A stretch of 64,000 nucleotides of DNA, taken from positions 124,001 to 188,000 of the IMG/VR virus record IMGVR_UViG_3300020471_000004; one strand, written 5' to 3'. The notes beneath the pieces were generated by a model. The model saw nothing but the letters and a program-made list of their open reading frames with translations, had not been told where the DNA came from and made no database searches. The translations under genes and the position numbers were made by a program. This document shows, piece by piece, positions 1-64,000 of the stretch; the first letter of the stretch is position 1, and every line of letters starts with the position of its first letter.

Positions 1-49
1 CTTTCGAAAAACCTAAACTTGCTCAGGCAGTTTCTAAGAAATAAGTTTT

Positions 50-321
50 ACCCCGCCTAGCTAGGTGGCGCTGTACGCTACTTGCGCCCCAACAATAGCG
101 CCTTACTCTGAACCTAGCTAGGTGGTTTTTTGAGTATATCAAGATACTGCTTACTTCCCAGTATCGGCGGCAACTTACCGCATTATACTGCCTAAAGCTT
201 TGACCCCTTTAGGCAGTATCTTGATATGCTTCTCATATCACCTCGATGATTGTTGTAGTAATGTTCCATGCGCTCACATGGATCTTTAGCCCAGATGCTT
301 ACCCTAGCTCTGGGCTTTTTT
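50..321 (+). ncRNA. Putative structured non-coding RNA or regulatory switch ending in an intrinsic terminator
   Basis: Inverted repeats 136-150/213-227, 185-197/207-219 and 143-149/159-165; direct repeat CCTAGCTAGGTGG at 56 and 113; no ORF in the track. Confidence 0.35.
288..321 (+). terminator. Intrinsic terminator
   Basis: Stem AGCCCAGA (288-295)/TCTGGGCT (309-316) followed by a T-run. Confidence 0.6.
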
Positions 322-576
322 CGTTCTATACACTATTCGGTTCACTAATTTAAAGTATGCTCCTTGCTTGGCTCACGTTAATTTTCCCGTTAATACGTGG
401 GTCCTTTTTATTCAGGAATTAGAATGGAATTAGAAACTAAAATCCTCTACACGCCTCTTGCGTGGCCTGTTTTATACAGGATGTTTTCCCTTCTTTTTAT
501 AAATCAAAAACAAATCAAGAAAAATTCTATATACATAGAAAGCAGATATATTATAGGTAACCAGTTTAAGAAAGGT

Positions 577-963
577 ATGGCATACACAGATGTACCGTTA
601 GTAGACCGAAGTTTTCTTTTGCTTTCTCGCCGTACTGAGGACATTCTTGCATTCTGTAAATCAAACAAGTTACCTCGTACTGCAAGCGTAGTAAAGGCAT
701 ACCTACAGTCTAAACCTAAAGGAACTCCTATTGCAGTACGCGAATACTATTCAAGCGCCAACCTTGCTGCCACTATAGCTGAGGTACTACAAGAAGGTCT
801 TACTCGGCAATATCCTAGCTTTAGTTGGCGTGTCGATATTGATGATCAAAACTCTTGGGTTATGTATGTACGCCGAGATAAAAATATCAAATCAATAAAG
901 CTAACCAGAAACCTCAGGTGGACGGACTATAAGAAATTCTCTAAGGAGTTAGCAAATGGCTGA
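577..963 (+). CDS. Hypothetical protein (start moved from GTG 397 to ATG 577)
   Basis: AAAGG RBS-like sequence before ATG 577; stop overlaps the next gene. Confidence 0.6.
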   Translation: MAYTDVPLVDRSFLLLSRRTEDILAFCKSNKLPRTASVVKAYLQSKPKGTPIAVREYYSSANLAATIAEVLQEGLTRQYPSFSWRVDIDDQNSWVMYVRRDKNIKSIKLTRNLRWTDYKKFSKELANG

Positions 964-1552
964 GTTCGGAAAGAAAGTAAAAGAAATGGACATAACCCTA
1001 GCCACTATATACCGTGCGTTTTATCTGGCTGCTCCTTTTCATACCAATCTAGTCAGAAACCCTATTATCAACCTTTACGAGCAAACAACGTATAGCGGTC
1101 GCACTGTCCGTAACAGCAGAGCGTATCGCCGTCACGGTGGGGAGTCTAACGTAACAGAGCGTTACCTTATGGACTTCGAAAAAGCTTGGTACTCTATCTA
1201 TATCCGTTCTGGTGATATAAGTAAAGTTCTGTATTCGTTTGAAAGAACTAAAGTTGCTGCAAAATCTCTATACGCTATGACAAAGCAAGCAGAGGCTGGT
1301 AAAGGCAAATACGCTTGCATTACTTTCCTAAAGAAAAGCTTTTATAGTACTTTAGGTGCAGTGTGTTGTCAGTTGATAAAGCAGAGACTGCAACTGGACA
1401 TTAAAGTTACAGTAGGGCCAAGTACTATTACGTTTGAAGGCCCTGACAGAAAGTCCTTTCTTATAGAGTATGCCTCACAGACAGGCAAAAATGATCCCTA
1501 CTCTAACCCTTCTAACATGCTTAAAGCAGTGTACAAAGCTTTTACTGAGTAG
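956..1552 (+). CDS. Hypothetical protein
   Basis: 198-aa ORF coupled to the upstream gene; no motif recognised. Confidence 0.7.
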   Translation: MAEFGKKVKEMDITLATIYRAFYLAAPFHTNLVRNPIINLYEQTTYSGRTVRNSRAYRRHGGESNVTERYLMDFEKAWYSIYIRSGDISKVLYSFERTKVAAKSLYAMTKQAEAGKGKYACITFLKKSFYSTLGAVCCQLIKQRLQLDIKVTVGPSTITFEGPDRKSFLIEYASQTGKNDPYSNPSNMLKAVYKAFTE

Positions 1553-1558
1553 ACAGTT

Positions 1559-2314
1559 ATGCTTATATCTTTATCTAAAGAACAAGAAATAAAAAGGCTT
1601 ACGAGGGAAAAGTTCGACAAACTTTCTCGCAGTGACCAAAAGAAATACTTAGAAGCTTTTCCTTCAAGCAGTTTTCGATCTAATATGAAGCTTCCGCCTT
1701 CTATGAAAAAGGTGTCAGATAGTTTAGGTGTCACAGGCGAGAACTTAAAGATATTCTATCTTGAACCTGCTGTACGCGATTTGACACATGCTTTAGGTAA
1801 AGGGTTTAAAAACCTATACGATACCATTGATAAAGTTATAAAGTTGCCTAATAAAGCTATGCGTAAAGGCTTTGAAAAGCTGCACAAGACCAAAGCTTTT
1901 CAAGCACTGCACAAAGGTACAATCAAAGTAGACGAATTCTTAGAGAAGAATCCTGTACTTAAAAAGATGGGTGGCCCTGTGGTTGCAGGCGCTTTAGCTT
2001 ATCAGTGGCTTAATATGAGCTTCAGCGGAGACTTCGATGACGATTTCAATGTAGATACCTTAGTCGAAGCACTTCAAGGCAATTACTCTATAGAAGAACT
2101 TTTAGGTTCACCTGATGGTCTAAAAGCATGTACCCAGTTGGTTGCAGGTATGGCAACAGGCGGTCTTCTCTCTTTTCCCTGGCATTCTAAAATGAACATA
2201 GCCTTTGCTCTTGCCTATACAGGAGCTCGTAGACTAGGTAATACTGAAATTGCCAATCAAATGCATTCTCGTTTCAAAAAAGGTTTAAATAATGAAAGCC
2301 CAGATTTCACTTAG
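1559..2314 (+). CDS. Hypothetical protein with hydrophobic C-terminal helices
   Basis: 251-aa ORF; Gly/Ala-rich hydrophobic segments (VVAGALAYQWL, VAGMATGGLLSF). Confidence 0.7.
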   Translation: MLISLSKEQEIKRLTREKFDKLSRSDQKKYLEAFPSSSFRSNMKLPPSMKKVSDSLGVTGENLKIFYLEPAVRDLTHALGKGFKNLYDTIDKVIKLPNKAMRKGFEKLHKTKAFQALHKGTIKVDEFLEKNPVLKKMGGPVVAGALAYQWLNMSFSGDFDDDFNVDTLVEALQGNYSIEELLGSPDGLKACTQLVAGMATGGLLSFPWHSKMNIAFALAYTGARRLGNTEIANQMHSRFKKGLNNESPDFT

Positions 2315-2759
2315 TAGTAAAGTTATGAAAGTTCGAATGAGTCCCCGAAAGCAGTCTGGCGTTATTGCTTTCAAAGTAACCAACAAAATGAACGTCAAGT
2401 TCCTGCTAATTAGAAAAACTGGCAGCAACAAGTGGGGCTTCCCTAAAGGTAAGGTAGAATCTCACCTTACTAAAAAGCAAAGTGCGTTGGTCGAGGCACA
2501 TGAAGAAGGCGGAGTTTCAGGTAAGATAATAAAGTCTATAGGTCGGTACCGCTATATTAAGAATAAAACCAAACGGGTACAATTAGTGGACTTATTCTTA
2601 ATGGAGGTTACCAAAACACACAAAGAATATTTAGAGATTGCTCGCGAACGCAGATGGTTTACTTACAAGGATGCGTTAAAAGTATTACCTAAAGAGCAGA
2701 TGCCTTTTCTAGTTTTAGCAGGTCACTATATTGAGCAAGAAGAAGGCTTAATGGTATAA
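2292..2759 (+). CDS. Nudix hydrolase
   Basis: Nudix box WGFPKGKVESHLTKKQSALVEAHEEGGV; RERRWF motif typical of Ap4A/DIPP-type Nudix enzymes. Confidence 0.85.
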   Translation: MKAQISLSSKVMKVRMSPRKQSGVIAFKVTNKMNVKFLLIRKTGSNKWGFPKGKVESHLTKKQSALVEAHEEGGVSGKIIKSIGRYRYIKNKTKRVQLVDLFLMEVTKTHKEYLEIARERRWFTYKDALKVLPKEQMPFLVLAGHYIEQEEGLMV

Positions 2760-2815
2760 CTTTACTATGCTGGTACAATACAGCAGTAGTATGCCTATGC
2801 TTATATTGCTATAAT
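2757..2815 (+). promoter_or_regulatory. Class-I phage promoter (TAACTTTAYTAA-N3-GGTACAAAA ... TGnTATAAT), variant GGTACAATA
   Basis: GGTACAATA 2772-2780, 29-nt spacer, TGC-TATAAT with TATAAT at 2810-2815. Confidence 0.7.
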
Positions 2816-2851
2816 GCGCTTATTGTCATTACTTGAACAGGATACCTATTT

Positions 2852-4021
2852 ATGACGAAGCGCAAACAGAAACAACTTAAACGCCAAAACCGTAAAGCAA
2901 AACAAGCTAAACAAAATAAGGCTAAACCTAGCTTTACTCCTAAGCTTATTATTACCGAAGGTTCTGAAAACATGGCCTGTATATTAGGTGTATTGCAGGC
3001 AGCAGATTTGAAAGAAGAGGTGCGTTTTTTACTAGACCGCGTGTCTAGTTTGTCAGGCCACAAGCCTACAGGTGCATATTCTGATACGCAAGTTTCAGAG
3101 ATAGTTAACTCTAACCCTACTCAATATTCTAATGTTTTTAAGAGCAGTAGAGAAAAAGTTACAGATTGTGTTAAAAGATTGCGTAACTCTTTCTATAACC
3201 TTTTAGACGGTCAAGCAGTCGGATCTTTAACGTTGACTGACCAAAGTGAGCATACCGAAGTAGATAATATGCTCAGTCTATCTATTGCTATGCTTGAGAC
3301 TCTTGAAGACAAAAAAGTTAGACACTTTGTATCAACTTCTGACAAAAGGTTGATTGAGCCTTTTGAGGACGCTTTTGCAGTAGATGTAAAAGAAAGTAAA
3401 TTTGCATGTAAGCCGTTTATATTCGAGTTCTGTACCAGTACAGCTCAGAATAAATTTGTGTTAGTTTCTTTTTACTTCCAAGAGGCTATGCATTTTGCGA
3501 TATTTAATTACCGCAATGAGGTAGATGATTACCAGATAATTTCTATCCACAAACATGTAATAGAAGAAGGCGAAGAAGGTCTAGAGGCCGTTCAAGACCT
3601 TGCTGGAAATGCCGCTTTAGCTTTTTATTCTATACACGAGGAGATGCTTTATGAGACTCGTATGTATTCTTCTAGTAACATGAGTGCTACAAGTGTTTAT
3701 TCATGTGTAGGTTCTTATTTTCTTTTTAGAGCTTTAGGTAGGGTAAATGAACTGACTATCAAACAGGCGTCACCTAGGAGTTCACAAGCCCCTAAGCCTG
3801 TAACAACTGATGCACCTATTGAAGTATGCCCTTACACTAAGCTTGATGATTTTACTACCCAAATCGTTTCGCGTAAAGGTATTGGTCTAGGTGCGACACA
3901 TGCAAGCCCTGTTGAGCATGTCCGTAGAGCACATGAGCGCAAGTACCGTGACTCTAGCGGTAACGTTGTTAAAATAGTGGAAATCGCACAATCAACTATA
4001 AATAAAGGTCATGTAAAATAA
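2852..4021 (+). CDS. Hypothetical protein; basic N-terminus and C-terminal HxRRxH motif
   Basis: 389 aa; MTKRKQKQLKRQNRK start; SPVEHVRRAHERKY near the C-terminus. Confidence 0.8.
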   Translation: MTKRKQKQLKRQNRKAKQAKQNKAKPSFTPKLIITEGSENMACILGVLQAADLKEEVRFLLDRVSSLSGHKPTGAYSDTQVSEIVNSNPTQYSNVFKSSREKVTDCVKRLRNSFYNLLDGQAVGSLTLTDQSEHTEVDNMLSLSIAMLETLEDKKVRHFVSTSDKRLIEPFEDAFAVDVKESKFACKPFIFEFCTSTAQNKFVLVSFYFQEAMHFAIFNYRNEVDDYQIISIHKHVIEEGEEGLEAVQDLAGNAALAFYSIHEEMLYETRMYSSSNMSATSVYSCVGSYFLFRALGRVNELTIKQASPRSSQAPKPVTTDAPIEVCPYTKLDDFTTQIVSRKGIGLGATHASPVEHVRRAHERKYRDSSGNVVKIVEIAQSTINKGHVK

Positions 4022-4072
4022 GCTATAGACTGCCTACATTAAACAAGTTGCTTCTCTTAATAAGGAAATAGT

Positions 4073-4495
4073 ATGCAAACACTTTTAAATTTCTTAGAAG
4101 AAAGTAGAACCAATCTCAGGCTTTCTATAGTTCACTATTCTGACTACCCTACATTTAAAATGGACACAAAGCTTAGTTTGAAGTTGGTGTCTGTAGATTA
4201 CCCTGATAAAGTTGTGTTGGTGATAAAAGAACCTTTGATGCGGACAGACCTAGATCCTGATATTTGCTATGAACTAGCACAAGGTTCCGGCACGACCGTA
4301 GCTGAGGCAATCGGTAATTTTTTACGCAAGGTAACCAAAGAAACGGTCGTGGTAGTCGATACAACTGACTCTGCTAGTGACTTTAAAAGCTTCCCTATAC
4401 TTGCTGAATATAAAGCCCCTTCATTTAATCTAGATATTGCTGTAGAGCTTGTACACCAGTACAGAAACTCCCTGTGTGACATTCTAGGCATCTAG
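4073..4495 (+). CDS. Hypothetical protein
   Basis: 140-aa ORF preceded by AAGGA. Confidence 0.7.
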   Translation: MQTLLNFLEESRTNLRLSIVHYSDYPTFKMDTKLSLKLVSVDYPDKVVLVIKEPLMRTDLDPDICYELAQGSGTTVAEAIGNFLRKVTKETVVVVDTTDSASDFKSFPILAEYKAPSFNLDIAVELVHQYRNSLCDILGI

Positions 4496-4502
4496 ACTCC
4501 TA

Positions 4503-4526
4503 AAGAGGACGCAATTGCGTCCTCTT
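4503..4526. terminator. Perfect 24-bp palindrome (terminator or protein-binding site)
   Basis: AAGAGGACGCAATTGCGTCCTCTT directly after the stop at 4495. Confidence 0.55.
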
Positions 4527-4537
4527 CCTATATCTCC

Positions 4538-4622
4538 TATCTTAATTAACTTGGTACAAAACACCAGTATACTAGACCCCTCCCCTTTGCTATAATTGGT
4601 TCATGTTGTGAAGAAGCACAGC
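4538..4622 (+). promoter_or_regulatory. Class-I promoter with leader hairpin
   Basis: GGTACAAAA 4553-4561, 29 nt, TGC-TATAAT 4591-4596, leader ATGTTGTGAAGAAGCACAGC 4603-4622. Confidence 0.8.
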
Positions 4623-4688
4623 GCGCCTTAGCTTGCTAGCTAGGTGAGCCTGCTTTAAACGGCATTCGCTGATTTACGCTTGTTTGCT

Positions 4689-4773
4689 TAACTTTATTAA
4701 GCTGGTACAAAACAACCGTATTCGTAAAACTTACTTTTTGCTATAATAGGTACATGTTGTGAAGAAGCACAGC
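4689..4773 (+). promoter_or_regulatory. Class-I promoter with leader hairpin
   Basis: TAACTTTATTAAG 4689, GGTACAAAA 4704-4712, 29 nt, TATAAT 4742-4747, identical leader 4754-4773. Confidence 0.85.
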
Positions 4774-4811
4774 ACACCTAATTTTTAAACGTCATTATTT
4801 GGAGACTACTT

Positions 4812-5591
4812 ATGACTACTTTCGCTACCGCTAAGAAAATCACCACTGCACAAGTTAACGCTGTTGAAAAATTTGCCGCAAAAGCAATTGACGCAACTAC
4901 CAAAACACAAGAACGTAAGGTTCAACTTGGTAAGCGCATTAGCGTTGAAGGTAAGCGTTACACAATTGAAGGCCTTCGCCGCACTGGTAAGAATCCTGTT
5001 TTCTTTTTGCAAGCTACCACAAAAGATAAAACAATCATCGAGGTGCCGGTGTCAACTATCGCCGAGTTGGTTACTGCCAAGAAAGCAAATAAGAAAACCA
5101 AGCCTGCTTCTACTAAAAAGCCAGGTGTTAAGAAAACTGGTAGCAGACGTAAAGTGCCTCTTACTTTAGAAATGCAGGTTGAAGAACTAACTGCTCGCGT
5201 TCATTCGCTAGAGAAGTTCATTGTTGAAATGCGCTCTGATTTGTTAAAAGAAGCCGCTAAAGAGTTCGGTAAAGTAGTTGGTGAAAGCACAGCCAAACAA
5301 AAGAAGACCAAGACTAAAACAAAGGAAAAGCCTGCTAGCTCGTTAGTTTCATTCGATCATTTTGTTCTAGTTACCGAGAAGGATCCTAGAGAACGCCCTT
5401 TCAGAAAGCTGTCTGGAGCAACTGCTTTCCATAAAGCTAAGAAAGAGAGTGCCACTGTTTACGGTGTCACCGAGTCAGGTAAGAAAACTAAACTTAAGGT
5501 CTTTGCTACTAAAGATCCTGTTTCTAAGAAAGAAACACGTAGCCGCAAATGGCACTGGGCAACAAAGCGTACTGCTACTAAGTTCGCTTAA
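4812..5591 (+). CDS. Lys-rich hypothetical protein (possible nucleic-acid binder)
   Basis: 259 aa; GGAG RBS; K/T-rich tracts (KKANKKTKPASTKKPGVKK, KQKKTKTKTKEK). Confidence 0.8.
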   Translation: MTTFATAKKITTAQVNAVEKFAAKAIDATTKTQERKVQLGKRISVEGKRYTIEGLRRTGKNPVFFLQATTKDKTIIEVPVSTIAELVTAKKANKKTKPASTKKPGVKKTGSRRKVPLTLEMQVEELTARVHSLEKFIVEMRSDLLKEAAKEFGKVVGESTAKQKKTKTKTKEKPASSLVSFDHFVLVTEKDPRERPFRKLSGATAFHKAKKESATVYGVTESGKKTKLKVFATKDPVSKKETRSRKWHWATKRTATKFA

Positions 5592-5615
5592 TTGAAAAAG
5601 CTTATTCGTAGTAAG

Positions 5616-5645
5616 GAGACTGCACCGAGGTGCAGTCTTGTTTAT
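5616..5645 (+). terminator. Intrinsic terminator
   Basis: AGACTGCAC-CGAG-GTGCAGTCT followed by TGTTTAT. Confidence 0.65.
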
Positions 5646-5669
5646 CTTAAATAATTAACCGAGGTTTTT

Positions 5670-5864
5670 ATGGAAAAGTTTACACCACCTTTCGCAGAAA
5701 TGTTTCAGCGTGATATGAAACTACATGCCGAGAAATTGCTAAAGGAATACGGCACTAATTCTGTCGGTGTTCAATGTTGCACAAAGGTATCTGAAACAAA
5801 AGGTATGCTAGAAGTCTATTACTTTATAAAAGACGAAGACAATACCGAAGACGGTACTGAATAG
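5670..5864 (+). CDS. Small hypothetical protein
   Basis: 64 aa; GAGG RBS. Confidence 0.65.
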   Translation: MEKFTPPFAEMFQRDMKLHAEKLLKEYGTNSVGVQCCTKVSETKGMLEVYYFIKDEDNTEDGTE

Positions 5865-5865
5865 C

Positions 5866-5950
5866 TATCTTTAATACGTTGGTACAAAACAGTGGTGCTT
5901 GCCACCGCTGCTTTTTGTTATAATAGCTACATGTTGTGAAGAAGCACAGC
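5866..5950 (+). promoter_or_regulatory. Class-I promoter with leader hairpin
   Basis: GGTACAAAA 5881-5889, 29 nt, TGT-TATAAT 5919-5924, leader 5931-5950. Confidence 0.85.
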
Positions 5951-5982
5951 ACAATTTTTGACATTATTTGAGGAACCTATTT

Positions 5983-6651
5983 ATGTCACGTATTAACAAA
6001 AAACTTGCTCAGCACATTGTTCACCTTCAAAACGAAAGCGTACCACACTTGGTAGACCTTATTCTACGCAAGCAGGCGAAATCGCCTAGCCTGCCTAAGC
6101 ACTTTGATAAGAGTGTTGATTACTACAAAGGTTGCCTAGATTCTCTTTACACCCAGATTGAATCTTTGTTGTTTATGCATAACGTGTATTACGGTTACAG
6201 AGAGTCAGTAGTGAGAGGCGTTTCTATTCGCCGCTATGTTTTCCCTGATGAATGTACCAACGTGGTGTCTGTCTCAGAGCTTAAAAGAAAGTGTACTGAG
6301 AAGTACATTAGCTCTAGCCTAATCGAAGCAGAGAGAAGTGCTAAAGAGTATCAGCCTGAGCATAACCTAGATTACACTATCTATCAAGCTGAGGAAGCTA
6401 TACCAACGACTTGTCGTCCGTATATCCGACTTAAAACAAAAAGCGGTAGCTATGCTTACCTGATGACCAAAACTAAGACAGTTACTAAAGCACTCCTTGA
6501 AGGTGCTGAGCTTAACTTTGTTGCATATACTCCTGACGGTGTTGCGGTATATGATTTACAAAACCAACACGCTTTTCATAACGTTATTACTGCAGGTGAC
6601 GAGTTTGAAAATTACTTTATTCTTCACCGCCCTGATGAAGTACCAGCATAA
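5983..6651 (+). CDS. Hypothetical protein
   Basis: GAGGA RBS before ATG 5983 (the track starts at TTG 5968). Confidence 0.7.
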   Translation: MSRINKKLAQHIVHLQNESVPHLVDLILRKQAKSPSLPKHFDKSVDYYKGCLDSLYTQIESLLFMHNVYYGYRESVVRGVSIRRYVFPDECTNVVSVSELKRKCTEKYISSSLIEAERSAKEYQPEHNLDYTIYQAEEAIPTTCRPYIRLKTKSGSYAYLMTKTKTVTKALLEGAELNFVAYTPDGVAVYDLQNQHAFHNVITAGDEFENYFILHRPDEVPA

Positions 6652-6661
6652 GGAAAAAAAA

Positions 6662-7090
6662 ATGAAAGCTGTATCTGCATTACGCGCATTAAGAAAGGCG
6701 CAAAAATCTTTGGCTTCAACTGAAGAGCGAATTAAAGAACTACAGGCAGAGCTAGACTCTGCCTATGAAGACAAACAGACGTTTTCAGACGCTACACATA
6801 CTCTAACTAAGTTGCTAGTAGAAGCTAGAGCCAAAGAAGACCCAGAAGGTTTCTATTTGTTCATTAAGGGTATGTGTACTAATAGTTGTCGCCGTATGCC
6901 TTATTCTAAAGAAGTAAAGTCTCTAGATAGGGCCTTAAAGCAAGGTGTACCAGAAGACTGTTACGAGGCCCGTCTAGTTGTTGTATTCAACAAGAAGGGC
7001 AAACGTGATAAAGTTATTGCTAAACAAAACATCAATCAGTGGGATATAACCCCTGCAGGTAAAAAGACAATTAAGGAACTGTCGCTATGA
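6662..7090 (+). CDS. Hypothetical protein with N-terminal coiled coil
   Basis: AAGGA RBS before ATG 6662; heptad-like ALRKAQKSLASTEERIKELQAEL. Confidence 0.7.
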   Translation: MKAVSALRALRKAQKSLASTEERIKELQAELDSAYEDKQTFSDATHTLTKLLVEARAKEDPEGFYLFIKGMCTNSCRRMPYSKEVKSLDRALKQGVPEDCYEARLVVVFNKKGKRDKVIAKQNINQWDITPAGKKTIKELSL

Positions 7091-7689
7091 TAAATATTAA
7101 GAATGTAAATGTAGAAGCTGTTTTCCACGAAAAGTACGGAAACTCGCCTGAGATTAAAATAGAGGTTAAGGAAGAAGGTAAAGCAAACCCTTTTATGTGC
7201 TTTGAGCATGGAGGTAAAGACTTTCTCCTTTCACTAACTAACGGTGTCGGTAAATACGGTATCTACGGTAACTCGAAAGAAAGAGAACTTTTTCAAAGAA
7301 GAGGTACCTACACGGTGCTTGTCTTAGATAAAGACGAAAAGACTGTGGTAGAACGCAAGTATCGAACTTGGTCAAGTTCTCGCCCTTCTATTATGAACGA
7401 GGTATTCGCTCTTGAAGGAGATAATTACCTAACAGACTGCGAGGTACGACTTGAATGTAACAGGTCACCTGTAGGTAACGCCACAGTAGGTTTACTTAAA
7501 CAGTTGAAAGACCAAGTAGAAGGCTTTTTTATTCTTGCTTGCTTAGACCTAGAGGATTTTGACGATTACGGAGAAAAAGTAATTCGTTACTTCCCTAGTT
7601 TACAGGCAGACCGCTTTGACTTCGGTCCTGAATGTGAATGGAAAGCAAAGCGGTTCAGCAAAGATTACCAAATCTTGGAAACACTGTAA
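7087..7689 (+). CDS. Hypothetical protein
   Basis: 200 aa; ATGA overlap with the upstream stop. Confidence 0.7.
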   Translation: MINIKNVNVEAVFHEKYGNSPEIKIEVKEEGKANPFMCFEHGGKDFLLSLTNGVGKYGIYGNSKERELFQRRGTYTVLVLDKDEKTVVERKYRTWSSSRPSIMNEVFALEGDNYLTDCEVRLECNRSPVGNATVGLLKQLKDQVEGFFILACLDLEDFDDYGEKVIRYFPSLQADRFDFGPECEWKAKRFSKDYQILETL

Positions 7690-7700
7690 ACACAATAAAT

Positions 7701-7720
7701 AGCGGGGCATTGCCCCCGCT
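7701..7720 (+). terminator. GC-rich hairpin
   Basis: AGCGGGG-CATTGC-CCCCGCT in the intergenic gap; weak U-tract. Confidence 0.45.
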
Positions 7721-7738
7721 GTATACGTAGAGAAAATT

Positions 7739-7900
7739 ATGCTTACTCTGGACGATTTTATTAGCGACTACCAGCACTTGGTTGTCCGTAATATGAATAA
7801 AGATGGTCAGCTTCTTAAAAACCAAGCTTTAGCTCACGTAGAGAAATACTACACTCACTGTAAAGCAGAGTGTTTAGATTTTCTAAACAGAAAAAGTTAA
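7739..7900 (+). CDS. Small hypothetical protein, 53 aa (not in ORF track)
   Basis: ATG 7739 to TAA 7900, MLTLDDFISDYQHLVVRN..., fills the gap; GAGA upstream. Confidence 0.5.
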   Translation: MLTLDDFISDYQHLVVRNMNKDGQLLKNQALAHVEKYYTHCKAECLDFLNRKS

Positions 7901-7933
7901 CCCCTCGGCATTATTTATCAAAGGAGATTACTT

Positions 7934-8296
7934 ATGCCACGCGCAATCGAAGTAGAACACAAACGTTGGACCCAGACTTCTGTATTGATCGATACAGGTG
8001 AGTACAGTTACATATACGGTTACTACCAAGGTAACGCCGTTAAAACTATAGGTATGCGGTGGAACGGTAAAGGTCAAGACGCAGGTTACCCTAAGCTATT
8101 TAAGCGACCTGTATGGTTTAATATTCCACAAGAGCTTACTTTGCCTACTTTACTTATGCTTAGTTCTCACCTAGCTTTAACTTATGCAGGTCCTGTTCTT
8201 TCAAAGAACGGCACGATGACAAAAGCAGAGTTTGACGAGTACACCATCAACATCAAATCAGCTATCGCTAACTGTAGAGAAGGAAACCTACTATGA
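7934..8296 (+). CDS. Hypothetical protein
   Basis: 120 aa; AAGGAG RBS; aromatic motif IGMRWNG...GYP...VWF. Confidence 0.75.
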   Translation: MPRAIEVEHKRWTQTSVLIDTGEYSYIYGYYQGNAVKTIGMRWNGKGQDAGYPKLFKRPVWFNIPQELTLPTLLMLSSHLALTYAGPVLSKNGTMTKAEFDEYTINIKSAIANCREGNLL

Positions 8297-9060
8297 AAAC
8301 TTGTAACTTCCATATAGCGTGGGTCGGAAAGTGTAAGGCAAAAGTAGTTGAAGGTACTGACTATTGCGAAGACCATACTGTTGGTTGTGAAGTATGTGGT
8401 GCGCAGGCTACTGACTCTTGTGACCATACAGGTTCACTGGTTTGCGGAGCACCTTTGTGTGGTTCAGTTCTTTGTAAGTACAAGCACAGGTTCACCAAGC
8501 ACTGTAGTTCAGGTAGCTTTAACTTAGCAACTTTGCCTTACCTTATTTTTGATTTTTGCCAAGGTACTGCTCAGACTAGCGTTAGTTCTATGAAGCAGGT
8601 AACGAGTGCTATGCGTACAACACTCCGAAATGAACAAAAGTTTTATAACCAATACATGCCTGAAAAGGCAAAAGAAAGAGCTTTTTCTTACACTCGATGG
8701 GCTGCAACTATTGACCTGCTAGAGACTTTGTTGGACAAGTGCATAGACTTTCAACTTAATACAGGTTTTGCGTTTGCCGACGAGATAGATAACATGACGG
8801 TGAAAATATATCGGGTCTGTATTACTGATCCTGCTCGAAATAAAGCACACGTTTTCTTTATACGACCTTGGTTAGAAAGCAGCGCATTCACTTTCTTAAA
8901 GGGTTTACCTTCTGTAACACACTTGGAAATAGATGCAGATGAACAGGCATGCATTAAGTTTTTCAAAGAGGGTATGTTTGTCCAAAACGCTTTCCCTACA
9001 CTAGCGCCTGAGGTTCGGGAGTATTTAATCACAGGTCTTTTGCCAGAGGAGCAAGCGTGA
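8293..9060 (+). CDS. Hypothetical protein with Cys/His-rich N-terminal (Zn-binding) domain
   Basis: CNFH..C..YCEDH..CEVC..CDH..CGAPLC..LC..HRF..HC in the first 75 aa. Confidence 0.75.
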   Translation: MKTCNFHIAWVGKCKAKVVEGTDYCEDHTVGCEVCGAQATDSCDHTGSLVCGAPLCGSVLCKYKHRFTKHCSSGSFNLATLPYLIFDFCQGTAQTSVSSMKQVTSAMRTTLRNEQKFYNQYMPEKAKERAFSYTRWAATIDLLETLLDKCIDFQLNTGFAFADEIDNMTVKIYRVCITDPARNKAHVFFIRPWLESSAFTFLKGLPSVTHLEIDADEQACIKFFKEGMFVQNAFPTLAPEVREYLITGLLPEEQA

Positions 9061-9269
9061 TGCCTATGCTAGTTAAATTTTCAGTAGCGATAGTTATGCT
9101 GGTTTCTTTTGGTCTACTCCCTTTATTGTGGACATTGCTAATAGACCTTGGCGTTAACCAAGCTATTTGCTTTATGTTGGTATCTGCACTTCCTTTTATT
9201 ATTGCAAAGATAGCAGAGAACGTTCTACTAAAACTAGGCTACCTTTCTAAGCGTAACCCTATTAAGTAA
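9057..9269 (+). CDS. Small two-TM membrane protein
   Basis: 70 aa; two hydrophobic segments; GTGA overlap. Confidence 0.65.
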   Translation: MMPMLVKFSVAIVMLVSFGLLPLLWTLLIDLGVNQAICFMLVSALPFIIAKIAENVLLKLGYLSKRNPIK

Positions 9270-9432
9270 TGCGGTGACGCTTGATACTCCTGGGCGTTAA
9301 AGGGATGTTCGGTAGGTAAGGGTTTATTTCTTTCCCGATTAGCTTAACCGATCTACCAAGGGGAGCCACTTCTGTCGAATCGGTTTGTTCCTTTCCACTG
9401 TGGCGAAAATAAGGAACACCTAGAAGCGCATT
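9268..9432 (+). ncRNA. Putative multi-stem non-coding RNA
   Basis: Closing stem AATGCG/CGCATT; internal stems GGTAG/CTACC, CTTCT/AGAAG and TGTTCCTT/AAGGAACA; no ORF. Confidence 0.35.
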
Positions 9433-9448
9433 TAACCAAGTGTGTTTT

Positions 9449-9507
9449 TAGGTACACTAAATAGGTACAAAATAACTATATTCCCTGTATGGGTATTTTG
9501 CTATAAT
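9449..9507 (+). promoter_or_regulatory. Class-I promoter
   Basis: GGTACAAAA 9464-9472, 29 nt, TGC-TATAAT 9502-9507. Confidence 0.75.
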
Positions 9508-9537
9508 AAGCATATTGAACGAACTGAGGAAAAGCAC

Positions 9538-9867
9538 ATGTTGCATACCGGTAATACTTACACTTTAAAACACTTATTCAATCTAGACCTGACAGACGTA
9601 CCTAGTCTGTCGGTAATAGTTGAAGGTAACGAGTCTCCTATTCAACACAGCCATATGACTGTTTCGGATTTTTTAGATCAACCTGAATGGGCAGAGACTA
9701 AATGGGTTTTCTTATTCACTACGCATGAGGAGATTCCTTGTTTCGTAGCTTCGAATAGCCAAGAGGTTCTTAAATTGGTTACAGTTGAAGAACCTGTAGA
9801 CAGGTATCTTGATTACTGGATAGTGCCTAAATCGCACCCTAGAGAACAGTACGGTGTTTCAAAATGA
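9538..9867 (+). CDS. Hypothetical protein
   Basis: GAGGA RBS before ATG 9538 (the track start 9442 overlaps the promoter). Confidence 0.7.
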   Translation: MLHTGNTYTLKHLFNLDLTDVPSLSVIVEGNESPIQHSHMTVSDFLDQPEWAETKWVFLFTTHEEIPCFVASNSQEVLKLVTVEEPVDRYLDYWIVPKSHPREQYGVSK

Positions 9868-9956
9868 AACACCATAAGTTTTTAGCTGGAATATCTCTTA
9901 TAATAATAGCTGGTATCATTCTTTACTTAACCAGCGTTTACTACTATTACATTTAA
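9864..9956 (+). CDS. 30-aa single-TM peptide (not in ORF track)
   Basis: MKHHKFLAGISLIIIAGIILYLTSVYYYYI; ATGA overlap with the upstream stop. Confidence 0.5.
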   Translation: MKHHKFLAGISLIIIAGIILYLTSVYYYYI

Positions 9957-9966
9957 GGAAACACCG

Positions 9967-10305
9967 ATGACTGATATTAAAATCTCAAAATCTATTCTGG
10001 TTGAATTGACCGAAATTGCCGCTTTTCATGCCAAGTATCTGCACATGTCTAAAACAAACTTTGAAGGTCAAGGTATTGATTCAGACGTGGCTGAAATGCT
10101 TGTAAGAGACCAACGCACTGTAATTGATACAAGCGTAGGTGCTCTTATCCGCGTTCATGCTTATAGCCATGTTTTAGAAAACGTAACAGCAGGTGACTAC
10201 TCAGACCACCCTGCAAAGTATGACAACCAGGTTCATGCTATTGCTGCCGAACTACGCGCACAGTACAAAACATGTTTAGATAAACTACTTGAGGAGAGCA
10301 AATAA
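9967..10305 (+). CDS. Hypothetical protein
   Basis: 112 aa; AAGGA RBS; TAATG overlap with the next gene. Confidence 0.7.
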   Translation: MTDIKISKSILVELTEIAAFHAKYLHMSKTNFEGQGIDSDVAEMLVRDQRTVIDTSVGALIRVHAYSHVLENVTAGDYSDHPAKYDNQVHAIAAELRAQYKTCLDKLLEESK

Positions 10306-13118
10306 TGGGCAAGCAAACTAACTTTAGAAACGTTTTTACTGGCCCTAATGTATTTTTCTCGGCAACTTGCCTGACTGGAAATACCCAGCTGATGAAAGTA
10401 GTAGAAGCATTTAAGATAGATAAAGATGCCTCTCACTTCTTTACGGTCAGTGTTAGAGATTTTATTGATAACGAAGACGGAGGTTACTTCCGGTATTCTT
10501 TCTCTATATCTAAGGTACTTGTTCAATATATTCAACAGGTAACAGACTCTCCCTATAAAGATATTATGAAGGAGTTCCATACTTTATTTAAGCAATGGGC
10601 TGTATGTGTGAATTTAAGCTCTAGCTTAACAGATGCCGTAGCTATAGTGGTTGAAGATAAGACTATTTGTATCGATGTTATTGACCAGTCTCATGTAGAG
10701 CAGTACTTTCCTGAAAGCAGCACAGGGTACAAAGCGTATCTGAAAGGCAGACGGTTAGAATACAGCCGTCCAAACAATCCTATTGTTAGCGAGTTTATGG
10801 CAATGTATCTTGTAAGTACTGGTGCTACTACAAGGTACGATTTAGAGAAAACTCCTTACTATAACGGCGCTTCTTTACATGCTTTCTTTTGGTCAAGCAT
10901 ACAAGAAGATGCAATGTCTATTAGTGATATGGTCAAAACCCGCGCCCAGAGCATAATTGAAATGGCGGCACTTATAGTCAAGTACTCTGTAGATGCTGGT
11001 TTAAGTGAGCAAGACCATTACGAACAGGAAGTAGAAAACTTACTTCAAAAGTCCAAGCTGGTTATAGATGAACAAGGCACAACTGTAGCTGAACGTCTAT
11101 ATACCAAAGCGTTTGAGATGATAGACCTCAATGAAGTGGTGCCTGTTAAAGTGCTTTCTCAGTATCTGCCCCCTGAAAGTATTGCATTTTTTGCCGCTTG
11201 CTCCATGCAATGGGAACTGGAAGATGATTACGACTTTGAAGAAAGCGTAGACTTTTTAACTGAACAAGCAGTAACCTTTTCTAACCATCTTAGATTAGAA
11301 GACGCAACTAGGAAAAATGATATGGACAATATACCTACTACCAGTGATTTAGATAACGAACATCCTTTAGATCAGTCTGAAAAAGCTCTTGACCTAGACA
11401 CCGCTAAATCTGTACTGACTGAAAAATTAGGTTTCACAGACCGAGTGGTGTCTAAAATGACAGATGAAGAAGTTCTCCAAGCCGTTGAACGCAATACGCC
11501 TTATAAAGAAGTTGCAGAGAAAGACACGCAACCGAGCGAACCTTTTACGATGTATAAAAGAGAGATTATTGCCAAGAATCTTACGTTTTTTCAGCCTTCT
11601 AACATAGAGCTGTTTTCAGATTTGCGTATGAAGGCAACGGCATTGTGTGTTGCACCTAATGTAGTTTTAGCAGACAATATACCTAAACACTTGCAGTCAG
11701 GTGACCAAGGTGCGTATCAAGATTGTGTTTTTGAAACCTTCTTAAATCTAATAGAGCCTTTAGGTTTTGGCACTCTTTCAACTCGAAAAGAATTCACTAG
11801 CCTAAGTAGCCGTTTGAACACGTTGCGAAAGCCTGTTATTGCTAACGCTCAAAAGTCTTACAAGTTGCCTAAAAACGTTACAGATATAATCTGCCCTAGA
11901 GATAATCAAGACCTTACTTTTGAAAACTTGTTAGAGGCATTCGCTTGGGTATTTCCGACAAGACAGGGAAATAGCTTTGAAGGTTACACCCTTCTAGGCG
12001 AACAAGTGGTAAAGGTATTTTCAGATCCAAATAGCGCAGGCGGTCTTTCTTATGAAGATGCCTTTACTTTAGCTTTTATGTTAACAGGTTTCTACGCTGC
12101 GGTAGATTTCAAAATATATGGTAACGCACTTGTAACAGAGCAAGATTTTCAATGTGTACTTCGAAGTATAGCCTTTATGTCTTTGTATTTATACCATATT
12201 GCTTATGGTAACTCAGAGCTGAAACCTGAAAGGTTTGAATATAAACATATAAGGTGTGTAAAGGCGATATTGCTTTCCTCTGGATTGAAAGAGCAACTTC
12301 ATGTTACGTCTCGCTCATTCCGTACAAAAGAGTTTGAAGATCTAGAAGAAGGCTACTCTGAACATCTTAATAAATTTATTGATTTTAGTCCTTTGTACGC
12401 CGAGTTTGCAAACACTTTTAACCTTGCACAGGACTTCAATATAGAAGACTACATAAGGCAGTTTATCTCAAGCTTTGATTTGCTAAAATTCAAGTCTCTT
12501 GAATCCGAAGAAGCACCTAAAGGGAAAGGTAACCCTTTCCCTGCTTACTTGTCGGAGTATATATATACTGACCGAGATACAAAAAGTTTAGACAAGAAAC
12601 TTAAAATTACCGGAAAGAGATTCCCAAGAGCTATTTCTGATGAAGATAAAATATTTGCGCTAAACATGGTTCGCTATGCTGCAAAAAACCTTGTTATAAA
12701 TGACGTAAAAGAGTTCTTGCACGATCTAGAAGACTACGATGACGGTAAGCTAGGTCTTATGGGAATTGCATTCGGAGTATCAAAGAAAAACACTTCCGAA
12801 GAAGAGACATTTGAGAGACTCTGGCATCATTTTAAGTTACCTGCAGATGAAATAAGCCTAGAGCTAGAAGATGAAGAGGGTTGTTGCGGTGAAGATGGTT
12901 GTGAGTGTGATGAATACACCGAGACTAATGAATTCCAAGAGCCTGTTGTTGCGAAAACCGAGGAACCTGCTGTTATTAAAGGTGGACCTAAGGAAAAGGA
13001 ATCTGTTTCCTCAGAAGTAATACGTTTGTCTCTATGGAAAGAAAAGGTCCTTTCTCTGAAACAATTGGCTGTAATGAGTGACGACTCTGTTCGCACTATT
13101 TACGAAAATATGCTTTAA
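10305..13118 (+). CDS. Large acidic hypothetical protein carrying two short T/SxxxLxxMSDE helical modules
   Basis: 937-aa ORF; modules at T378 and S917. Confidence 0.85.
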   Translation: MGKQTNFRNVFTGPNVFFSATCLTGNTQLMKVVEAFKIDKDASHFFTVSVRDFIDNEDGGYFRYSFSISKVLVQYIQQVTDSPYKDIMKEFHTLFKQWAVCVNLSSSLTDAVAIVVEDKTICIDVIDQSHVEQYFPESSTGYKAYLKGRRLEYSRPNNPIVSEFMAMYLVSTGATTRYDLEKTPYYNGASLHAFFWSSIQEDAMSISDMVKTRAQSIIEMAALIVKYSVDAGLSEQDHYEQEVENLLQKSKLVIDEQGTTVAERLYTKAFEMIDLNEVVPVKVLSQYLPPESIAFFAACSMQWELEDDYDFEESVDFLTEQAVTFSNHLRLEDATRKNDMDNIPTTSDLDNEHPLDQSEKALDLDTAKSVLTEKLGFTDRVVSKMTDEEVLQAVERNTPYKEVAEKDTQPSEPFTMYKREIIAKNLTFFQPSNIELFSDLRMKATALCVAPNVVLADNIPKHLQSGDQGAYQDCVFETFLNLIEPLGFGTLSTRKEFTSLSSRLNTLRKPVIANAQKSYKLPKNVTDIICPRDNQDLTFENLLEAFAWVFPTRQGNSFEGYTLLGEQVVKVFSDPNSAGGLSYEDAFTLAFMLTGFYAAVDFKIYGNALVTEQDFQCVLRSIAFMSLYLYHIAYGNSELKPERFEYKHIRCVKAILLSSGLKEQLHVTSRSFRTKEFEDLEEGYSEHLNKFIDFSPLYAEFANTFNLAQDFNIEDYIRQFISSFDLLKFKSLESEEAPKGKGNPFPAYLSEYIYTDRDTKSLDKKLKITGKRFPRAISDEDKIFALNMVRYAAKNLVINDVKEFLHDLEDYDDGKLGLMGIAFGVSKKNTSEEETFERLWHHFKLPADEISLELEDEEGCCGEDGCECDEYTETNEFQEPVVAKTEEPAVIKGGPKEKESVSSEVIRLSLWKEKVLSLKQLAVMSDDSVRTIYENML

Positions 13119-13124
13119 AGTTTC

Positions 13125-13186
13125 GCCTGCTTCACCGTTTTAAAACCTCTCCCCTTGTCATCGGTGGTGTGAAGCAGGCTTTTTTA
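13125..13186 (+). terminator. Intrinsic terminator with large loop
   Basis: GCCTGCTTCAC (13125-13135)/GTGAAGCAGGC (13169-13179) followed by TTTTTT. Confidence 0.7.
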
Positions 13187-13188
13187 TT

Positions 13189-13200
13189 AAAAGTGTAAAC
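13189..13200 (+). promoter_or_regulatory. Class-II motif variant AAAAGTGTAAAC
   Basis: One mismatch to AAAACTGTAAAC; intergenic, just after a terminator. Confidence 0.4.
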
Positions 13201-13393
13201 ATGTATTAGCCGTATAAATAGGAAAGTACATGAGTGTTCACAAGCAAAAACCGCTTCTTAAACTTTTGAAAAGACGATACTAGTTATTCTGTATAGAGCA
13301 CGGAGTGTATGAAGTTGCCTTGTCTAGTTTGACTTGGTCTACTAACCGTGCTGAAAAGGTATTAAACTACTGTTGTTAAAGGGAAATTCGTAG

Positions 13394-14017
13394 ATGAAAA
13401 GTAAATTACCTTCACATATAATTAATGCGATAAATGCAGTTCACATTCGTATAGATACTTCTGAATTTGAAACAACTCTCCGAAGTCTAGGTACGTCCTT
13501 AAGCAACCTAACAAGTGTCGCGTATGGCTTAGACAGTTACGTAAATACAAAAGACTTGCAGTGGATTGCCAGCAGAGAACAATCTATACAACAAGGCATC
13601 GATACTTATGTAGAAGCTATTTCAAAGTTTGTGTCTTTGAAATCAAAAGTTCCTTATGATGATGTTTACCAAGAGCTTGAGAAACAAAAGCAATCTATTT
13701 TAGAAGGCAAACCTATATACGATACTGTACAGTACTTGCTGACTTTAAAGAATATTCCGTCTACGGGGCACTGTATTATTCCGCATGAAGCTTTCACCTA
13801 TCCTGTAAAAACTATTCATCGCCTTTGGGTAGCGTACCCTGAGTTTAAATACGGTGACGTACCAGAGCACCGTCGTAATGCTTTCTTGGAAGATAAAGGT
13901 CACGACTGGAATTTATCAAGCCGAGGAATCTCTTACTCCGGTATACTTCGCAATTATGGTGAAGATGGTAAAGGTAGTGGTAGGTTACTTATAGAGTATA
14001 AAGTAAAACGGGCATGA
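13394..14017 (+). CDS. Hypothetical protein
   Basis: 207-aa ORF; AAGGGA upstream. Confidence 0.7.
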   Translation: MKSKLPSHIINAINAVHIRIDTSEFETTLRSLGTSLSNLTSVAYGLDSYVNTKDLQWIASREQSIQQGIDTYVEAISKFVSLKSKVPYDDVYQELEKQKQSILEGKPIYDTVQYLLTLKNIPSTGHCIIPHEAFTYPVKTIHRLWVAYPEFKYGDVPEHRRNAFLEDKGHDWNLSSRGISYSGILRNYGEDGKGSGRLLIEYKVKRA

Positions 14018-14153
14018 AAGTGTTAAATATATTTTTTAATTGGTACCGTTCCCCTGTAAATCCAATGTGTTGGTATGATGTGCGAACGTTTCTTGGTAAG
14101 TGTTTTGTCTGGTTTGTTTTAGCTCTAATCAATTATTTAATCTAGGAGAAATT

Positions 14154-14669
14154 ATGTCACATAAAGTACATGGTGCTACGGAATTCAGAAACGAAAATGG
14201 TTTGTACAAAAAAGGATTGTGTCCTGATAACTGTGACCCTTCTTACTTTGAAAGCAGAACTCATAGGCAGTTGGCAAAGCTTGAACTCGAAAGCTGGTTT
14301 CAAAACGGCTGTAACGGTTTCTTTCTTATCAAAGAAGAAGGCTACCCTCACCAGTTGCCTAATAGCCCTAATCGTCTAGGTCTTGATTGGATTTTTGTAG
14401 AGATAGACTTCTCTAACATGCGCGAAATAATGAAGTTCATCGGTCTTGACCCGAAACGTCTAGAAGAAGAAATGAATTTCTTTATGGGAGGTGATACCTT
14501 TATATTCAAAGACACCTCAGGTAATGACATTGAACTTGGTCCTGAAACTGATTGGAAATCAAGCCAGTGTTTTGTAATGAAGAACGAACAAGGTTGCTAC
14601 ATGATGACCTTGCAAATGTTTAAAAATGTATTCGGAGATTATGATGGGACTAAGAAGACTACTGCGTGA
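14154..14669 (+). CDS. Hypothetical protein
   Basis: AGGAG RBS before ATG 14154. Confidence 0.7.
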   Translation: MSHKVHGATEFRNENGLYKKGLCPDNCDPSYFESRTHRQLAKLELESWFQNGCNGFFLIKEEGYPHQLPNSPNRLGLDWIFVEIDFSNMREIMKFIGLDPKRLEEEMNFFMGGDTFIFKDTSGNDIELGPETDWKSSQCFVMKNEQGCYMMTLQMFKNVFGDYDGTKKTTA

Positions 14670-14871
14670 AGAACGTGAGCTAGAAGAAGACGTTGACCAT
14701 TACAAGTATCGCATAGAGGAGTGCGATGATGATTCTCTAGAAACTTTAGAGAGTGCAAAAAGCACAGATGACCGCCTGTTAAAGGTTCGCCGTCAGATTG
14801 TTAATGTGATGGAAAGTAACCTAGAGCGTAGACAAAATTGGTTGCGTAAACACGGGAGAAAAAAGAAATGA
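14641..14871 (+). CDS. Small coiled-coil hypothetical protein
   Basis: GGAG before ATG 14641; ATGA overlap downstream. Confidence 0.55.
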   Translation: MMGLRRLLREERELEEDVDHYKYRIEECDDDSLETLESAKSTDDRLLKVRRQIVNVMESNLERRQNWLRKHGRKKK

Positions 14872-15104
14872 TTGTGTTCAAACTGCCTGTTATCTTGATA
14901 TGCATGTTGCTTGCTTTGGTTTCTACCGTATTCAAAGTTACTGTAATAACTTTCTTCTTCTGTTTGTTTATTTGGTTCGAAGGTTCACCTAGCCCTGGTA
15001 CTAACATTTACCAAGACGTATCTTTTGCCAAAGACTACAACAAGCTTAAAGGCGTTTTTAAATCAGTATATAGCTGGTTCTTAAATGAGGTAAAGTCTAT
15101 ATGA
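14868..15104 (+). CDS. Small membrane protein
   Basis: 78 aa; long hydrophobic N-terminal half. Confidence 0.6.
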   Translation: MIVFKLPVILICMLLALVSTVFKVTVITFFFCLFIWFEGSPSPGTNIYQDVSFAKDYNKLKGVFKSVYSWFLNEVKSI

Positions 15105-15322
15105 AGTTATTTTCTTATACTGGACAAGGCGTATCTAACGGCTGCTTTGTACTTGTTACAGCGCGAAGCGATTTAACTGCTGCTAAACTAGTACGCAAAA
15201 AACTAACAGATTTAGGTCTAGAGACTTCAAAATCTTTGTTAGACATTCGCCAAGCTTTAACGCCCGTAATGGAATCACTTGATTCACCAGCTGTTATCTA
15301 CTACGACAACGGAGACTACTAA
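15101..15322 (+). CDS. Small hypothetical protein
   Basis: 73 aa; GAGG RBS; ATGA overlap. Confidence 0.65.
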   Translation: MKLFSYTGQGVSNGCFVLVTARSDLTAAKLVRKKLTDLGLETSKSLLDIRQALTPVMESLDSPAVIYYDNGDY

Positions 15323-15323
15323 A

Positions 15324-15818
15324 ATGAAATTTGCACAAGGAAATGATTGGTTAAACGGCGGTAAAGGTTTTACCAAGGAAGATCTTGACCAACTAGTCAA
15401 ACAAAGCGAGACTAAAGAGTGCAGTATGGATGAGGTTCTGGCAGGTGGTGACGAAGCCGCATCCAAAGAGGTTATTGCCTCTCTTTTAAAACGTATCGAT
15501 GAGCTAGAGGCCCAGCTTGTATCGGGCCCTAAAAAGATTGAAAGTGCTGATTACCACTCTATTACTTGGACAATAGCTACAGACAAGAAAACTCCTCAGG
15601 CAGGGGAACAAGCTGTTAGTCTTTTGGTCACTGCGGTAGAGAATGCTTATGCCAAGTATTTCAAATCTACTATGTTCGGAAAGCTTTTAGCCAAAGGTCG
15701 ATACTGCGGGGCTGTTAATACTATCGAGCTATCTTCTCCTACAGTAGTAGACGGCGAGTTTAAAGGAATTTACGACAACTTAATCCTTTCTAATGTCAAG
15801 AACAGAGATATTTTGTGA
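15324..15818 (+). CDS. Hypothetical protein
   Basis: GGAG before ATG 15324. Confidence 0.7.
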   Translation: MKFAQGNDWLNGGKGFTKEDLDQLVKQSETKECSMDEVLAGGDEAASKEVIASLLKRIDELEAQLVSGPKKIESADYHSITWTIATDKKTPQAGEQAVSLLVTAVENAYAKYFKSTMFGKLLAKGRYCGAVNTIELSSPTVVDGEFKGIYDNLILSNVKNRDIL

Positions 15819-16327
15819 TTATAGCAGGCACTGGACATAGACCTAATAAACTAGGAGGCTATGACCAGCAAAACTTTCATAACCTAGTTAAGTTCGCAGG
15901 TGTTCGTCTTGTGCAACAAGAACCTGATTTAGTTGTTTCAGGTACAGCTTTAGGGTGGGATATGGCACTTTTGGTAGCGGCCCGTAAACTAGATTACCGA
16001 GTCCAGGCTGCTGTACCTTTTGAAGGGTTTGATAAAAACTGGCACTACGGTACTAGGCAGTTTTGGAATGCTTGGGTAGAGTCTTGTTCTGAGGTAGTGG
16101 TATTAAAAGATTTAGGGCAAGACTTCCAGTACTATGATGTAGTTAAAGCCCTTGACGAGCGTAATCGTTATATGGTTGATATGTCTGACAGCATGATGGC
16201 TTTATGGAACGGCACAAAAGGAGGTACTGCTAACTGCATACGTTATGCCCAGAATCGCAAAGTGGTTGTTGAAAACCATTGGTATTATTGGGAACGCTCT
16301 AGATTCAATAAGGACCGAATATGTTAG
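15815..16327 (+). CDS. SLOG-superfamily (YspA/DUF1273-like) protein
   Basis: AGTGHRP, VVSGTALGWD, AAVPFEG, RNRYMVD and WNGTKGGTANCIRYA motifs. Confidence 0.8.
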   Translation: MIIAGTGHRPNKLGGYDQQNFHNLVKFAGVRLVQQEPDLVVSGTALGWDMALLVAARKLDYRVQAAVPFEGFDKNWHYGTRQFWNAWVESCSEVVVLKDLGQDFQYYDVVKALDERNRYMVDMSDSMMALWNGTKGGTANCIRYAQNRKVVVENHWYYWERSRFNKDRIC

Positions 16328-16869
16328 TCCGTAAATTCAAATTCGGAACAGAAGACTTAGTGCCCCTATTCGGCGGCTATAAGAAAGTACCAGCCAGGTG
16401 TCTGTATAATTTTGTTTTTATAGAACACCCTGAACCGTTGGCTCGTAAAATAAAACAACGTCTTTATGTTATAGACACAGAGACTATTTCAGATCATGTT
16501 TATGTATATGCTACCAACATACCTACTATAGACCTCGATTGGAATACTCACCAAAGTTTGCCGACTATAGACTACGATACGTGCCTCGGTTACCCTAAAT
16601 GCTACGCATACGGAGAGCTTGCCCAGATACGTGATATCCAAATTAAGCCTGTTAGTTCTGTAAATACTTTTTGCTCTTGCTGTGGTCATCCTTTTAAAGA
16701 AGGCGACCGAGTTATGAAACTAGAGCTATTCAAATCAAGCGGTTTTAATTATATAAAGGGCTTGTACAAAGTAACCAAAACAAACATTACAATACACGCG
16801 TATCCTAGTCTGTGTAATGCAGGTGGTCAGTTTATTCTAGATACTATCCGAAAAAGATCTTCACATTGA
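16321..16869 (+). CDS. Hypothetical protein with CxxC/H motif
   Basis: 182 aa; FCSCCGHPF. Confidence 0.7.
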   Translation: MLVRKFKFGTEDLVPLFGGYKKVPARCLYNFVFIEHPEPLARKIKQRLYVIDTETISDHVYVYATNIPTIDLDWNTHQSLPTIDYDTCLGYPKCYAYGELAQIRDIQIKPVSSVNTFCSCCGHPFKEGDRVMKLELFKSSGFNYIKGLYKVTKTNITIHAYPSLCNAGGQFILDTIRKRSSH

Positions 16870-16878
16870 GGAATTACC

Positions 16879-17556
16879 ATGAACCATGACTTAGCAAAAA
16901 TACTTTTTAAATCTCATTACGACCAGCCTTGGAGAATCTTCCATTCTTGGCGTCACATAGAGCACGGACTAGAAGCACTACAAGAGTTTATTTATGCCAA
17001 AGAGCTTGATAAATCAGATAGCGAAATAAGAAAGATTGTTCGCCAACACCGTGACTTGCTTTACATTGCTTGGTATATGCATGACTTGGTTTATGTTCCT
17101 AAACACGAAGGTAATGAACAAGCAAGCGCAGACCTAGTTCCTTACTATGCACCTATGTTGATTCCTAATATTGATTTAGAAGGTATCCAAACAATCTCCC
17201 GTCTTATCCTGTGTACAAAAGATCACAAGGTAGTAGACAGGCTGTTCCCAGGTACCCCTGTGTCCAAAGAGCTTGAAGCTTTAAGCAAAGTAATGATTGA
17301 TATTGATCTGATAGGCTTTGCCAAATATCACCCTATGACTTCTTTGTGGGTAAGGGAAGAATTTGAATCGGTCTTGGTTCAAATAAAAGACGAAGACGGT
17401 CTAGATGACTTCGACCGAAAGTGGCGCCTAGGTCAATCTGATTTCTTAACAGGCCTTTTGCTGAAAGACAACCTTTATCAAACAGGTTATTTCCAGTCCA
17501 ATTATCAACAAGAGGCTTTGGCTAATATCCGTGCTGAGGTAGACAGTTACAAATAA
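16879..17556 (+). CDS. HD-superfamily metal-dependent phosphohydrolase
   Basis: YDQPWRIFHSWRH, WYMHDLVY, NEQASA, TKDH and DIDL motifs. Confidence 0.8.
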   Translation: MNHDLAKILFKSHYDQPWRIFHSWRHIEHGLEALQEFIYAKELDKSDSEIRKIVRQHRDLLYIAWYMHDLVYVPKHEGNEQASADLVPYYAPMLIPNIDLEGIQTISRLILCTKDHKVVDRLFPGTPVSKELEALSKVMIDIDLIGFAKYHPMTSLWVREEFESVLVQIKDEDGLDDFDRKWRLGQSDFLTGLLLKDNLYQTGYFQSNYQQEALANIRAEVDSYK

Positions 17557-17614
17557 CTTTATTAAGTCGGTACAAAACAGCCTTCTAGTTTACCGACTTC
17601 CTATATAGTATAAT
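17554..17614 (+). promoter_or_regulatory. Class-I promoter (31-nt spacer, no TGn)
   Basis: TAACTTTATTAAGTCGGTACAAAA 17554-17577; TATAAT 17609-17614. Confidence 0.65.
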
Positions 17615-17646
17615 GCACATGAAGTCAACAAGTTTATGGAGTATTT

Positions 17647-18156
17647 ATGCCACGTAAAGTAACTAAAACCATGCGCGAAGCCCGCAAACGCGCAGTACAG
17701 CAAAAGCGGGAACGCAGAGAGTACCAAGCTAGCCTAAACAAAGATTGGCATTGGTCATTAGGAGATTCAGATTCAGATACTCGTAGGGTGTTACATGCCG
17801 CAAAGAAACGCGGACCTAAACTAAGTTCTAGCATTCAAATGAAACCTACCAAAGGTAGACCTACGAAACTCGATTCTGTTTTTCTTGATACAGACTTTAG
17901 TGACCTAGAAAAATCTGTTCTAAAGTCTGAATCGAAAAACTTGAATGGTGCAACAACAGGTAAGTTTTCAACCAAAGCATTATCGCGTTCTAATATTCCG
18001 AAGACCATGAGTGAAGAAGAATACCAAAAGCGAGAAGAGGCAGCTCGTCAAGAAATTGAACGCAAGAAAACTTGTATTGCTCCTGCTTACAACAAAGGTG
18101 CCTACCAGTATATTGCAAGTGAGGAAATGGCAAAAGATGCAGGTAAAAAGAAATGA
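17647..18156 (+). CDS. Basic hypothetical protein
   Basis: 169 aa; GGAG RBS; K/R-rich N-terminus; C-terminal CIAPAYNKGAYQYI. Confidence 0.75.
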   Translation: MPRKVTKTMREARKRAVQQKRERREYQASLNKDWHWSLGDSDSDTRRVLHAAKKRGPKLSSSIQMKPTKGRPTKLDSVFLDTDFSDLEKSVLKSESKNLNGATTGKFSTKALSRSNIPKTMSEEEYQKREEAARQEIERKKTCIAPAYNKGAYQYIASEEMAKDAGKKK

Positions 18157-18611
18157 AGACATTCGTTAAAGGTCTTATTAAGTACAAGTACCCTATATGC
18201 CTATCAGTTGTACAAGTATCATTTTTGATATTCATTTATGAGCCTGTAGTAATTGCACTGAAAGAATATTTAGGTGAGCCTTTTTGGTTAGCCTATGTTA
18301 TAACTTTTATGGTCTACATTAACATACTAATACCGTCTTTCTATTGGATATACCGATGCGTTAGAGTTGAATTGTGGAAAAGCAAGAACAAAGTTAACTA
18401 CCACAGGTCTATGGAGAAATTGGCTTTTGATAAATGTCCTTGTTGCTTCGGTTCTCTAGAGGTAAACTTTTCTAATGTCGGTCACGTTACTCAAGCATGT
18501 AGGGGTTGCGGGTTCTGCAATCAAATGGTTGCCAGTATACCAACATTTTTGGACAATAAGCCTTCAGGCAATTACATAAAATGGTCTCAATACATACAAG
18601 AGGCTGAATAA
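18153..18611 (+). CDS. Two-TM membrane protein with C-terminal Zn ribbon
   Basis: Two hydrophobic helices followed by CPCC...CRGCGFC. Confidence 0.7.
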   Translation: MKTFVKGLIKYKYPICLSVVQVSFLIFIYEPVVIALKEYLGEPFWLAYVITFMVYINILIPSFYWIYRCVRVELWKSKNKVNYHRSMEKLAFDKCPCCFGSLEVNFSNVGHVTQACRGCGFCNQMVASIPTFLDNKPSGNYIKWSQYIQEAE

Positions 18612-18620
18612 GGAAATAAC

Positions 18621-19436
18621 ATGAGCATTACGCATCTTTTAAACTTACATATTGATACTTCGAATACTCTTTTGAAGGCTCTTTATGAACACGCAGATAC
18701 CTATAAAGATCTTTGGCTATTTGCAACTACTGACCTACAACTAGGTCTGTACCTGGAAGAAGTTAAGACCTTTGTAAAGTCTCTAAAGGATCCCAATAGT
18801 GTTAGGATTGATGTTCATTCTGATATGTTAGCCCTGTATTTAGATTTTGAAAAGTTCGGCACTTACAACCTAGACTTGTATTCTGGTTGTCACGAATTTT
18901 GGACAGAGTGCAGATCTTCTATTGACTTTGATCAAGAGTCTTACTGTAAGAAAATTATGTCTACTTGCCGCGCTCGTGGTATTCGTATAGGTAAACCTAT
19001 AGATAACTTATCTGAGATTGCCGAAGCTCTTGTGTTTAGAGCTATATACACATTCAAGATAGTTGATATGAAGGTAGCGCAAGAGCTATTTGGTTTTACC
19101 TTGAAACCTGCGGTAAAGCCTCTTGTTCTTGAAAGCATTCAGAAATCTAGCAGAAGCTTTGTTCGATGCCAAATTGCAGAGCTTATTCAAAGTAAAGACC
19201 AACAAGAATTTGAAAGAATGTTAGATCGTTTAGACAGTTCTTTAGAGACAGGAAAACATCCCCTGTCTTACGGAGAAGGTAAAGTTTCAGACCTGTTGGT
19301 TGAAGTCGAAGGTAAGGTAACTACTGTTCGACAAATGGACCCTAAAGACGCAGCTTGGGTAATATCAAAGATACTTCCTATAACTGCAATGACAAATTTT
19401 CTAAAGACCTTCGGTCCTAAGACTAAACAAGAGTAA
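18621..19436 (+). CDS. Hypothetical protein
   Basis: 271-aa ORF; AAGGA RBS. Confidence 0.75.
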   Translation: MSITHLLNLHIDTSNTLLKALYEHADTYKDLWLFATTDLQLGLYLEEVKTFVKSLKDPNSVRIDVHSDMLALYLDFEKFGTYNLDLYSGCHEFWTECRSSIDFDQESYCKKIMSTCRARGIRIGKPIDNLSEIAEALVFRAIYTFKIVDMKVAQELFGFTLKPAVKPLVLESIQKSSRSFVRCQIAELIQSKDQQEFERMLDRLDSSLETGKHPLSYGEGKVSDLLVEVEGKVTTVRQMDPKDAAWVISKILPITAMTNFLKTFGPKTKQE

Positions 19437-19441
19437 ATTTT

Positions 19442-19819
19442 ATGCCAGTAACTAAACCTGTTGTAGACACCAAGGCTCCTATTGATACAGATGCCTTTTT
19501 AAAACTTACCCTTAGGGACATAACTCTATCAATTATGGAAAACATTGATTCGCTTTCTAGCAGCGACTACGCAGGACGCATGTTATTGGCTTCTTCGGGA
19601 ATGAGTAAAGACAGTCCTTTGGATTTGCTTATCCAGGCTTTGACAAAAGAGTACTCTACTTACGAAGATATTGCTCGTAAAGTGCTTTCTTTTGACAAAG
19701 CTGAATCTTATAAATTTGTAAAAAGATGGTACACTACTATTTTAAATGTTCATAAAGACGAGTGGGAGGTGATGTACTCGCATACTTATTCTCATGTAAC
19801 TATTGTTTTAGGAAGTTAA
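19442..19819 (+). CDS. Hypothetical protein
   Basis: 125-aa ORF in operon. Confidence 0.65.
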   Translation: MPVTKPVVDTKAPIDTDAFLKLTLRDITLSIMENIDSLSSSDYAGRMLLASSGMSKDSPLDLLIQALTKEYSTYEDIARKVLSFDKAESYKFVKRWYTTILNVHKDEWEVMYSHTYSHVTIVLGS

Positions 19820-19846
19820 AATTAGACACTGACAAGGGGAACAAAA

Positions 19847-20344
19847 ATGTCTAACAAACAAATGAAAGTTTTAGAAGTAGCAAACCTTTTACGTTCACTT
19901 TATACCTCAGGTAAAAAGCCGCACCAGATAGCTTACCTGATTCTTTTGCATTACAAGAAAGACCTTAGTGTAGATGAATTCACGTACTTTATGGACGGGT
20001 TCTATACACCGAACGGTAAACCTCTTGATCGTACTAATGTATACGGCCACTTGTATGCACTAGACAAAGCCAACTATATCTACAAGCAAAAAATGCTTGG
20101 TGATTACGGTAAACCTTGTAACGTGTATTTTATTACACCTAAAGGACTGGATGTTATTCAGCCTATCCTTGACATGTGCGGTGATTGGGACACAGTTAAG
20201 AAGTCGAGCACTTTAACAGCTTTGTTTGGTACGCGACCTTCACCTGAGTACAAACCTATTTCTGAGGCGCTTCAACCAGAAAATAAGTCACTTACATCGG
20301 ATCAAGAGTCTGATTCAAAAACACTACAAAAGGAGACACACTAA
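19847..20344 (+). CDS. Winged-helix (PadR/MarR-like) DNA-binding protein
   Basis: RTNVYGHLYALDKANYI...KPCNVYFITPKG resembles the PadR recognition helix and wing (lY..L..L...G.I......Y.iT..G). Confidence 0.6.
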   Translation: MSNKQMKVLEVANLLRSLYTSGKKPHQIAYLILLHYKKDLSVDEFTYFMDGFYTPNGKPLDRTNVYGHLYALDKANYIYKQKMLGDYGKPCNVYFITPKGLDVIQPILDMCGDWDTVKKSSTLTALFGTRPSPEYKPISEALQPENKSLTSDQESDSKTLQKETH

Positions 20345-20375
20345 TTTAATTGGGATGACACATACGGTGAATCCT

Positions 20376-21155
20376 ATGCGAAAAATAATATTGCTGGCTG
20401 CACTGGTATCGCTTGTTGCCGGTGCCCAGCAAGACAAAGAAATTCTAATAAGCATACCGGAGGACTTTTCATTTCCTCTAGGGCAACAAGTATTGAACGA
20501 TCTTGCAAAACAGGTATACTCAGGTATACCTGTCCGCGTTTCTACTGAATATTTTCCTGACAGGCAATCTGCCTTACTAATAAAGCAAGGCAAGGTCCAC
20601 GGAGAGATATACACATCTAAAGAATTTTACGACTCTTCTGGCATCGAATATATCTCTGAACCTATAACCACTATTCGTATGGCGATGTTTTGTCTAGATA
20701 GGAACGAGTGTGCTTTTCCAGACAAAAACTTTATTTGGATTATTCCAAAAGGCTCTGGCGTAGCAAGTAGCTATTGCCTTGAGAATAAAATATTTTGCGT
20801 TAGCGTAGATAACTCTACCAGTGCTTTTGTAGAGTTACTTAGAAACTCAGGCAGCATTTTGCTAATGGACAAACTTAGCGCCGGAGGGGTTATATGCAAC
20901 TCAGAAATCGATAAGATATATTACCGAGACGTACCTGAATTAGACTCGCTTGCTTTTGTTTCTATAGGCGAAGGTATGTCAGAATATGTTACGGAACTTG
21001 AGACAAATATAAAAAAGCTTAAACGTGATGGAACTATAGATGCTGCGATACAGAGATTCTGGCAAGCTTTGTATGATTGCAACATTTCACCTATTAATGT
21101 AGATGATAGATTTCTACAGTTGACAGAAGGACTAGTTGATGTGGGCACCCAATAA
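20376..21155 (+). CDS. Secreted type-2 periplasmic solute-binding-like protein
   Basis: Signal peptide MRKIILLAALVSLVAGA; family-3-like segments FPDRQSALLIKQGKVHG and NIKKLKRDGTIDAAIQRF; alternative start ATG 20355. Confidence 0.6.
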   Translation: MRKIILLAALVSLVAGAQQDKEILISIPEDFSFPLGQQVLNDLAKQVYSGIPVRVSTEYFPDRQSALLIKQGKVHGEIYTSKEFYDSSGIEYISEPITTIRMAMFCLDRNECAFPDKNFIWIIPKGSGVASSYCLENKIFCVSVDNSTSAFVELLRNSGSILLMDKLSAGGVICNSEIDKIYYRDVPELDSLAFVSIGEGMSEYVTELETNIKKLKRDGTIDAAIQRFWQALYDCNISPINVDDRFLQLTEGLVDVGTQ

Positions 21156-21564
21156 ATATTATTTAGCGCTTCCTAAAGGTTTACCTAATGAACCTGATAA
21201 CTGGGTAAGCGTTAAGTATACCGAACTTGGACATTTTTATAAAGCAGGAAACACGCACACCTATTATCCAGAAGACTTTGAACAGGTTCTTACTTTGGAT
21301 TTTTACCGTGCGGTCACCTTGTGTAAGCACTACAAAGAAGTATACCAGCAGAAGAAAAGAGACCCTAATTCTGTAGAAGAGATTCTTAAAATTCTTACTG
21401 CCTTGAAAGATGACAGGGAAGGCAATACGTCTATTGCTGACTCTGACCAAAATCAAATGATTCTTAAAATATTCCGATTACTTGATAAGGTAGAGAAAGA
21501 TGATCGAGAGCAAATATCCTCTTGTGACTTTGGGCACAATATTAAAACACAACAAGAACAATAG
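21136..21564 (+). CDS. Hypothetical protein
   Basis: 142-aa ORF overlapping its neighbours. Confidence 0.6.
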   Translation: MMWAPNKYYLALPKGLPNEPDNWVSVKYTELGHFYKAGNTHTYYPEDFEQVLTLDFYRAVTLCKHYKEVYQQKKRDPNSVEEILKILTALKDDREGNTSIADSDQNQMILKIFRLLDKVEKDDREQISSCDFGHNIKTQQEQ

Positions 21565-22096
21565 TCCTTATTTGTTTACTATTGTTAGCGAAGACTACAT
21601 TAGTTTTCCTGCGACTTGTTTTTGGACAATCTGCGGTTTAGATGCCCAAGGTCACCCTGATTACAAGTACAAGGTCTTGCGCCCTAATACCCAGACTTGT
21701 TTTGAGCATGACGTGCCTGATGATGTTGATACTTGCTCTAATTGCGCGTTCTTGATAAAAGACTTGTATACTCATGACCTAGCACTTTTGGTTTTACCTA
21801 AAGACTACGCTGACCAGCTTCTTTTTACACAAGACGTTTATTATTCAGCTTCGGTAGCTATGGATAAAGAGTTACCTATTCATTGTAGTTTGAGGTTTAC
21901 ACCTTACGAGACTACCGAGTACTCTGGATTTACTTATGAGGTGCCTTTGAAATTCAGCACAAGCGGTATAAGTATAAAGAAATTTTTAAACCGGCATTTG
22001 CCTTTATGTAGTGCATCTTTCTATAAAAAGAATATGCTTGAGCATAGAGCAGATCACAACTTACTTTCTTTTACTGAGAGTATACGTGTTAGCTAA
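21500..22096 (+). CDS. Hypothetical protein
   Basis: 198-aa ORF; Cys/His cluster CFEH...CSNC. Confidence 0.65.
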   Translation: MIESKYPLVTLGTILKHNKNNSPYLFTIVSEDYISFPATCFWTICGLDAQGHPDYKYKVLRPNTQTCFEHDVPDDVDTCSNCAFLIKDLYTHDLALLVLPKDYADQLLFTQDVYYSASVAMDKELPIHCSLRFTPYETTEYSGFTYEVPLKFSTSGISIKKFLNRHLPLCSASFYKKNMLEHRADHNLLSFTESIRVS

Positions 22097-22106
22097 AACT
22101 GTAAAC
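22095..22106 (+). promoter_or_regulatory. Class-II motif AAAACTGTAAAC
   Basis: Exact 12-mer overlapping the upstream stop; recurs at 30625, 31241 and 53479. Confidence 0.55.
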
Positions 22107-22195
22107 TAAAGTAACAAAGCACACAAGCTAAGGATTTGTGCTTCAAATCAACGTATGTATAATGGAATTTGTTGTACGCCAAATAGAGAACTAAT

Positions 22196-22744
22196 ATGTT
22201 ATCAACCTATTCTTTAATAGTGGAAAACCAGGACTTGTTTTCTGCTCAAATTGCACAGGAAGTTTTTGGAGACGTAATAGCAGGTAACAATCCTAATCAA
22301 GTTATAGTAATTACTGATACCTCGCTGCGGAGGAAAGAGCTTACTTCAAACGCGTTTACTTGTTTAGGCGGCTTTGGTTTATTCGCGTCTTTCTTGGATC
22401 TAGACAGGTCTTTTCTAGAGAAAGACGCCGCTAGACCTGCTTTGGTTGCTTGCGCAAACCATGTAGCTAGCGGGTATGACTTTATTAAAGCAGGGCTAAC
22501 AAATTTTTATTTTATAGCTCCTCCTAGATGGACTACTTTGTATGAGCAAAGTAAGCTTGAAGCACACCTTGTGTCCAAGAACTCTATGTTATTGCATTTA
22601 ATGAGCAAGCTTGACCGACCGAGTGTTTTCGATTTTGAAGATATTTCTTTAACAATCGTCTGCAAGGACAAGCGAGTGTACGATATTGTAAAGAAGTGGG
22701 TAGACGATAAAAAGTATATACTATCTTCTAAAGGAGAATTATGA
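22196..22744 (+). CDS. Hypothetical protein
   Basis: 182-aa ORF; ATGA overlap with uvsE. Confidence 0.7.
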   Translation: MLSTYSLIVENQDLFSAQIAQEVFGDVIAGNNPNQVIVITDTSLRRKELTSNAFTCLGGFGLFASFLDLDRSFLEKDAARPALVACANHVASGYDFIKAGLTNFYFIAPPRWTTLYEQSKLEAHLVSKNSMLLHLMSKLDRPSVFDFEDISLTIVCKDKRVYDIVKKWVDDKKYILSSKGEL

Positions 22745-23757
22745 AAATAGGATTTGCATGTAAGTACTTTCATCCTGACCGAACTTTGCCTGCCAAAGCT
22801 CTCAAAGAGGAAGAACAAAAATACAACTTTAAATCTACTACTGCAAAATGGTTAAAGGATAACCCTAAACTTGCCTACAAGCGGTTAGAAGAAATTTGTA
22901 TCTACAACGCCGAATGTGTGGTTCGTTTAGTAGACCTGGTTAGTAGCTGGGCCGTGCCGCTAAGAATGTTACGCATAGGGAGCGATGTACTCCCTATGTA
23001 TACCCACAAAGATTTCAGAACTTTCTACAAAAAAGCCCCCTTTATGCAAGAAGTGGAAAACTTACTTGCAGCCGCAGGTCATCGTGCGAGAGCTGCAGGC
23101 GTCAAACTCTCAATGCACCCTGGTCAATTTTGTGTACTTGCTTCTACCAAGCCTGATGTGATTGCCAATTCAATAGAAGAATTCGAGTACCACGTAGACG
23201 TTATCCGAATGATGGGCTACGCCAAGTCTAAACTTGATTTCAAGTGCAATGTCCATCTTTCAGGTGCAGGTGGTGCCGACAAATTCCTATCTACTTACCA
23301 AAAGCTTTCAACCGAAGCCCGCCGCGTTATCACTTTAGAGAATGACGAGTACACCTCCGACCTAAACGACCTGCTGCCTCTAGCAGACTATGTAGGTATC
23401 GTGCTTGATATTCACCACTACTGGATATACAACCATTCTTTTATCTCCTCACAAGACCCTAGACTTGAAATAATAGAGCAATCTTGGCAAGGCAGGCGTC
23501 CCACTATTCATTACTCGTACAGCCGAGAAGAGCATTTAAAAGGTCTTACTGGCACAAAGCCTGACCTGAATGCTCTTGTATATTCAGGCATCCCTAAGTC
23601 TAAACTAAGAGCACATTCTGATAGTTATCCTAATCCTGCAATGAATAGGTATGCACTGGAGTTTCTGCCTCAATTTGATATTATGTGCGAAGCCAAGAAC
23701 AAGAATGAAGCAAGCACACTCCTATACAAGCAGGCGGTACGCGTAGGTGTACTCTAA
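22741..23757 (+). CDS. uvsE: UV damage endonuclease (UvsE/UVDE)
   Basis: MKIGFAC, RMLRIGSD, LSMHPGQF, EFEYH, ITLENDE, VLDIHH, AHSD and DIMCEAKNK motifs. Confidence 0.92.
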   Translation: MKIGFACKYFHPDRTLPAKALKEEEQKYNFKSTTAKWLKDNPKLAYKRLEEICIYNAECVVRLVDLVSSWAVPLRMLRIGSDVLPMYTHKDFRTFYKKAPFMQEVENLLAAAGHRARAAGVKLSMHPGQFCVLASTKPDVIANSIEEFEYHVDVIRMMGYAKSKLDFKCNVHLSGAGGADKFLSTYQKLSTEARRVITLENDEYTSDLNDLLPLADYVGIVLDIHHYWIYNHSFISSQDPRLEIIEQSWQGRRPTIHYSYSREEHLKGLTGTKPDLNALVYSGIPKSKLRAHSDSYPNPAMNRYALEFLPQFDIMCEAKNKNEASTLLYKQAVRVGVL

Positions 23758-23839
23758 CTGTATTAAGTCGGTACAAAACAGTATATGTTAATACTCGCTT
23801 AATTTGTTATACTTATTAAATGTTGCGAAGAAGCGCAGC
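23755..23839 (+). promoter_or_regulatory. Class-I promoter with covariant leader hairpin
   Basis: GGTACAAAA 23770-23778, 29 nt, TGT-TATACT 23808-23813, leader ATGTTGCGAAGAAGCGCAGC 23820-23839. Confidence 0.85.
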
Positions 23840-23861
23840 ATATTATTTAGGAGCATTTATT

Positions 23862-24173
23862 ATGGCTAAGCAAGTTTCAGAAAAAACCATGAAGTTTATC
23901 GCACAACGTTTGCGTGATGTAGCAGATACTAAACCTAACTTTAACTCTGAGTTGGTTGATCCTGAAAAGGATTTCGAAAAGTACCAAGACCTGGCTTTGC
24001 TGATTATCGAACCTGATATTCACGCAGAAGGGCCTGACTTCGATTCTAAAACCAATGAGTTTTACATGGACTGGCTACAGAACGATACAGACAACTGGGC
24101 GCAGTATATAAATAACCTGCTCGGTGCAGAGTGGGGAAGAATAGCCAAGTTCGTTTCAACCCACGGTTACTAA
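23862..24173 (+). CDS. Small acidic protein, paralog of 25096-25428
   Basis: AGGAG RBS; shares YxxLAxxIxEP...NxTDNWA...GY C-terminus. Confidence 0.8.
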   Translation: MAKQVSEKTMKFIAQRLRDVADTKPNFNSELVDPEKDFEKYQDLALLIIEPDIHAEGPDFDSKTNEFYMDWLQNDTDNWAQYINNLLGAEWGRIAKFVSTHGY

Positions 24174-24186
24174 ATAGGGGGTTAAC

Positions 24187-24369
24187 ATGAATTCAGAGAT
24201 TCAAGCCCGCAATATATCTAGCCTGTACTACCAGTTGGTTGATCGGCTTTCAGAATTAGAAAGCACAGGCGACAGCAACCATATTGACCTCAGTATTGTA
24301 ACCCAGTTAAAAAACAAAATGGAAAAGCTTGAACCTATAGTTACCCAAGCTAAAGAATCAATAAAATAA
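24187..24369 (+). CDS. Small hypothetical protein
   Basis: 60 aa; AGGGGG RBS. Confidence 0.6.
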   Translation: MNSEIQARNISSLYYQLVDRLSELESTGDSNHIDLSIVTQLKNKMEKLEPIVTQAKESIK

Positions 24370-24380
24370 AAGGAATTAAA

Positions 24381-24473
24381 GTGCGCTTATTAAAAAAGAT
24401 ACTTAAAAGTACTACATTTAATTTACTGGTCGTTATTGTTGTCGTCCTTTATTATCATACCTGTCTTGTGTAG
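24381..24473 (+). CDS. 30-aa single-TM peptide (not in ORF track)
   Basis: GTG start after AAGGA; MRLLKKILKSTTFNLLVVIVVVLYYHTCLV. Confidence 0.45.
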   Translation: MRLLKKILKSTTFNLLVVIVVVLYYHTCLV

Positions 24474-24594
24474 TAGGTTTTGAAAATACTAATATAATGT
24501 ATAGGGAGCAAGTCTGCTCCTGTTAAAATAACCCAAAGGATTCGCTTCACTATTCCTTTCTAGATACACCTAAAAAACAAGTTGGAAATAAAAT

Positions 24595-24999
24595 ATGGTT
24601 TATATTATTAAACCTATAGGCAGTCTTTACGTTTCCTTACGTGACTTTTTGTCCAAAGCAAATGCGATAAAGAACCTTGATAAAAAGCTGGATGCTTTAA
24701 GAGTAGAGTTTGAAACCAACGGTCGAAGTCGAGAATGGTTCAAAGCTGTCCGTTCTATAGTGCTTGACGTTGCTCGTCACAGAAAAGCTCTTGAGCCTTA
24801 TACGACCTCAACGCTTGCTACCTTAATAAAGATAGTTGGCCCTAACACCGTGCTTAATACGTTGGTAGACGGCAGGTATTTGAATAGACAGGTAGCAGAT
24901 AACCTTCTGTCTGAATATAACGAAACATCTTACATGGTAGACAAGAAAGTAAAGGACTTGCGCCTAGCTAAGTGTATCAAGGGTAACTTTACTAAATAG
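24595..24999 (+). CDS. Hypothetical protein
   Basis: 134-aa ORF. Confidence 0.65.
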   Translation: MVYIIKPIGSLYVSLRDFLSKANAIKNLDKKLDALRVEFETNGRSREWFKAVRSIVLDVARHRKALEPYTTSTLATLIKIVGPNTVLNTLVDGRYLNRQVADNLLSEYNETSYMVDKKVKDLRLAKCIKGNFTK

Positions 25000-25042
25000 G
25001 TACAAAATAGACCATTACGCAGAACACAAATTTTGCTATAAT
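24984..25042 (+). promoter_or_regulatory. Class-I promoter
   Basis: TAACTTTACTAAATAGGTACAAAA 24984-25007, 29 nt, TGC-TATAAT 25037-25042; degenerate leader TTGTTGTCGCAGCAAAGCGCAGC. Confidence 0.8.
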
Positions 25043-25095
25043 GTAATTGTTGTCGCAGCAAAGCGCAGCAATCAAACAAACTTTCGGAGATACAA

Positions 25096-25428
25096 ATGGA
25101 CGATATTACTTTAGACGGTCACTCAGCAATTGTTAATGCTATTCTTTCAAGTTGTTCGAGAGAACTTTCTGTTAGCTACGATGACCCAAGCCTTGAAACA
25201 TCGGTTAGCGGCGCCCTTGAAAAGGCGAAACAGGATGACTACGAAGATTATAGCCAACTTGCCCAAGTTATAGTTGAACCAACGTTTACTGAAAACCAAT
25301 CAGTTATCCAAGAAGAATATGCCGAGTATATCGAGAACAATACTGATAACTGGGCAGCCTGGGTACGCCAAACTTTTGGTAACGCTTTAGGTAATCTTGC
25401 CGATGCCGTAAACGAATACGGTTATTAA
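25096..25428 (+). CDS. Small acidic protein, paralog of 23862-24173
   Basis: GGAG RBS; DYEDYSQLAQVIVEP...ENNTDNWAAW...EYGY. Confidence 0.8.
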   Translation: MDDITLDGHSAIVNAILSSCSRELSVSYDDPSLETSVSGALEKAKQDDYEDYSQLAQVIVEPTFTENQSVIQEEYAEYIENNTDNWAAWVRQTFGNALGNLADAVNEYGY

Positions 25429-25438
25429 GTTATAAGCT

Positions 25439-25462
25439 AGTAGGCTTCTGTAGGAGTCTACT
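25439..25462 (+). terminator. Hairpin (possible terminator)
   Basis: AGTAGGCTTC/GGAGTCTACT stem with G-U pairs. Confidence 0.4.
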
Positions 25463-25468
25463 GACGTA

Positions 25469-25545
25469 TAACTTTACTAAAGTGGTACAAAACACCATAT
25501 ATACGTACCCCTGTAGTTTTGCTATACTGTATGCATGTTGTGACA
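25469..25545 (+). promoter_or_regulatory. Class-I promoter with ATGTTGTGA leader
   Basis: GGTACAAAA 25484-25492, 30 nt, TGC-TATACT 25523-25528, ATGTTGTGA at 25535. Confidence 0.8.
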
Positions 25546-25594
25546 GACAGCATACAAACTTTCGTTAAACAAACAAACTTAAAGGAAATTCAAA

Positions 25595-27439
25595 ATGGCT
25601 AAAGTTCAAACAAACGAAGCAATGGTTGGTAAGCGCATCAAACTAGAAGATGGCAGCCGTGTTAAAATCCTAGAAGCACAGGCTTCTGGTTACAAACTAT
25701 CTAACGGTGACCGATTACCTGCTCGTAAAGTTGAAAAGCGCGGTCGCAGTTTTATCGAAACTGATCTTACTATGCGTGACCTAGAAGATACAGGTGAAGG
25801 TTATGTTGTTAAGCCTGGTTCTGAGGAAGCATCACCTAAGAAATCAGCCACGCGCAATAAAACAACTGGTAAGAAGAAAACTACCAGCAAGAAAAAAGAA
25901 ACAGGTCGTACAACTCGCAACTCTAAAACCAAAACCAAAACCAAAACCAAGTCTAAGTCAAAAACAAAAGACTCGGAAGAGACGCGTACTAATCGTAAGA
26001 CTAAAACCACGCGTAACAAAAAGAAAGACGATGCCCCGTCTTCTAAAAAGACCGTTTCGCGCCGCCGTACTAAGGCGAAAGAAGAAAAGGTTGAAACTAA
26101 GCCAGCTCGTAACCAAGAAGTCGAGTTGAAAAACAAGTCTCAGATGGAAAAAATTCAAACAGCTATTCGTTTAGCTGTCGGTGAGATCTTAGCGCCTTAC
26201 ACAAACATTGATAGTCAGAGCACTTGTTTGATGGCTAATCCTCCGAAGAGCGCGTTCTCGGTAACGATTGAAGTTAAAACTTCTCTAGTTAAGCCTGAAC
26301 ACCACAGCCTAAGCTATTACAAAGCAATTGCTAAGGAAGCAGGTGCTCGAATCATTACGCTTAAACCTAATATTCAGGCAAAGATTGCAGAACGCCTTGA
26401 ACCTGAAGAGTCTGTACGTGATTCGTTTGTTTTAGAATACGGTGATATTCTTCTTGATGAAGACGGTACTACCAAGCTTGTTTATTCAGGTGTTAACGTA
26501 AGAGAAAATAAGTTTGTTCTGGTTAACATGTCTACCGAGCAAGTTATTGAAATCGGCTTATCAGGTTTTGATAGCCTAGATACTACTGGCGTAAACGTTA
26601 CAAGTCTAGGTATGACTATTGAAGAATACAACCAGGAACTTGAAAACGCTGCCGATGTTGATGATGACGAGTTTGCTATTGATTCCGATGAAGATAAAAC
26701 TCCGCTTGAATCTTTAGACTGGGACAACACTGACCACGAAACTTTAGTTGATTTGCTTTCGGATGTTTACACCGAAGAAGAGCTGATTGCTTTCGCAGAG
26801 CAAATGGACGCGTCCGAAGAAGAGCTTGAAGCACCGATTAGCGAGTTGATTGAAATGATCGTTGCAGCACAAAAAGAAGAGTCGGAAGACTTTGAAGACG
26901 CAGACGAAGAACCTGAGTCGGACGAGCTAGAGCTTGGTGATATTGAAATGGACGAAGATGATCTTGAAACAGAAGATGATCTAGACCTAGAGGACGCCGA
27001 AGACCTAGACGGTATAGAAGAAGTTGTCGAAAACAAACTTTCTATTCGTGAAATGGCCGCAGCGTTGATAGAGTCAGGTGACTATACGCCTAAAGGTTTG
27101 AAGCGCCTGTCTGATGATGAAATCGAGCAGGAGTATCAAGACCTAATCGGTGACCAGGAAGAAGAAGCTGAAGAGCTTCCGTCTCTTGAAGAAATGAAAG
27201 AGACTCTTCTGTCAGACGGTCAAGTAACACCTAAAGGCTTAAAGCGTATGGAAGACGAGGAGATTGAAAGTCTTTACATTGAAGTATACGGTGATGAAGT
27301 CGAAGACGACCAAGACGATGTAGATATGCTTTTCGATGCCGACTCTGTTGAAGACGAAAACGACCTTGACTTAGAAGGCGAAGATGACGATGAAGAAGAC
27401 CTAGATCTAGAAGGCGAGTTAGAGTCTGAATTTGAATAA
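25595..27439 (+). CDS. Polyampholyte protein: basic K/T-rich tract followed by very acidic C-terminal half with two TPKGLKR repeats
   Basis: 614 aa; KKKTTSKKK...KTKTKTKTK tract; D/E-rich tail; repeats at T498 and T545. Confidence 0.85.
   Translation: MAKVQTNEAMVGKRIKLEDGSRVKILEAQASGYKLSNGDRLPARKVEKRGRSFIETDLTMRDLEDTGEGYVVKPGSEEASPKKSATRNKTTGKKKTTSKKKETGRTTRNSKTKTKTKTKSKSKTKDSEETRTNRKTKTTRNKKKDDAPSSKKTVSRRRTKAKEEKVETKPARNQEVELKNKSQMEKIQTAIRLAVGEILAPYTNIDSQSTCLMANPPKSAFSVTIEVKTSLVKPEHHSLSYYKAIAKEAGARIITLKPNIQAKIAERLEPEESVRDSFVLEYGDILLDEDGTTKLVYSGVNVRENKFVLVNMSTEQVIEIGLSGFDSLDTTGVNVTSLGMTIEEYNQELENAADVDDDEFAIDSDEDKTPLESLDWDNTDHETLVDLLSDVYTEEELIAFAEQMDASEEELEAPISELIEMIVAAQKEESEDFEDADEEPESDELELGDIEMDEDDLETEDDLDLEDAEDLDGIEEVVENKLSIREMAAALIESGDYTPKGLKRLSDDEIEQEYQDLIGDQEEEAEELPSLEEMKETLLSDGQVTPKGLKRMEDEEIESLYIEVYGDEVEDDQDDVDMLFDADSVEDENDLDLEGEDDDEEDLDLEGELESEFE
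25925..25948 (+). repeat. (AAAACC)4 in-frame hexamer repeat
   Basis: Encodes KTKTKTKT. Confidence 0.7.
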
Positions 27440-27460
27440 GCCTGTACACCGGAGATAGAT

Positions 27461-27838
27461 ATGTCAGATCTAAAACCGATGTTTATAGGAACGTTTTATA
27501 GTCTTTTAGTCAGGTCTGCAATGTCTAGCGAGGAAGGGTATGTAACAGTACCCGACCTTTCTAAGCAGATAAACATACTACCGAATCGTGGAAACGAGCT
27601 AGGTAAAATTGTTAACCAGACGCTTAAAGAAATTGCTACGTTTGAACACAAGCATAACCGACCTATGTTAACAGCACTGGTCTGCAAACAAGACAAAGCA
27701 AGCGGTTCTTTTTACCCTAGCGATTGGTTCTATGTTTGTGCAGAGCAATTAGGCTACAATGTTCCTAAAACACCAGAAGGGAAGTTACAATTCTGGCGTG
27801 CTGAATTTGAAAAAGTTCACGCATACTGGTCTATATAG
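27461..27838 (+). CDS. Small putative winged-helix DNA-binding protein
   Basis: GGAG RBS; RPMLTALVCKQ...YPSDWF...FWRAEFEKVHAYW pattern recalls small wHTH domains. Confidence 0.55.
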   Translation: MSDLKPMFIGTFYSLLVRSAMSSEEGYVTVPDLSKQINILPNRGNELGKIVNQTLKEIATFEHKHNRPMLTALVCKQDKASGSFYPSDWFYVCAEQLGYNVPKTPEGKLQFWRAEFEKVHAYWSI

Positions 27839-27846
27839 GAGTTACT

Positions 27847-29223
27847 ATGTCTTATACTCGAGTATATGACGATGTGGATATGGATGCAATGCGCTCCTTG
27901 GTTCACGCTAGAATTTTACATCCGTCTGAATCAAAACTTGAGGGTACAGCATTGTCTGTACCTATTACACTGTTTGGTGAAGCTTACAAAAACACCAGGA
28001 CAGTAGAGCTTAGATTAAGCAAAACCTATCTAAGACAACTGGTTAATAAAGCAGCCGAAGGCTATGACCGTGCTACTTGTGAAACAATCAGCTTGTTATA
28101 CAGAGCAGGTTTAGGTTTGCCGAAATCTAAAGAATGTCATTTGCTATGGGACGTACTCCGAAGCGGGTATCAACCTAAAGTAAATGGTAAGATATTTTCA
28201 TATACAAATATGGTTTATATCTTAAAGCAACACTGGAAGATTTTGAGAGTAGAGAACAAAGATCCTAATTGGGTATACTTTAGTCCTCAAAATGATTTTT
28301 TCCGAAATCTTCTGCAACCTACGTTTAGCACTTACGTAAATGATAAGTTTGTAGCCAAGCGTAAACCTTTTGGTGTGTTTGCAAAATACGCAGGTATTGA
28401 TTGTACTCTTGTGTACAGAGCAAATTCACAAACAGGTGAAGGTACGTTTTGGGCAGCCTATGCAAAAGTACAGGACACTTTATTAAATGTCACTGCACAG
28501 GTAGCATGTTGTCCTAATATACCTAAAACTATAATTAACTCTAAGTTGAGTTCGTTTAGTCCTTTCTTTATGGTGAACGGTACATTAACTGTAAAGAATA
28601 GAGCGTTTAGAAAGCTTTCTAAATACTGGCAGCAAAATAATGTACTAGGTCTAATACGTGCAAGTCTAGACCAGGACATTTACTCGTTGGCAGAGTTTGC
28701 AGGAAGGGATTTACCTTCTAAGCATCCTTCGAAAAGCTTTGTAGATCGTTATCGCGGTAAATATCGTAAAGCAACAAAGTTTGTTGATTCGTTTAGAGGC
28801 AAACGTCCTAATCGAACCGATAGCCGTAGGTTAGAAAAGGCTCAGCATCTAATAGATACGTTTAACACCCATGCTATTGTTGTTGACCAAGCTAAAGAGC
28901 ACCGACAGGAATTAAAGCAATACGATATTGTAGATAACCTACAGTTCGTTGCGTATGACTTGTACGGATACTTATCAGAAGATTCTGATAGTTCTAGGTG
29001 CTTGCGAATACGTACCCCTTACGATAAGGTGCATAGCTTTATCAAAGAAATGGGATTCAATACAGCCGTTATGTGCAAACCTTTAAGTAAGCAAAAGGCA
29101 TGTGTTGACCGTGTAACAAGCACTGTACTTCCAGGCTTCATTATGAAAGGCTTGGTTTACAAGCTAGCTGAAAATTCAGCCGGCTCTGATTTAAACTGGG
29201 TTAAAGTTAAACTAGGAGACTAA
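27847..29223 (+). CDS. Sel1-like repeat fused to a degenerate NAD+-dependent DNA ligase adenylation domain
   Basis: KYAGIDCTLVY (motif I), NVTAQVACCPNIPKTI, FMVNGT (III), LQFVAYD (IIIa), KGLVYK (IV); no OB/Zn/HhH/BRCT domains. Confidence 0.55.
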   Translation: MSYTRVYDDVDMDAMRSLVHARILHPSESKLEGTALSVPITLFGEAYKNTRTVELRLSKTYLRQLVNKAAEGYDRATCETISLLYRAGLGLPKSKECHLLWDVLRSGYQPKVNGKIFSYTNMVYILKQHWKILRVENKDPNWVYFSPQNDFFRNLLQPTFSTYVNDKFVAKRKPFGVFAKYAGIDCTLVYRANSQTGEGTFWAAYAKVQDTLLNVTAQVACCPNIPKTIINSKLSSFSPFFMVNGTLTVKNRAFRKLSKYWQQNNVLGLIRASLDQDIYSLAEFAGRDLPSKHPSKSFVDRYRGKYRKATKFVDSFRGKRPNRTDSRRLEKAQHLIDTFNTHAIVVDQAKEHRQELKQYDIVDNLQFVAYDLYGYLSEDSDSSRCLRIRTPYDKVHSFIKEMGFNTAVMCKPLSKQKACVDRVTSTVLPGFIMKGLVYKLAENSAGSDLNWVKVKLGD

Positions 29224-29224
29224 T

Positions 29225-30625
29225 ATGTCTAATCAAGATAACCAGCAAAATACTTCTGAAAACACTAATGTAGTAGAGCCCACTTCTGTTGAAACGGTTG
29301 TAGAGCAAACAACTGAACAGGAAACTGTAAACAATACGCAGAACACAAGTTCTACCGAAACCGAATCACTTACAAAGGATAGCGAAATGAGTAGTGAAAG
29401 CGAAAAGTTACGTCAACGTCAAATCAATGCAGGTATGTCACCTACTGATCAGGCCCGCGAAGAAATGATTAAAGAGCAAGAACAAAGAACAGGCGCTCCT
29501 AATCCTGCACCTCAAGTTGAATCGACTGTGCAAGAGCCGGTTACTGTTTCTCAAACAGAAAACGTTTCTGAAAATGTTTCGTTTGAATCTGAAATGCCTG
29601 TGCAAGAAGTCGAGTTAGCTTCGGCGCGCCCAATGTTTTCTGATTTGTTTGTTCCAGATTCGATGGAACTGTACACTTCTAACATTCGTTTGCACCTGGT
29701 TATTCCTGTTGCGTCTACTAGCATTCTATCTAAGAAGGTTAAGACAGTAGAAGTTGGTGACCAAGAATTCAATATTCGTAACACCTTGGCGCGACCTGTT
29801 AAAGGTAAGCCTGCAGGTCTTATGTTTAATGCGCTAAACGAGCTGCTGTCTACCGCAGACACTTATAACAACCAGCGTTTCTATTACGCAGGTGATGCGC
29901 TTACTCTTGAAAACATGAAAAGCGGACTGTGCGCCCGTCTAACAGACTTTGTTGCAGGTCTTGATTTAGCAGGCGGTCTTTCTAATGAATCTTGGGAAGA
30001 GCAAGTAGGTTTTGCACCTAGCGTTTCAATTACTCCTAGCTTTGACAGCGATGAGCTAATTGTTTCAATGGTTGTTCCGTTTCCTCTACTTTCAATGACG
30101 CCGGATAAACTTGAAACTTCGGCACAGGTAGAAGACTTCATTGTTAAACGTATCGTTGGCGATTCTAACATCAAAGTAGATATAAGTTACGCAATCAACA
30201 CCGTCGATGCAATCATTGACGAATCTGTAAACGAATTGGTGAACGGTCTTGTTGGTGAATCGGATTACGTTCTTGCCACTGACGCGGATCTAATTAGTTT
30301 CTACACTAGCCTGGAAGAAGGCGAAGACGAAGACTTTGATTATAGCGAAGACGAAGGCGAAGATTTTGATTCAGATGAAGATTCGGACGATGACGACCTA
30401 GAATCTGAAGGTGAAGATTCAGACGATGATGACCTTGAGTTAGAAGGTGACGAAGTAGATACAATCGACCTTGGTTATGTGCCGCATAACTCGCTTGCAG
30501 GTCTTGAAGCGCAATTGCGTTATTCTAACATTGGTGACCAATCATTTATCTTGGTTAGCAAATGTGTAAACGAGCTAGAAGATTTAGACTTATCTGGCGC
30601 CGAGCAAGAAGAGTCAGAAGACTAA
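29225..30625 (+). CDS. Acidic protein with disordered N-terminus and D/E-rich tail
   Basis: 466 aa; T/E/Q/S-rich N-terminus; DEDSDDDDLE repeats. Confidence 0.8.
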   Translation: MSNQDNQQNTSENTNVVEPTSVETVVEQTTEQETVNNTQNTSSTETESLTKDSEMSSESEKLRQRQINAGMSPTDQAREEMIKEQEQRTGAPNPAPQVESTVQEPVTVSQTENVSENVSFESEMPVQEVELASARPMFSDLFVPDSMELYTSNIRLHLVIPVASTSILSKKVKTVEVGDQEFNIRNTLARPVKGKPAGLMFNALNELLSTADTYNNQRFYYAGDALTLENMKSGLCARLTDFVAGLDLAGGLSNESWEEQVGFAPSVSITPSFDSDELIVSMVVPFPLLSMTPDKLETSAQVEDFIVKRIVGDSNIKVDISYAINTVDAIIDESVNELVNGLVGESDYVLATDADLISFYTSLEEGEDEDFDYSEDEGEDFDSDEDSDDDDLESEGEDSDDDDLELEGDEVDTIDLGYVPHNSLAGLEAQLRYSNIGDQSFILVSKCVNELEDLDLSGAEQEESED

Positions 30626-30636
30626 AAACTGTAAAC
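30625..30636 (+). promoter_or_regulatory. Class-II motif AAAACTGTAAAC
   Basis: Exact 12-mer overlapping the upstream stop. Confidence 0.55.
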
Positions 30637-30694
30637 TTTATTTGAATATACTAATTAAGTAGTTCAAGATTAATTTTGTATTTGGAGAAACATC

Positions 30695-31219
30695 ATGCGT
30701 AAAACAAAAGCACCGGCAAAGAAAGGCGCTGCTCGTAAAGGTAAGAAAACAGGAACAGCAGTTGCTCGTCCTAGCGGTGCAACACGCAATAGCCGTCTTG
30801 CTAAGTTTGAAGGCAAAATCAACAAGCTTGGTACAGACAAAGTTTCAACCAAAGCTTTAGCGGGAATGAAAGCTTCGGTAGTTGTATCGGCACCTGGTCA
30901 AATCGCTCAGATTATCGGTTACATGGTAGCCGCTGATGAAGACACTGTTACCTTGCGTACTAACAAGAAATCAGGTTCTTCTAAGCCTGTAATCAAAGTT
31001 ATCCCACGCAAACGTATTGCAGCATCTATCGGTGCACCTGGTGACAACTGTATCCTTTGGGTACAAGAGCAAAAAGAAATGTTTGTTCTTAAAGAAACAA
31101 CTGTAAAGGTTGAAGGCAACACTGCTTTCGTTACAGACCTTAAAACAGGCGGTGACGTTATTGAGTTCCCTCTTAACAATCCGCTTGTTGATGTAGCAAT
31201 CGAGTATATGGAAGACTAA
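30695..31219 (+). CDS. Basic-tailed protein with possible Sm/SH3-like beta-barrel
   Basis: GGAG RBS; MRKTKAPAKKGAARKGKK tail; VVVSAPG..IIGYMVAADEDTVTL...VIPRKRIAAS. Confidence 0.75.
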   Translation: MRKTKAPAKKGAARKGKKTGTAVARPSGATRNSRLAKFEGKINKLGTDKVSTKALAGMKASVVVSAPGQIAQIIGYMVAADEDTVTLRTNKKSGSSKPVIKVIPRKRIAASIGAPGDNCILWVQEQKEMFVLKETTVKVEGNTAFVTDLKTGGDVIEFPLNNPLVDVAIEYMED

Positions 31220-31240
31220 GGTCTTCCTTCTCACAAAACA

Positions 31241-31252
31241 AAAACTGTAAAC
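31241..31252 (+). promoter_or_regulatory. Class-II motif AAAACTGTAAAC
   Basis: Exact 12-mer in the intergenic gap. Confidence 0.55.
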
Positions 31253-31303
31253 ATATTTCGTAACATAACGTTAGACTAAAAACACCTTATTAAGGATACA
31301 ATA

Positions 31304-32350
31304 ATGCGTAAATCAAAATCAGCCGCTAAAAAGACTCAAACTAATGCAGCAGTAGAGCTTCTGAAAACCCTTCTTGTCGGTCTTCAAGATGCTGCTAACG
31401 ATGGTGACGAGTCTTGTGCTGCGATTCTAGAACATGCTGGTGTTACCGCTGATTCTCAGGCAGCCTTAGAAGAAGCCGAAGAAGATGAAGATGAAGATGA
31501 CGAAGATGAAGACGTTGACCTCGAAGAGCTTTCTCTTAAAGAGCTGAAAGCACTTTGTAAAGAGCGTGGAATCAAAGTACCTCGCGGTGCTGACGAAGAC
31601 GCCTTAATCGAGCTTCTTGAGGAAGAAGAAGACGAGGAAGACGAAGAAGACGAGGCTGAGGAAGAAGAAGGTCTTGACGAAGAAGAGCGCGAAGAGCTAA
31701 TCGCTGACCTTGTTGCTGCCAAGATCAAAGGTCTTACAAAAGCCAAGTTGAAGAAAATGTCGGACGAGCAACTGCAAGAGCTTGAAGAAGAGCACTTGGG
31801 CGAAGACGAAGACGAAGACGAAGCTGAAGAAGACGGTGATGACTTGGAAGAGCTTTCTCTTAAAGAGCTTAAAGCGCTTTGTAAAGAACGCGGCATTAAA
31901 GTACCACGTGGTGCCGATGAAGAAAAGCTAATCGAGCTTCTTGAAGATGAAGAAGACGAAGAAGAAGGTGACGAAGAAGACGAGGAAGACGGTGACGATG
32001 TTGACCTTGAAGAGCTTTCTCTTAAAGAACTTAAAGCCCTTTGCAAAGAACGTGGTATTAAAGTTCCGCGCGGCGCAGATGAAGAAGATCTAATCGAGCT
32101 TCTTGAAGACGAAGACGAAGAAGAAGACGAAGAAGACGAGGAAGACGAAGACGATATTCCAGATCTTGATTCAATGTCTGACAAAGAGCTTATCGCTTTA
32201 GCCAAAGAGCTTAAACTTGTTAAAGGCGCAAAAGCTAAAAAGCTGAGTGTTGAAGATGCGCTTGAACTTCTTGCTGACCACTACGATATTGAAATCGAAG
32301 CCGAAGACGAAGAAGATGAAGACGAAGACGAGTGGGGCGAAGACGACTAA
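31304..32350 (+). CDS. Extremely acidic protein with three or four HeH (Rho-N/LEM/SAP-like) modules
   Basis: 3x DLEELSLKELKALCKERGIKVPRGADExxLIELLE plus degenerate LDSMSDKELIALAKEL, separated by poly-D/E linkers. Confidence 0.85.
   Translation: MRKSKSAAKKTQTNAAVELLKTLLVGLQDAANDGDESCAAILEHAGVTADSQAALEEAEEDEDEDDEDEDVDLEELSLKELKALCKERGIKVPRGADEDALIELLEEEEDEEDEEDEAEEEEGLDEEEREELIADLVAAKIKGLTKAKLKKMSDEQLQELEEEHLGEDEDEDEAEEDGDDLEELSLKELKALCKERGIKVPRGADEEKLIELLEDEEDEEEGDEEDEEDGDDVDLEELSLKELKALCKERGIKVPRGADEEDLIELLEDEDEEEDEEDEEDEDDIPDLDSMSDKELIALAKELKLVKGAKAKKLSVEDALELLADHYDIEIEAEDEEDEDEDEWGEDD
31517..32107 (+). repeat. Three 105-nt coding direct repeats (31517-31621, 31841-31945, 32003-32107)
   Basis: Near-identical GAAGAGCTTTCTCTTAAAGA cores. 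Confidence 0.9.
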
Positions 32351-32447
32351 TAGTTGATGTCTTTCGAATTTTAATTTTTTAACTTTTACATTGCAGGGAA
32401 GTTGTTAACAGTAAACACTTCCCTTTATAACAAACTGGAGAACAAAA

Positions 32448-32963
32448 ATGGCTAAGACAGTCACTCTTAAAGCTACAAACTTTAATCAAGCGGGAAAGAA
32501 AGTAGAAGCAGTATTGAAAACTGTTGCAAGTACTAGCGCTATCATCGAAGCTCTTGAAAAAGCTGCGGATGCAACCGAAGACAAGAAAGCGACTCGCGCG
32601 TTTACTTCACAAGCTAACAAGCTAACTAAACTTGTTGAGCGCCAAGAAAAAGCAATTGCAGATCTGCAAGGTAAGCTAGTTGTTGAAGGCGAAGAAGCTC
32701 CGGCGAAAGCAAAAGGCAAAGCGAAAGCTGAAAAAGCTCCAGCGAAGGCAAAAGGCAAAGCGAAAGCAAAAGCAAAAGCCGAAAAGCCTGCCGCTAAAAC
32801 CAAAGCAACCAAGGCAAAAGGCAAAGCGAAGGCAAAAGCCGAAAAGCCTGCTGCTAAAACCAAAGCAAAGGGTAAAGCAAAGGCAAAAGCTACTGCAAAA
32901 CCTGCACGTAAACCTCGCAGCAAAAAGACTGCACCAAAAGGTGAATTCGATTTCGAAGCTTAG
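32448..32963 (+). CDS. Histone H1-like K/A-rich DNA-binding protein
   Basis: GGAG RBS; repeats AKAKGKAKAKAEKPAAKTK; ends with acidic FDFEA. Confidence 0.8.
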   Translation: MAKTVTLKATNFNQAGKKVEAVLKTVASTSAIIEALEKAADATEDKKATRAFTSQANKLTKLVERQEKAIADLQGKLVVEGEEAPAKAKGKAKAEKAPAKAKGKAKAKAKAEKPAAKTKATKAKGKAKAKAEKPAAKTKAKGKAKAKATAKPARKPRSKKTAPKGEFDFEA

Positions 32964-33004
32964 TCGAATGGATGCTTTTTAGCTAGGTGTTAGAAAGCAA
33001 TATC

Positions 33005-33040
33005 GGGCCGTTAGTTTATACTGCGGCCCTTTATTCGTTT
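33005..33040 (+). terminator. Intrinsic terminator
   Basis: GGGCCG/CGGCCC stem followed by TTTATTCGTTTTT. Confidence 0.55.
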
Positions 33041-33053
33041 TTAAAGGTATTTT

Positions 33054-33539
33054 ATGTACGATATTCCAGAAACTATCGACCGGTATTTTATTCTTAGTTT
33101 ACTAAACGGTAGCTACAGCTTTGCAGGTTTGTACTCTAGACTAGTTGTTATCCGAAATATTCTTGACCGGCATCTAGAGATAGTTCAACTAGAGTTAGAC
33201 ATTTCTTTAGCAGATACTAAAGAGCGTGGAAAAGTATCTTTTCAACCTACACCTGATTCAATGAGGTTAGAGAACAAGCTAACTGAGGCAAAAGCTCGAA
33301 GCGTACGGTTGTATAATCTAGAGAACAAAAGAACTTTAAAAACTGTAAATGCTATATTAGAAACTATACAATCAGGCTATAGTTCTTTTGTTAGCAGTAT
33401 AGAGGAATTCGCAGATGATCCTTTCATTTGTGATAACCTTAATTTGCCAGAGCCTGATTTAGACCAATTTATACAAGAATTAAAATCATTACTTAAGGTT
33501 GGAAAATGCCTAGCAATAGAAGAACATACAAATCAATAG
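33054..33539 (+). CDS. Hypothetical protein
   Basis: 161 aa; AAGG RBS. Confidence 0.7.
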   Translation: MYDIPETIDRYFILSLLNGSYSFAGLYSRLVVIRNILDRHLEIVQLELDISLADTKERGKVSFQPTPDSMRLENKLTEAKARSVRLYNLENKRTLKTVNAILETIQSGYSSFVSSIEEFADDPFICDNLNLPEPDLDQFIQELKSLLKVGKCLAIEEHTNQ

Positions 33540-33934
33540 CTGTGCAAAGCATAGGCGCATTTAACTCTACGCAGACTTTAATTAGGAATTTAAAAGAAGA
33601 CCTTTTTCGAATTATAGCTTTGCCTGGAGGTTACTACTTTTGCAGCTGGATTGATTTCTCTAATTTAGGAACTACAGAAGAAGTTGGTATACACACCAGC
33701 ATGTTAGACTCTGTTTTCAAAAGCTTAGACTCTATAGAGCCTGGCCAGTTTCTAAATATAGATGCATTGCAAGAGTTTTTAACTTTACGTAAGGATTTTG
33801 AAGCATGGGCTCCTATGTATATTATTCAAAAAACGGACACCTACTTCAAAAGAGATTTAGAGTCTGAGACAAAATTCAAAAATTTTATACAGGACAAGAC
33901 TGAGCCTGTAGATCCGAACAATTTTAAAATCTAA
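33506..33934 (+). CDS. Hypothetical protein
   Basis: 142-aa ORF. Confidence 0.65.
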   Translation: MPSNRRTYKSIAVQSIGAFNSTQTLIRNLKEDLFRIIALPGGYYFCSWIDFSNLGTTEEVGIHTSMLDSVFKSLDSIEPGQFLNIDALQEFLTLRKDFEAWAPMYIIQKTDTYFKRDLESETKFKNFIQDKTEPVDPNNFKI

Positions 33935-33943
33935 GGAAGTTTG

Positions 33944-35974
33944 ATGGCTTTACGAAAGAGAAAAACAACTACAGCCAAGACCTCAGCGAAGAAAGGCAAA
34001 AACAAAGCTGGTTATGATGAAGATAGCATTGACGTACAGGAAGGTCTAAAAGGTATTCGCCTTAACCCCGGTATGTATCTTGCTGCTCTGGGTAATCGAA
34101 TGGTGTTTCGAATGGTAAAAGAAGTTGTAGATAATTTCTATGACGAATACGCCGCTGGTCGAAACACAGGGGGTGAGGTAATCTACGACCCCAAGACTAA
34201 CGCCTGTATTGTAGCTGACTATGCTCAAGGTATTCCTGTCGGATTAAAACAGACTGAACACGAAGGTAAGGTAAGTACACTTACTCTTATTCTTACAAAA
34301 GTTCACGCAGGTGGTAAGTTTAATGACAAGGCTTACAAAACCTCAAGTGGTACGCACGGTGTTGGTGTTTCTGCGGTAAACGCTGTTTCAAAAGTTCTTG
34401 AAGTATGGACACACCGTGATGGAAGTTGGTACTATCAAAAGTTTAACACTGGTATCCCTGCTGCTAAAGTCAAGAAACTTTCTAAGACGCCTACCGAATT
34501 CAAAAAGATGGGCCTCGCAGAAAAGCGTTTTGACAAGTATGGTACTATTATTCGATTTGTTCCTGACCAGACGGTTGTGTCCGAAGACGCTGCTCGTGGT
34601 AGTCGTAAAACAGAAGACAAACTTACCAAAGCGATTCTGGAAGAAAGCACTACAGAGCGTTGGTTAAAAACGCTTGCCTTATTGAACAAAAATTTTAAGA
34701 TCACATTCAATCATATTGGTAGTGAACCTAAAGTTTTCTTAAACAAGAAAGGTCTAGATTTCCTTATTAGTGAACGCATCAAAGAAAACGAGCTAGGTGC
34801 AGTTATCAAAAAACCTTTTTCGTATTCAGACGGCGAACTTGATTGTGTTGTTACTTGGACTGACCAGCCTGATGACGTACACTTTACATCGTTTGTTAAC
34901 TCGTCTGCTACTTTATCTCATGGTACTCACGTTGAAGGTTTCCGTTCGGCGTTACAAAAAGCAATTAAGCCTCACTTAACAGAGCGCGATAAAAAAGCCA
35001 AGTTCACGGTACATGACCTAATGATTGGTGCGTGTGGTATTCTAAACTTCCGAATGAACTCTGCTATATATGATTCACAGGTCAAAGATAAGTTGGTATC
35101 TAAAGTATCAAAAATCATTGACGATAAACTTAGCGAACCCTTATTGCTGTGGTTTAAAGAAAATCCTCGCGTTGCTAAAAACATAATCAAGAAGGCTACT
35201 ACTGCAAACAGTGCCCGTGAATCTTTGAAAAAGGTAATGCGTTCACTAACAGAAGTTAGAAAAGGCAGTCGTGGTAAGTTGCCTGAAAACCTTACTGAGG
35301 CCCCTAACGTTAAGCCTGATAAAAGAGAAATCTATATAGTAGAAGGTGACTCGGCAGGCGGTACAGCTAAAGACGCCCGTAATGATAACCAAGAGATATT
35401 AAGATTATCTGGTAAGCCTTTGAATGCGCTTAAAGCAGGACTGGACAAATTGCTTACCAGCAAGGCAATAGTTAATATTATTATATCGCTGGGTATTGAC
35501 CCTAGTTCTCTTGATGTTAACTCAGAGAATCCTAAGTTTAGTGTTGATAAGTTGCGTTGTCGTGACGTTATACTTTTAAGTGATCCTGACCCTGATGGTT
35601 CACACATCAATACTCTTATTCTTAGTCTATTCTTCCGACTTATGCCAGACCTTATTAAGCAAGGTCGTTTGTATGTTATTGAAGCCAAGCTGTACAGTGC
35701 TTTGTATAAAGGTAAACTTTACACAGGCGATACGTTTGAAGAATGTTATTCTCAAATGCCCCAGACACCTGATGCTAAACGTAGCGTTATACGCATCAAA
35801 GGTTGGGGAGAAATTAACGCAGATATGATGGACCCTATTGCGTTTGATCCAGAGTTACGCACTATACGCCGTATTACTTGGGTCGATGACCCGGATAAAA
35901 TACAACACTTCCGAAACATTGCTGCTGAATCAAGCGCAAGCCGACGAGAACTTCTAGGTCTCAAGGAAGCTTAA
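33944..35974 (+). CDS. gyrB: Type IIA DNA topoisomerase subunit B (GyrB/ParE-like)
   Basis: GHKL motifs EVVDN, DYAQGIP, HAGGKF, GTHGVGVSAVNA; TOPRIM VEGDSAGG, GKPLN, DPDPDGSHI; RIKGWGE. Confidence 0.95.
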   Translation: MALRKRKTTTAKTSAKKGKNKAGYDEDSIDVQEGLKGIRLNPGMYLAALGNRMVFRMVKEVVDNFYDEYAAGRNTGGEVIYDPKTNACIVADYAQGIPVGLKQTEHEGKVSTLTLILTKVHAGGKFNDKAYKTSSGTHGVGVSAVNAVSKVLEVWTHRDGSWYYQKFNTGIPAAKVKKLSKTPTEFKKMGLAEKRFDKYGTIIRFVPDQTVVSEDAARGSRKTEDKLTKAILEESTTERWLKTLALLNKNFKITFNHIGSEPKVFLNKKGLDFLISERIKENELGAVIKKPFSYSDGELDCVVTWTDQPDDVHFTSFVNSSATLSHGTHVEGFRSALQKAIKPHLTERDKKAKFTVHDLMIGACGILNFRMNSAIYDSQVKDKLVSKVSKIIDDKLSEPLLLWFKENPRVAKNIIKKATTANSARESLKKVMRSLTEVRKGSRGKLPENLTEAPNVKPDKREIYIVEGDSAGGTAKDARNDNQEILRLSGKPLNALKAGLDKLLTSKAIVNIIISLGIDPSSLDVNSENPKFSVDKLRCRDVILLSDPDPDGSHINTLILSLFFRLMPDLIKQGRLYVIEAKLYSALYKGKLYTGDTFEECYSQMPQTPDAKRSVIRIKGWGEINADMMDPIAFDPELRTIRRITWVDDPDKIQHFRNIAAESSASRRELLGLKEA

Positions 35975-35985
35975 GGAAAAATATT

Positions 35986-36453
35986 ATGGACAAGATAAAC
36001 TCTGTGGATGTGTACCTTCTTTTGGATATTGTGTTTACTCCTTTATTCGATGAAAACACAACTTCTATTATGAATATGAATGTCTCTAAACCTATTTGGG
36101 TAGAAACTTCTTTGCTGGTTGAAGGTAACCAGCTAATTTTCCCTACGTTTGTCTTGTCTGTGGTTTGTCCTTTTGTTATTACTAAAGAAGGAAAGATTCT
36201 TAAATGCCGATATAACCCTGCTCTTGAAGGTATCTCCTTTTTTGGGTACGAACTAGAGCTGCTTGAAGGAATGTGTATTCGCACAAAAAATCAAGAGTGG
36301 GATTGGGAATCTTTAACTTCTAAGCATCACAGTTATGCATCTTTAAAATCAGTTTACGGAAGCATGGATGAATTTCGAAGGACGATAGACCAGTATCCTT
36401 ACGATAACTCGTTATTAAAGTCAATTTTAGAGGAAGCAGAACTTGAACTCTGA
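35986..36453 (+). CDS. Hypothetical protein
   Basis: 155 aa; AAGGA RBS. Confidence 0.7.
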   Translation: MDKINSVDVYLLLDIVFTPLFDENTTSIMNMNVSKPIWVETSLLVEGNQLIFPTFVLSVVCPFVITKEGKILKCRYNPALEGISFFGYELELLEGMCIRTKNQEWDWESLTSKHHSYASLKSVYGSMDEFRRTIDQYPYDNSLLKSILEEAELEL

Positions 36454-36970
36454 TATAGGTAAAACAGAATACGATTCTTTTGCTTTGATTTTCATTGAAT
36501 CGATTTATCAACCGATAAACTTAGCAAGCGAGTCAGGGTGGTACAAGCTACCTTGCATAGTTAATCAAGAGGCTCAGACTATAGTGGCACTGAGTACCCA
36601 AAGTCTATTCACTTCTCGCATAACTATCACTAGTGACCGTTTTATTAGGAAGTGGCCCAGTGCTTTACCCCTGGTAGGAAAGCAAATACTGCCGCCTACT
36701 TTTGAAGAGCTTGAAACTAAAGCGGTTGAAGTAAAACAAGAGCATGTTCCTTTTATGTTCAAACAAGGCTCACCTAGCCAATTAGGGTTTACTGATGTTG
36801 AATATAAGCAATTGTGGTCAGGTAAGATATACGAGACACCTACTGCACCTTTTGCAGACCTTTACAAACTGTTTAGAGACATTACTGTTAAGGCATGTCC
36901 TGATTTGTTCAAACAAGGTACTCCCTTAGATGCAGATGCTGATGACGGTTCAGGTTGCTCTACTTGCTAA
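36443..36970 (+). CDS. Hypothetical protein
   Basis: 175 aa; TTG start; C-terminal GCSTC. Confidence 0.65.
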   Translation: MNSDIGKTEYDSFALIFIESIYQPINLASESGWYKLPCIVNQEAQTIVALSTQSLFTSRITITSDRFIRKWPSALPLVGKQILPPTFEELETKAVEVKQEHVPFMFKQGSPSQLGFTDVEYKQLWSGKIYETPTAPFADLYKLFRDITVKACPDLFKQGTPLDADADDGSGCSTC

Positions 36971-37027
36971 CTTTATTAAGTCGGTACAAAACAGACTATA
37001 AACTTATACGTGTGTTTGTGTTATAAT
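36968..37027 (+). promoter_or_regulatory. Class-I promoter upstream of topoisomerase A
   Basis: TAACTTTATTAAGTCGGTACAAAA 36968-36991, 30 nt, TGT-TATAAT 37022-37027. Confidence 0.8.
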
Positions 37028-37064
37028 ATGCGTTCTCAAAAACAACAACTAATAAGGGTTCTTA

Positions 37065-38672
37065 ATGAGAAAGAGAAAAGCTTCCTCAGATTCAGAAGAT
37101 ACCAAACGCCGTCTGGTGCGCAGACGAAAAACAGGCGTTACAAAATCTAAAACAAAAAAGAAATCTTTAGGTAAGCTTGCACAGAAAGCCGCTAAGCCTG
37201 ATTACAACACAAACATCGAAGGTGCAGATGAAATTACCTTGGATGATTTTGCTGGTGCAAGTCTTACACACTACGGATCATATGTTGTAGAAGAACGTGC
37301 TGTACCTGATTACCGCGATGGTCTTAAACCTGTTCACAGATACATACTTTGGGCAATGCATGACCTAGGTATCAATTCTAGATCAGGTTACAAAAAGTCA
37401 GCTCGTACTATTGGTGATGTTCTTGGTAAGTATCACCCGCATGGTGACCAGTCTGCTTACGGTGCTATGTCTACTCTTGTTAACTACAAGTTGAATCCTC
37501 AACTTGTTCAAGGTCAAGGTAACTGGGGTACTCCTGTAGACCCTCATGCTGCAATGCGTTATACCGAGGCCCGATTAAGTGCGTTCAGTGATATTTTCTT
37601 GCTAGATAAGCACTACTTGAAAACTGTTCCTAAAATCGATAACTTTGACCAAACTTTAAAGGTACCGCTGTATTTGCCTGCTACGTTACCTACACTTATG
37701 ATAACAGGTAGCTCTGGAATCGGTTTTGGTATAGCTTCATCGAATCCTCCGTTTGACGTAGACGGTGTGTACAAGATGGCTGTAAGTAGCTTGAAGGCGT
37801 TTGCTGCTAAAAAGAAAGTTACTTATAAAACCTGCATGAAGAACCTGACTATTGATTATGGTTTCGGGTGTACGCAGGTTAGTGGTGATGATGAAATGGA
37901 AGACCTGTTCAAGACAGGTAAAGCTTCTATTAAATTTGTACCTGAAATAAAAGTTGACCCCAAGACCAAGACTATCGAGATAGTTTCATTCGCGCCTGGC
38001 TTTAGAAGTGTAAGTGGTATACAGAAAAAGCTAGACAAGATTGCAGGCTGGGACGGTGTTAGCAGAGCTGGTGACAACTCAGGTGCTAAAAACAAAAAAG
38101 CAGGAAAGCTAGGTGCATATTATTATGTAACTGCTTCGCGTGGAACATCTGAGCAGGCTTTGTATGACTTGGCTGACCGAGTATACAAGGAAGTTACAGG
38201 CTCTGAGAGTTACGATTTAGGATTTACTGTTCGTAACCATGAAGATCGTAACCAGTTTATAAAAAGCGGCTACCCTGCTTACTTTAATAACTGGGCCAAG
38301 TATCGATTCATACTTGAGCACAAAGCTATTGCTATACATATCGAAGAGCGAAAGGCAGCTATTGCCTTGCTTGAATTAAAAGTGTTGGCAGTAGACAAGC
38401 GTGATATAATTATGCAGGTTCTTAAATCTAAAACAAAGGACTTAGATGCTACGCTTGCTAAGAAACTAAGAATACCTCTTGAAGATGCCAAGACTATTCT
38501 GAACCTACAGACTAGACGACTAGCAGCTTTAGAGAAACCTCAACTTCTGGCAGAGATTAAAGACCTCAAGAGTCAGATACGAGAGTTACAAAAGGATGAT
38601 GCAAATCCTTTGAAACGAATCTTGCGAATCACCAAGGAACAGTATGATACGTACCGCAAGCGTATCAAATAA
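37065..38672 (+). CDS. gyrA: Type IIA DNA topoisomerase subunit A (GyrA/ParC-like), lacking the C-terminal beta-pinwheel
   Basis: RAVPDYRDGLKPVHR, KKSARTIGDVLGKYHPHGD, AAMRYTEARL (catalytic Y166); ends at 535 aa. Confidence 0.95.
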   Translation: MRKRKASSDSEDTKRRLVRRRKTGVTKSKTKKKSLGKLAQKAAKPDYNTNIEGADEITLDDFAGASLTHYGSYVVEERAVPDYRDGLKPVHRYILWAMHDLGINSRSGYKKSARTIGDVLGKYHPHGDQSAYGAMSTLVNYKLNPQLVQGQGNWGTPVDPHAAMRYTEARLSAFSDIFLLDKHYLKTVPKIDNFDQTLKVPLYLPATLPTLMITGSSGIGFGIASSNPPFDVDGVYKMAVSSLKAFAAKKKVTYKTCMKNLTIDYGFGCTQVSGDDEMEDLFKTGKASIKFVPEIKVDPKTKTIEIVSFAPGFRSVSGIQKKLDKIAGWDGVSRAGDNSGAKNKKAGKLGAYYYVTASRGTSEQALYDLADRVYKEVTGSESYDLGFTVRNHEDRNQFIKSGYPAYFNNWAKYRFILEHKAIAIHIEERKAAIALLELKVLAVDKRDIIMQVLKSKTKDLDATLAKKLRIPLEDAKTILNLQTRRLAALEKPQLLAEIKDLKSQIRELQKDDANPLKRILRITKEQYDTYRKRIK

Positions 38673-38694
38673 CCTGGATGGTTTGTAAGTGCGT

Positions 38695-38802
38695 GTTGCT
38701 GTAAAATGCGCTTCTAGATTCGGTAGCTGAAAATAGTAATTTAACTAGACTACGCTACCGAATCTGGTACAGCAACTATTTGCATTTTTGGGAATGTTCC
38801 CA
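38695..38802 (+). ncRNA. Long interrupted stem-loop (putative ncRNA or processing signal)
   Basis: GTTGCTGTA/TACAGCAAC enclosing AGATTCGGTAGC/GCTACCGAATCT; downstream TGGGA/TCCCA hairpin. Confidence 0.4.
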
Positions 38803-38836
38803 TTTAAGCCTTTTTGGCTTTTAAGGATATAAAAAT

Positions 38837-40195
38837 ATGACAAAGCAATTGGCAACAAGCCTAGACTCTATCGAGTCTGCGGCCCTTTCTATATTTACCT
38901 CTTTGAAAAGATCTGGTTCTGCTTTAGACCGTAACCAGTTTTGTAAGAACCTTGATAATCTTACAACGCTTGTGGATTCGGCTTTAGGAATCAAAGACAG
39001 ATCTAAACCTCGTGGCACCAAAGCGACACTTACTTATATCCGTAACTCTGTGGACTCTGTTTCACAAGGGATAAAAGATCGCGACCTCAATGTAACCGAA
39101 ACTCGTAGCATATTCTTCACCAAGATAATGCCTCGTGTTAAGACTATAAATGACATTTCCTCTAAAATAAAGAACCGTGCTAGCGAGCAGGAGTTAGTTG
39201 AAAAAACAGCTAACGAAGCCTGGTCTACAGCAACTAAAGGTTCTAAAGGCAGTCAACTTGCAGAAGCTCTTGAGTATGCAAAAGAGGCTACCGAAGCTAG
39301 ACAAGAAGCTCTTGAAAAAGCTTCCCAAGAGATTGAGCTGTCAGCTATGGCTGCCGGTTCACAAAAACTCCGAGATTATTCGGTTCACTCCAAAAAATTC
39401 CTTTCACCTAAAGGCAAAGAATACAAACGTATACTTGAAACAGGGTCTTGTTTACCTGTTCAATCACCTGTGTTTGTATCCTTTTCTCATGGTCGTTTGC
39501 GTGAAACTTCTGTACTGGACGAATTAGGTTTCAAGTACAGTGTTGTTAGTTCACGGGATTCTGACCATGCTGATGTAGCTCTCGTCTTAGAAGATCAAAT
39601 TCTATTACAATTCAGTAAACGTAATGCCCTTATTTACTTTGAAAATCTGGTTGAACAGATGCGTAAAAACATTCGGTCTTCGGATGATAGCAAAACCTGT
39701 AGGCAAAAAAGAAAGCAACTTAAAAGCCTTGAACAAAAGCAGGAGCGTTTATCTAGCCAGTTAAGAAAAGAAAAATTAAACAAAAGCACAGGTGCGACCA
39801 TCCAAAGTCTATTAGACAGAACGCTTGTGCAAGTCGAAGAGACCCAGGCAGATATTGCCAAACTAGAGGAGAATTTAAAACGTAAACGGCACGAAATAAC
39901 GGTACTCAAAAGGGAAGTGTTTCGTAAGTCTACATTGTTAAACAGTGAAGGAAAGCCTAAAGTATTGTTGAAACCTAAAGCTTACGAGCAGTATCTAGGA
40001 TACATACTTAATCAGTTTCACGAAAAAGGTCATCACTATTCAATGCTTTCTAGTCAGTTTGAAACGCATTCGGATATTGCTGATATACAGATAGCGTGGC
40101 TGGTTCACAGTGACGTAGCTGATGTGGTTCGTTCATTATACGGCGACACCAACATAGTTACTAACTGGGGATTTCCTTGGAAACAACATGTCTAA
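38837..40195 (+). CDS. Coiled-coil hypothetical protein
   Basis: 452 aa; heptad stretches; AAGGA RBS. Confidence 0.8.
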   Translation: MTKQLATSLDSIESAALSIFTSLKRSGSALDRNQFCKNLDNLTTLVDSALGIKDRSKPRGTKATLTYIRNSVDSVSQGIKDRDLNVTETRSIFFTKIMPRVKTINDISSKIKNRASEQELVEKTANEAWSTATKGSKGSQLAEALEYAKEATEARQEALEKASQEIELSAMAAGSQKLRDYSVHSKKFLSPKGKEYKRILETGSCLPVQSPVFVSFSHGRLRETSVLDELGFKYSVVSSRDSDHADVALVLEDQILLQFSKRNALIYFENLVEQMRKNIRSSDDSKTCRQKRKQLKSLEQKQERLSSQLRKEKLNKSTGATIQSLLDRTLVQVEETQADIAKLEENLKRKRHEITVLKREVFRKSTLLNSEGKPKVLLKPKAYEQYLGYILNQFHEKGHHYSMLSSQFETHSDIADIQIAWLVHSDVADVVRSLYGDTNIVTNWGFPWKQHV

Positions 40196-40775
40196 AAACA
40201 AAGCTAGTGAAAATAAACTCCCGCCTGAGGAGAACGGGGAGTTCACTAGATGCTGTATATGTTTTGGATGGACGCGAAACATCCACTGGCATCATACAGT
40301 ACCTCAAGCTTTAGGTGGAAAGGAAAGCTTGCAGATACCGATAGACGGGAATTGTCATACGACCTTACACGCAAAATCAGAAGCTGTCGTATCGTACTTA
40401 AAAGGAAATCGGACTGAACCACCTGGGAGATTTTGGGATAAGTGGGAATCAGAGCAAAGGGCTGAACCTTACCTACAGATATTAGTTCAAGCTATGTTAG
40501 ATCCTCCCGTAGAGGACGGCGATAAAAAAATTAAGCTTGGGCAACTTGAGGTAGACCTAGTTACAAGGGAACTATTAACAAGACTTAAACTAGATTTGCC
40601 TGGTGTTACTAATATCACCCAAACGTTACATTACTGCATACAATATACATTACAAAATCAAGGGTACAAACATGAAACTGATCACAACAAATCTACCGGT
40701 AAAAGAGATAGTAACAGGTCACCTAACTTGCGGTGGGTGCGCGGGACTAAACGTAGAAAATCTAGTCGGCGGTAA
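40188..40775 (+). CDS. HNH endonuclease-family protein
   Basis: CCIC...HWHHTVPQALGG...DGNCHTTLH. Confidence 0.75.
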   Translation: MSKNKASENKLPPEENGEFTRCCICFGWTRNIHWHHTVPQALGGKESLQIPIDGNCHTTLHAKSEAVVSYLKGNRTEPPGRFWDKWESEQRAEPYLQILVQAMLDPPVEDGDKKIKLGQLEVDLVTRELLTRLKLDLPGVTNITQTLHYCIQYTLQNQGYKHETDHNKSTGKRDSNRSPNLRWVRGTKRRKSSRR

Positions 40776-41553
40776 AGATTTAAAAAGTTGTTCAGAGTTA
40801 GGTAAACTGGAGACCTCTAAAGCGTGTCCGAAGTTCCAGCAAGACCCTACACAAATCAGAGACTTATTGAGCGAAGACTTTGAAGATGGTGTTCGAGAGA
40901 TTGCTGACGTTATGAAGCAGATGAATCCTCGGCAACTTAAAGCAATGGCAGGCATGTTCTTGAATGAAGTACGAACGAGAAAGAGTAAGTTTTTTGCCTG
41001 GCAACCTGTTATTGTTAGATTCAGAGGAACCGCTAGTTCAAACTATATGTCAAACTTTATGACTGCGCGTGTGGTGAACGCGGATAAAGATACAGTACGT
41101 TTAACAAGTGACGATGGTAAAACAGTTCTGCGTTATGAAAATACAGGCGATACAGGCCCTAGTATTTATAGCGTGGCAAACTTTGCACCGTTAAAAGAAA
41201 CGATGATTGAGAAAGGCAAACGCGTTGACCCTAGTGACAGAGCAACACCTAAACGTTTGCGTCCTCTTGATCATAAAGATGTAGACTTCGAGCTTAACAC
41301 CGATGGTTTAAACGGCCACGTATCAAGCATTGGTAAAGTTGTTAAGTCTAACAAAGTTGCAAGGCGCGCCAAGAACGATAGCAACTTATTCGACCTTACT
41401 AAAATCGCACAGCAGATTGACGGCGGTACTGCTAACTACATGGTGCAAGATGAAGACTCTGGTGAGTATCAAATTGCAGCAAACAAGTATACAAAAGGCG
41501 TCAAGCGTAGACGCAAAGGAAGCAGTGAGGTTGAACTAGGGGACTTCGAATAA
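40672..41553 (+). CDS. Hypothetical protein with N-terminal Cys cluster
   Basis: AAGGG before ATG 40672; CGGC...C...CPKF; basic C-terminus. Confidence 0.75.
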   Translation: MKLITTNLPVKEIVTGHLTCGGCAGLNVENLVGGKDLKSCSELGKLETSKACPKFQQDPTQIRDLLSEDFEDGVREIADVMKQMNPRQLKAMAGMFLNEVRTRKSKFFAWQPVIVRFRGTASSNYMSNFMTARVVNADKDTVRLTSDDGKTVLRYENTGDTGPSIYSVANFAPLKETMIEKGKRVDPSDRATPKRLRPLDHKDVDFELNTDGLNGHVSSIGKVVKSNKVARRAKNDSNLFDLTKIAQQIDGGTANYMVQDEDSGEYQIAANKYTKGVKRRRKGSSEVELGDFE

Positions 41554-41555
41554 AA

Positions 41556-42713
41556 ATGACTCACTACAAAAGCTTATTTGATCACATATCGGATTTGCTG
41601 GAGCTTAAACCTAGAACGCCTGAGTTTTATCAGGCGTTTGTATTCACTCTTGAGCATGTGTGTTTACAAACCTCTATAAAAGAGTTCCACGATAACTTAT
41701 CTACTGTGGTCAATTTCAAAAAATTAAAAAGTGGTCTTACAGCAAGCAAGTTCAGATTAACAATCTCTAAATCAGGTTACGTTATTTTACGCTTGCGTTT
41801 TTATTCTGTTTATATGTGTTTAACACGAGGGGCATCATCTGAGGATTTTGATTATTGGCAACACCAGTATTCAATTGATAGGAAGGACAGAGTTTTATTA
41901 GAGCGCTTACATAAACAGCGTTTTAGCGGACCTAGTCTTAAAACAAAAGTAGGTAAAAAATTCAAGCAGAAAGAGATGTTTAGTGCTGCTTCGGTAGAGA
42001 ATGTTATAACAGAGTTCGGCATAATGCTGCCTGATGTTAAACGCTTTATCAAGATGGTAATAAACAAACGTCTTCGGTTTATTCTGCGCACCTACAATAT
42101 GACTAGGGACGAGTTTATCAGTGAACTAATGTTTAGTGCGGTAAAAGCACATTACAAATCTAAGCCTAATGATTACACCCTAGAGAAATCTACTAACATA
42201 GTTAGAAGAAGTATCGATAACGCGGCGGTAAATATCATTAACGCTTATACCACTACTAAGCGTGAGCGCCTTATAAACGAAGGACAAGATTCACAAGGAC
42301 ATAACGTCTTTACTCTTAGAGTTGTTTCTGAGAATCAGATGCGCTTAAAGGATATGTCAGGCGAAGACCTAGATTTATCTTACGATAGCATGTTCAGTTC
42401 TGCTTTAAGAATTAAAGAAGAAAAATTAAAAGACATTAATTTTAGTGTTGACCAGCTTATCAGAAAGTTCGGGTATCGCTCTAGAAGAGGACGCCTGTTA
42501 ACCGCTTTCTTTAAGCAGGATTGTGTGCGTTTCAACCGGTGGTTAGTGAATAACAAATACCTAAGAAGCGAAACAAAAACAACACAAGAATTTATGGATT
42601 CGAAAACCAGGGAAGAATTTATTAAAATTCTCGCAGTGTATCTGGATACTACGCCTGAGCAAATTAAAGACAAAGCGTTACCGAGTATGGCTAAGGCACT
42701 TGCGCTAATATAA
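41556..42713 (+). CDS. Putative divergent sigma70-like transcription factor
   Basis: Region-2-like TRDEFISELMFSAVKAH...IVRRSIDNAAVNIINAY; C-terminal HTH-like TREEFIKILAVYLDTTPEQIK. Confidence 0.45.
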   Translation: MTHYKSLFDHISDLLELKPRTPEFYQAFVFTLEHVCLQTSIKEFHDNLSTVVNFKKLKSGLTASKFRLTISKSGYVILRLRFYSVYMCLTRGASSEDFDYWQHQYSIDRKDRVLLERLHKQRFSGPSLKTKVGKKFKQKEMFSAASVENVITEFGIMLPDVKRFIKMVINKRLRFILRTYNMTRDEFISELMFSAVKAHYKSKPNDYTLEKSTNIVRRSIDNAAVNIINAYTTTKRERLINEGQDSQGHNVFTLRVVSENQMRLKDMSGEDLDLSYDSMFSSALRIKEEKLKDINFSVDQLIRKFGYRSRRGRLLTAFFKQDCVRFNRWLVNNKYLRSETKTTQEFMDSKTREEFIKILAVYLDTTPEQIKDKALPSMAKALALI

Positions 42714-42723
42714 AGGAAAGACA

Positions 42724-43197
42724 ATGACTACTGAAATGCTTGCAGAAAAACCACGACCGAGTATACTTTACCCCCATCAACTAGAGGCTCTTTTCTTTTT
42801 AACGTTAGATGAACCTTTAGTTGCGTCTGATCTTCCGAGCCCAGGTCGGCGTTCGGAAGACACTACTGACCCTAAAATTGCTCAAGCAAGACTTTGTTTG
42901 TGGATGACGTATCACCTTATCAAGAATGATACCACTAACTCTATTGCTGATACTAAAATCATTTGGTGGATAAAAAGAAACTACCATATGGAAAGTAGTA
43001 TGATTGTAGCCTGTTTAAAAGGTTTAGAGTCAATCTTTGAGTGCGTTAAATCATTCAGCTACAACAACGATAAAAAGTGTAAAACAAGGTATACTGTTAA
43101 TCGTTGTGATTCTTCTAACTTCGACTTATGGTGTGAAGATTTCGAGAAGAAGAACAAGAATATACTCTTTGTTAAGAGTAAGCTGGTAGCGAAATAG
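42724..43197 (+). CDS. Hypothetical protein upstream of the helicase
   Basis: 157 aa; AAGGA RBS. Confidence 0.7.
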   Translation: MTTEMLAEKPRPSILYPHQLEALFFLTLDEPLVASDLPSPGRRSEDTTDPKIAQARLCLWMTYHLIKNDTTNSIADTKIIWWIKRNYHMESSMIVACLKGLESIFECVKSFSYNNDKKCKTRYTVNRCDSSNFDLWCEDFEKKNKNILFVKSKLVAK

Positions 43198-43203
43198 GTA
43201 ACT

Positions 43204-44736
43204 ATGGAAATAAACTCTATTGATGCAGAATTGCAGTTTTTAAAGACTGTAACAAATACTAAAATACCAAAGCAGAAGCGTTTAGAGTTTTTAGGTAAAG
43301 TAAACATACATACTTTTCACCATGAATATACGCAACAGGCGTACAAGCGAATACTTAGCTTGGTTCAGAACCGAAATCATTTACTTGATTGGGGTGAGTT
43401 AAAAACTGACCAAGCTATGGATCGCGATGCTCGTGACCTGTTTGAAGATACAGAAGTACGCTCTGCTAAAGGTGCAAAAAGCGTTCAAAAGCTTATTGAA
43501 GACCTAGACGAATTTCGTAAACGCAGACAGGTATTCGAGTTAATATCTGAAAGTGCTTCAAGTTTTGACCAAGACAAAATCGATATTGATCAAGTACTGG
43601 ATAACATCCGTAATAATATCGGAAAGATTGAAGCAAACACTATCGAAGAAGAGACTATGTGGACGTTCGGTGTTGATGATAACGCCGACGAAATCATAGA
43701 CCGTATTATCAATAACCCTAGTGAAGAGCTGTACAAAACAGGCTTCAAGGAATATGATGAACGTAACGGCGGTCTTCCTACTACTGGTGTAATGATTATG
43801 GCAGCTACCACCTCTGGTGGTAAGTCTGCCGTTTCAATGAACTTGGAAAAGAACTTGGCAGTCCTTAACCCTAACATGAGTGCTACTAAAGTTACTCTAG
43901 AAATGAGTGAGGAACAGGAAGGTAAGCGTGTTGCTTCTATGGTATCAGGTGTACCCCTAGCTAAATTCAAACGTAACCAGTTGTCTGATCGTGAAATCAA
44001 AAAGATTAAAAACGATATGGATGCCTGGCGTAAACAGCTTAGAGCGAATAACAGCCGATTCAGTTATGTGTCTGGTAAAAAGTCTCGTACTATAGACCAG
44101 TTACTTGCTTGGCTTATTCCTTATGCTTTCAAAGTAATAATCATTGACTATATATCTTTGTTAGAAGGTGTTGATGATGATAACCAATGGCGTATGCTTA
44201 GTGCTATTGCTCGTAAGTGTAAGGTATTCGGCGCAGAGCACAATTGCTTGGTAATACTGCTTGCACAGCTGGACACAGAGTCTAGTAAGTTACGTTACTC
44301 TAAAGGTATTAAAGAACACGCGGACGTAATGTGGAAATGGAACTATGCAGATGAAGAGGTTCGTGCAACGCATATTATCAATATTCAAATCGACAAAGCC
44401 CGTGACGGAGAGCTGTTCGACATGCCTGTGCATGAAGACTTTGCCGTTATGCGGATCTCTGACGAAATCGATGACGAATCGAAACAAGCCTATGAAGAGC
44501 TTAAAAATAGTCGCAACAAGCGCAAGAAGAAAAAAGATTCCCAAGACGGGGACAGCGGGCGAGACGAGCGTTCTGAAAGAGGCAATAAGCGCCGTAAAAA
44601 TAGAGCGGAAGATGATTCCGATTCCAGACGTTCTAAGCGAAGATCAAAAAATAGAGATAGAGAAGAATCTGAAACAAGCTCTAGATCTTCACGTAGAAAG
44701 AAATCTTCGTCAAACGATGACTTGATATTAGGTTAA
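43204..44736 (+). CDS. dnaB: DnaB-like replicative helicase with charged C-terminal tail
   Basis: Walker A ATTSGGKS, TLEM, Walker B IIIDYI, LAQL, RYSKGIKEHAD, IDKARDG. Confidence 0.9.
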   Translation: MEINSIDAELQFLKTVTNTKIPKQKRLEFLGKVNIHTFHHEYTQQAYKRILSLVQNRNHLLDWGELKTDQAMDRDARDLFEDTEVRSAKGAKSVQKLIEDLDEFRKRRQVFELISESASSFDQDKIDIDQVLDNIRNNIGKIEANTIEEETMWTFGVDDNADEIIDRIINNPSEELYKTGFKEYDERNGGLPTTGVMIMAATTSGGKSAVSMNLEKNLAVLNPNMSATKVTLEMSEEQEGKRVASMVSGVPLAKFKRNQLSDREIKKIKNDMDAWRKQLRANNSRFSYVSGKKSRTIDQLLAWLIPYAFKVIIIDYISLLEGVDDDNQWRMLSAIARKCKVFGAEHNCLVILLAQLDTESSKLRYSKGIKEHADVMWKWNYADEEVRATHIINIQIDKARDGELFDMPVHEDFAVMRISDEIDDESKQAYEELKNSRNKRKKKKDSQDGDSGRDERSERGNKRRKNRAEDDSDSRRSKRRSKNRDREESETSSRSSRRKKSSSNDDLILG

Positions 44737-44737
44737 T

Positions 44738-45595
44738 ATGGACGACAATAATCCTTACGGCTACCTACAAGAAGACGGTCCTTTAAAAGACGTTCCGTAT
44801 AGTGTGATACATCGCTTTATACAGAGTCGTCCTCCTGGGTTCCTTGAAATGAACACTGTTCCTAAAGGCATGGACAATACTGTTTCTTACGTAGATGCAT
44901 TGCCAGTCATCGTAGAAGACAATGCTGTTGTGTACGTTGACGAACAAAACAAAAAGCTAATAGAAGGCCTCTTAGCAAACAGTACTCCTAAAGAAGACGC
45001 TTATCTTAATCTTAATGAGATACGCAGTCGTATAGAGACTCGCAAGTCTACTCACCAAAGATCTAGCATAGCACCTAAGCCTAGTTCTTTGAGGGAGGAG
45101 TCACCTAACGACACCGCGGTAGAGAACGTTATACCTATAGAGAAGTCTGACGTTCAAAAAAGCTTTGATGCTACCGAGATACTAAGCAAACAAATGGGAG
45201 ACCTAAGCGTAGAGCATTTGAACCTTATACTTAGCTTTGACAATGCTTCTAGTTATCTAGAGGCATTTGCTAAGGATGCTTTAGGCATTCAAGGTGAAAT
45301 AAGCGTAGACGAGCATCCTTTTAATTTCATTAGACAGATGTGTAGTGTGAACCTAGTAAGTTCCTACGCAGATAAACTAGCTATGCCTGATGAATACAAA
45401 AAGTACTTTATGGAAAAGACCATAGACTACTTTGCAGGACTAGCTCAACGTGAATCCGATGCTGCTTTAAAGATGGAACTTCTACGCCGCACAAACAATT
45501 CCCAACGGTCTAAAGGTACAGTGAGTTCAGAACGATATGACGATACCGAAACACCTAGTTCCGCACACGGTGCTATTGTAAAGCGTAATAAATGA
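44738..45595 (+). CDS. Hypothetical protein upstream of terL
   Basis: 285 aa; ATGA overlap with terL. Confidence 0.75.
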   Translation: MDDNNPYGYLQEDGPLKDVPYSVIHRFIQSRPPGFLEMNTVPKGMDNTVSYVDALPVIVEDNAVVYVDEQNKKLIEGLLANSTPKEDAYLNLNEIRSRIETRKSTHQRSSIAPKPSSLREESPNDTAVENVIPIEKSDVQKSFDATEILSKQMGDLSVEHLNLILSFDNASSYLEAFAKDALGIQGEISVDEHPFNFIRQMCSVNLVSSYADKLAMPDEYKKYFMEKTIDYFAGLAQRESDAALKMELLRRTNNSQRSKGTVSSERYDDTETPSSAHGAIVKRNK

Positions 45596-47799
45596 GAAAG
45601 GTACGAACTAAAAAGCCTGCTTCGTCTGGCGAAACCAAGCCGAGACGAAAAATCAAAAGACGTACAAAGAAAACCCTTGCAGAATCTCCTCAGGCTGCCG
45701 ATTTCCTAAAAGAACTTATGGATCTTGGCGCTGATTCAGGAGGTCCTGCTGAAAACTTAGATTTTTTAGAAGACAATTCCGACTACAATCCCTTAAACGA
45801 TTCTGACGGCGTTGACATTGTAGGTATGGTTGATGAAGCTATAGGTCAAGAAGGGTTAGTAGCTCCTGACTTAAAGATAGATGACTCTAGCTGCCCAGAG
45901 GCACCTAATGTTGTTGACTGGCTTCTTAAAGATGAATTTCTAGGTTGCGAACCTCCCTATTTAGAGCAAGCACTTATATGTGTTAAGCTATTTGCCGAAT
46001 ACTGTCCTCACTGCTCTGATACCGAGTGGATGGAGACTGAGAACCATGAACCTCAAGAAGGTCTCGGTGCATTACTAGAAAAAGTGACCATGTTTAATTT
46101 TGGTGTGTGTCCTAGTTGCGGTACACACCGCAGTGATGCAATTGCAGAAGGAGATCTAAATTTCTATAACGAGCTTGCGTGTCTTGCAGGTCAACGTAGT
46201 GGTAAATCAATTGTTACCGCTATGGCTTCTACTTATATTACTCACCGAATCCTCAAAATGCAAAAGCCTACCGAAGTATTCCGCGTAGGTAAAGGTCAGA
46301 TTCTTCATGGTACATTTGTTGCACTTACTCAAGGACAAGCTAAGGACACTTTGTGGGAACCTTTCTACGGCTATCTTCTTGAAAGCCCTTGGTTTAAGAA
46401 ATATCATGCACTTCTTCGCCATTATGAAAAGAAATACCATCAGGAATTTTTCAAACTCAAAGATACATTTGTGCTTTATAGGCATCGTGCTCTTACTGTG
46501 TATCCTGCAGGTCCTGATAAACGTATACTCCGTGGTAGGACTCGTATTTTTGGCGCAATAGATGAAATCGGTTGGTTCGATAACAACAAGGGAACCAACA
46601 AGGTAAAGATAGATGCTAACGGTGTTTATGAAGCAATGGTACGTTCATTGGCTACAGTTCGTTCAAGCGAAGAGCGACTAGTAGCAATGAAGTACGACCA
46701 AGCAATTACTGCCTATATGCTTAACATAAGTTCACCTAGCTCTATTCGCGATAAGATTTGCGAATTGGTTAGGCAGGCTCAAAACAGTGTCAAGACCTTA
46801 GGTGTCCATGCCCCTACTTGGAAGATGAACCCTAATATCACAAGACAAAGCGGCTTCCTGTTAGAAGAATACCGAAAAGATCCTATTACTGCACAGCGAG
46901 ATTACGGTGCAGAACCTCCTCTAAGTGCTAACGCTTTTATCAATAACAAAGATATGATACAAGAAGCACTTAATCCCAAGACTCGAAACCCTATCAAGTA
47001 CAGACTTGAAGAAATCAAGATTGGTAAAGAGAAGTACCGTTATGCGAGTGTTGATAAAATCCGAACATGCGCTCGCGCAAGTATGCTTGCTCTCGATGCA
47101 GGTTTTACTAATAACAGTTTCAGCCTGGTTGTAGGTACACTAGTAGATGGCGTTCCTACTATCGATATATGTGTAGAAGTAATTCCTTTACCTGGTATAC
47201 CTCTTCACTATTCAATGATTTACGAAGAACTGATAAAGCCTATTATTGAGGCTCGTAACGTAAAGATTGTACTTGCGGATAGGTGGAACTCTATCAAACT
47301 ACTACAAGACATGGCTTTCGATTACCAGCACGTTGAGCTTGTGACTCGTCAGTACAGTTTGAAATATCACGATTTTTGGTCTGTTAAGGTTGCCTTTGAA
47401 CAGTACACCTTTGTTATTCCTAATCTAGATAAAGGTCAAGACCTAGATGAAGTTCTAAAAGATACTCTTGAAGAATATCCTAGATGCTTCGAGTACAAAC
47501 CTGTTGCTCACTTTGCTTTGCAGATACTTACTGTACAGGATACAGGTCGTACAGTTACTAAAGGTGAAGGTGATTTGACCGATGATTTGTGGCGTGCCGC
47601 ATGTTTGTTCTATTGGGGATCACAAGAAGACGAGTATATAGAGATACTTACCAAGCCTGTAGAAACTCAGCAGAAAACAATAGGCGCATTAGGTAAAGCA
47701 CTTTTGGGATCATCAAGTTCAAGTACAGGTGTAACAGGCACAAGTATTTCAAGTTCAAGCACCGGCGGTGTGATAGGTCTTACAATGAGGAGAAAGTAA
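45592..47799 (+). CDS. terL: Terminase large subunit
   Basis: Walker A AGQRSGKS, Walker B GAIDEIGW, coupling motif ISSP, RNase H-like ALDAG and DDLWRA; CPHC/CPSC Zn motifs. Confidence 0.9.
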   Translation: MRKVRTKKPASSGETKPRRKIKRRTKKTLAESPQAADFLKELMDLGADSGGPAENLDFLEDNSDYNPLNDSDGVDIVGMVDEAIGQEGLVAPDLKIDDSSCPEAPNVVDWLLKDEFLGCEPPYLEQALICVKLFAEYCPHCSDTEWMETENHEPQEGLGALLEKVTMFNFGVCPSCGTHRSDAIAEGDLNFYNELACLAGQRSGKSIVTAMASTYITHRILKMQKPTEVFRVGKGQILHGTFVALTQGQAKDTLWEPFYGYLLESPWFKKYHALLRHYEKKYHQEFFKLKDTFVLYRHRALTVYPAGPDKRILRGRTRIFGAIDEIGWFDNNKGTNKVKIDANGVYEAMVRSLATVRSSEERLVAMKYDQAITAYMLNISSPSSIRDKICELVRQAQNSVKTLGVHAPTWKMNPNITRQSGFLLEEYRKDPITAQRDYGAEPPLSANAFINNKDMIQEALNPKTRNPIKYRLEEIKIGKEKYRYASVDKIRTCARASMLALDAGFTNNSFSLVVGTLVDGVPTIDICVEVIPLPGIPLHYSMIYEELIKPIIEARNVKIVLADRWNSIKLLQDMAFDYQHVELVTRQYSLKYHDFWSVKVAFEQYTFVIPNLDKGQDLDEVLKDTLEEYPRCFEYKPVAHFALQILTVQDTGRTVTKGEGDLTDDLWRAACLFYWGSQEDEYIEILTKPVETQQKTIGALGKALLGSSSSSTGVTGTSISSSSTGGVIGLTMRRK

Positions 47800-48428
47800 T
47801 GCAAGTATCAAAACACCCTTCTGTAGAAATTGTACCTCAAGAATTGTTTAACAATACTTTAATCAGGTATATGGATTTTGATATTGACGATGTTGAAACA
47901 CTTATTGTATTAGCAGAGTCTAATTGGAAATGGGTAGACTCTAAAGGTTGGCACTCCGACAAAAGACCTTTGGAGTATATCTCTCTTATAGCAAGTGAGG
48001 TATACGAAGTATGGACTGCGGTACACAATTATGAAGACAGCGCTCACGAACTAGAGCTGGCAGATATATTTCTAAGAGTTACTGACTTTATTAAAGAGCT
48101 ATCTAGTCTTACACAAGGTCAACTTACTCTCAAAGATGCTTTGTTCACAGGTAATGTTTTAGATAACCGCTTTAAGCTTCAACTTAACCAAGGCGTTACT
48201 CTTGACGGACTATTGTTGTGTATGTATCACAAGCTAGCAAGTACTGTAAACTACTTTAGAGACCATAAAATTTCTCCTGACCATTACTTGGATATAGAAA
48301 GTGCTTTTAACCAAGTTCTGTATCTAACTTTTGTAGCTATGAAACATCTACAGGTCTCCGATGTAATTGAGCCTATAAAGACTAAACTGGACATTAACAG
48401 TACCAGAAAAGTCACCAGGCTCAAATGA
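47799..48428 (+). CDS. MazG-like nucleoside triphosphate pyrophosphohydrolase
   Basis: ISLIASEVYEVW...ELELADIFLRVTD all-alpha NTP-PPase signature. Confidence 0.7.
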   Translation: MQVSKHPSVEIVPQELFNNTLIRYMDFDIDDVETLIVLAESNWKWVDSKGWHSDKRPLEYISLIASEVYEVWTAVHNYEDSAHELELADIFLRVTDFIKELSSLTQGQLTLKDALFTGNVLDNRFKLQLNQGVTLDGLLLCMYHKLASTVNYFRDHKISPDHYLDIESAFNQVLYLTFVAMKHLQVSDVIEPIKTKLDINSTRKVTRLK

Positions 48429-48457
48429 TAATTTAATGAAAAACAAGGAGAACAACT

Positions 48458-48679
48458 ATGTCTAAAGCTTTTTTCAACCCGTTAGACCACGTAGAAGCTA
48501 GTACGGTATCAGCTCCCCAGCAAGGTATAGAGTCTAACTCTAAAGCTATGGTCAATGATGATCCTAGTAAATGTCCCAAATGCAGCGGCGCCATGAGTGT
48601 AAGTTCTATTTTAGATAGACAGGAATCTGTTTACTACTGTGGTAAATGCCGTGTAACTAACCCTATGTTGGCTGAATAA
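48458..48679 (+). CDS. Small Zn-ribbon protein
   Basis: CPKC...CGKC; AAGGAG RBS. Confidence 0.7.
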   Translation: MSKAFFNPLDHVEASTVSAPQQGIESNSKAMVNDDPSKCPKCSGAMSVSSILDRQESVYYCGKCRVTNPMLAE

Positions 48680-50550
48680 TGATAAGCATTAAAAACCGTT
48701 ACAAGTCTACCGAGACTAGACGGCAACTTGTTACCCACGGAAAGCGCAATCATAGACTTAATGAAAGCGAAACTTTTCGAGAGCGTGACATTGACCGTCT
48801 ACAGTCTTTGAGCAAGAGTCAAGGTCTGGCGTCTTTATCTGATGCTACACCTAACGTTGCATCGATGCCTTTGGGTATAGATACAGATCCTTTAATGGAC
48901 GGAATGGACTACGATCTTCAAGACAAAGTCCTGTTTAACGTGTATCGAGACATGTACTGGCACGACCCTGTGTGCGGTTCTGCTGTAGACATGTTTAGTA
49001 GTCTGCCGTTCAGCGAGTTCAGCATAGGCGGAGCTAGCGACAAGTACCTAGACCCGTACCGTGAAGCAATCGAAGTGCTTAACTTGCGTAATATATTTCC
49101 TGAAATTGCCACTGACTATAAGGTTACAGGCGGCTTTTGTGGATCTCTTTTGCACAACAGAGAAAACAAAAGATTCATTGACCTTATGTGTCACAGAATG
49201 GATAGTCTTGAAATAAATCCGCTATTCGCCTACGGACAAGACCCTATTCTTATCTTAGAAATGGACAGACAGCTTAAAAGAACTTTAAGCATGGACAGTC
49301 CTCGAATAGAGCGATTAAAGAAAAGCGTAGGTGAAGATTTCTTTAACAAGCTTCTTACTGAAAAGCTTGAACTGGATCCTATCGGTACTTTGTACGTTCC
49401 TCGAAAGACCTTTTCAAACTCGTTGCCTACCAGTTACTTTAAACGGGTGCTGCCTATATGGCTTATAGAAAAGAACTTGTACCGAGGTACTCTTGTAGAG
49501 TCAGGACGTAGACAGCGCGGTATCATGCACCTTCAATTAGGTGACGGTGATATGTGGGAACCTAGTGAAGATGACTTTAACCAGATAGCTGCTATGTTTA
49601 ACAACGCCGATGCAGACCCAATCGGTGCTATAGTTGCAACTCGTTTAGGTGTAGCTGTAGACGAACTCAGACAAGGCGGTGACTTCTGGAAAGTTACAGA
49701 CCTTTGGAACGAAACCACATACGTTAAGATGCGAGCGCTAGGTATATCGGAAGCTTTTCTTTCTGGTGACGCCAGCTATGCAAATATGGAAGGCTCTTTA
49801 ACAGTATTCGTAGAGTCTATGCGTACTTTCAGAGACAGTCTTACTCGCCGTATATTTTATTCGAAAGTATTTCCACTAGTATCTATGATGCAAGGTAATA
49901 CAATCAATAAGCGCGGTAAGATAATTCAAAAGTCTAATCTTATGGACCAAGACTCCGAAGATATTTTGCGTACCATGAATGACGGAAGTAAGTTGTTTAT
50001 TCCTACGGTGCACTGGGCTAAACAGTTGAAACCAGAGGCAGACCAGACTTATATGGAAATGCTTCGCCAGCTTCAAGAGCTAGGTGTACCTGTTCCATTA
50101 AGAGCCCTTGCTGCTGCAGGTGGTTTTAACCTCGACTCGTTGATCAACAACCGCGAAGAAGACCTTGCTTTGCAGAAACAGATCAATGACTACAATACAG
50201 AGTTAGATAAGCTTAAACCTGCAGGTGCAGAAGGTGAAGAAGACGGAGGTTTCGGAGCATTTGCAAGCGCTGACCGACCGAATGGATTCAAGAGCCGAGT
50301 GTTTGACGGTTACAAGCGTAGACCTACTTTAGGCGAACGTGACTTCGGAGAGTCTAGTGAGATATACACTGTGTCTAAATCAGGACGCAAAAAGCAACAC
50401 GTATTCCGACAGGCACATGCTAATGAGGTTGCTAACAACAACATTCATAAAGCTATGCGCAGCTTAGACCCTAAGAAACCTACAACTGTTCACTTATTTT
50501 CTAGCACAAGTACTAGTAAGAAATCCAAGAAGAATGGAAAAACTATTTGA
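48679..50550 (+). CDS. Probable portal protein
   Basis: 623 aa close to terL; YRDMYWHDPVCGSAVD and ALGISEAFL segments resemble portal folds. Confidence 0.65.
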   Translation: MISIKNRYKSTETRRQLVTHGKRNHRLNESETFRERDIDRLQSLSKSQGLASLSDATPNVASMPLGIDTDPLMDGMDYDLQDKVLFNVYRDMYWHDPVCGSAVDMFSSLPFSEFSIGGASDKYLDPYREAIEVLNLRNIFPEIATDYKVTGGFCGSLLHNRENKRFIDLMCHRMDSLEINPLFAYGQDPILILEMDRQLKRTLSMDSPRIERLKKSVGEDFFNKLLTEKLELDPIGTLYVPRKTFSNSLPTSYFKRVLPIWLIEKNLYRGTLVESGRRQRGIMHLQLGDGDMWEPSEDDFNQIAAMFNNADADPIGAIVATRLGVAVDELRQGGDFWKVTDLWNETTYVKMRALGISEAFLSGDASYANMEGSLTVFVESMRTFRDSLTRRIFYSKVFPLVSMMQGNTINKRGKIIQKSNLMDQDSEDILRTMNDGSKLFIPTVHWAKQLKPEADQTYMEMLRQLQELGVPVPLRALAAAGGFNLDSLINNREEDLALQKQINDYNTELDKLKPAGAEGEEDGGFGAFASADRPNGFKSRVFDGYKRRPTLGERDFGESSEIYTVSKSGRKKQHVFRQAHANEVANNNIHKAMRSLDPKKPTTVHLFSSTSTSKKSKKNGKTI

Positions 50551-51475
50551 CGGTATGAAAAGTAGGACAATACTAAAAGAGGTGTTGTCTTACTTAATTA
50601 AACGCCAGCGTAAACGAATCAAAGATTGGTTTGTTACGTTCAAATCTAATTGGTTCCAAAAGCCTGCAGGAAGTTTAATAATAGCTTACCACAGTATAGT
50701 AGATAAACTCTATACCAAAATGTATGAACGAGGTTGGCTAAAGCGTCCTCGTGAAAGTCTTGAAGACGAGTTTGATAAGAAGTCGAAAGTCTGTTTTGAA
50801 AAAGAGTTTATGTCTAAAATGAAGGCTATATTTGAAGACAGGCACCAAGGTAATGCTAACTTGTTTGCAATACAAGACGGTCAGCCTATATTCAGTGCAG
50901 TAGGTGCCTACATATACCGAGACCTAATTAATAGGCTAGAGTTTGACATACACCAGTACCCTCACTCTAGAAGTTTTGTAGGCGGTTCAAGTGTAGGTAG
51001 TGCATGGGCAGCAGGTCTTAAATCTAAGTTCAACAGCGAATTCTCTAAGCTATTTTTGAGTTACATGGACATAGACGTTGACTGGACAGTCAGCCCTTCT
51101 TCAAATGCGTATTACTCTCGCGGTCTTATAAATATGAGCGAATGGTTCATAGCCTATTTTCATGCAGGTCAAGAAACCAAGTTCTTTATAAAACGCTTTC
51201 TGACCAGCTACATGCGTCTTGTTTATCTAGAGCAACGCAAACTTGATGTTAAAACAGAGTACGTAAATAACCTAAAGAAGAAGTGGGAGCAAGACCTTGT
51301 ACATGAGTTCACTATAGGCGTTACTTTAATTGGTATCTCTCAATACGCACTTGTGTACAAAAGTTTACCTGCACACATAAACAAAAGAGTACCAAGCTAT
51401 AGAGCGCGTAATACCTACGAAACCCAAGGTACTTACCGTAAACCTACTCAGCTTTTTGCAGAAAGGAAACATTAA
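50534..51475 (+). CDS. Hypothetical protein
   Basis: 313-aa ORF. Confidence 0.75.
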   Translation: MEKLFDGMKSRTILKEVLSYLIKRQRKRIKDWFVTFKSNWFQKPAGSLIIAYHSIVDKLYTKMYERGWLKRPRESLEDEFDKKSKVCFEKEFMSKMKAIFEDRHQGNANLFAIQDGQPIFSAVGAYIYRDLINRLEFDIHQYPHSRSFVGGSSVGSAWAAGLKSKFNSEFSKLFLSYMDIDVDWTVSPSSNAYYSRGLINMSEWFIAYFHAGQETKFFIKRFLTSYMRLVYLEQRKLDVKTEYVNNLKKKWEQDLVHEFTIGVTLIGISQYALVYKSLPAHINKRVPSYRARNTYETQGTYRKPTQLFAERKH

Positions 51476-51855
51476 TGGAAAACCCTGATGATTTTATTTC
51501 GTGGTCTGAATCTCAAAAGAGCTTGAATCAAAAAGACGTTGCCCAGTTTGTTATAGGCAATAACCTTGCACCTCAGTATGGTATAATCGTCAATGTAGAG
51601 TACAAACATGGTAAAGTCGCTTACCAATATGCTGTGTTCTTGGATTCTAACACAGGCGGAAAGTTTGTGGGCACTGATCCGAGTACCTTGACCCGAATAC
51701 ACTCTGTTTCCCAAATACCTATCGGGATTCTTAAAGGGCTTGTGCGCTTCGATAGCAGATTCCGAGAGTGGTTAAACGGAGAAGTTTTGTGGAAAGGCTT
51801 GTGCTTTGACAGCAAAGAAGAATTCTGTAAAGAACGAGATAAGGATAATTCGTAA
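51475..51855 (+). CDS. Hypothetical protein
   Basis: 126 aa; TAATG coupling. Confidence 0.7.
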   Translation: MENPDDFISWSESQKSLNQKDVAQFVIGNNLAPQYGIIVNVEYKHGKVAYQYAVFLDSNTGGKFVGTDPSTLTRIHSVSQIPIGILKGLVRFDSRFREWLNGEVLWKGLCFDSKEEFCKERDKDNS

Positions 51856-52151
51856 TGGATTTAGAGAAACGTAAACAGTTAAGTGACTGGTACGCTAAAG
51901 CATTCGACTTAGACTCTGAAATAGATTGGACTCAAGACACGTATCGAATTAACTTAGACGGTTTTGATCGCCAATCTAAAGTAAAACTAATGCAAGGTAT
52001 TGTTAGCAGTGTAGGCGATGCTGTTTACGCTCAACAAAAAATTGCACCAAACGACCCGGAGGTAAGCTATTTGTTTTACTTCCATACACTAACTGTACCA
52101 AATACCGTGATACTAGAGAACCTATACGCGGTACATTCTGAGGATTTATAA
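51855..52151 (+). CDS. Hypothetical protein
   Basis: 98 aa; TAATG coupling. Confidence 0.7.
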   Translation: MDLEKRKQLSDWYAKAFDLDSEIDWTQDTYRINLDGFDRQSKVKLMQGIVSSVGDAVYAQQKIAPNDPEVSYLFYFHTLTVPNTVILENLYAVHSEDL

Positions 52152-52612
52152 TGGATACTGAATTATTCCAATCAATCGTTTTGGATGAAGAAGACAACAA
52201 CATAATGGTTGTTACTAATAGCTCTCTTGTTGACTTTACTTTCAGTTTGTTTGACCGTTTCGTTTCAGAAGTTCTTGATAACCAAGAAACGATTGAAGAC
52301 GATGACTCGGGCGAAGAGCTAGTTGCATCTGTTATCAGTTATGCCGAAGCTATTATCGATGATGCCTTGGTAGAAGAGCTTACGCCTACTGTTACGCAAG
52401 TTATTCAAGTGGGCAGCACTTTAATCATTGTTGTGGAACTTGATCAAGAAATTATCGAGTACCTTGACGAAGGCTATGCAGATACCGACAGTGTAGCTGC
52501 TGTTATTTTCGGCGATAGTGATTCGGAAGAAGATGAATCTGATGAAGATGACGATGAATCTGACGAAGATGACGATGAAGATGAAGATGAAGACGAATGG
52601 GACGTAGACTAA
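52151..52612 (+). CDS. Very acidic protein
   Basis: 153 aa; poly-D/E tail; no Lys and a single Arg. Confidence 0.75.
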   Translation: MDTELFQSIVLDEEDNNIMVVTNSSLVDFTFSLFDRFVSEVLDNQETIEDDDSGEELVASVISYAEAIIDDALVEELTPTVTQVIQVGSTLIIVVELDQEIIEYLDEGYADTDSVAAVIFGDSDSEEDESDEDDDESDEDDDEDEDEDEWDVD

Positions 52613-52911
52613 GGTTATACCTAAGCCAAACTCTAAGCGTTCATACTCTTGTCAAACAGACAGACCCTATCGTAATACTGGTTAGAGGTTCTCAACAAGA
52701 AGCCTCTGCCTACAAAGACAAGTTGCTTGCTGATTTTGAACTGTTTTATCCAGGCAAAGAGCTAGCACCTGCTTTAGTGTTTGTTTATACGCGCAAGACC
52801 TTTAGTGATAACCACAAAGATCTGTATGAATGGGTAGAAAGCAAAATAGAATCTGGTGATATAAACCTTAACGATACCGAAAACAATATCTTCGAGTACG
52901 TTGATTTATGA
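52597..52911 (+). CDS. Hypothetical protein
   Basis: 104-aa ORF. Confidence 0.65.
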   Translation: MGRRLRLYLSQTLSVHTLVKQTDPIVILVRGSQQEASAYKDKLLADFELFYPGKELAPALVFVYTRKTFSDNHKDLYEWVESKIESGDINLNDTENNIFEYVDL

Positions 52912-53480
52912 GTTTATCTGTTACCCCAGCAGTGGCCCGTTGCGGCTGCTGCTTCTTTCGCCCTCAAAAATGTTTAAGACACAATGAACCTTGTGTAATG
53001 TTCGGTAGCGATAGCCGAACGAAACATTCCAAACAAATGCCCTCCTTTAAGTGTTATCACTCTAGCACTTACGCATATCTAAACCATATACGTTCTTCTA
53101 AGTATATGGTTATAGAAAAATTCTCTGAAAAGTACCTACCTTTACTGTCTAATACTTGTAGCATTCTTATTGTTATAGGACACGTACAACCTAAAGACCG
53201 CTCTGTAATCCACTCAGACCAGATAGGCAATACACCTGTATGCACCTATGCGTTTGGTTCAGTGCGCGAACGTTCTGATATGTTCTTCACTGACACTTCA
53301 AGTTGGGATTCATTTATGGAACACGTAGGTAACAGACAGTTTAGTTGGATCAACTGTACCATGGGAAGCTTTTATAGGTATGCCCAAAATAAAGTACACA
53401 CTCGTTTCTTAAACTGCTTTCGCTATATGACAGACGAACGGTTTAGAAATACAGTTCAAGGCAATTACCTTGTAGAGTAA
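52908..53480 (+). CDS. Hypothetical protein with Cys/His-rich N-terminus
   Basis: CGCC...CLRH..C...CYH. Confidence 0.65.
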   Translation: MSLSVTPAVARCGCCFFRPQKCLRHNEPCVMFGSDSRTKHSKQMPSFKCYHSSTYAYLNHIRSSKYMVIEKFSEKYLPLLSNTCSILIVIGHVQPKDRSVIHSDQIGNTPVCTYAFGSVRERSDMFFTDTSSWDSFMEHVGNRQFSWINCTMGSFYRYAQNKVHTRFLNCFRYMTDERFRNTVQGNYLVE

Positions 53481-53490
53481 AACTGTAAAC
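53479..53490 (+). promoter_or_regulatory. Class-II motif AAAACTGTAAAC
   Basis: Exact 12-mer overlapping the upstream stop, 34 nt before the exonuclease ATG. Confidence 0.55.
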
Positions 53491-53524
53491 ATACTATATA
53501 AGCAATAACAGAAGAATGCGTTAA

Positions 53525-54577
53525 ATGATATTCAAGAAAGCTAAAAAACCAGTAGTTCATTTAGTGGACGCAAACAACTGGATTAACAGAGCGTACCATG
53601 CAACGCCAGAAATGCACACATCAGACGGGACACCTACTAATGCGCTTAAAGGTTTCTTTAATATGGTCAATAGTCTGTATAAAAAGATTACTGCCGCAGG
53701 ACAAGAGCCTTATATTGTTATTTGCTTTGATATTGCTCGAAGAAAGACTTTTAGAGCCCAAATATTTAATGAATGGAAAAAGCGCGATCCTGAATTGGTA
53801 GACGTACTGTTCCCTGATAAGCAAAAACAGTCTTATAAAGGCAACAGAAAGCAAGACAAAAACAAAAGCGAAGACCTTGGCATTCAGATAGAGCTTGCTA
53901 AAGAAATAATAGACTTAGCAGGCTTTTGTTGGTTCGATGGTAACAAGATAAATCAGCCGGTAGAGGCAGATGACATTATTGGTACTCTTGCTTTTACGCT
54001 AGACCCGAAAAAGTGTTTGTGTTTGATCCAAAGTCGTGATAAAGATTTTAAACAGTTGCTTACTCGCCGCAGAGTTAGGTTGTTTATGCCTGAACAAGCC
54101 AACAGTCCTAGTGATTTATATACTATGGACAACATGTTTGCAAAAGACGGGCTTTATCCGCACCAACAGATTGAATTCTTGATGATGGACGGGGATAAGG
54201 TAGACAATATTGCAGGAGTACCAGGGTGTGGACCTGCTACTGCAATAAAGCTTTTAGATCAATGGGGTTCTATTAAAAACATCATTGAAAAGGCTCCTAG
54301 AATTAAAGGTAGAGAAGCCCGTGCTGCTCGTACATTAGCTGGTTTAGAAGTAGACGTAACTGAATCTATTTGGCATGAAGGCAAGGAGAAGAAAACCAAA
54401 GTTAAACGGGTACTACCTTGTCCTGATTTAACTGTAAATAGAGAACTAGCTACGATACGCACTGACGTACCTGGCTTGCCTACAAAACTAAAACAAATTC
54501 GTATGCGAGAGCCTAACAATAAAGAGCTTCGCAAAATGCGAGATACTTTAGAATTTTCAAATCTATTATGGGTGTAA
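53525..54577 (+). CDS. 5'-3' exonuclease / flap endonuclease (PolA N-terminal, T5 Exo/T4 RNase H family)
   Basis: VDANNWINRAYHA, CFD, YKGNR, VEADDIIGT, SRDKD, GDKVDNIAGVPGCGPATA (H3TH). Confidence 0.92.
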   Translation: MIFKKAKKPVVHLVDANNWINRAYHATPEMHTSDGTPTNALKGFFNMVNSLYKKITAAGQEPYIVICFDIARRKTFRAQIFNEWKKRDPELVDVLFPDKQKQSYKGNRKQDKNKSEDLGIQIELAKEIIDLAGFCWFDGNKINQPVEADDIIGTLAFTLDPKKCLCLIQSRDKDFKQLLTRRRVRLFMPEQANSPSDLYTMDNMFAKDGLYPHQQIEFLMMDGDKVDNIAGVPGCGPATAIKLLDQWGSIKNIIEKAPRIKGREARAARTLAGLEVDVTESIWHEGKEKKTKVKRVLPCPDLTVNRELATIRTDVPGLPTKLKQIRMREPNNKELRKMRDTLEFSNLLWV

Positions 54578-54578
54578 C

Positions 54579-55211
54579 ATGGCATTTTTATTTGATGCAA
54601 GCAATTTAAGACAAAACAATTACCTTCACGAACCTGTTGTTTTTGAGAACATTATAAGTCCTGAAATGTGCGATGCTTTGGTTGCTGCCAAGACTTCTTT
54701 TGAAAAAGAAAATGGTGGAATTCAAGTGGCAGAAGAAGGGCGCAGAGAAGAGTACTTCGAAGATCCTAAAATACGAGTAGTGGACACCTACTCGTTTGAT
54801 TGGGAAGATGAAGGCTTACCTGATATAGTTTTTGACCTATATACTGAATTAGAAGCTATCGTAACTAGCGCAAATGAAGATTACGATTTCGATTTAGTAG
54901 GTATTTGCGAGACTGTAAACTTTCTTCATTACCATACAAACACAGGTATGCGACAAACAGGTCACTATGTAGGTCATACTGATTTCGGCCCTGAGTTTCT
55001 CTCTACTCGTAAGCTTACGACAATTATTCAGCTTACAGACGGTAATGAATATGAAGGGTGTACACTGAACTTACCTGACTGGGGCGATGCTCCGAGAGAG
55101 AAAGGTTCAGCAATAGTTTTTCCTAGTTATATGTACCATAAAGTGTCCCGTATAACTAAAGGTGAACGTCATTGTTTAAATCTATGGTCACACGGACCTG
55201 CTTTCAGGTAA
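54579..55211 (+). CDS. 2OG-Fe(II) oxygenase (prolyl-hydroxylase-like)
   Basis: GHYVGHTD (HxD), RKLTTIIQL, YEG, VFPSYMYHKV...GER. Confidence 0.88.
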   Translation: MAFLFDASNLRQNNYLHEPVVFENIISPEMCDALVAAKTSFEKENGGIQVAEEGRREEYFEDPKIRVVDTYSFDWEDEGLPDIVFDLYTELEAIVTSANEDYDFDLVGICETVNFLHYHTNTGMRQTGHYVGHTDFGPEFLSTRKLTTIIQLTDGNEYEGCTLNLPDWGDAPREKGSAIVFPSYMYHKVSRITKGERHCLNLWSHGPAFR

Positions 55212-55217
55212 AAGATT

Positions 55218-55484
55218 ATGACAATAAGCAAAAAAGAGCAAATAACAGGACTAGCAGTATTGGTTCTTTTCATCCTAGGGTGCCTAACAACTTCGGTAAC
55301 TTGGTTATTCTCTGATTCGTTAGGGTACATGATACTAGGGCCAGTACTAGCAAGTTTAGGAGGGATTCTTTCAGCACAATCAAATAGCAGTACAATAAAA
55401 CGCGTCCAAGATTCTTTTGTCTGGTTATGCATACTAGGCATTGCAGTAGGTATGGCGTATGGACTATTTTTATTAAAACAATAG
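55218..55484 (+). CDS. Three-TM membrane protein
   Basis: 88 aa; three hydrophobic segments. Confidence 0.7.
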   Translation: MTISKKEQITGLAVLVLFILGCLTTSVTWLFSDSLGYMILGPVLASLGGILSAQSNSSTIKRVQDSFVWLCILGIAVGMAYGLFLLKQ

Positions 55485-55532
55485 ACTGACCTGTGTAGCA
55501 GTCGAAAACAAAAAGAAACAAAGGAGAATAAA

Positions 55533-56135
55533 ATGGCATCAGTTGAGAAATTAAAGCAGCTGGCAGAAGGTGGCTTTGGTTCAAGAGCGAACTACATTGA
55601 ATACAAAGTAGATAATGCACTTAGCGTATTTACCAAACATTCACGCGCACCCTTCTCTGTTTTAGTGGCTGACATTGGTCCCCATTTTGTACCACGTCTA
55701 GGGATACAAAAGAATATATTTTCTTGTTTTCCTCAGCTTCACTCTAATCAAAGCGAGCGAGGTACTTGTGTGCCTGTTCCTGTAGAGTTTGACGTAGACA
55801 TTAAACAAAAAGCAGTAGCAGGTAACCCTAATCGCGTTAAAACTATTATTCGAAAAGGTGTTGTAGGCGCACTGGTTATTCACCCTAATGATCCTAGCGA
55901 AGTTCGCAAGCCTGAGGATCCTACTTTGTACGATTACATGAAACAAAGCTTTACAGAGCTTGTAAAGTACTGTAACCGATCAGGCGCTAACATTGGTATG
56001 AATCGAATCGGTACCGAAGACAAATGGCCTAACCACGAGTCTATTATAGAGCAAGTGTGTTACGAGCAGAATTTTAAAGGCAAAGTCTTTGTGTATACCC
56101 CTCGTGAAAAACGTAAACCAGCAGGTGGTCAGTGA
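55533..56135 (+). CDS. Possible macrodomain-like (TARG1/DarG-type) protein
   Basis: AAGGAG RBS; MKQSFTELVKYC...NIGMNRIG...WPNHESIIEQV...KVFVY matches the C-terminal half of the TARG1-type fold. Confidence 0.5.
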   Translation: MASVEKLKQLAEGGFGSRANYIEYKVDNALSVFTKHSRAPFSVLVADIGPHFVPRLGIQKNIFSCFPQLHSNQSERGTCVPVPVEFDVDIKQKAVAGNPNRVKTIIRKGVVGALVIHPNDPSEVRKPEDPTLYDYMKQSFTELVKYCNRSGANIGMNRIGTEDKWPNHESIIEQVCYEQNFKGKVFVYTPREKRKPAGGQ

Positions 56136-56773
56136 TTACTGACCTTTACCAGGTGCCTAAAGAGTCTGACCTAATGGATTTCATCTTTTTAGATGGAACT
56201 ATAGTAAGCACCCGGCAAAAGTCAGAGCAGCACGGCTACAAGGTAATGGATCTTGAAGATTCAGAAGGTCCTCAAGGTAGAGCTTTTACTATCTATACTA
56301 GCATAACCAAAGTGGTGGCGACAATATCTAACCCCTTAAACACCGAGACTAATCTTAACATAATAGTGAACTACGTTACCCGATGTGTTAAAGAATACTC
56401 TCCGTTTATGTGGGAAAAGTTAATAGACAGCGAAGCCTCTTTCAAGTCGTTTAAAGACATTGCTTTGCACCACTCTCTTGCAGGTACTATTTTTCACGAA
56501 ATAGACGATAGTAAGATCGTTCACTACAACATTACTGCGGTAGAAGATTGCGAACCTGAACCTATAGACCACTGTATTTTTGCAAACGGTGTGTTTATAG
56601 GAATCTCTAACAAACTTTCTCTTAGTGTGATAGAGGTAATAAACAGGTTCTTGTTTAACAAAGAAAAATCTAAAGCAGTAGATATGTATAAGGCTTTGCG
56701 TTACGCAAAAGACGACAACAATCTACCTTTGATTCCAGGTATAGATGATTTAAGCGGAGGAGGCGTTGCATAA
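56132..56773 (+). CDS. Hypothetical protein
   Basis: 213 aa; GTGA overlap. Confidence 0.7.
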   Translation: MITDLYQVPKESDLMDFIFLDGTIVSTRQKSEQHGYKVMDLEDSEGPQGRAFTIYTSITKVVATISNPLNTETNLNIIVNYVTRCVKEYSPFMWEKLIDSEASFKSFKDIALHHSLAGTIFHEIDDSKIVHYNITAVEDCEPEPIDHCIFANGVFIGISNKLSLSVIEVINRFLFNKEKSKAVDMYKALRYAKDDNNLPLIPGIDDLSGGGVA

Positions 56774-57378
56774 TGAACCAAGAACTAGAAGTCAATTGGT
56801 CTATTTTAGTTATACCATCTACTACAGAAGGTGAAGTAGATGATGCAGATTTGCTTAGGTACATGGACTTTAACTGTGCTTTAAACAGTAGCCTGGATAC
56901 CGTTCACTCGTGTTCGAATTCTTTAAACTTAGTATTCGGAACCGACCGTGAGCTTATCGATATTTGGTACGCAGGTAAGCGTAAAGACGAGTCTACCGAA
57001 GAGTTATACATTCAATGGATTTCAGATGTTATTGAACACCTTGAAAGCCAAGAAGTCGATATTCTATTACGAGTAGAGATAGAAGGCTCTGACAAGGTAG
57101 ACGTACTTCGATACACTGACCTTAGTGTGCAGCTAACCCAATGTCGATTTATCTTGGATGATGATATTGACCTTATAAACATGGGCGCAATGTTAAAAGG
57201 CATGGACCCTATACCTTTTGAAGATAACACCTTTGTTACGCTAACATACGAGTCATCTTACTCAGGTTCGTATAAAGCGTCTTCTCCTGTGTTGGTAGAA
57301 GGATACGAAAATACTTTTGATGTGTTTTCGTTGCTAGAGCAGACTAAAAGAAAGTTTAAAGCAATTTCTAAACTATAA
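56773..57378 (+). CDS. Acidic hypothetical protein
   Basis: 201 aa; GGAGG RBS; TAATG coupling. Confidence 0.7.
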   Translation: MNQELEVNWSILVIPSTTEGEVDDADLLRYMDFNCALNSSLDTVHSCSNSLNLVFGTDRELIDIWYAGKRKDESTEELYIQWISDVIEHLESQEVDILLRVEIEGSDKVDVLRYTDLSVQLTQCRFILDDDIDLINMGAMLKGMDPIPFEDNTFVTLTYESSYSGSYKASSPVLVEGYENTFDVFSLLEQTKRKFKAISKL

Positions 57379-57386
57379 GAAGCTAT

Positions 57387-58202
57387 ATGAAACCGATTAA
57401 AGTAATACGATATTTTTATCCAGAATCATTTATTAAAAATACATGGAGTAAGAGTCCTGGCTCTAAAAGTGCAGAAGATCTTTTAATTAGGTTTCACAAA
57501 AAGCACGGATGTGTCCTTCACCTAAATCCTGTTAACTCCAAAGAGTTCGAGTTGAAAGGAATATTCTGTCATGCTAAAGCAGACAGAAAAAAGTCTGATC
57601 CTGTACATGACTTTTTTAGCGCAACAGGAAAGGACACATCCTTTTTAGGGATTCCCTCTACGGTTCACAGCATCAAGAGCCTTAGAGCAGGAAGCAAGAT
57701 AGAAAGTTTTCTAAATTCTGAGATACAGCCTGTGTACCCTGTGTGGTCAAGTCTGGCACTAAGTATTCAAGAGCTAAGTACCTCGGAATCTATATGTATT
57801 CTGCAATTCTTTGTCCACAGAGACCAAGCAATACCTATCGTATGTGTGCTTGATACTATGGACGTTGCAGAAAAAGGCGAGACTCCATTCTTGCCTTTAT
57901 TTGAGACTCCTATTGGTTGGCATGAAGTTCCTCGAGGCGTGTTCGAAGATATAGTCAACCTTGATTTAAAAGATGCCGCTAGAGGTATCTTACAACGTAA
58001 AGGACTTAAACAATATAGACCTGATTGGGTAGTTCTAGAAAACCTTAGCCGAATGTCTAAAGAGTTTGCTAAAGAAGGCAAGAACTGGCCTGAGTATAAA
58101 CGTACAGGATACAAAAACCAAATTGATACTTTGGTAGACTTTGCTGAACGTTTAGGTCTTGATGTTTCTAAAGTGCTTGACCGAATTAAGGAACAGAAAT
58201 GA
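57387..58202 (+). CDS. Hypothetical protein
   Basis: 271-aa ORF. Confidence 0.7.
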   Translation: MKPIKVIRYFYPESFIKNTWSKSPGSKSAEDLLIRFHKKHGCVLHLNPVNSKEFELKGIFCHAKADRKKSDPVHDFFSATGKDTSFLGIPSTVHSIKSLRAGSKIESFLNSEIQPVYPVWSSLALSIQELSTSESICILQFFVHRDQAIPIVCVLDTMDVAEKGETPFLPLFETPIGWHEVPRGVFEDIVNLDLKDAARGILQRKGLKQYRPDWVVLENLSRMSKEFAKEGKNWPEYKRTGYKNQIDTLVDFAERLGLDVSKVLDRIKEQK

Positions 58203-58942
58203 CAACATGTGTAGGCTTTACCCGAAAAAACGCTATGTATATAGTAGCAGATAGGATGACCAACGATGGTCGCTTTCAGGTATCTTGTAGAGATGAAAAA
58301 ATCTACGCTGTAGACAACTGGGCTATCTGTATTGCAGGAAGTGTTAGAGTGAGAGAGATTGCATACGGTATGATTGACCGACTTAGAAACTGTGCTGAGC
58401 CTGATCTTGTGTTGCTTGAAGACGCATGTCCTGCCAAGTATTCTAGAGACCTTATATTGGATCTAGTCAAAGGTAAGGTACCGCAGTCTATCTCCAGTTG
58501 GCCTGGCTATTTTCAGCGTTGCTTAGAAGAGTTTTGGAAACAAGTCCAGAACCTAGTTAAGATGACAGACACCTACGGTCTTAATCTTGCAGATGACCCA
58601 GATATAGAGACAGAGTGGTTAGTAGTATCTAAAGACCACGGTACTTTCACTATAAGCCGCAATGGTTCTATATCAAAGACACCTTTTGCTGTAATCGGTT
58701 CTGGTCAAAACGCAGTACGTGGCGCTATTACTCTTTTGGCAACTAAAGGTATATCAATGCCTGCTTTAGCTTCAATAGACAAAGACCACGCTATTGAGGA
58801 TTACTTTCTATCACTACACGAAGGTATAAACGGAGATGAAAGTATATTAGATCAACTAAACACCTTAGTGCAAGTGGCAGCAAGTATAGACTTGACTACC
58901 GGTTACGACACTACCCACTTTTATTCGTCTGACAAGGATTAG
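58199..58942 (+). CDS. Ntn-hydrolase, proteasome beta/HslV-like peptidase
   Basis: N-terminal MTTCVG, IVADR, EKI, CIAGS and VIGSG motifs. Confidence 0.7.
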   Translation: MTTCVGFTRKNAMYIVADRMTNDGRFQVSCRDEKIYAVDNWAICIAGSVRVREIAYGMIDRLRNCAEPDLVLLEDACPAKYSRDLILDLVKGKVPQSISSWPGYFQRCLEEFWKQVQNLVKMTDTYGLNLADDPDIETEWLVVSKDHGTFTISRNGSISKTPFAVIGSGQNAVRGAITLLATKGISMPALASIDKDHAIEDYFLSLHEGINGDESILDQLNTLVQVAASIDLTTGYDTTHFYSSDKD

Positions 58943-58944
58943 TT

Positions 58945-59580
58945 ATGGCTATTAATGAAAACCTTATTGAGGTAAATCAGAATATATACAGAGCTCTAGA
59001 AGAACTAGGTCCATACGCGCAAATTAATCCTAGAATAGAGTACTATATCAAAATGCTAGGCATGATGCACAGTGCAGGTGAAGACCTTATTAGTGAGCTA
59101 CCTGATGCTATGGCAGAGTTAAGCAACATACCTTGTTCTTTCAGCGATTTACTAGACGATGTTAATTTAATAGTGTCTAAAAGCGAAGGCGTTGTGGGAG
59201 TAGGAGCTATTCGAAAGGAACATGGATTCGACTTTACCAAAGCTGTAACTTACAAAGACAATAACTTCACAAGTGCTTTATTAAAAGTGTACGCGTGTTA
59301 TGCATCGGATTCTCCTACAGAGTGTTGCGCAGGAGAATCTATTCAAGTAGACGGTAAAAAGTTTACATCTCTAGCCTGTTCTGATCTTGTTCAAGGCAAA
59401 GACCCGCGCATCCGCATCTATGAAAAAGAGGCACAGAAAGCAGAGACTGTTTTGTACCTAGACAAAGCCAATCTATCTGTTTCTGATGTGTGTGATATAT
59501 GGTTCGACCCTTTCATTGGCAAAGTAGACATAAAGTGGTGTAAGCCTTTTAACGGATCTGTTTTATTGGAGATTTTATGA
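58945..59580 (+). CDS. Hypothetical protein
   Basis: 211-aa ORF. Confidence 0.7.
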   Translation: MAINENLIEVNQNIYRALEELGPYAQINPRIEYYIKMLGMMHSAGEDLISELPDAMAELSNIPCSFSDLLDDVNLIVSKSEGVVGVGAIRKEHGFDFTKAVTYKDNNFTSALLKVYACYASDSPTECCAGESIQVDGKKFTSLACSDLVQGKDPRIRIYEKEAQKAETVLYLDKANLSVSDVCDIWFDPFIGKVDIKWCKPFNGSVLLEIL

Positions 59581-60152
59581 AAGTGCCTGACCAAACTGCT
59601 GCATCAATCTGGGAACAACTTATTTCTACGCGCCCTTCTTCGGCAGTTTCTATAATGCGTAAAGGGTGGACCCCTGATCAGATAGACCAGTGTATTGCAA
59701 AGTACTACCTTAAAGAGTTTGAAGATTGCGAAGCCTACGCCAAGTCTTTTTTAATCAAATACGGACTTTATGAGGTGCCTAGCTCTGTAGTAAGGCTTAC
59801 TACCGTAGCCCGAGATATTGGAGTACCTCTATACGCAGCTTACCATGCTTCTAAAAAGTTCGGTAACAGCCCAGAGCTAATTGATTGTCTAGGGCTTAGG
59901 TATATAGAAGTGTTTGATACTCATTTCGAAAGAGAGCATTTCTTTAAAACTTTCGGTATAAAAACCGATAAGGCTAAAGCTGACTTTATGGACCTTTACT
60001 TCACGCACTACGATACTATAAAGGCTTGTGAAAAATACGGCATTGATGTTCGAGCTCGCTATACGCGCATGACTAATGCTACTGAAAAGGCATTTAAGGA
60101 AGGCGGTAAGCTTAAAAAGAGCGATACGAACGACAAAATTTTTGAGGTGTAA
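59577..60152 (+). CDS. Hypothetical protein (possible repeated HTH)
   Basis: 191 aa; LTTVARDIGV and IKACEKYGID segments. Confidence 0.7.
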   Translation: MKVPDQTAASIWEQLISTRPSSAVSIMRKGWTPDQIDQCIAKYYLKEFEDCEAYAKSFLIKYGLYEVPSSVVRLTTVARDIGVPLYAAYHASKKFGNSPELIDCLGLRYIEVFDTHFEREHFFKTFGIKTDKAKADFMDLYFTHYDTIKACEKYGIDVRARYTRMTNATEKAFKEGGKLKKSDTNDKIFEV

Positions 60153-60153
60153 T

Positions 60154-60723
60154 ATGATTCGCGATCCAGATTTTAAGGTATCTACTCACTTTAAGTTCAA
60201 AGAAGTTTTCAAAAGTTACGAGGCAGAGCGCCTAGGCATAGACAACGGTTCTTTTATCACAGAAGATATACTTGCCTGTGCAGTAGCTACTGCTGAAAAC
60301 ATTCTTGAACCTGTTCGTAAGTGGGTCAAACGTCCTATGACTCCTAGCAGTTGGTTCCGTTGTGAAGAATTGGAATTTCTCCTGTGTAGCGAGTCGTTCT
60401 TTAAAAAACTTATGCGTAAAGGCATACCTGGTGTAGATAAAAATACTTACCTCCAGTACCCTACGCTTTATACCCTAGGCGAGCAGTTTATCGCTGAATG
60501 GAAAGAATACTATGAACGCAAGCAACATCCTAAAGGAATGGCCGTCGATTACGAAATCCCCGGACTTTCAAACCAAACTCTCTTCGAGTGGTCACGCGAC
60601 AACCTTCGATTCGATCAGCTTATTCTGGAGTTCCATAGACCAGAACTTGGATCTAACTCGGGATGGGTTCATGGAAGCTATAACTCAAAAGGGCCTAATA
60701 GAGGTCAATTGCTTCGATACTGA
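60154..60723 (+). CDS. Peptidase M15-family endolysin
   Basis: GAGG RBS; STHFKFKEV, LEPVR, SWFRC, QHPKGMAVD, FDQLILEF, GWVHGSY. Confidence 0.85.
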   Translation: MIRDPDFKVSTHFKFKEVFKSYEAERLGIDNGSFITEDILACAVATAENILEPVRKWVKRPMTPSSWFRCEELEFLLCSESFFKKLMRKGIPGVDKNTYLQYPTLYTLGEQFIAEWKEYYERKQHPKGMAVDYEIPGLSNQTLFEWSRDNLRFDQLILEFHRPELGSNSGWVHGSYNSKGPNRGQLLRY

Positions 60724-60973
60724 TGTATTTACGGTTATTGGGCTTTACTTGAATGCTGACTTCTACAAGGTAAATGGCGTAATAGGTTCTCACCTGTTTG
60801 ACAATTACCAGTACAACACCACTTTTCGTATGGGCAGAGCATACTTTATTAACGGAGTATGTTTCTATCCAGGATATTACGGTACTTGTGCAAAGGCACA
60901 ATGGGTGTTTAACGAGCATGAAGCTAACCTAAAGTCCATTAAACGTAAATTTTGTACTGCGCCTTACGTATGA
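60671..60973 (+). CDS. Hypothetical protein (start uncertain; overlaps the endolysin 3' end)
   Basis: Open frame from 60512; ATG 60671 chosen to minimise the overlap. Confidence 0.4.
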   Translation: MEAITQKGLIEVNCFDTDVFTVIGLYLNADFYKVNGVIGSHLFDNYQYNTTFRMGRAYFINGVCFYPGYYGTCAKAQWVFNEHEANLKSIKRKFCTAPYV

Positions 60974-61063
60974 CAAAACGAAAAATGGGATTGATAAGCG
61001 GCATTGTGTTTATAATTCTTTGCCTCTTGTCTGACTTACCCTCAAATAAAGAGATAACTGATC

Positions 61064-61255
61064 ATGCATGTTTATTCTGCGATTGATTGGTTAAAAGATA
61101 ATATATCGGAAGTAATTGAAAACTATTTGGTGGGAGACCAGGCAAGCATGTTACTGCTGTCTAGTTTTTCAGAGTGGTGTGTTGATATGAGTTCAGAGAA
61201 CTATTGTGACTTACATAATAGTGTAATGTTCTATAAGCAAGCCACATCTCACTAA
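61064..61255 (+). CDS. Small hypothetical protein; last + strand gene
   Basis: 63 aa; stop overlaps the stop of the convergent - strand gene. Confidence 0.5.
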   Translation: MHVYSAIDWLKDNISEVIENYLVGDQASMLLLSSFSEWCVDMSSENYCDLHNSVMFYKQATSH

Positions 61256-61830
61256 ATGGCAACTACTAGGGACAGTACTGCAATAATACGCCAAGTTATA
61301 GAGTCTATTTGGTTTTCTGTAGCTTGGCGTTTCAGTTCATCTTGATAGTACTTGTTAAACTCTTGCATACGCCTAGTATGAGCATACTCTAGTTTAAGCA
61401 TCCTAAGTACTTGGTTCCTTTCTTCAACGCTTAGTTCTAGTATACGGTCAAGTTTCTCTACTAACTTGCCGTTTTCCCTTGCAGATATTACTGCATCTCT
61501 TATTTTGAATACGGTTTCTGTATCCAAAAGAATATATAATTCATCTCCGCGTTCTGCTAAAGGCAACTGACCTTTATTCGTATCTTCTGAACCTACATGT
61601 ACCTCTTCGTATAGCTCAAAGTTATGGTCATATCTCTTTCTTACTACACGAGCTGCCTTTATTTTTGCTTCTATATCACTAGGGTATTCTAATGCTTCGG
61701 TACGAGTATGAGTTAAGTTTTCTAATTGATTAAGCTCTTGGTAGGCTGATGGAGTTTCGATACGCTGCTCTGTAGGAACAGCGCACCCGGCTATTGTTAT
61801 ACACAACACCCCTAAAATATTTCTTACCAT
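61252..61830 (-). CDS. Spanin-like lipoprotein (lipobox plus C-terminal hydrophobic helix)
   Basis: LCITIAG-C16 lipobox with Ala at +2, coiled coil, C-terminal WRIIAVLSLVVAI. Confidence 0.65.
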   Translation of the reverse strand: MVRNILGVLCITIAGCAVPTEQRIETPSAYQELNQLENLTHTRTEALEYPSDIEAKIKAARVVRKRYDHNFELYEEVHVGSEDTNKGQLPLAERGDELYILLDTETVFKIRDAVISARENGKLVEKLDRILELSVEERNQVLRMLKLEYAHTRRMQEFNKYYQDELKRQATENQIDSITWRIIAVLSLVVAI

Positions 61831-62153
61831 TTTGAACTCTTGAACGATTCTAGGTTTTCTTTGTCACTTTTGGAAGGGTCGTACTTGGGAGCAGAATCAA
61901 GTTTATTGTGTGCTTGCTCTGCTACTTGCCTCAGTTCCTCTTTTTCTTGAGACAAGCTATCAGTAAGCTTTCGGCTTTCTTCAAGCTGTTCTTTTAGCTC
62001 ATCTTCGTTAATATCTCTTAACTTCTTTTCAAGTTTCCCTACACGTTTACCTTTAGCGCCTCCTGTTACTGCAAGTGCGATTCCTGCTAGTACCATGCCT
62101 AAGCCTGCAACAATGGCAAGCCACCATCTTTTATACCAAGGTTCTTGCGTCAT
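61824..62153 (-). CDS. i-spanin-like protein
   Basis: N-terminal TM WWLAIVAGLGMVLAGIALAV followed by coiled coil; overlaps the lipoprotein gene. Confidence 0.65.
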   Translation of the reverse strand: MTQEPWYKRWWLAIVAGLGMVLAGIALAVTGGAKGKRVGKLEKKLRDINEDELKEQLEESRKLTDSLSQEKEELRQVAEQAHNKLDSAPKYDPSKSDKENLESFKSSKW

Positions 62154-62500
62154 TTTGTATCATCCTGTCTAAACGCATCGCTAGCTCTTCGTCTAGGAAC
62201 TTTGTTGCTAGGAGGGGCCTTATTAAACATGCTATCAATAGCGTAACCTACCGCAATAAAAGTAAGTAAACTAGGATCTGCTTCTGTGTATAGAATGGTA
62301 AAGTAAGAACTAAACACTGCTATTAAGGCAGTGATGGTTTGAGGTTTGTTTTTAGACCAGTAAGTATTCCAGTCTGCTTCTAACTTGATACACTTTTTTA
62401 CATAGTGTATTAATGTGCCTAATATAGTTATCCCGAAACTAAGTAAGATATAGCCCCAGGAGTAGTCTGCAATAGGACCTAATAGGTGTGCGACATCCAT
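62150..62500 (-). CDS. Holin-like membrane protein
   Basis: Three hydrophobic segments and a basic C-tail (KVPRRR), directly upstream of the spanin-like genes. Confidence 0.6.
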   Translation of the reverse strand: MDVAHLLGPIADYSWGYILLSFGITILGTLIHYVKKCIKLEADWNTYWSKNKPQTITALIAVFSSYFTILYTEADPSLLTFIAVGYAIDSMFNKAPPSNKVPRRRASDAFRQDDTK

Positions 62501-62543
62501 AGGTATTAGTTGTAGCCCTAAAGAGAGCTACAACTTGATCCCA

Positions 62544-62828
62544 TTATAGACCTGCTTCTGAGGCATCAATTGTGCCGTCATCTACTAACTCTTGTTTACG
62601 TCTAACCCAACGCTTTTTGACTTTATCAAAGAAGCTTTTTATTTCTTCTTCGTTGCCTTCAAAAGGTGATTTGTTAAAACCTTCTTCTGCAATCAGTCCG
62701 CGAAAGAATTTCTGATACTCTTGCTGTAGTACAGATTGCTCTGCACTTTGAGATTCAAGCTTATCTGCTCTGTTTAAGGCACGGTTGCCTACAAGGGTTA
62801 AGCCGTTAAGATCAAGTTGCGCTTTCAT
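62544..62828 (-). CDS. Small late/virion-associated hypothetical protein
   Basis: YQKFF...SPFE..EEEIKSFFDKVKKRW motif recalls small T4-type head-region proteins. Confidence 0.6.
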   Translation of the reverse strand: MKAQLDLNGLTLVGNRALNRADKLESQSAEQSVLQQEYQKFFRGLIAEEGFNKSPFEGNEEEIKSFFDKVKKRWVRRKQELVDDGTIDASEAGL

Positions 62829-62835
62829 AGTATAC

Positions 62836-63411
62836 CTAGTCTTTTAGTACTGCTAGTTGCCCAGCAATCGTGATTGAAATTTCTTTAAGGGTAGCGTCTC
62901 TAACTTCAGGTGCTTTTAGAGAAACTATTTCACCGCGTTGAATCAACATGTCACCTGGTGCTATCGCAGAGAATAAGCCTTCTTTTACATTAGCTTCGAA
63001 AACTATTGTTCCTAATTCACGAACTACGTTGCCGTCACGGTCAATGATCCGTAGATTAAAAGTAGCTTGGCTAGTAGCAGCTTCTTGTGCAAGCGCCAGG
63101 CTTTTATCAAAGTCTGCATAAATAGAGGCGGTTCGTACTGCTATATAATTGGCTACGATAGCATTAGGTTTAGGACGACCTATTACTGTCATACCAATAT
63201 CGTAAGGTTGCTTTTCGTCATCTTCTTGGATTACCCAATCAGACTTCGCTCCGCTATATACGTATATACCAGGTAGCTTATCACTTACAGGTGCCGTCAA
63301 TTGAAAAACTTGTGCGTTAGTAGGTTCAGTAGGAAATTCAGTACCACGGTTATCTATAAATTCCCGTGTGATTTCACTATCGTCTATCAAGTCAATACCG
63401 TCTGCCTTCAT
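62836..63411 (-). CDS. Putative tail/baseplate-associated beta-rich protein
   Basis: 191 aa; GTEFPTEPTNAQVF...YVYSG.W module typical of fibre-associated proteins. Confidence 0.55.
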   Translation of the reverse strand: MKADGIDLIDDSEITREFIDNRGTEFPTEPTNAQVFQLTAPVSDKLPGIYVYSGAKSDWVIQEDDEKQPYDIGMTVIGRPKPNAIVANYIAVRTASIYADFDKSLALAQEAATSQATFNLRIIDRDGNVVRELGTIVFEANVKEGLFSAIAPGDMLIQRGEIVSLKAPEVRDATLKEISITIAGQLAVLKD

Positions 63412-63644
63412 GACACTCTCACTTTTCCTGTAAACGGGCGCGAGAAAGATATTACCAACGTATTTAGATCTTGATTGACCTGACTCTTAGGTAATATCTT
63501 TTCAAGTTTACCGTCTATACTTACTAGAACATCGCATACAACTTCACGCCCAGAGTTGTGTACCACAGTCCAAGTATCACTAGGTGTGTCTTGGATGTGG
63601 GTATGTCCGTTCTGAATAAAGATTCTTTTACCGTTAATAGGCAT
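63408..63644 (-). CDS. Small beta-strand virion protein (one WTVVHN repeat)
   Basis: HTHIQDTPSDTWTVVHNSG...DLNTLVISFSRPFTGKV. Confidence 0.65.
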   Translation of the reverse strand: MPINGKRIFIQNGHTHIQDTPSDTWTVVHNSGREVVCDVLVSIDGKLEKILPKSQVNQDLNTLVISFSRPFTGKVRVS

Positions 63645-63653
63645 ACAGTCTCC

Positions 63654-63998
63654 TTAGATTGCAATAATCTTACCAGTAGTAGGTGAACTGAATTCAACGG
63701 TAGCGTTGTTTGTATCTACGTGAAGAATGCTGTGCGGCTGTATTTCATAACCATCAACAATAACACGTATAACAGGTTCATAACCAAGCATGTGCGGAAC
63801 ATTGACAACAGTTTTGTTATCAAAGGTAACATCAAACCCTATATTAGGTTTAGGAGTCCCGTCAATAGAGCCTAGAAGAACTACAGCTTTACCTATCATA
63901 GGTGTGTCGTTGAATGAAACAATAGTAGAGTTATTGTCTACTGCTTCAATCTCTGAAGGTATGACAACTTTACCTGTTTCATCAAAACACTGGACAAT
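63654..63998 (-). CDS. Partial gene (5' end beyond the window) with tandem beta repeats paralogous to 63408-63644
   Basis: Frame stays open past 63899 to the window end: IVQCFDETGKVVIPSEIEAVDNNSTIVSFNDTPMIGKA...HMLG...DTNNATVEFSSPTTGKI. Confidence 0.75.
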   Translation of the reverse strand: MVQCFDETGKVVIPSEIEAVDNNSTIVSFNDTPMIGKAVVLLGSIDGTPKPNIGFDVTFDNKTVVNVPHMLGYEPVIRVIVDGYEIQPHSILHVDTNNATVEFSSPTTGKIIAI

Positions 63999-64000
63999 AG

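What the first reader, a model, noticed from the sequence alone, without database searches (positions are those of the whole stretch)
2757..37027. Ten-copy bipartite promoter with a conserved -65..-42 box and no -35 hexamer
Seen in sequence: TA(A/T)CTTTA(T/C)TAA-N3-GGTACAAAA followed by 29 nt (7 copies), 30 nt (2) or 31 nt (1) and then a TATA(A/C)T -10. GGTAC starts at 2772, 4553, 4704, 5881, 9464, 17569, 23770, 24999, 25484 and 36983. The distal TAACTTT half is degenerate at 4538, 5866 and 9449. Nine of ten copies have the extended TGn, and none has TTGACA at 17 bp. In four copies the leading TAA is also the upstream gene's stop codon. Established: extended -10 promoters work without a -35, and UP elements at -40..-60 are simply A/T-rich. 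Inference: the invariant GGTAC with fixed spacing implies a sequence-specific activator or RNAP-modifying phage factor, defining a regulon that includes gyrA.
Basis: partly seen in the sequence, partly recalled or inferred. Interest (0 to 1): 0.72.

Follow-up and report, generated by a model that had tools for sequence, protein, structure and literature searches.

The report
Jumbo-phage early promoters with −46 box
A marine giant phage starts ten of its gene blocks (including its gyrase A gene) from near-identical promoters that pair a perfect host-type −10 box with a conserved upstream box instead of a −35. The core of that box is kept in distant relatives infecting other hosts, which points to an unidentified protein contact that recruits the host RNA polymerase.

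Summary
Ten co-oriented copies sit at the stated coordinates, and an eleventh lies elsewhere in the 232.7-kb genome. None appeared in 30 random simulations, and no other site in the genome scores near them.

The genome is a marine-metagenome jumbo phage of the PaBG/Lu11/NCTB/Dickeya-Erwinia ('Lupandier') group. These phages have no RNA polymerase of their own but do carry a sigma factor.

These sites are almost the only host-sigma70-type promoter sequences in the genome. They are therefore most likely the early, host-polymerase promoters.

Comparison with relatives gives the key result. The core G(G/T)(T/G)ACAAAA, 28-30 nt upstream of TGnTATAAT, is kept in phage NCTB, in a 243-kb Tara Oceans phage (GGGACAAAA) and in Dickeya phage AD1 (cTGGACAAAA). 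It sits at orthologous positions in each, while the DNA between and around the elements is not conserved. PaBG has a different box.

About half of the predicted transcripts start with a stem-loop. One cassette gain or loss in a 92-94% identical relative is bounded by the promoter box, as with T4 PeSL cassettes.

What binds the core was not identified. It could be a phage factor or the polymerase alpha C-terminal domain. I call this a new variant of a known kind and rate its interest as moderate to high.

The parts
2757..2822 (+). Class-I promoter 1. Distal box starts at 2757, core GGTACAATA at 2772-2780, TGC + TATAAT at 2810-2815, predicted start 2822. Drives the 389-aa ORF 2852-4021.
4503..4530 (+). 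Terminator-like hairpin (AGAGGACGC-AATT-GCGTCCTCT followed by a T-rich tail) just upstream of promoter 2.
   Evidence: read directly from the sequence
4538..4603 (+). Class-I promoter 2 with a degenerate distal half. Core at 4553-4561, -10 at 4591-4596, predicted start 4603. There is no ORF before promoter 3, so this is either a tandem promoter or the start of a ~150-nt non-coding transcript.
4689..4754 (+). Class-I promoter 3. Core at 4704-4712, -10 at 4742-4747, predicted start 4754. Drives the 259-aa ORF 4812-5591.
   Evidence: A metatranscriptome contig begins at about 4756-4759, which is only weak support.
5866..5931 (+). Class-I promoter 4 with a degenerate distal half. Core at 5881-5889, -10 at 5919-5924, predicted start 5931.
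9449..9514 (+). Class-I promoter 5 with a degenerate distal half. Core at 9464-9472, -10 at 9502-9507, predicted start 9514. It drives a small acidic protein (9538-9867). The AD1 homologue of that protein also follows a class-I promoter.
17554..17621 (+). Class-I promoter 6, the only copy without TGn and the only one with 31-nt spacing. Core at 17569-17577, -10 at 17609-17614, predicted start 17621. Its operon begins with the Arg-rich protein 17647-18156 and contains the winged-helix protein 19847-20344.
23755..23820 (+). Class-I promoter 7, immediately after uvdE. Core at 23770-23778, -10 TATACT at 23808-23813, predicted start 23820. The position is conserved in the 92-94% relative, NCTB, the Tara-243kb phage and AD1. 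The 20-bp stretch 23759-23778 is the repeat that bounds a cassette gain or loss in the relative.
24984..25049 (+). Class-I promoter 8. Core at 24999-25007, -10 at 25037-25042, predicted start 25049.
25469..25535 (+). Class-I promoter 9 (30-nt spacing). Core at 25484-25492, -10 TATACT at 25523-25528, predicted start 25535. It drives the 614-aa ORF 25595-27439. The orthologue of that gene follows a class-I promoter in NCTB, Tara-243kb and AD1 as well.
36968..37034 (+). Class-I promoter 10 (30-nt spacing). Core at 36983-36991, -10 at 37022-37027, predicted start 37034. Drives the gyrase/topo IV subunit A-like gene.
37065..38672 (+). Gyrase / topoisomerase IV subunit A-like gene (535 aa), a member of the regulon.
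   Evidence: Pfam PF00521, E 2e-67; 64% aa identity to the NCTB 'DNA gyrase subunit A'
4605..4622 (+). 5'-terminal stem-loop of transcript 2 (GTTGTG-AAGAAG-CACAGC).
4755..4774 (+). 5'-terminal stem-loop of transcript 3 (TGTTGTG-AAGAAG-CACAGCA), -7.6 kcal/mol.
5932..5951 (+). 5'-terminal stem-loop of transcript 4, with the same sequence as in transcript 3.
23820..23841 (+). 5'-terminal stem-loop of transcript 7 (ATGTTGCG-AAGAAG-CGCAGCAT). It carries a compensatory T-A to C-G change relative to copies 2-4.
25049..25069 (+). 5'-terminal stem-loop of transcript 8.
25535..25553 (+). 5'-terminal stem-loop of transcript 9 (ATGTTGT-GACAG-ACAGCAT).

Best explanation
These are the phage's host-RNA-polymerase (primary sigma, sigma70-type) promoters, most likely the early class.

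Shown: each unit is intergenic, co-oriented with the next ORF and 24-60 nt upstream of its start. Each carries a consensus extended -10 (T-rich, then TGn, then TATAAT or TATACT) and no usable -35.

Inferred: sigma regions 2 and 3 read the -10 and the TGn. The missing -35 contact is replaced by an upstream anchor, the 9-bp core G(G/T)(T/G)ACAAAA at about -50 to -42, helped by an A/T-rich segment at -65 to -54 that differs between lineages.

Three observations bear on what reads the core. It keeps invariant G and C positions and its spacing across phage genera with different hosts. The DNA between the elements drifts freely. In AD1 the G/C positions are kept better than the A-run. From these I infer that the core is read base-specifically by one small, probably monomeric protein that is common to these phages or to all their hosts' polymerases.

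My first choice is an unidentified phage-encoded adaptor or activator. It could be delivered with the DNA, or made from the basal activity of these same promoters. It would touch sigma region 4 or the alpha C-terminal domain, and the A-run would double as the proximal alpha-CTD site.

About half of the transcripts then start with a stem-loop at +1 to +22. This is most simply a 5' stabiliser against 5'-end-dependent decay.

The repeated cassettes also act as recombination points for gain and loss of small early genes.
For: Anatomy and statistics:
- Ten copies lie in the window and an eleventh in the genome. All are co-oriented with genes, and none arose in simulations.

The only host-type promoters:
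- 10 of the 12 intergenic TGnTA(T/C)A(A/C)T matches listed are class-I -10 boxes; the other two are a match inside the core of promoter 1 and one site at genome 124141, minus strand.
- No intergenic -35/-10 pair scores above 10/12.

No phage polymerase:
- This phage group has no RNA polymerase but has sigma factors (PMC7824862).
- The orthologue of the PaBG sigma gp118 lies at genome 116,717-117,715 (36% identity, E 6e-66). It is too divergent to match the Pfam sigma region 2 or 4 models. That makes it an unlikely reader of a perfect TATAAT.
- A second, separate motif, AAAACTGTAAA(C/T)A, precedes many other genes (20 observed against 1.9 expected) and is also conserved in AD1. It is the natural target for the phage sigma.

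Phylogenetic footprint:
- NCTB has at least 7 copies of TAACTTTTTTATC-N2-GGTACAAAA-N29-TGCTATAAT.
- The Tara 243-kb clade has 4 copies of GGGACAAAA-N28/29 within 21 kb.
- Dickeya phage AD1 has at least 10 copies of CTGG(A/T)C(A/G)AAA-N29/30.
- At the orthologous promoter just after uvdE in five genomes, the blocks of invariant columns are G.ACAAAA and T-A-.-A-.-T of the -10; a few scattered spacer and leader positions are also invariant.
- The 92-94% identical relative has substitutions in spacers and flanks but none in the core or the -10.

5' stem-loops:
- They start at +1/+2 in 6 of 11 copies here and in 15 of 30 across four lineages. Their sequences differ between lineages, and there is one compensatory change within this genome.

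Cassette behaviour:
- A ~0.46-kb indel carrying one ORF is flanked by the 20-bp box repeat.
Against: - No transcription start site was mapped. The only RNA data are low-depth metatranscriptome contigs. One starts 2-5 nt from a predicted start, another runs straight across promoter 4, and DNA carry-over cannot be excluded.
- No candidate factor is conserved in all genomes that carry the box. The Arg-rich protein is absent from AD1. The winged-helix protein is confined to the marine clade. No MotA or AsiA homologues were found.
- An early promoter cannot depend on a protein that has not yet been made, unless that protein is injected or the dependence is only partial.
- The A-run at -45 to -42 fits the proximal UP subsite, and in AD1 and the Tara phage a second A/T-rich repeat lies 10 bp upstream. 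Two alpha-CTDs could therefore explain much of the box. The 28-31 nt tolerance in spacing also suits a flexible alpha linker.
- The upstream block holds about 38 bits, far more than the ~15 needed to specify 11 sites. Part of the within-genome identity may therefore come from recent duplication or gene conversion.
- The early timing is inferred, not shown.
Confidence: 0.5

Rival explanations
1. The box is an unusual but ordinary UP element. One or two alpha C-terminal domains of the unmodified host polymerase bind the A-run at -45 to -42 and the A/T-rich segment about 10 bp upstream. No other protein is involved. The G/C positions are kept for DNA shape, or because the cassettes are copies of one another.
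For: - The A-run sits where the UP consensus has AAAA (established knowledge of rrnB P1 and SELEX UP elements; from memory, not tested here).
- AD1 shows ATAAAAC-TGG-ACAAAAC and the Tara phage ATATAAC-GGG-ACAAAAC, which are direct repeats 10 bp apart.
- The spacing tolerates 28-31 nt.
- Conservation across hosts fits the near-invariant alpha-CTD of Gammaproteobacteria.
- Early promoters must work on naive polymerase.
Against: - UP elements are A/T-rich with low information content. Here G-49 and C-46 are invariant in about 30 promoters from four lineages.
- In AD1 the A-run is interrupted in natural variants (ACGAAA, ACAGAT) while TGG..C stays.
- PaBG, which infects another gammaproteobacterium, uses a different box at a different distance.
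Confidence: 0.3
2. These are middle promoters. They are used only after an early phage product remodels the host polymerase so that -35 recognition is lost and extended -10 promoters are favoured. Known examples are the Thermus phage P23-45 proteins gp39/gp76 and T4 AsiA with a MotA-like activator. Alternatively they are read by the phage's own RpoD-like sigma.
For: - An extended -10 without a -35 is the signature of such classes (established knowledge, from memory).
- The phage encodes a sigma and a winged-helix regulator within the regulon.
- Replication genes such as gyrA are typical middle genes.
Against: - No other candidate early promoter class resembling the sigma70 consensus exists in the genome.
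- No MotA or AsiA homologues were found.
- The phage sigma is too divergent to be expected to read a consensus TATAAT.
- Another conserved motif is available for the phage sigma.
Confidence: 0.1
3. A host transcription factor or nucleoid protein binds the box, and the phage exploits a host regulon.
For: A fixed position near -46 to -60 is typical of class I activators. The distal half is specific to the lineage, as would be expected if hosts differ.
Against: - The core is shared by phages of Dickeya and of unknown marine hosts, so the factor would have to be conserved across orders.
- The core matches none of the consensus sites I could recall (CRP, FNR, NtcA, IHF, Fis, LexA, OmpR, marbox). 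This is from memory only.
- The site is short and not palindromic.
Confidence: 0.05
4. The upstream box has no role in transcription. It is kept identical by recombination between cassettes, or serves as the recombination site itself.
For: An indel is bounded exactly by the 20-bp box repeat. The block holds excess information. T4 PeSL cassettes provide a precedent (PMC2839356, PMC4122927).
Against: - Homogenisation would also keep the spacers, and these differ completely between copies.
- The core and its distance to the -10 are kept between genomes whose proteins are only 38-44% identical.
Confidence: 0.05

Closest known systems
T4 early promoters (host sigma70, with conserved upstream A-tracts, boosted by the injected ADP-ribosyltransferase Alt acting on the alpha subunit)
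   Same: Many near-identical, very strong-looking host-polymerase promoters in front of small early genes. There are conserved positions upstream of -35, including an A-run near -42. The phage group is one that, like T4, relies on the host core polymerase plus a phage sigma (PMC7824862).
   Different: T4 early promoters keep a -35 (GTTTAC-like); these have none. Here the upstream element contains invariant G/C positions. No Alt-like enzyme was looked for or found.
T4 middle promoters (MotA box plus AsiA: sigma appropriation)
   Same: A sigma70 -10, often extended, combined with a 9-bp non-palindromic box that replaces the -35 and is read by a monomeric phage activator.
   Different: The MotA box is centred at -30; this box is centred at about -46. 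No MotA or AsiA homologues were detected. These appear to be the only sigma70-type promoters in the genome, so they cannot all wait for an early gene product.
UP elements (rrnB P1 type, alpha-CTD sites at -40 to -60)
   Same: Same position. The A-run at -45 to -42 matches the proximal subsite. An A/T-rich segment lies one helical turn upstream.
   Different: Much higher information content, with invariant G-49 and C-46. The G/C part is conserved better than the A-run in AD1.
PeSL mobile regulatory cassettes of T4-type phages (PMC2839356, PMC4122927)
   Same: Repeated early-promoter-plus-stem-loop units flank small ORFs of unknown function. A gene gain or loss between close relatives is bounded by the repeat.
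   Different: PeSL promoters are -35/N17/-10 types. The phage family is different. Here the stem-loop lies at the transcript's 5' end rather than acting as the preceding terminator, although one upstream terminator is present at 4503-4530.
Extended -10 promoter classes of Thermus phage P23-45 (gp39/gp76 disable -35 recognition)
   Same: A phage promoter class defined by TGn + -10 without a -35.
   Different: Those are middle and late promoters with no conserved upstream box. There is no evidence here for a factor that displaces sigma region 4.

Membership tests
sigma70-type extended -10 promoter | -10 hexamer close to TATAAT | tested here: met
   TATAAT in 7 copies and TATACT in 3 of the window's 10
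sigma70-type extended -10 promoter | TGn one base upstream of the -10 | tested here: met
   9 of 10; absent at 17569
sigma70-type extended -10 promoter | -35 hexamer absent or dispensable | tested here: met
   Best match is 3/6 at 17-18 bp. None is found by the -35/-10 scan.
sigma70-type extended -10 promoter | Transcription starts 6-8 nt downstream of the -10 | tested here: inconclusive
   Only sparse metatranscriptome contigs were available. One begins at ~4756-4759 against a predicted start of 4754, and one crosses promoter 4. Stem-loops beginning at the predicted +1/+2 give indirect support.
UP element (alpha-CTD site) | A/T-rich sequence at -40 to -60 with A-tracts near -42 and -52 | tested here: inconclusive
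   There is an A-run at -45 to -42 and an A/T-rich segment upstream. However, G-50/-49 and C-46 are invariant and lie outside the consensus.
UP element (alpha-CTD site) | Bound by the alpha C-terminal domain | not testable with these tools
   Complex prediction with the E. coli alpha-CTD and the box DNA was not folded and gives no evidence.
T4 MotA/AsiA middle promoter | Activator box centred at about -30 | tested here: not met
   The box is centred at about -46, 29 nt from the -10.
T4 MotA/AsiA middle promoter | MotA and AsiA homologues encoded by the phage | tested here: not met
   Pfam MotCF and AsiA give no match in six-frame searches of the whole genome, even at E 10. Very divergent analogues cannot be excluded.
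PeSL mobile regulatory cassette | Repeated early promoter associated with a stem-loop | tested here: met
   11 repeats. A stem-loop lies at +1 to +22 in 6 of them, and a terminator hairpin lies upstream of promoter 2.
PeSL mobile regulatory cassette | Indels between close relatives bounded by the motif | tested here: met
   One case: a ~0.46-kb cassette in the 92-94% relative, flanked by the 20-bp box repeat.
PeSL mobile regulatory cassette | -35/N17/-10 promoter in a T4-type myovirus | tested here: not met
   There is no -35, and the genome belongs to the PaBG/NCTB group.

The most novel reading that the evidence does not exclude
The G(G/T)(T/G)ACAAAA core at about -46 is the binding site of a so-far unrecognised small phage protein. 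That protein would be conserved from marine NCTB-like phages to Alexandravirus and possibly delivered with the DNA. It would tether host sigma70 holoenzyme to extended -10 promoters that lack a -35. This would be a third way of replacing the -35 contact, besides T4 MotA/AsiA and plain UP elements. It could come with a coupled 5' stem-loop / Arg-rich-protein (N-like) layer acting on the same transcripts.
Probability: 0.35. Interest if true: 0.78.

Novelty: new variant of a known kind. Interest (0 to 1): 0.6.

Why it matters
Jumbo phages without their own polymerase must capture the host enzyme within seconds of infection. How the PaBG/NCTB/Alexandravirus group does this has not been described: the papers I could read on PaBG and on the Dickeya phages report no promoters.

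A promoter class defined by a base-specific box at -46, conserved across phages of different hosts, gives three things:
- A precise handle for finding the responsible protein, or a new mode of alpha-CTD recognition.
- A ready annotation rule for the early regulons of abundant ocean phages.
- A set of compact, strong, -35-independent promoter parts.

Because Dickeya phage AD1 carries the same architecture, the question can be tested directly in an enterobacterial laboratory system.

Tried and rejected
- **TATAAT avoidance.** I tested whether TATAAT is avoided genome-wide as a sign of host sigma70 pressure. It is low against a mononucleotide expectation but not against other A3T3 hexamers or a maximal-order Markov expectation (126 observed, 130.5 expected). 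I dropped the argument.
- **IMG/VR pattern scans.** Core + spacing + -10 gave only chance-level single hits. One unrelated contig had a triplicated promoter. Distal half + core gave 4 hits, about what chance predicts.
- **Searches for relatives.** The gyrA protein search of IMG/VR found nothing. The metagenome scan found only an identical contig. The genome-contig scan for a host carrying the phage found nothing. Megablast and tblastn of window segments against the phage collection found nothing.
- **RNA families.** Rfam has no family in the window.
- **Sigma models.** The Pfam sigma region 2 and region 4 models do not detect the sigma orthologue. Neither does a PDB sequence search.
- **Arg-rich protein 17647-18156 as the box reader.** Its N-terminus is identical across the marine clade, which fits. 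But AD1 has the box without the protein, and PaBG has the protein with another box.
- **Winged-helix protein 19847-20344 as the box reader.** It occurs only in the marine clade.
- **Complex prediction.** The job with the alpha-CTD and the box DNA was not folded.
- **Known binding sites.** Comparison with recalled consensus sites of host factors (CRP, FNR, NtcA, IHF, Fis, LexA, OmpR, marbox) gave no match. This is from memory only, not a database test.
- **A displaced -35.** AD1's TGGACA matches TTGACA at 5/6, but it lies 32 nt from the -10 and has no -10-like hexamer 17 bp downstream.
- **A possible third promoter class.** TAATTT(A/T)A is not enriched (34 observed, 57.6 expected).


Full report
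**What the window is.** The window is positions 124,001-188,000 of a single 232,692-bp contig with 40.6% G+C. Marine metagenomes hold it almost completely. Its gyrase-A-like protein is 64% identical to that of phage NCTB, a 258-kb genome, and the neighbouring genes are in the same order. It is about 44% identical to the Dickeya and Erwinia jumbo phages AD1, the JA phages and Yoloswag. PMC7412058 groups NCTB, PaBG, Lu11 and those Dickeya/Erwinia phages as the 'Lupandier' group and reports a divergent sigma70-like factor in PaBG. PMC7824862 places these phages among jumbo phages that lack an RNA polymerase but encode sigma factors and a gp33-like protein. The phage therefore depends on the host core polymerase throughout infection.

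**The observation.** A weight matrix built from the 30 nt around the core finds the ten sites plus one more on the minus strand at genome position 30,845. These score 23-43 bits, and nothing else in the genome reaches 10 bits. The composite pattern occurs 11 times against zero in 30 first-order Markov simulations. None of the sites has a -35 match better than 3/6, and the generic -35/-10 scan misses them all. In this phage and in NCTB a weak TATAC lies 17 bp from the -10. It is absent in the Tara phage and AD1.

**Place in the genome's signals.**
- 10 of the 12 intergenic matches to TGnTA(T/C)A(A/C)T that the scan lists are class-I -10 boxes.
- No intergenic -35/-10 pair exceeds 10/12. These are therefore the only convincing primary-sigma promoters.
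- A second motif, (T)AAAACTGTAAA(C/T)A, occurs 20 times against 1.9 expected. It usually lies 38-70 nt before start codons, on both strands, including in the structural-gene block.
- The orthologue of the PaBG sigma is at 116,717-117,715. It is so divergent that Pfam and PDB sequence searches miss it.
- The simplest assignment is that the host sigma reads the TATAAT class and the phage sigma reads the CTGTAAA class. This is an inference. It leaves open how the sigma gene, which itself lies behind CTGTAAA motifs, is first expressed.

**Comparative evidence.**
- NCTB carries at least seven copies of TAACTTTTTTATC-N2-GGTACAAAA-N29-TGCTATAAT.
- A 250-kb contig that is 92-94% identical to the window has the same promoters, with substitutions only in spacers and flanks.
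- A 243-kb Tara Oceans phage, whose neighbouring proteins are about 38% identical, has four copies in 21 kb with GGGACAAAA and 28-29 nt spacing.
- Dickeya phage AD1 has at least ten copies with CTGG(A/T)C(A/G)AAA and 29-30 nt spacing. It also conserves the CTGTAAA(C/T)A motif.
- The promoter sits at the same place in all of them: directly after uvdE, and before the orthologue of the 614-aa protein. In an alignment of the five uvdE-downstream regions, the blocks of invariant columns are G.ACAAAA and the T-A-.-A-.-T of the -10, plus a few scattered positions.
- PaBG instead has AAACATAACCGCTAT 33 nt from an extended -10, in at least three copies, and no ACAAAA-type sites above control.
- The architecture is therefore group-wide. 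The ACAAAA core is shared by the marine clade and Alexandravirus. The distal TAACTTT half is specific to the lineage.

**What reads the core.** Two readings remain.

For a dedicated factor:
- G-49 and C-46 are invariant in about 30 promoters.
- The third position changes in concert within each genome: T here and in NCTB, G in the Tara phage and AD1.
- In AD1 the A-run is broken in natural variants while TGG..C persists.
- The information content far exceeds that of known UP elements.
- PaBG uses another box although its host has the same kind of alpha subunit.

For direct alpha-CTD recognition:
- The A-run lies at the proximal UP position.
- AD1 and the Tara phage show a second A(T/C)A(A/T)AAC repeat 10 bp upstream.
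- The spacing tolerates 28-31 nt.
- The core is conserved across hosts.
- Early promoters must work on naive polymerase.

I favour a factor, possibly one working together with the alpha-CTD, at roughly 5:3. I searched for candidates:
- No MotA or AsiA homologues were found.
- A winged-helix protein (window 19847-20344) is encoded in the regulon. Its Pfam matches to HTH_34 and PadR are weak. An AlphaFold model with mean pLDDT 60 has only MarR/PadR-type regulators as its Foldseek neighbours. It is confined to the marine clade.
- A conserved Arg-rich protein (17647-18156) is missing from AD1.
- The structure-prediction test of the alpha-CTD on the box was not run by the tool.

**Transcript 5' ends.**
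- Six of the eleven predicted transcripts begin with a 6-8 bp stem-loop at +1/+2, with folding energies of -6.6 to -10.3 kcal/mol. One copy carries a compensatory T-A to C-G change.
- Across four lineages, 15 of 30 leaders have such a hairpin, with different sequences. This supports the predicted start sites indirectly.
- The simplest reading is protection of the 5' end from decay.
- An alternative rests on several leads: the loop AAGAAG; a first-gene product with an N-terminal Arg-rich helix, whose language-model neighbours include lambda N-type antiterminators at low scores of 0.72-0.74; and internal terminators. Together these allow an N/boxB-like antitermination layer. This is a lead only.

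**RNA evidence.** It is thin. Four marine metatranscriptomes contribute eight short contigs over 2500-8400. One begins 2-5 nt downstream of the predicted start of promoter 3. One spans promoter 4 and so would be read-through. DNA carry-over cannot be excluded.

**Genome plasticity.** Relative to the window, the 92-94% relative has an extra ~0.46-kb unit with its own promoter and a 116-aa ORF. It is bounded by the 20-bp repeat TGTATTAAGTCGGTACAAAA. This mirrors the promoter-stem-loop cassettes (PeSLs) that mediate gene shuffling in T4-type phages.

**Verdict.** The finding is real, and it is a promoter class. The promoters are most likely the early, host-polymerase promoters of a widespread marine jumbo phage. 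They belong to a conserved architecture of the NCTB/Alexandravirus lineage that the literature available to me does not describe. The recognition mechanism of the -46 core is unresolved but experimentally accessible through Dickeya phage AD1.

Noticed in passing
window 7683, 22098, 30628, 31244, 33342, 53482 (start of ACTGTAA); also many sites outside the window: A second promoter-like motif, (T)AAAACTGTAAA(C/T)A, occurs 20 times in the genome against 1.9 expected. It is mostly 38-70 nt upstream of start codons, on both strands, including in the structural block. It is conserved as (A/T)(A/T)CTGTAAA(C/T)A in Dickeya phage AD1. It is probably the target of the phage sigma and resembles the T4 late TATAAATA in being a single block.
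   Followed up: partly
window 17647-18156: The first gene after promoter 6 encodes a 169-aa protein. Its N-terminus (MPRKVTKTMREARKRA..) is Arg/Lys-rich and near-identical across the marine clade, and its C-terminus (..CIAPAYNKGAYQYI..) is strongly conserved. It is present in NCTB, the Tara-243kb phage and PaBG (gp133) but not found in AD1. Language-model neighbours include lambda N-type antiterminators at low score. Together with the 5' stem-loops (loop AAGAAG), this suggests a possible N/boxB-like system.
   Followed up: partly
window 19847-20344: A 165-aa protein in the same operon has weak Pfam HTH_34/PadR matches. Its AlphaFold model (core pLDDT 70-86) has only MarR/PadR winged-helix regulators as Foldseek neighbours. 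It is conserved in NCTB (50%) and the Tara phage (56%) but was not detected in other phage records.
   Followed up: partly
window 4603-4753: Promoter 2 is followed by about 150 nt without an ORF before promoter 3. This is either a tandem promoter pair for ORF 4812-5591 or a small non-coding RNA that begins with the conserved stem-loop. Rfam finds nothing here.
   Followed up: partly
L140:7700-8180 versus window 23759-23778: The 92-94% identical relative carries an extra promoter + 116-aa ORF cassette bounded by a 20-bp direct repeat of the promoter box. This is a PeSL-like gene gain or loss.
   Followed up: yes
L061 (IMGVR_UViG_3300014029_000157) 88, 4777, 5374: An unrelated 7.7-kb viral contig has three copies of a long repeat, CTGGACACCAG.TAATTCCGCCAGAACTGC-GGTACAAAA. 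In two of the three, TGTTATAAT follows at the same 29-nt spacing. This may be coincidence, because the scan selected for exactly that pattern.
   Followed up: no
L015 / PaBG record positions ~4485, 98476, 102178 (minus strand): Pseudomonas phage PaBG has its own repeated upstream box, (A/T)AAACATAACC(G/A)CTA, 33 nt from an extended -10 and followed by 5' hairpins. The architecture is the same but the box is different.
   Followed up: partly
genome 121,554-121,725 (outside the window; L146:14554-14725): This intergenic stretch reads like one or two tRNA genes (for example GCCCCTATAGCTCAGTTGGTAGAGCA...). It was not run through the tRNA finder.
   Followed up: no
whole genome: GATC is at about half its mononucleotide expectation (435 against 845), while GTAC, CTAG and TGCA are slightly above expectation. 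This may reflect avoidance of a restriction or Dam-type site.
   Followed up: no
genome 22,600-22,907 and 89,532-89,725 (minus strand, outside the window): Two long, very A/T-rich intergenic regions end in TTAATTTTATAGTA before structural-block genes. Similar TAATTT(A/T)A sequences precede about a dozen genes, but the short motif is not enriched genome-wide (34 against 57.6 expected). A third promoter class is possible but unproven.
   Followed up: partly

What the first reader, a model, noticed from the sequence alone, without database searches (positions are those of the whole stretch)
4603..25545. Shared 5' leader hairpin at +1 with compensatory base changes
Seen in sequence: ATGTTG begins after an exact 6-nt gap downstream of the -10 box in five promoters. 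Three carry identical ATGTTGTGAAGAAGCACAGC (4603, 4754, 5931). At 23820 it is ATGTTGCGAAGAAGCGCAGC, where TGTG/CACA becomes TGCG/CGCA, a paired change preserving the GUUGYG/CRCAGC stem around an AAGAAG loop. Degenerate versions occur at 25047 and 25535. Inference: this is a 5'-terminal stabilising hairpin, or a protein-binding tag (boxB-like antitermination or RNase protection) marking a class of phage mRNAs.
Basis: partly seen in the sequence, partly recalled or inferred. Interest (0 to 1): 0.65.

Follow-up and report, generated by a model that had tools for sequence, protein, structure and literature searches.

The report
Hairpin-capped early mRNAs of marine jumbo phage
A family of strong phage promoters in this marine jumbo-phage genome makes messenger RNAs that begin directly with a short hairpin. 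The same arrangement, with unrelated stem sequences, recurs in distant relatives, so the hairpin is a real, selected RNA feature that most likely shields the RNA's 5' end from decay.

Summary
The exact 20-mer ATGTTGTGAAGAAGCACAGC occurs at 4603, 4754 and 5931. A copy with one compensated base pair (U-A to C-G) occurs at 23820, and looser hairpins at 25049 and 25535. Each starts 7-8 nt after the -10 box of one promoter class: A/T-rich tract, GGTACAAAA, about 28 nt, TGyTATAAT. The window holds 10 such promoters, all on the + strand, and six carry the hairpin.

The genome is a 233-kb marine jumbo phage of the Lu11/PaBG/NCTB/Alexandravirus group. Orthologous promoters in phage NCTB, two other marine lineages, Dickeya phage AD1, Erwinia phages and a Yersinia phage also start their transcripts with a hairpin at +1 to +5. 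Their stems and loops differ. G·U pairs make the sense strand fold better than the antisense strand. So the selected object is a 5'-terminal RNA stem-loop, not a DNA operator or a copy-number accident.

The most likely function is protection of the triphosphate 5' end from RppH/RNase E-type decay. This is inferred, not shown. Within this lineage the stem and loop sequence is also conserved, so a binding factor or an initial-transcribed-sequence effect is not excluded. A boxB/nut-like antitermination site is not supported. This is a new member of a known kind, of moderate interest.

The parts
4553..4596 (+). Class promoter P4553: GGTACAAAA box (4553-4561), 28-nt spacer, extended -10 TGCTATAAT (-10 at 4591-4596). 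Predicted start is A4603. It is the upstream member of a tandem pair.
   Evidence: The KOPF relative has a single promoter here.
4603..4622 (+). Leader hairpin copy 1: AUGUUGUGAAGAAGCACAGC, paired 4605-4622, loop AAGAAG.
   Evidence: -6.9 kcal/mol. In a longer context an alternative fold competes.
4704..4747 (+). Class promoter P4704, -10 at 4742-4747, predicted start A4754. It drives the 259-aa ORF 4812-5591.
   Evidence: An RNA contig of run X15 begins at 4756-4759.
4754..4774 (+). Leader hairpin copy 2: paired 4755-4774, 7 bp, loop AAGAAG.
   Evidence: -7.6 kcal/mol. The NCTB ortholog has UGUUGU-CGAGA-ACAACA instead.
5881..5924 (+). Class promoter P5881, -10 at 5919-5924, predicted start A5931. 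It drives the ORF 5965-6651. A terminator-like hairpin (5890-5910) lies inside its spacer.
5931..5951 (+). Leader hairpin copy 3: paired 5932-5951.
   Evidence: -7.6 kcal/mol.
23770..23813 (+). Class promoter P23770, -10 TATACT at 23808-23813, predicted start A23820. It drives the ORF 23862-24173.
23820..23841 (+). Leader hairpin with the compensated pair: AUGUUGCG-AAGAAG-CGCAGCAU, 8 bp, paired from +1.
   Evidence: -10.3 kcal/mol, z -2.8. Identical in the KOPF relative. The NCTB ortholog has AAGUUGAGC..GCACAGCUU.
24999..25042 (+). Class promoter P24999, -10 at 25037-25042, predicted start G25049. It drives the ORF 25096-25428.
25049..25069 (+). Leader hairpin GUUG(U)CGC-AGCAAA-GCGCAGC, 7 bp with one bulge, paired from +1.
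   Evidence: -8.4 kcal/mol.
25484..25528 (+). Class promoter P25484, -10 TATACT at 25523-25528, predicted start A25535. It drives the 614-aa ORF 25595-27439.
25535..25553 (+). Leader hairpin AUGUUGU-GACAG-ACAGCAU, 7 bp, paired from +1.
   Evidence: -6.6 kcal/mol. The orthologous leader carries a different 5' hairpin in KOPF (a 2-nt indel gives 8 bp), NCTB, the TARA clade, AD1, other Alexandravirus, Rivsvirus and a Yersinia phage.
2772..2815 (+). Class promoter without a stable 5' hairpin (box GGTACAATA, start A2822, leader AUUGUC...). It drives the ORF 2852-4021.
9464..9507 (+). Class promoter without a hairpin (start A9514, leader about 24 nt).
17569..17614 (+). Class promoter without a hairpin (start G17621). 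It drives the ORF 17647-18156.
36983..37027 (+). Class promoter without a hairpin (start near 37034). It drives the topoisomerase II subunit gene 37065-38672.

Best explanation
These are 5'-terminal stem-loops of phage mRNAs made from one class of strong sigma-70-type promoters. The promoters have an extended -10 box, an upstream GGTACAAAA box and an A/T-rich tract, and no -35 box. They are probably the early or middle promoters of the DNA-metabolism region of a marine jumbo phage. Transcription starts 7 nt after the -10 box, and the first 19-22 nt of the RNA fold into a 7-8 bp hairpin that leaves 0-2 unpaired 5' nucleotides. This most likely hides the triphosphate 5' end from the host's 5'-end-dependent decay route (RppH pyrophosphate removal, then RNase E 5'-sensor entry). 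That would lengthen the life of these phage messages.

Shown: the repeats, the promoter geometry, the folds, and conservation of the hairpin's position with changing sequence across relatives. Inferred: the exact start site, the temporal class and the stabilising function.
For: Geometry:
- All six hairpins begin 7-8 nt after a TATAAT/TATACT box preceded by TG.

Structure rather than sequence is conserved between lineages:
- For the leader of the 614-aa gene, the window has AUGUUGU/ACAGCAU. KOPF has AUGUUGUG/CGCAGCAU through a 2-nt indel. NCTB has AUGUUGGGGC/GCUCUAGCAU. The TARA clade has GCUG-GAAA-CAGC. AD1 has GACGCA-AUAG-UGCGUC. The Yersinia phage has GUGUUG/CAACAC. Rivsvirus has GUUGAGCA-AUAG-UGCUCAAC.
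- In Dickeya phage AD1, 7 of 7 class promoters have a hairpin starting at +1 to +5. In Erwinia phage Y3 it is 3 of 3.

Enrichment over chance:
- 13 of 31 distinct leaders have a terminal hairpin of -4 kcal/mol or better, against 11% of random positions (P about 1e-5). 11 of 31 reach -6 kcal/mol, against 3.9%.
- Shuffling only the 3' part of the leaders gives P 0.0015 for the window and 0.003 for NCTB.

RNA rather than DNA:
- There are 13 G·U pairs. The sense strand folds better than the antisense strand in 13 of 20 hairpins, with a mean difference of -2.1 kcal/mol (P 0.005).

Transcription in nature:
- Marine metatranscriptome contigs lie on the region. One begins 2-5 nt after the predicted start at 4754.

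Established knowledge:
- RppH and RNase E need single-stranded 5' ends, which explains the stabilising effect of 5' secondary structures (PMC3997798, citing Emory 1992, Bouvet and Belasco 1992, Arnold 1998).
- A 5' hairpin stabilises T4 gene 32 mRNA (PMC8948821).
Against: - No half-life data and no mapped 5' ends exist. The start is inferred from the -10 box.
- Four of 10 class promoters in the window, and about half in NCTB, lack the hairpin, so it is not obligatory for the class.
- Within the window/KOPF lineage the whole 20-mer, including the loop AAGAAG, is identical at several paralogous sites while the flanks have diverged. A purely structural role does not require that.
- The 5' arm motif GUUG recurs across lineages, which hints at a sequence-specific constraint.
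- A second RNA contig runs across promoter P5881, so read-through transcripts without a terminal hairpin also exist, or DNA contaminates the library.
- In E. coli RppH governs only about 10% of mRNAs (PMC3997798).
Confidence: 0.5

Rival explanations
1. The hairpin is a recognition tag on the nascent or mature RNA for a trans-acting protein, phage-encoded or host. The protein could be a processive antiterminator, a translational regulator, or a protective or timing factor that acts only on this subset of early messages.
For: - The stem and the loop AAGAAG are perfectly conserved at four paralogous sites and in the KOPF relative, while the promoter spacer and downstream leader diverge.
- The outer pairs GUUG/CAGC are shared by all six window hairpins, and a GUUG(AG) 5' arm recurs in NCTB, AD1, Rivsvirus and the Yersinia phage.
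- Only a subset of class promoters carries it, as expected for a regulatory tag.
Against: - Loops differ in length (3-10 nt) and sequence between sites in one genome and between lineages.
- AD1 has seven different hairpins.
- No boxA-like element lies on the + strand near any leader.
- There is no Rfam family match.
- No candidate RNA-binding protein was identified. Neighbouring ORFs have no Pfam or PHROG function.
Confidence: 0.22
2. The conserved letters reflect a constraint at the DNA or initiation level. One option is an initial transcribed sequence tuned for escape from a very strong promoter. The other is an operator centred near +11 for a repressor that shuts the class off. In either case the RNA fold is secondary.
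For: - The element spans +1 to +21, the region known to affect promoter escape and the position of operators such as lac O1 (own knowledge).
- The 5' arm A(U)GUUG is the best conserved part. Hairpin-less class promoters also start AUUG (2822, 9514).
Against: - The spacing between the two half-sites varies from 12 to 18 nt among sites in the same genome. The half-sites are unrelated among AD1's seven sites.
- Complementarity is kept through changes on the 3' arm alone, through indels and through G·U pairs. G·U pairs are mismatches in DNA and on the other strand.
- An escape-tuned sequence would not need an inverted repeat.
Confidence: 0.13
3. The element is a leaderless mini-ORF (AUG UUG UGA) at the 5' end, or a promoter-proximal attenuator made of the hairpin plus a U-run.
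For: - AUG lies at +1 in five of six window hairpin leaders. In four of them UGA follows two codons later.
- At 5932-5951 the generic scan calls the hairpin plus CAATTTTTGA terminator-like.
Against: - AUG at +1 is absent from all TARA-clade, AD1 and Y3 leaders.
- The 23820 variant loses the stop codon.
- The AUG is buried in the stem.
- The U-run is 4-9 nt away from the stem, and it is absent at 23820, 25049 and 25535.
Confidence: 0.04

Closest known systems
5'-terminal stem-loop mRNA stabilisers of E. coli (ompA hp1, papA leader)
   Same: A short hairpin with at most a few unpaired nucleotides at the extreme 5' end. The effect depends on pairing rather than sequence and acts against RppH/RNase E 5'-end-dependent decay (PMC3997798).
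   Different: Those are single cellular genes shown by half-life experiments. Here the hairpin is wired to a whole phage promoter class, nothing has been measured, and within one lineage the sequence as well as the fold is conserved.
Phage 5' leader stabilisers: the T4 gene 32 5' leader hairpin, and the stem-loop at +1 of T7 class III (phi10) transcripts
   Same: These are phage messages whose first nucleotides fold into a hairpin credited with long mRNA life. The T4 case is cited in PMC8948821. The T7 case is from my own knowledge and was not checked here.
   Different: The phage groups, polymerases and sequences are unrelated. T4 uses a CUUCGG-type loop and T7 uses its own RNA polymerase promoter. 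Here the promoter is sigma-70-like and the loops are purine-rich and variable.
Lambda nut site (boxA + boxB) and HK022 put RNA
   Same: Promoter-proximal RNA hairpins on early phage transcripts.
   Different: boxB is a 5-bp stem with a fixed GNRA-like pentaloop, paired with boxA and an N protein. put is about 70 nt with two stem-loops. Neither sits at +1. Here the loops vary, no boxA is present and there is no Rfam hit.
Protection of cyanophage and host mRNAs from RNase E by antisense RNA duplexes during marine phage infection
   Same: A marine phage setting in which double-stranded RNA shields messages from RNase E (PMC3113571, abstract seen).
   Different: There the duplex is intermolecular and covers cleavage sites. 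Here it is an intramolecular hairpin at the 5' end.

Membership tests
5'-terminal stem-loop mRNA stabiliser | The stem-loop begins within about 0-4 nt of the primary transcript's 5' end. | tested here: met
   Under the start predicted from the -10 box, the first paired base is +1 to +3 in all six window hairpins and +1 to +5 in relatives. The start itself is predicted. The only direct hint is one RNA contig end at 4756-4759.
5'-terminal stem-loop mRNA stabiliser | The function rests on pairing, not on a particular sequence. | tested here: met
   Orthologous leaders keep a hairpin with unrelated stems and loops in at least seven lineages. There is one compensated pair between paralogs and one structure-preserving indel. 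Caveat: the sequence is also conserved within the window/KOPF lineage.
5'-terminal stem-loop mRNA stabiliser | The hairpin lengthens mRNA half-life in a way that depends on RppH or the RNase E 5' sensor. | not testable with these tools
   This needs rifampicin-chase half-life assays with stem mutants in wild-type, rppH and rne 5'-sensor backgrounds.
Lambda-type nut site (boxA/boxB) | A boxB hairpin with a 5-bp stem and a conserved GNRA-like pentaloop. | tested here: not met
   Stems are 4-10 bp. Loops are AAGAAG, AGCAAA, GACAG, ACAGA, CGAGA, AAC, GAAA, GAGUUA, AUAG and others.
Lambda-type nut site (boxA/boxB) | A boxA element (CGCTCTTTA-like) next to the hairpin on the same strand. | tested here: not met
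   YGCTCTTWA has 6 matches in the window, all on the - strand and at chance frequency. None lies near a leader.
Lambda-type nut site (boxA/boxB) | An N-like arginine-rich antiterminator protein is encoded by the phage. | not tested
   Neighbouring ORFs have no Pfam or PHROG assignment. No dedicated search was made.
Intrinsic terminator / attenuator | A G+C-rich hairpin followed at once by a U-tract. | tested here: not met
   Only 5932-5951 is flagged, with the T-run 4 nt away. There is no T-run after the hairpins at 23820, 25049 or 25535.
Palindromic DNA operator | Conserved half-sites at fixed spacing, symmetric on both strands. | tested here: not met
   Half-site spacing is 12-18 nt within one genome. 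G·U pairs make the antisense strand fold worse (13 of 20, P 0.005). AD1 has seven unrelated inverted repeats.
Any curated RNA family (Rfam 15) | A match at the gathering threshold. | tested here: not met
   There are 0 matches in the whole 64-kb window.

The most novel reading that the evidence does not exclude
The hairpin is a self-mark. The phage carries a Nudix hydrolase gene (2292-2759) directly upstream of the promoter cluster, and NCTB and KOPF keep one in the same place. If this enzyme acts like RppH and strips 5' pyrophosphate from host mRNAs to speed their RNase E decay, the phage's own early messages, whose 5' ends are base-paired, would be immune. That would be host shut-off with built-in self-protection.
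Probability: 0.08. Interest if true: 0.75.

Novelty: new member of a known kind. Interest (0 to 1): 0.45.

Why it matters
The transcription programme of the Lu11/PaBG/NCTB/Alexandravirus jumbo phages has not been described. I found no paper on their promoters or leaders.

This finding does three things:
- It defines a promoter class: a G(G/T)(G/T)ACAAAA box, an extended -10 box, and no -35 box.
- It shows that across marine, plant-pathogen and Yersinia phages these promoters tend to launch mRNAs that start with a hairpin.
- It gives ready-made natural covariation for testing 5'-end protection in phage infection.

It also offers compact promoter-plus-leader cassettes that could be useful for expression work. 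If the hairpin turns out to be a protein tag or a self-mark against phage-induced mRNA decay, it would be a new regulatory principle for this group.

Tried and rejected
- **Collection scans.** Scans of viral contigs with the promoter pattern gave only chance hits, apart from two contigs with a GGTACAAAAC-TATA-type promoter and no hairpin. The pattern with ATGTTG added gave nothing. The one metagenome-contig scan returned only another copy of the same phage (MDTA01078178) plus chance hits.
- **Protein-based locus search.** The search for related loci with two proteins found nothing.
- **Phage collection.** A megablast of 4 kb against the phage collection found nothing.
- **Whole-record search.** The genome search cannot reach ENA contigs, so only 21-kb pieces of the TARA-clade genomes were seen.
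- **Reads.** Read laying truncated its table of variant letters, so population variants inside the hairpins could not be read.
- **Alignment.** A MAFFT alignment of the short hairpins was not structurally meaningful. I therefore ran no count of structure pairs or covariance-model analysis and compared hairpins one by one.
- **Leader length.** Leaders with hairpins have a median length of 54.5 nt, against 32 nt without. The difference equals the hairpin's own length, so it says nothing about ribosome shielding.
- **Phage sigma factor.** Pfam Sigma70 regions 2 and 4 find nothing in this genome, NCTB, AD1 or PaBG. PaBG is reported to have a divergent sigma factor (PMC7412058). Which polymerase holoenzyme uses the class is therefore unsettled.
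- **Other relatives.** Lu11 and PaBG showed no copy of the GGAC(A/G)AAA-type promoter pattern.
- **Readings rejected.** The mini-ORF, attenuator, boxB/nut and DNA-operator readings were considered and rejected for the reasons given under the rival explanations.

Full report
**What is in the sequence**

The pattern ATGTTGYGAAGAAGCRCAGC matches exactly at 4603, 4754 and 5931 (T/A form) and at 23820 (C/G form). Nothing else in the 64-kb window matches with up to three mismatches, against 0.02 expected by chance.

Reading the flanks shows that each copy lies 6 nt after a TATAAT or TATACT hexamer preceded by TG, which makes an extended -10 box. That hexamer lies about 28 nt after the box GGTACAAAA(C/T), which follows an A/T-rich tract (consensus aaCTTTAtTAAg).

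A pattern search finds nine such promoters in the window, against 0.03 expected. A looser search adds a tenth at 2772. All ten are on the + strand between 2.7 and 37 kb. The whole 232,692-bp genome holds only one more, on the other strand. There is no -35 hexamer, so a generic sigma-70 scan misses these promoters.

With the usual 7-nt distance from the -10 box, the predicted starts are A4603, A4754, A5931, A23820, G25049 and A25535. The RNA folds from these points into hairpins of 7-8 bp, at -6.6 to -10.3 kcal/mol. The first paired base is +1 to +3. The promoters at 2772, 9464, 17569 and 36983 have unstructured leaders.

The change at 23820 converts the pair U7-A16 into C7-G16, so it is a true compensated pair. 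Among the three identical copies the 20-mer is 100% identical. The promoter spacer is only 46-57% identical and the following 20 nt only 30-45%. The identity is therefore selective and not the trace of a recent duplication.

**What genome this is**

The window is part of an IMG/VR virus record that is 93% complete and recurs in marine metagenomes. Its nearest named relative is phage NCTB, LT598654. Weaker protein matches go to Dickeya, Erwinia and Yersinia jumbo phages. A published analysis groups NCTB with Lu11, PaBG, Dickeya AD1/JA and Erwinia Y3/Yoloswag/Alexandra. It also mentions TARA contigs over 200 kb that are close to NCTB (PMC7412058).

The region served by the promoter class encodes a Nudix hydrolase, a UvdE endonuclease, type II topoisomerase subunits and many small proteins of unknown function. 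This looks like an early or middle DNA-metabolism block. The temporal class is an inference.

**Comparative evidence**

NCTB has the same promoter class, with eight copies on one strand between 26 and 61 kb. Its orthologous leaders also start with hairpins, but different ones:
- UGUUGU-CGAGA-ACAACA before the ortholog of the 259-aa gene.
- AAGUUGAGC..GCACAGCUU before the ortholog of the 103-aa gene.
- AUGUUGGGGC-AAC-GCUCUAGCAU before the ortholog of the 614-aa gene.

A closer marine relative is the KOPF scaffold of 250 kb, with 88-94% protein identity. It keeps the window's hairpins letter for letter while the promoter spacers change. In one hairpin it has a 2-nt insertion that turns a 7-bp stem into an 8-bp stem.

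A more distant marine clade consists of TARA, HARO and k141 contigs of about 240 kb, at 38% identity on the 614-aa protein. It uses GGGACAAAA as its box and starts its leaders with ACGCU-GAGUUA-AGCGU, GCUG-GAAA-CAGC and a weak ACUG..CAGU.

The enterobacterial relatives show the same arrangement:
- Dickeya phage AD1 uses TGGAC(A/G)AAA. All seven of its class promoters are followed by a hairpin that begins at +1 to +5, and each hairpin has a different sequence.
- Erwinia phage Y3 shows three of three.
- The leader of the 614-aa gene ortholog carries GACGC(A)..(U)GCGUC in other Alexandravirus genomes, GUGUUG..CAACAC in Yersinia phage fHe-Yen9-02, and GUUGAGCA-AUAG-UGCUCAAC in Rivsvirus SNUABM5.

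The position of the hairpin at the start of the transcript is thus conserved over the whole group, while its letters are not.

**Statistics**

Of 31 distinct leaders, 13 have a terminal hairpin of -4 kcal/mol or better, against 11% of random genome positions (binomial P about 1e-5). Eleven reach -6 kcal/mol, against 3.9%. Some leaders are paralogs or close orthologs, so the effective number is nearer 24 leaders with 9-10 distinct hairpins. That is still far above chance.

Positions 7 nt after other TATAAT-like hexamers show the background rate of about 9%. Keeping the first 6 nt and shuffling the rest gives P 0.0015 for the window and 0.003 for NCTB.

The hairpins contain 13 G·U pairs. The sense strand folds better than the antisense strand in 13 of 20 cases, with a mean difference of -2.1 kcal/mol (Wilcoxon P 0.005). 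This argues for selection on the RNA of the transcribed sense rather than on a DNA palindrome.

**Transcription in nature**

Three marine metatranscriptome runs hold parts of the stretch. Laid on 4000-9900, their contigs match perfectly. One contig begins at 4756-4759, which is 2-5 nt after the predicted start at 4754. Another spans 5826-5989, across promoter P5881. So either read-through transcription from upstream occurs or DNA is present in the library. Contigs cannot prove a 5' end, and I treat this as weak support only.

**Mechanism**

The established facts are these. RppH and the 5' sensor of RNase E need a single-stranded 5' end, and this explains the long-known stabilising effect of 5' secondary structure (PMC3997798, citing Emory 1992, Bouvet and Belasco 1992, Arnold 1998, Bricker 1999). 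A 5' hairpin stabilises T4 gene 32 mRNA (PMC8948821).

The hairpins here leave 0-2 unpaired nucleotides, or up to 4 in some relatives. Their sequence is free to change between lineages. Both points fit that role, so I give it a probability of 0.5.

Two things keep the probability from being higher:
- Within the window/KOPF lineage both stem and loop are identical at paralogous sites whose flanks have diverged.
- The 5' arm G(U/C)UG recurs across lineages.

Either a factor reads the hairpin (0.22), or the first 20 transcribed bases are constrained at the initiation or DNA level (0.13).

Four other readings fare worse:
- **boxB/nut:** it fails on loop conservation and boxA, and Rfam has no match.
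- **Attenuator:** there is no adjacent U-tract.
- **Leaderless mini-ORF AUG-UUG-UGA:** it is not conserved outside the NCTB-like lineages.
- **DNA operator:** the half-site spacing varies and the two strands fold unequally.

**Novelty and verdict**

I found no description of this promoter class or its leaders. The kind of element, a 5'-terminal stabilising stem-loop that is also known from phage messages, is familiar. I therefore file it as a new member of a known kind.

Its added interest is that it is tied to a promoter class and conserved by structure across a widespread jumbo-phage group.

Its structural inference is supported, its stabiliser reading is the best available but untested, and its boxB analogy is not supported.

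Noticed in passing
window 2292-2759 (+): A Nudix hydrolase gene lies directly upstream of the promoter cluster (Pfam NUDIX, E 7e-9). Its nearest solved relatives are DIPP/Ap4A hydrolases, with weak matches to RppH and Dcp2. NCTB and KOPF keep one in the same position. AD1 has one elsewhere in its genome.
   Followed up: partly
window 4553-4811: P4553 and P4704 are tandem class promoters 151 nt apart with identical hairpins. The roughly 100 nt between them has no ORF. The KOPF relative has a single promoter here, whose -10 context matches P4553 (L150:9889).
   Followed up: partly
window 5588-5864: The small ORF 5670-5864 (64 aa) is an indel in natural populations. DNA contigs of runs X6 and X7 join 5587 directly to the next promoter, while the KOPF and L153 relatives keep the gene.
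   Followed up: no
window 25436-25462; L156:9850-9880: A hairpin just upstream of promoter P25484 (CUAGUAGGC..GUCUACUG) is kept in the TARA clade with changed stem letters (CUAGUGGG..CCACUG). It has no U-tract. It may be a 3'-end or processing structure of the upstream gene.
   Followed up: no
window 25555-25570; NCTB 47640-47655; L156:9975-9990: The motif (A)ACUUUCGU is conserved in the leader of the 614-aa gene in four lineages, downstream of the variable hairpin. A related CUUUCGGAG lies in the leader at 25075.
   Followed up: no
window 5890-5910: A terminator-like hairpin (8 bp, followed by CTTTTTG) sits inside the spacer of promoter P5881. The end of the upstream gene's transcript therefore overlaps the next promoter.
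   Followed up: no
promoter boxes in the window, L156, and AD1 (L162-L179): The upstream box changes with lineage: GGTACAAAA in the window, KOPF and NCTB; GGGACAAAA in the TARA clade; TGGAC(A/G)AAA or TGGTCAAAA in AD1, Y3 and Rivsvirus. It keeps its distance to the -10 box. This suggests that a co-evolving factor reads it rather than a plain UP element.
   Followed up: partly
L046:88-131, L046:4777-4820 and L083:12906-12949 (IMG/VR contigs): Unrelated small viral contigs carry repeated promoters of a similar build (cgccagaactgc-GGTACAAAAC-N3-TATA..TGTGTTATAAT, same 44-nt span) but with an A-rich unstructured start.
   Followed up: no
window 33941-35974 and 37065-38672: Type II topoisomerase is encoded as separate GyrB/Toprim-like and ParC/GyrA-like genes, with two small ORFs and a class promoter between them.
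   Followed up: no

What the first reader, a model, noticed from the sequence alone, without database searches (positions are those of the whole stretch)
11436..31800. One short helical module shared by three unrelated acidic proteins
Seen in sequence: the pattern [T/S]xxx[L/V]xx[M/L][S/T/E]D[D/E]x[I/V/L] occurs five times. These are TDRVVSKMTDEEV (ORF10305, T378), SLKQLAVMSDDSV (ORF10305, S917), TPKGLKRLSDDEI and TPKGLKRMEDEEI (ORF25595, T498 and T545), and TKAKLKKMSDEQL (ORF31304, T145). Most sit inside or beside acidic, probably disordered stretches. Inference: a mobile two-helix docking module that recruits these proteins to a common partner (RNAP, a scaffold or a replication hub).
Basis: partly seen in the sequence, partly recalled or inferred. 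Interest (0 to 1): 0.6.

Follow-up and report, generated by a model that had tools for sequence, protein, structure and literature searches.

The report
Divergent HeH/SAP-like mini-domain in phage proteins
Three of the five motif copies belong to a real, conserved helical mini-domain of about 38 residues, probably a divergent relative of SAP/HeH tethering domains, that sits on acidic linkers in unrelated jumbo-phage proteins; the two copies in the third protein are unproven and no binding partner is known.

Summary
All five motif matches are at the stated residues, and they are the only matches in the 232.7-kb phage genome. The phage is an NCTB-like marine member of the 'Lupandier' jumbo-phage group.

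The two copies in ORF25595 and the one in ORF31304 are real. They form a ~38-aa unit: helix, then a basic [S/T]xKxxLKK turn, then a helix starting MSD[D/E]E[I/L].
- The unit is conserved in the orthologues of Phage NCTB, Dickeya phage AD1 and Yersinia phage fHe-Yen9-02.
- A profile of the three window copies finds 13 clusters among 1.84 billion proteins, on at least five otherwise different proteins.
- AlphaFold with a 19-sequence alignment gives a confident three-helix fold (pLDDT 86.5).

The two ORF10305 copies fail. Profiles built without them score them at noise level (5.1 and 3.0 bits).

ORF31304 is a five-unit array with a 54-aa period. Units 1, 3 and 4 are canonical SAP repeats, unit 2 is the module and unit 5 is intermediate. 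NCTB has modules where this phage has SAP units. I therefore read the module as a divergent HeH (SAP/LEM/Rho_N-like) domain on polyacidic linkers. The ligand is unknown. This is a new variant of a known kind, of moderate interest.

The parts
25595..27439 (+). ORF25595 (P0002, 614 aa). It has a conserved ~70-aa N-terminal domain, a K/T/S-rich basic stretch (about +28 net over aa 80-160), a central domain, and an acidic C-terminal half that carries modules C and D.
   Evidence: Orthologues are in Phage NCTB (42% identity over aa 4-423, syntenic), Erwinia, Dickeya and Yersinia jumbo phages. phrog_33433 matches the N-terminus.
27038..27154 (+). Module C (P0002 aa 482-520): helix, basic turn TPKGLKR, then a helix starting LSDDEI.
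   Evidence: 66.9 bits with profile A7, which contains this copy, and 18.3 bits with a profile built only from other phages. phrog_6184 at E 1.7e-5. AlphaFold with alignment A7 gives pLDDT 86.5 with helices at aa 484-494, 499-503 and 507-523.
27179..27295 (+). Module D (P0002 aa 529-567), a tandem copy of C 47 aa downstream.
   Evidence: C versus D pairwise z = 17 against shuffles. 21.0 bits with the profile built from other phages only. Both copies are kept in the NCTB orthologue and in P0018 and P0020.
31304..32350 (+). ORF31304 (P0003, 348 aa, 43% D+E). After a conserved N-terminal helical domain it is a five-unit array with a 54-aa period, the units separated by polyacidic linkers.
   Evidence: TRF finds a 162-bp DNA repeat at 31802-32155. 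phrog_30618 and SAP-type PHROGs match.
31682..31804 (+). Module E (P0003 aa 127-167), which is unit 2 of the array.
   Evidence: 46.3 bits with the profile built from other phages only. 13.5 bits (E 8.6e-4) with a profile of the ORF25595 family alone. It is the orthologue of the middle module of the NCTB protein P0005. Its predicted helices lie in phase with those of the SAP units.
31517..31627 (+). Array unit 1: canonical SAP/Rho_N-type repeat (P0003 aa 72-108).
   Evidence: Pfam SAP 2e-9 (37.3 bits against a cut-off of 23.9) and Rho_N 2.7e-7 for the whole protein. Individual units are detected. pLDDT 81-88.
31841..31951 (+). Array unit 3: canonical SAP-type repeat (aa 180-216).
   Evidence: Core identity to unit 1 is 94%.
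32003..32113 (+). Array unit 4: canonical SAP-type repeat (aa 234-270).
   Evidence: Core identity to unit 3 is 97%.
32162..32284 (+). Array unit 5: terminal HeH unit (aa 287-327), intermediate between the SAP units and the module.
   Evidence: Core identity is 47-50% to the SAP units and 42% to module E. Shuffle p is <=3e-4 against SAP and 0.0017 against E. It gives a weak Rho_N hit and matches the SAP-type PHROGs. In P0019 a module occupies this position.
10305..13118 (+). ORF10305 (P0001, 937 aa, pI 4.8), an orphan protein with no family assignment.
   Evidence: No significant Pfam or PHROG match. No tblastn match in 50,697 phage records. Besides the window's own sequence (P0011, 100% identical), the only homologue in 5.8 billion sequences is P0012, 79% identical. 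No atlas lead.
11388..11504 (+). Site A (P0001 aa 362-400): motif match, membership unproven.
   Evidence: 3.0 bits, E 1.9. hhalign score 22.9, probability 6.9%, 37 columns. The amphipathic pattern is kept through conservative changes in P0012.
12999..13115 (+). Site B (P0001 aa 899-937, the extreme C-terminus): motif match, membership unproven.
   Evidence: 5.1 bits, E 0.4. hhalign score 22.7, probability 6.4%, 39 columns. The last 38 aa are 100% identical in P0012, although the acidic, Cys-rich linker before them is deleted there. Weak DUF5415 hit, below the cut-off.
30695..31219 (+). Conserved upstream neighbour of ORF31304 (P0030, 174 aa; basic N-terminus followed by a region that looks beta-rich by eye).
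   Evidence: phrog_22271. The same position is occupied in AD1 and fHe-Yen9-02.
32448..32963 (+). Conserved downstream neighbour of ORF31304 (P0029, 171 aa): helical N-terminus, histone-H1-like A/K-rich basic repeats, and an acidic-aromatic C-terminal tip (EFDFEA).
   Evidence: Equivalent genes with tips DFDFEME and EFEFDV follow the orthologues in AD1 and fHe-Yen9-02.

Best explanation
The motif is the most conserved part of a ~38-residue mini-domain. The domain is an amphipathic helix (consensus ..EM...L[IV]e.G), a short basic turn or helix ([YVL][TS]xKxLKK), and a second long helix that starts with an N-cap box ([ML]SD[DE]E[IL]..[LA]Y). The window holds three demonstrable copies: two in tandem near the C-terminus of ORF25595 and one as unit 2 of the five-unit array of ORF31304.

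I read the domain as a divergent member of the helix-extension-helix (HeH: SAP/LEM/Rho_N-like) class. In these jumbo phages such units are strung on long polyacidic, disordered linkers. Each unit keeps a small conserved basic patch in an otherwise very acidic protein. The likely mechanism (inferred, not shown) is a weak, multivalent tether. The units would hold the acidic carrier proteins on a polyanionic or repetitive target, most plausibly DNA or the nucleoid during infection, or less likely a shared protein surface. The acidic linkers would then act on basic DNA-binding proteins such as the histone-H1-like protein encoded next to ORF31304.

Shown: the copies, their conservation, their spread over unrelated proteins, the predicted fold, and the exchange with SAP units. 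Inferred: membership of the HeH class, the ligand and the biological role. The two ORF10305 sites are at best very distant copies and may simply be chance amphipathic helices with the common S/T-x-x-E capping box.
For: 1. Conservation. The NCTB orthologue of ORF25595 keeps both modules while the acidic linkers differ in length and sequence. The AD1 and fHe-Yen9-02 orthologues end in one module at the extreme C-terminus.

2. Profiles find copies they were not trained on. The profile of alignment A1 finds copies in the AD1 and Yen9-02 orthologues of ORF31304 (E 9e-15 to 1.7e-6) and in a third AD1 protein, P0010 (3.8e-4). A profile built without any window sequence recovers E, D and C at 46, 21 and 18 bits, while noise stays at or below 7.5 bits.

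3. Wider spread. A profile of C, D and E against 1.84 billion representatives gives 13 hits at E <= 1e-3. They include a membrane protein, two small acidic proteins, a 337-aa protein next to DnaB and DnaG, and a JAB-like protein with four copies in a non-acidic setting.

4. Fold. AlphaFold with alignment A7 gives mean pLDDT 86.5 and pTM 0.62, with a helix, short helix, helix arrangement.

5. HeH link.
- ORF31304 is a 54-aa-period array in which the module (unit 2) and its predicted helices are in phase with the SAP units.
- NCTB and P0019 carry modules at positions where this phage has SAP or HeH units.
- There is a chain of composition-corrected similarities: SAP to unit 5 (p <= 3e-4), unit 5 to E (p 0.0017), E to C (p <= 3e-4).
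- C aligns without gaps to a SAP unit, matching E.G...P[KR]G, and that SAP unit is the best non-self hit in the genome for C.
- The module profile's next-best hits in this genome are the SAP units (12.4 and 11.4 bits, E 0.002-0.004, full length).
- hhalign of A2 against a SAP/HeH alignment gives probability 66%, E 5.7e-5, 37 columns in register.
- Single members give weak hits to SAP (0.0015), LEM (0.0028) and Ish1 (0.018).
- Whole-domain structural matches include Rho residues 4-48 (Z 4.7), the MANF and CDNF SAP-like domains (Z 4.5, 4.0), SAP domains 1h1j, 2do1 and 1zrj (Z 3.6-3.8), the emerin LEM domain (3.6) and the T4 endonuclease VII C-terminus (3.6).
Against: The Pfam SAP, Rho_N and HeH models do not detect C, D or E even at E <= 10. 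No Pfam family reaches its cut-off on any module.

hhalign of the independent alignment A7 against the SAP/HeH alignment gives only 4.6% probability, and in a different register: the last helix of the module pairs with SAP helix 1.

Structural Z scores of 3.6-5.1 are in the range that any short helical hairpin reaches. Unrelated folds (TFIID, CheA, designed repeats) score as well or better. Foldseek finds nothing significant in the PDB.

The modules are net acidic (-3 to -7), which is unusual for a DNA-binding SAP domain. The SAP units of this protein are also net acidic by my residue count. No ligand was tested. If the SAP units entered ORF31304 by recombination, positional exchange would show functional equivalence rather than common descent.
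Confidence: 0.55

Rival explanations
1. One reading: the module is a protein-protein docking unit that brings all its carriers to one common protein partner (RNAP, scaffold or replication hub), whatever its fold ancestry.
For: The unit occurs on unrelated proteins, at termini or on flexible acidic linkers, as docking modules typically do. It is net acidic, which fits protein binding better than DNA binding. Some HeH-type domains do bind proteins: the structural hits include the MANF and CDNF SAP-like domains solved in complex with the BiP nucleotide-binding domain, and LEM binds BAF (my own knowledge). One carrier lies next to DnaB and DnaG, and the window carriers lie among DNA-metabolism genes (UvdE, gyrase B).
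Against: No partner has been identified. No complex prediction was run because there was no rational candidate. The carriers found in other metagenomic phage contigs do not share an obvious conserved partner gene. The most conserved exposed residues are lysines, and arrays of up to five units suggest a repetitive or polymeric target.
Confidence: 0.25
2. All five sites, including the two in ORF10305, are copies of one module, as the reader listed them.
For: In a genome-wide hhalign scan with a profile that excludes them, sites A and B are the two best non-family hits and align over 37 and 39 of about 47 columns. Both exceed all 600 random windows in global mode. Site B sits at the extreme C-terminus after a variable acidic linker and is 100% conserved in the only homologue. 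The AD1 and Yen9-02 orthologues of ORF25595 carry their module in the same position.
Against: The scores sit at the top of the noise, not above it: 22.9 and 22.7 against 21.2 and 18.7 for unrelated sites, with probabilities of 6-7%. hmmsearch gives E 0.4 and 1.9. Leave-one-out profiles miss both sites. A and B are not similar to each other (z = -0.5). The sites were chosen by eye for this very motif, so their rank is biased. The core [ML]S.[DE]E[IL] is a common helix N-cap pattern that also gives weak hits to unrelated families such as RPAP1_N.
Confidence: 0.35
3. The motif is a chance product of acidic, helix-prone composition and there is no real module.
For: The pattern was written after the fact from five strings. 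The leave-one-protein-out test using window sequences alone is weak (3-10 bits). D/E/K/L-rich helices easily produce S-D-[DE]-x-[ILV].
Against: For C, D and E this is excluded by conservation across four phages inside otherwise unalignable acidic linkers, by profile scores 40-60 bits above noise, by copies found in proteins outside the training set, by four copies in a non-acidic protein (P0024), and by a confident fold.
Confidence: 0.03

Closest known systems
SAP domain (Pfam PF02037) and the HeH class of helix-extension-helix motifs (LEM, HeH, Rho_N, Ish1); that these families form one class is from my own knowledge of Pfam clans
   Same: Size is about 35-40 aa. There are two main amphipathic helices joined by a short conserved Gly- and Lys-containing connector. 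Units are often terminal or repeated on flexible linkers. In ORF31304 and its orthologues the module and canonical SAP units occupy equivalent array positions. Sequence, profile and structure links are weak but consistent.
   Different: The Pfam SAP, Rho_N and HeH models do not detect the module. The connector is longer by 2-6 residues and is predicted as a short helix. The last helix opens with a strongly conserved MSD[DE]E[IL]..[LA]Y signature that SAP lacks. The unit is net acidic.
N-terminal helical subdomain of transcription terminator Rho (PDB 1a62, residues 4-48; Pfam Rho_N PF07498)
   Same: It is the best whole-domain HeH-type structural match (Z 4.7, rmsd 2.7 A, 43 residues). From my memory of the E. 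coli Rho sequence it has the same G-[LF]..L.+M...[DE][IL] spacing; I did not check this against a sequence here.
   Different: No significant sequence match for C, D or E. In Rho the subdomain is part of a fixed RNA-binding domain, not a repeat on acidic linkers.
phrog_6184 (63-position phage protein family of unknown function) and phrog_30618
   Same: phrog_6184 aligns with module C over profile positions 10-52 (E 1.7e-5), and three of the 19 module sequences hit it. phrog_30618 is hit by five of the 19 and appears to be the ORF31304 family.
   Different: Neither family has a known function or a curated threshold. phrog_6184 does not detect D or E in this genome.
SHOCT-type short helical motifs (hh..G.[IL]T..[EG][YF])
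   Same: The first helix and turn of the module share the L[IV]..G.[YVL]T pattern. A eukaryotic PET/LIM protein with many such repeats was a marginal hit (P0027).
   Different: Only the first half matches. The MSD[DE]E helix is absent from P0027, and the SHOCT_2 hit on P0027 is weak (E 0.029). I judged this a shared turn motif, not membership.

Membership tests
The module family itself (profile of alignment A7 or A2: ORF25595-type and ORF31304-type units) | Significant full-length match to a profile built without the sequence under test | tested here: met
   For C, D and E: 18.3, 21.0 and 46.3 bits with a profile built from NCTB, AD1 and Yen9-02 only, against noise of 7.5 bits or less. The ORF25595-family profile finds E at E 8.6e-4.
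The module family itself, applied to the ORF10305 sites A and B | Significant full-length match to a profile built without the sequence under test | tested here: not met
   5.1 bits (E 0.4) and 3.0 bits (E 1.9). hhalign probabilities 6.4% and 6.9%. Not found in leave-out tests.
Pfam SAP (PF02037) | HMM score at or above the gathering threshold (23.9 bits) | tested here: not met
   No hit on C, D or E at E <= 10 in the genome-wide search or in single-segment scans. The best hit by any module in related phages is E 0.0015. Units 1, 3 and 4 of ORF31304 do qualify together (37.3 bits).
Pfam Rho_N (PF07498) | HMM score at or above the gathering threshold (24.9 bits) | tested here: not met
   Only the three SAP units are detected. 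The terminal unit 5 reaches E 0.048. There is no hit on C, D or E.
Pfam HeH (PF12949) and LEM (PF03020) | HMM score at or above the gathering threshold | tested here: not met
   HeH gives no match in the genome. LEM is hit by one related-phage module at E 0.0028, below the cut-off.
HeH fold class (helix-extension-helix) | Two antiparallel-packed helices of about 10-15 residues joined by a short conserved connector, superposable on SAP, LEM or Rho_N structures | tested here: inconclusive
   The model has helices at residues 7-17, 22-26 and 30-46 of the 47-residue model, pLDDT 86.5. Whole-domain matches to Rho_N, SAP and LEM give Z 3.6-4.7, but unrelated helical hairpins score the same. Foldseek on the PDB is not significant.
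HeH fold class | Remote sequence homology to bona fide HeH units | tested here: inconclusive
   In favour: hhalign of A2 against A3 gives 66% probability and E 5.7e-5 in register; the SAP units are the next-best hits of the module profile; there is a transitive chain of shuffle-significant pairs; and the units are exchanged position for position in orthologous arrays. Against: A7 against A3 gives 4.6% probability in another register.
HeH/SAP-type DNA-binding domains | Binding to DNA or RNA through the connector and the start of helix 2 | not testable with these tools
   The only indirect point is a conserved basic patch ([ST]xKxxLKK) inside net-acidic units.

The most novel reading that the evidence does not exclude
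The module, the SAP units and the polyacidic linkers could be parts of a phage 'chromatin-handling' system. Multivalent HeH-type tethers would hold hyper-acidic proteins on DNA. There they would load, remove or neutralise the histone-H1-like A/K-rich protein encoded next door, whose conserved acidic-aromatic C-terminal tip could be the module's docking peptide. That would be a histone plus acidic-chaperone pair in a jumbo phage group that has no known phage nucleus.
Probability: 0.1. Interest if true: 0.7.

Novelty: new variant of a known kind. Interest (0 to 1): 0.35.

Why it matters
The carrier proteins are 'hypothetical' in every genome of the Lupandier jumbo-phage group (Lu11, PaBG, NCTB, and the Dickeya, Erwinia and Yersinia phages). 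Recognising a shared, foldable unit inside sequence that otherwise looks like acidic low complexity gives these proteins a handle for experiments, such as tagging, pull-down and deletion in culturable relatives. It also adds an uncurated subfamily to the SAP/HeH class. If the units tether acidic proteins to DNA next to a histone-like protein, this would point to a way these phages organise their own or the host's DNA. On the evidence here it is a modest annotation advance, not a new mechanism.

Tried and rejected
- A profile of the five copies finds only itself, which is circular. Leave-one-protein-out profiles from window sequences alone were too weak to decide.
- tblastn of ORF10305 against 50,697 phage records found nothing. 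The word search of 5.8 billion proteins found, besides the window's own sequence, one 79%-identical homologue. The word search with the two-module region of ORF25595 found only 93-99% identical relatives.
- The search for related loci with ORF25595 in IMG/VR found nothing.
- The module profile found nothing in Pseudomonas phages Lu11 and PaBG.
- The profile search of PDB sequences gave nothing significant.
- Foldseek of the whole ORF31304 model only rediscovered the SAP units. Foldseek of the module against the PDB was not significant. The ESM Atlas and BFVD structure searches gave only non-significant or unnamed matches; the top BFVD rows probably include the NCTB orthologues and another Erwinia phage protein.
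- The protein atlas gave no lead for ORF10305 or the centre of ORF25595.
- Pfam and PHROGs name almost none of the neighbouring genes apart from UvdE and gyrase B.
I did not resend those rows and used window sequences only (alignment A5).
- The weak hits to DUF5415, RPAP1_N and SHOCT_2 were considered. I rejected them as shared helix-cap or turn motifs below the thresholds.
- P0023 and P0027 from the big search match only half of the profile, and I do not count them as carriers.
- Complex prediction was not used, because I had no partner candidate with any rationale beyond gene neighbourhood.
- Sequencing-read tools were not needed.

Full report
SETTING. The window is bases 124001-188000 of a single 232,692-bp viral contig (IMG/VR, about 93% complete, about 40% GC). 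The closest record is Phage NCTB (LT598654), which is syntenic around ORF25595 through gyrase B. More distant relatives are Dickeya phage vB_DsoM_AD1 (Alexandravirus), many Erwinia pEa_SNUABM phages and Yersinia phage fHe-Yen9-02. PMC7412058 places NCTB, AD1, the Erwinia phages Alexandra, Y3 and Yoloswag, and the Pseudomonas phages Lu11 and PaBG in one jumbo-myovirus clade, the 'Lupandier group'. It calls NCTB a Trichodesmium phage with marine metagenomic relatives. The named genes around the finding are UvdE (22741-23757) and gyrase B (33941-35974). Almost everything else is unannotated.

OBSERVATION. Within-protein shuffles give 0.04 matches (0.55 for the 9-residue core). Because the pattern was written from these strings, that number cannot stand alone. 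A profile of the five finds only itself, and leave-one-protein-out profiles made from window sequences are weak: the ORF31304 copy at 10 bits, the ORF25595 copies at about 3 bits, and the ORF10305 copies not found.

THE MODULE IS REAL IN ORF25595 AND ORF31304. The orthologues supply the missing evidence.
- The NCTB orthologue of ORF25595 (P0004) keeps two units with the same spacing of helix, turn and helix. The surrounding acidic linkers differ in length and sequence.
- The AD1 and fHe-Yen9-02 orthologues end in one unit at the extreme C-terminus.
- The NCTB orthologue of ORF31304 (P0005) has three units.
- A profile of these units (A1) then found copies it was not trained on: in the AD1 and Yen9-02 orthologues of ORF31304 (E 9e-15 to 1.7e-6) and in a third AD1 protein, P0010 (E 3.8e-4).
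- A profile without any window sequence recovers E, D and C at 46, 21 and 18 bits, with everything else at 7.5 bits or less. A profile of the ORF25595 family alone finds E at E 8.6e-4.

SPREAD. The big profile search with the three window copies (A5) found 13 clusters at E <= 1e-3 among 1.84 billion representatives. Apart from ORF25595-type and ORF31304-type proteins, they include:
- a 182-aa membrane protein with a C-terminal unit;
- two small acidic proteins;
- a 337-aa protein encoded beside DnaB and DnaG;
- a JAB-like protein with four units in a non-acidic context.
Two hits (P0023, P0027) match only half of the profile and I do not count them. ORF25595, ORF31304 and ORF10305 share nothing else.

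FOLD. AlphaFold on ORF31304 alone modelled the SAP units and the terminal unit with confidence, but module E only at pLDDT about 50-58. With the 19-sequence alignment A7, module C folds at mean pLDDT 86.5 and pTM 0.62. The helices are at P0002 residues 484-494, 499-503 and 507-523.

RELATION TO SAP/HeH. ORF31304 carries three canonical SAP/Rho_N-type repeats (Pfam SAP 2e-9). Cutting the protein into 54-residue pieces from residue 67 puts five units in register. Units 1, 3 and 4 are SAP (94-97% identical cores, 162-bp DNA repeat). Unit 2 is module E. Unit 5 is a terminal HeH unit that is 47-50% identical to the SAP cores and 42% identical to E. The predicted helices of unit 2 fall in the same phase as those of the SAP units. 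In the alignment of ORF31304 with P0005 and P0019, modules stand where this phage has SAP unit 1 and unit 5. Further links:
- composition-corrected pairwise tests give SAP to unit 5 (p <= 3e-4), unit 5 to E (p 0.0017), and E to C (p <= 3e-4);
- module C aligns without gaps to a SAP unit, which is its best non-self hit in the genome;
- the SAP units are the next-best hits of the module profile;
- hhalign of A2 against a small SAP/HeH alignment gives 66% probability in register;
- single members give weak hits to SAP, LEM and Ish1;
- the wide structural search lists Rho residues 4-48, several SAP domains, the emerin LEM domain and the T4 endonuclease VII C-terminus as whole-domain matches at Z 3.6-4.7.

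Against this link:
- the curated SAP, Rho_N and HeH models do not see the modules;
- alignment A7 against the SAP/HeH alignment gives only 4.6% probability, in another register;
- Z scores of this size are common for any helical hairpin.

I therefore file the module as 'works like and probably descends from HeH units', not as a member of any curated family.

ORF10305. The protein is an orphan. It has no family match, no match in the phage records and one 79%-identical homologue in 5.8 billion sequences. Profiles that exclude its two sites score them at 5.1 and 3.0 bits. A genome-wide hhalign scan ranks them as the two best non-family hits with near full-length alignments, but only just above unrelated sites and at 6-7% probability. 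Pairwise scans with C, D or E do not find them, and A and B do not resemble each other. Site B is at the extreme C-terminus behind a variable acidic linker and is fully conserved in the homologue. That is suggestive, but membership is unproven. I give it about one chance in three.

FUNCTION. Nothing here identifies a ligand. These facts bear on mechanism:
- the units are net acidic but keep a conserved lysine-rich turn;
- they occur singly, in tandem or in arrays of up to five on disordered polyacidic linkers;
- they are interchangeable with SAP units;
- ORF31304 is flanked, in this phage and in AD1 and Yen9-02, by a small basic protein and by a histone-H1-like A/K-rich protein with a conserved acidic-aromatic tip;
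- ORF25595 itself joins a strongly basic stretch to the acidic, module-bearing half.

My best reading is a weak multivalent tether to DNA or the nucleoid. Both are inferences.

VERDICT. This is a new variant of a known kind, with interest 0.35.

Noticed in passing
window 30695-31219, 31304-32350, 32448-32963; L008 182-2453; L012 234-2412: A conserved gene trio: a small basic protein, the hyper-acidic HeH-array protein, and a histone-H1-like A/K-repeat protein. The C-terminus of the last one ends in a conserved acidic-aromatic tip (EFDFEA, DFDFEME or EFEFDV), which looks like a short docking peptide.
   Followed up: partly
window 31802-32155: A 162-bp tandem DNA repeat (2.2 copies, 81% matches) encodes the near-identical SAP units 3 and 4. 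The NCTB orthologue has module-type units at these positions, so the SAP units look like a recent replacement or amplification within the array.
   Followed up: partly
window 25835-26080 (P0002 aa ~80-160): A K/T/S-rich, strongly basic low-complexity stretch (TKTKTKSKSK, with a 6-bp DNA repeat at 25925-25950) lies inside an otherwise very acidic protein. The first ~70 aa of ORF25595 are its most widely conserved part, 42-49% identical in the Erwinia, Dickeya and Yersinia jumbo phages.
   Followed up: partly
window 12867-12917 (P0001 aa ~855-871): An acidic, cysteine-rich stretch (five Cys within about ten residues) in ORF10305 is deleted in the only homologue, P0012. The first 180 and the last 38 residues are 100% identical, which gives a mosaic conservation pattern.
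   Followed up: no
L017 1051-1791 (Dickeya phage AD1): A third AD1 protein (P0010, 246 aa) carries one module (E 3.8e-4) and ends in what looks by eye like a separate HeH-like unit. BFVD also lists a 446-aa Erwinia phage pEa_SNUABM_5 protein with a near-perfect structural match to the module (TM 0.93, rmsd 0.9 A).
   Followed up: partly
L026 1405-3682: The metagenomic carrier P0024 combines a weak JAB/MPN-like N-terminus (Prok-JAB, E 0.006) with four modules. It lies two genes from a ThiF/E1-like gene, on a short contig of small genes that is probably phage.
   Followed up: no
window 30376-30450: A 36-bp tandem repeat (2.1 copies) encodes an acidic stretch near the C-terminus of the unannotated 466-aa ORF at 29225-30625.
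   Followed up: no
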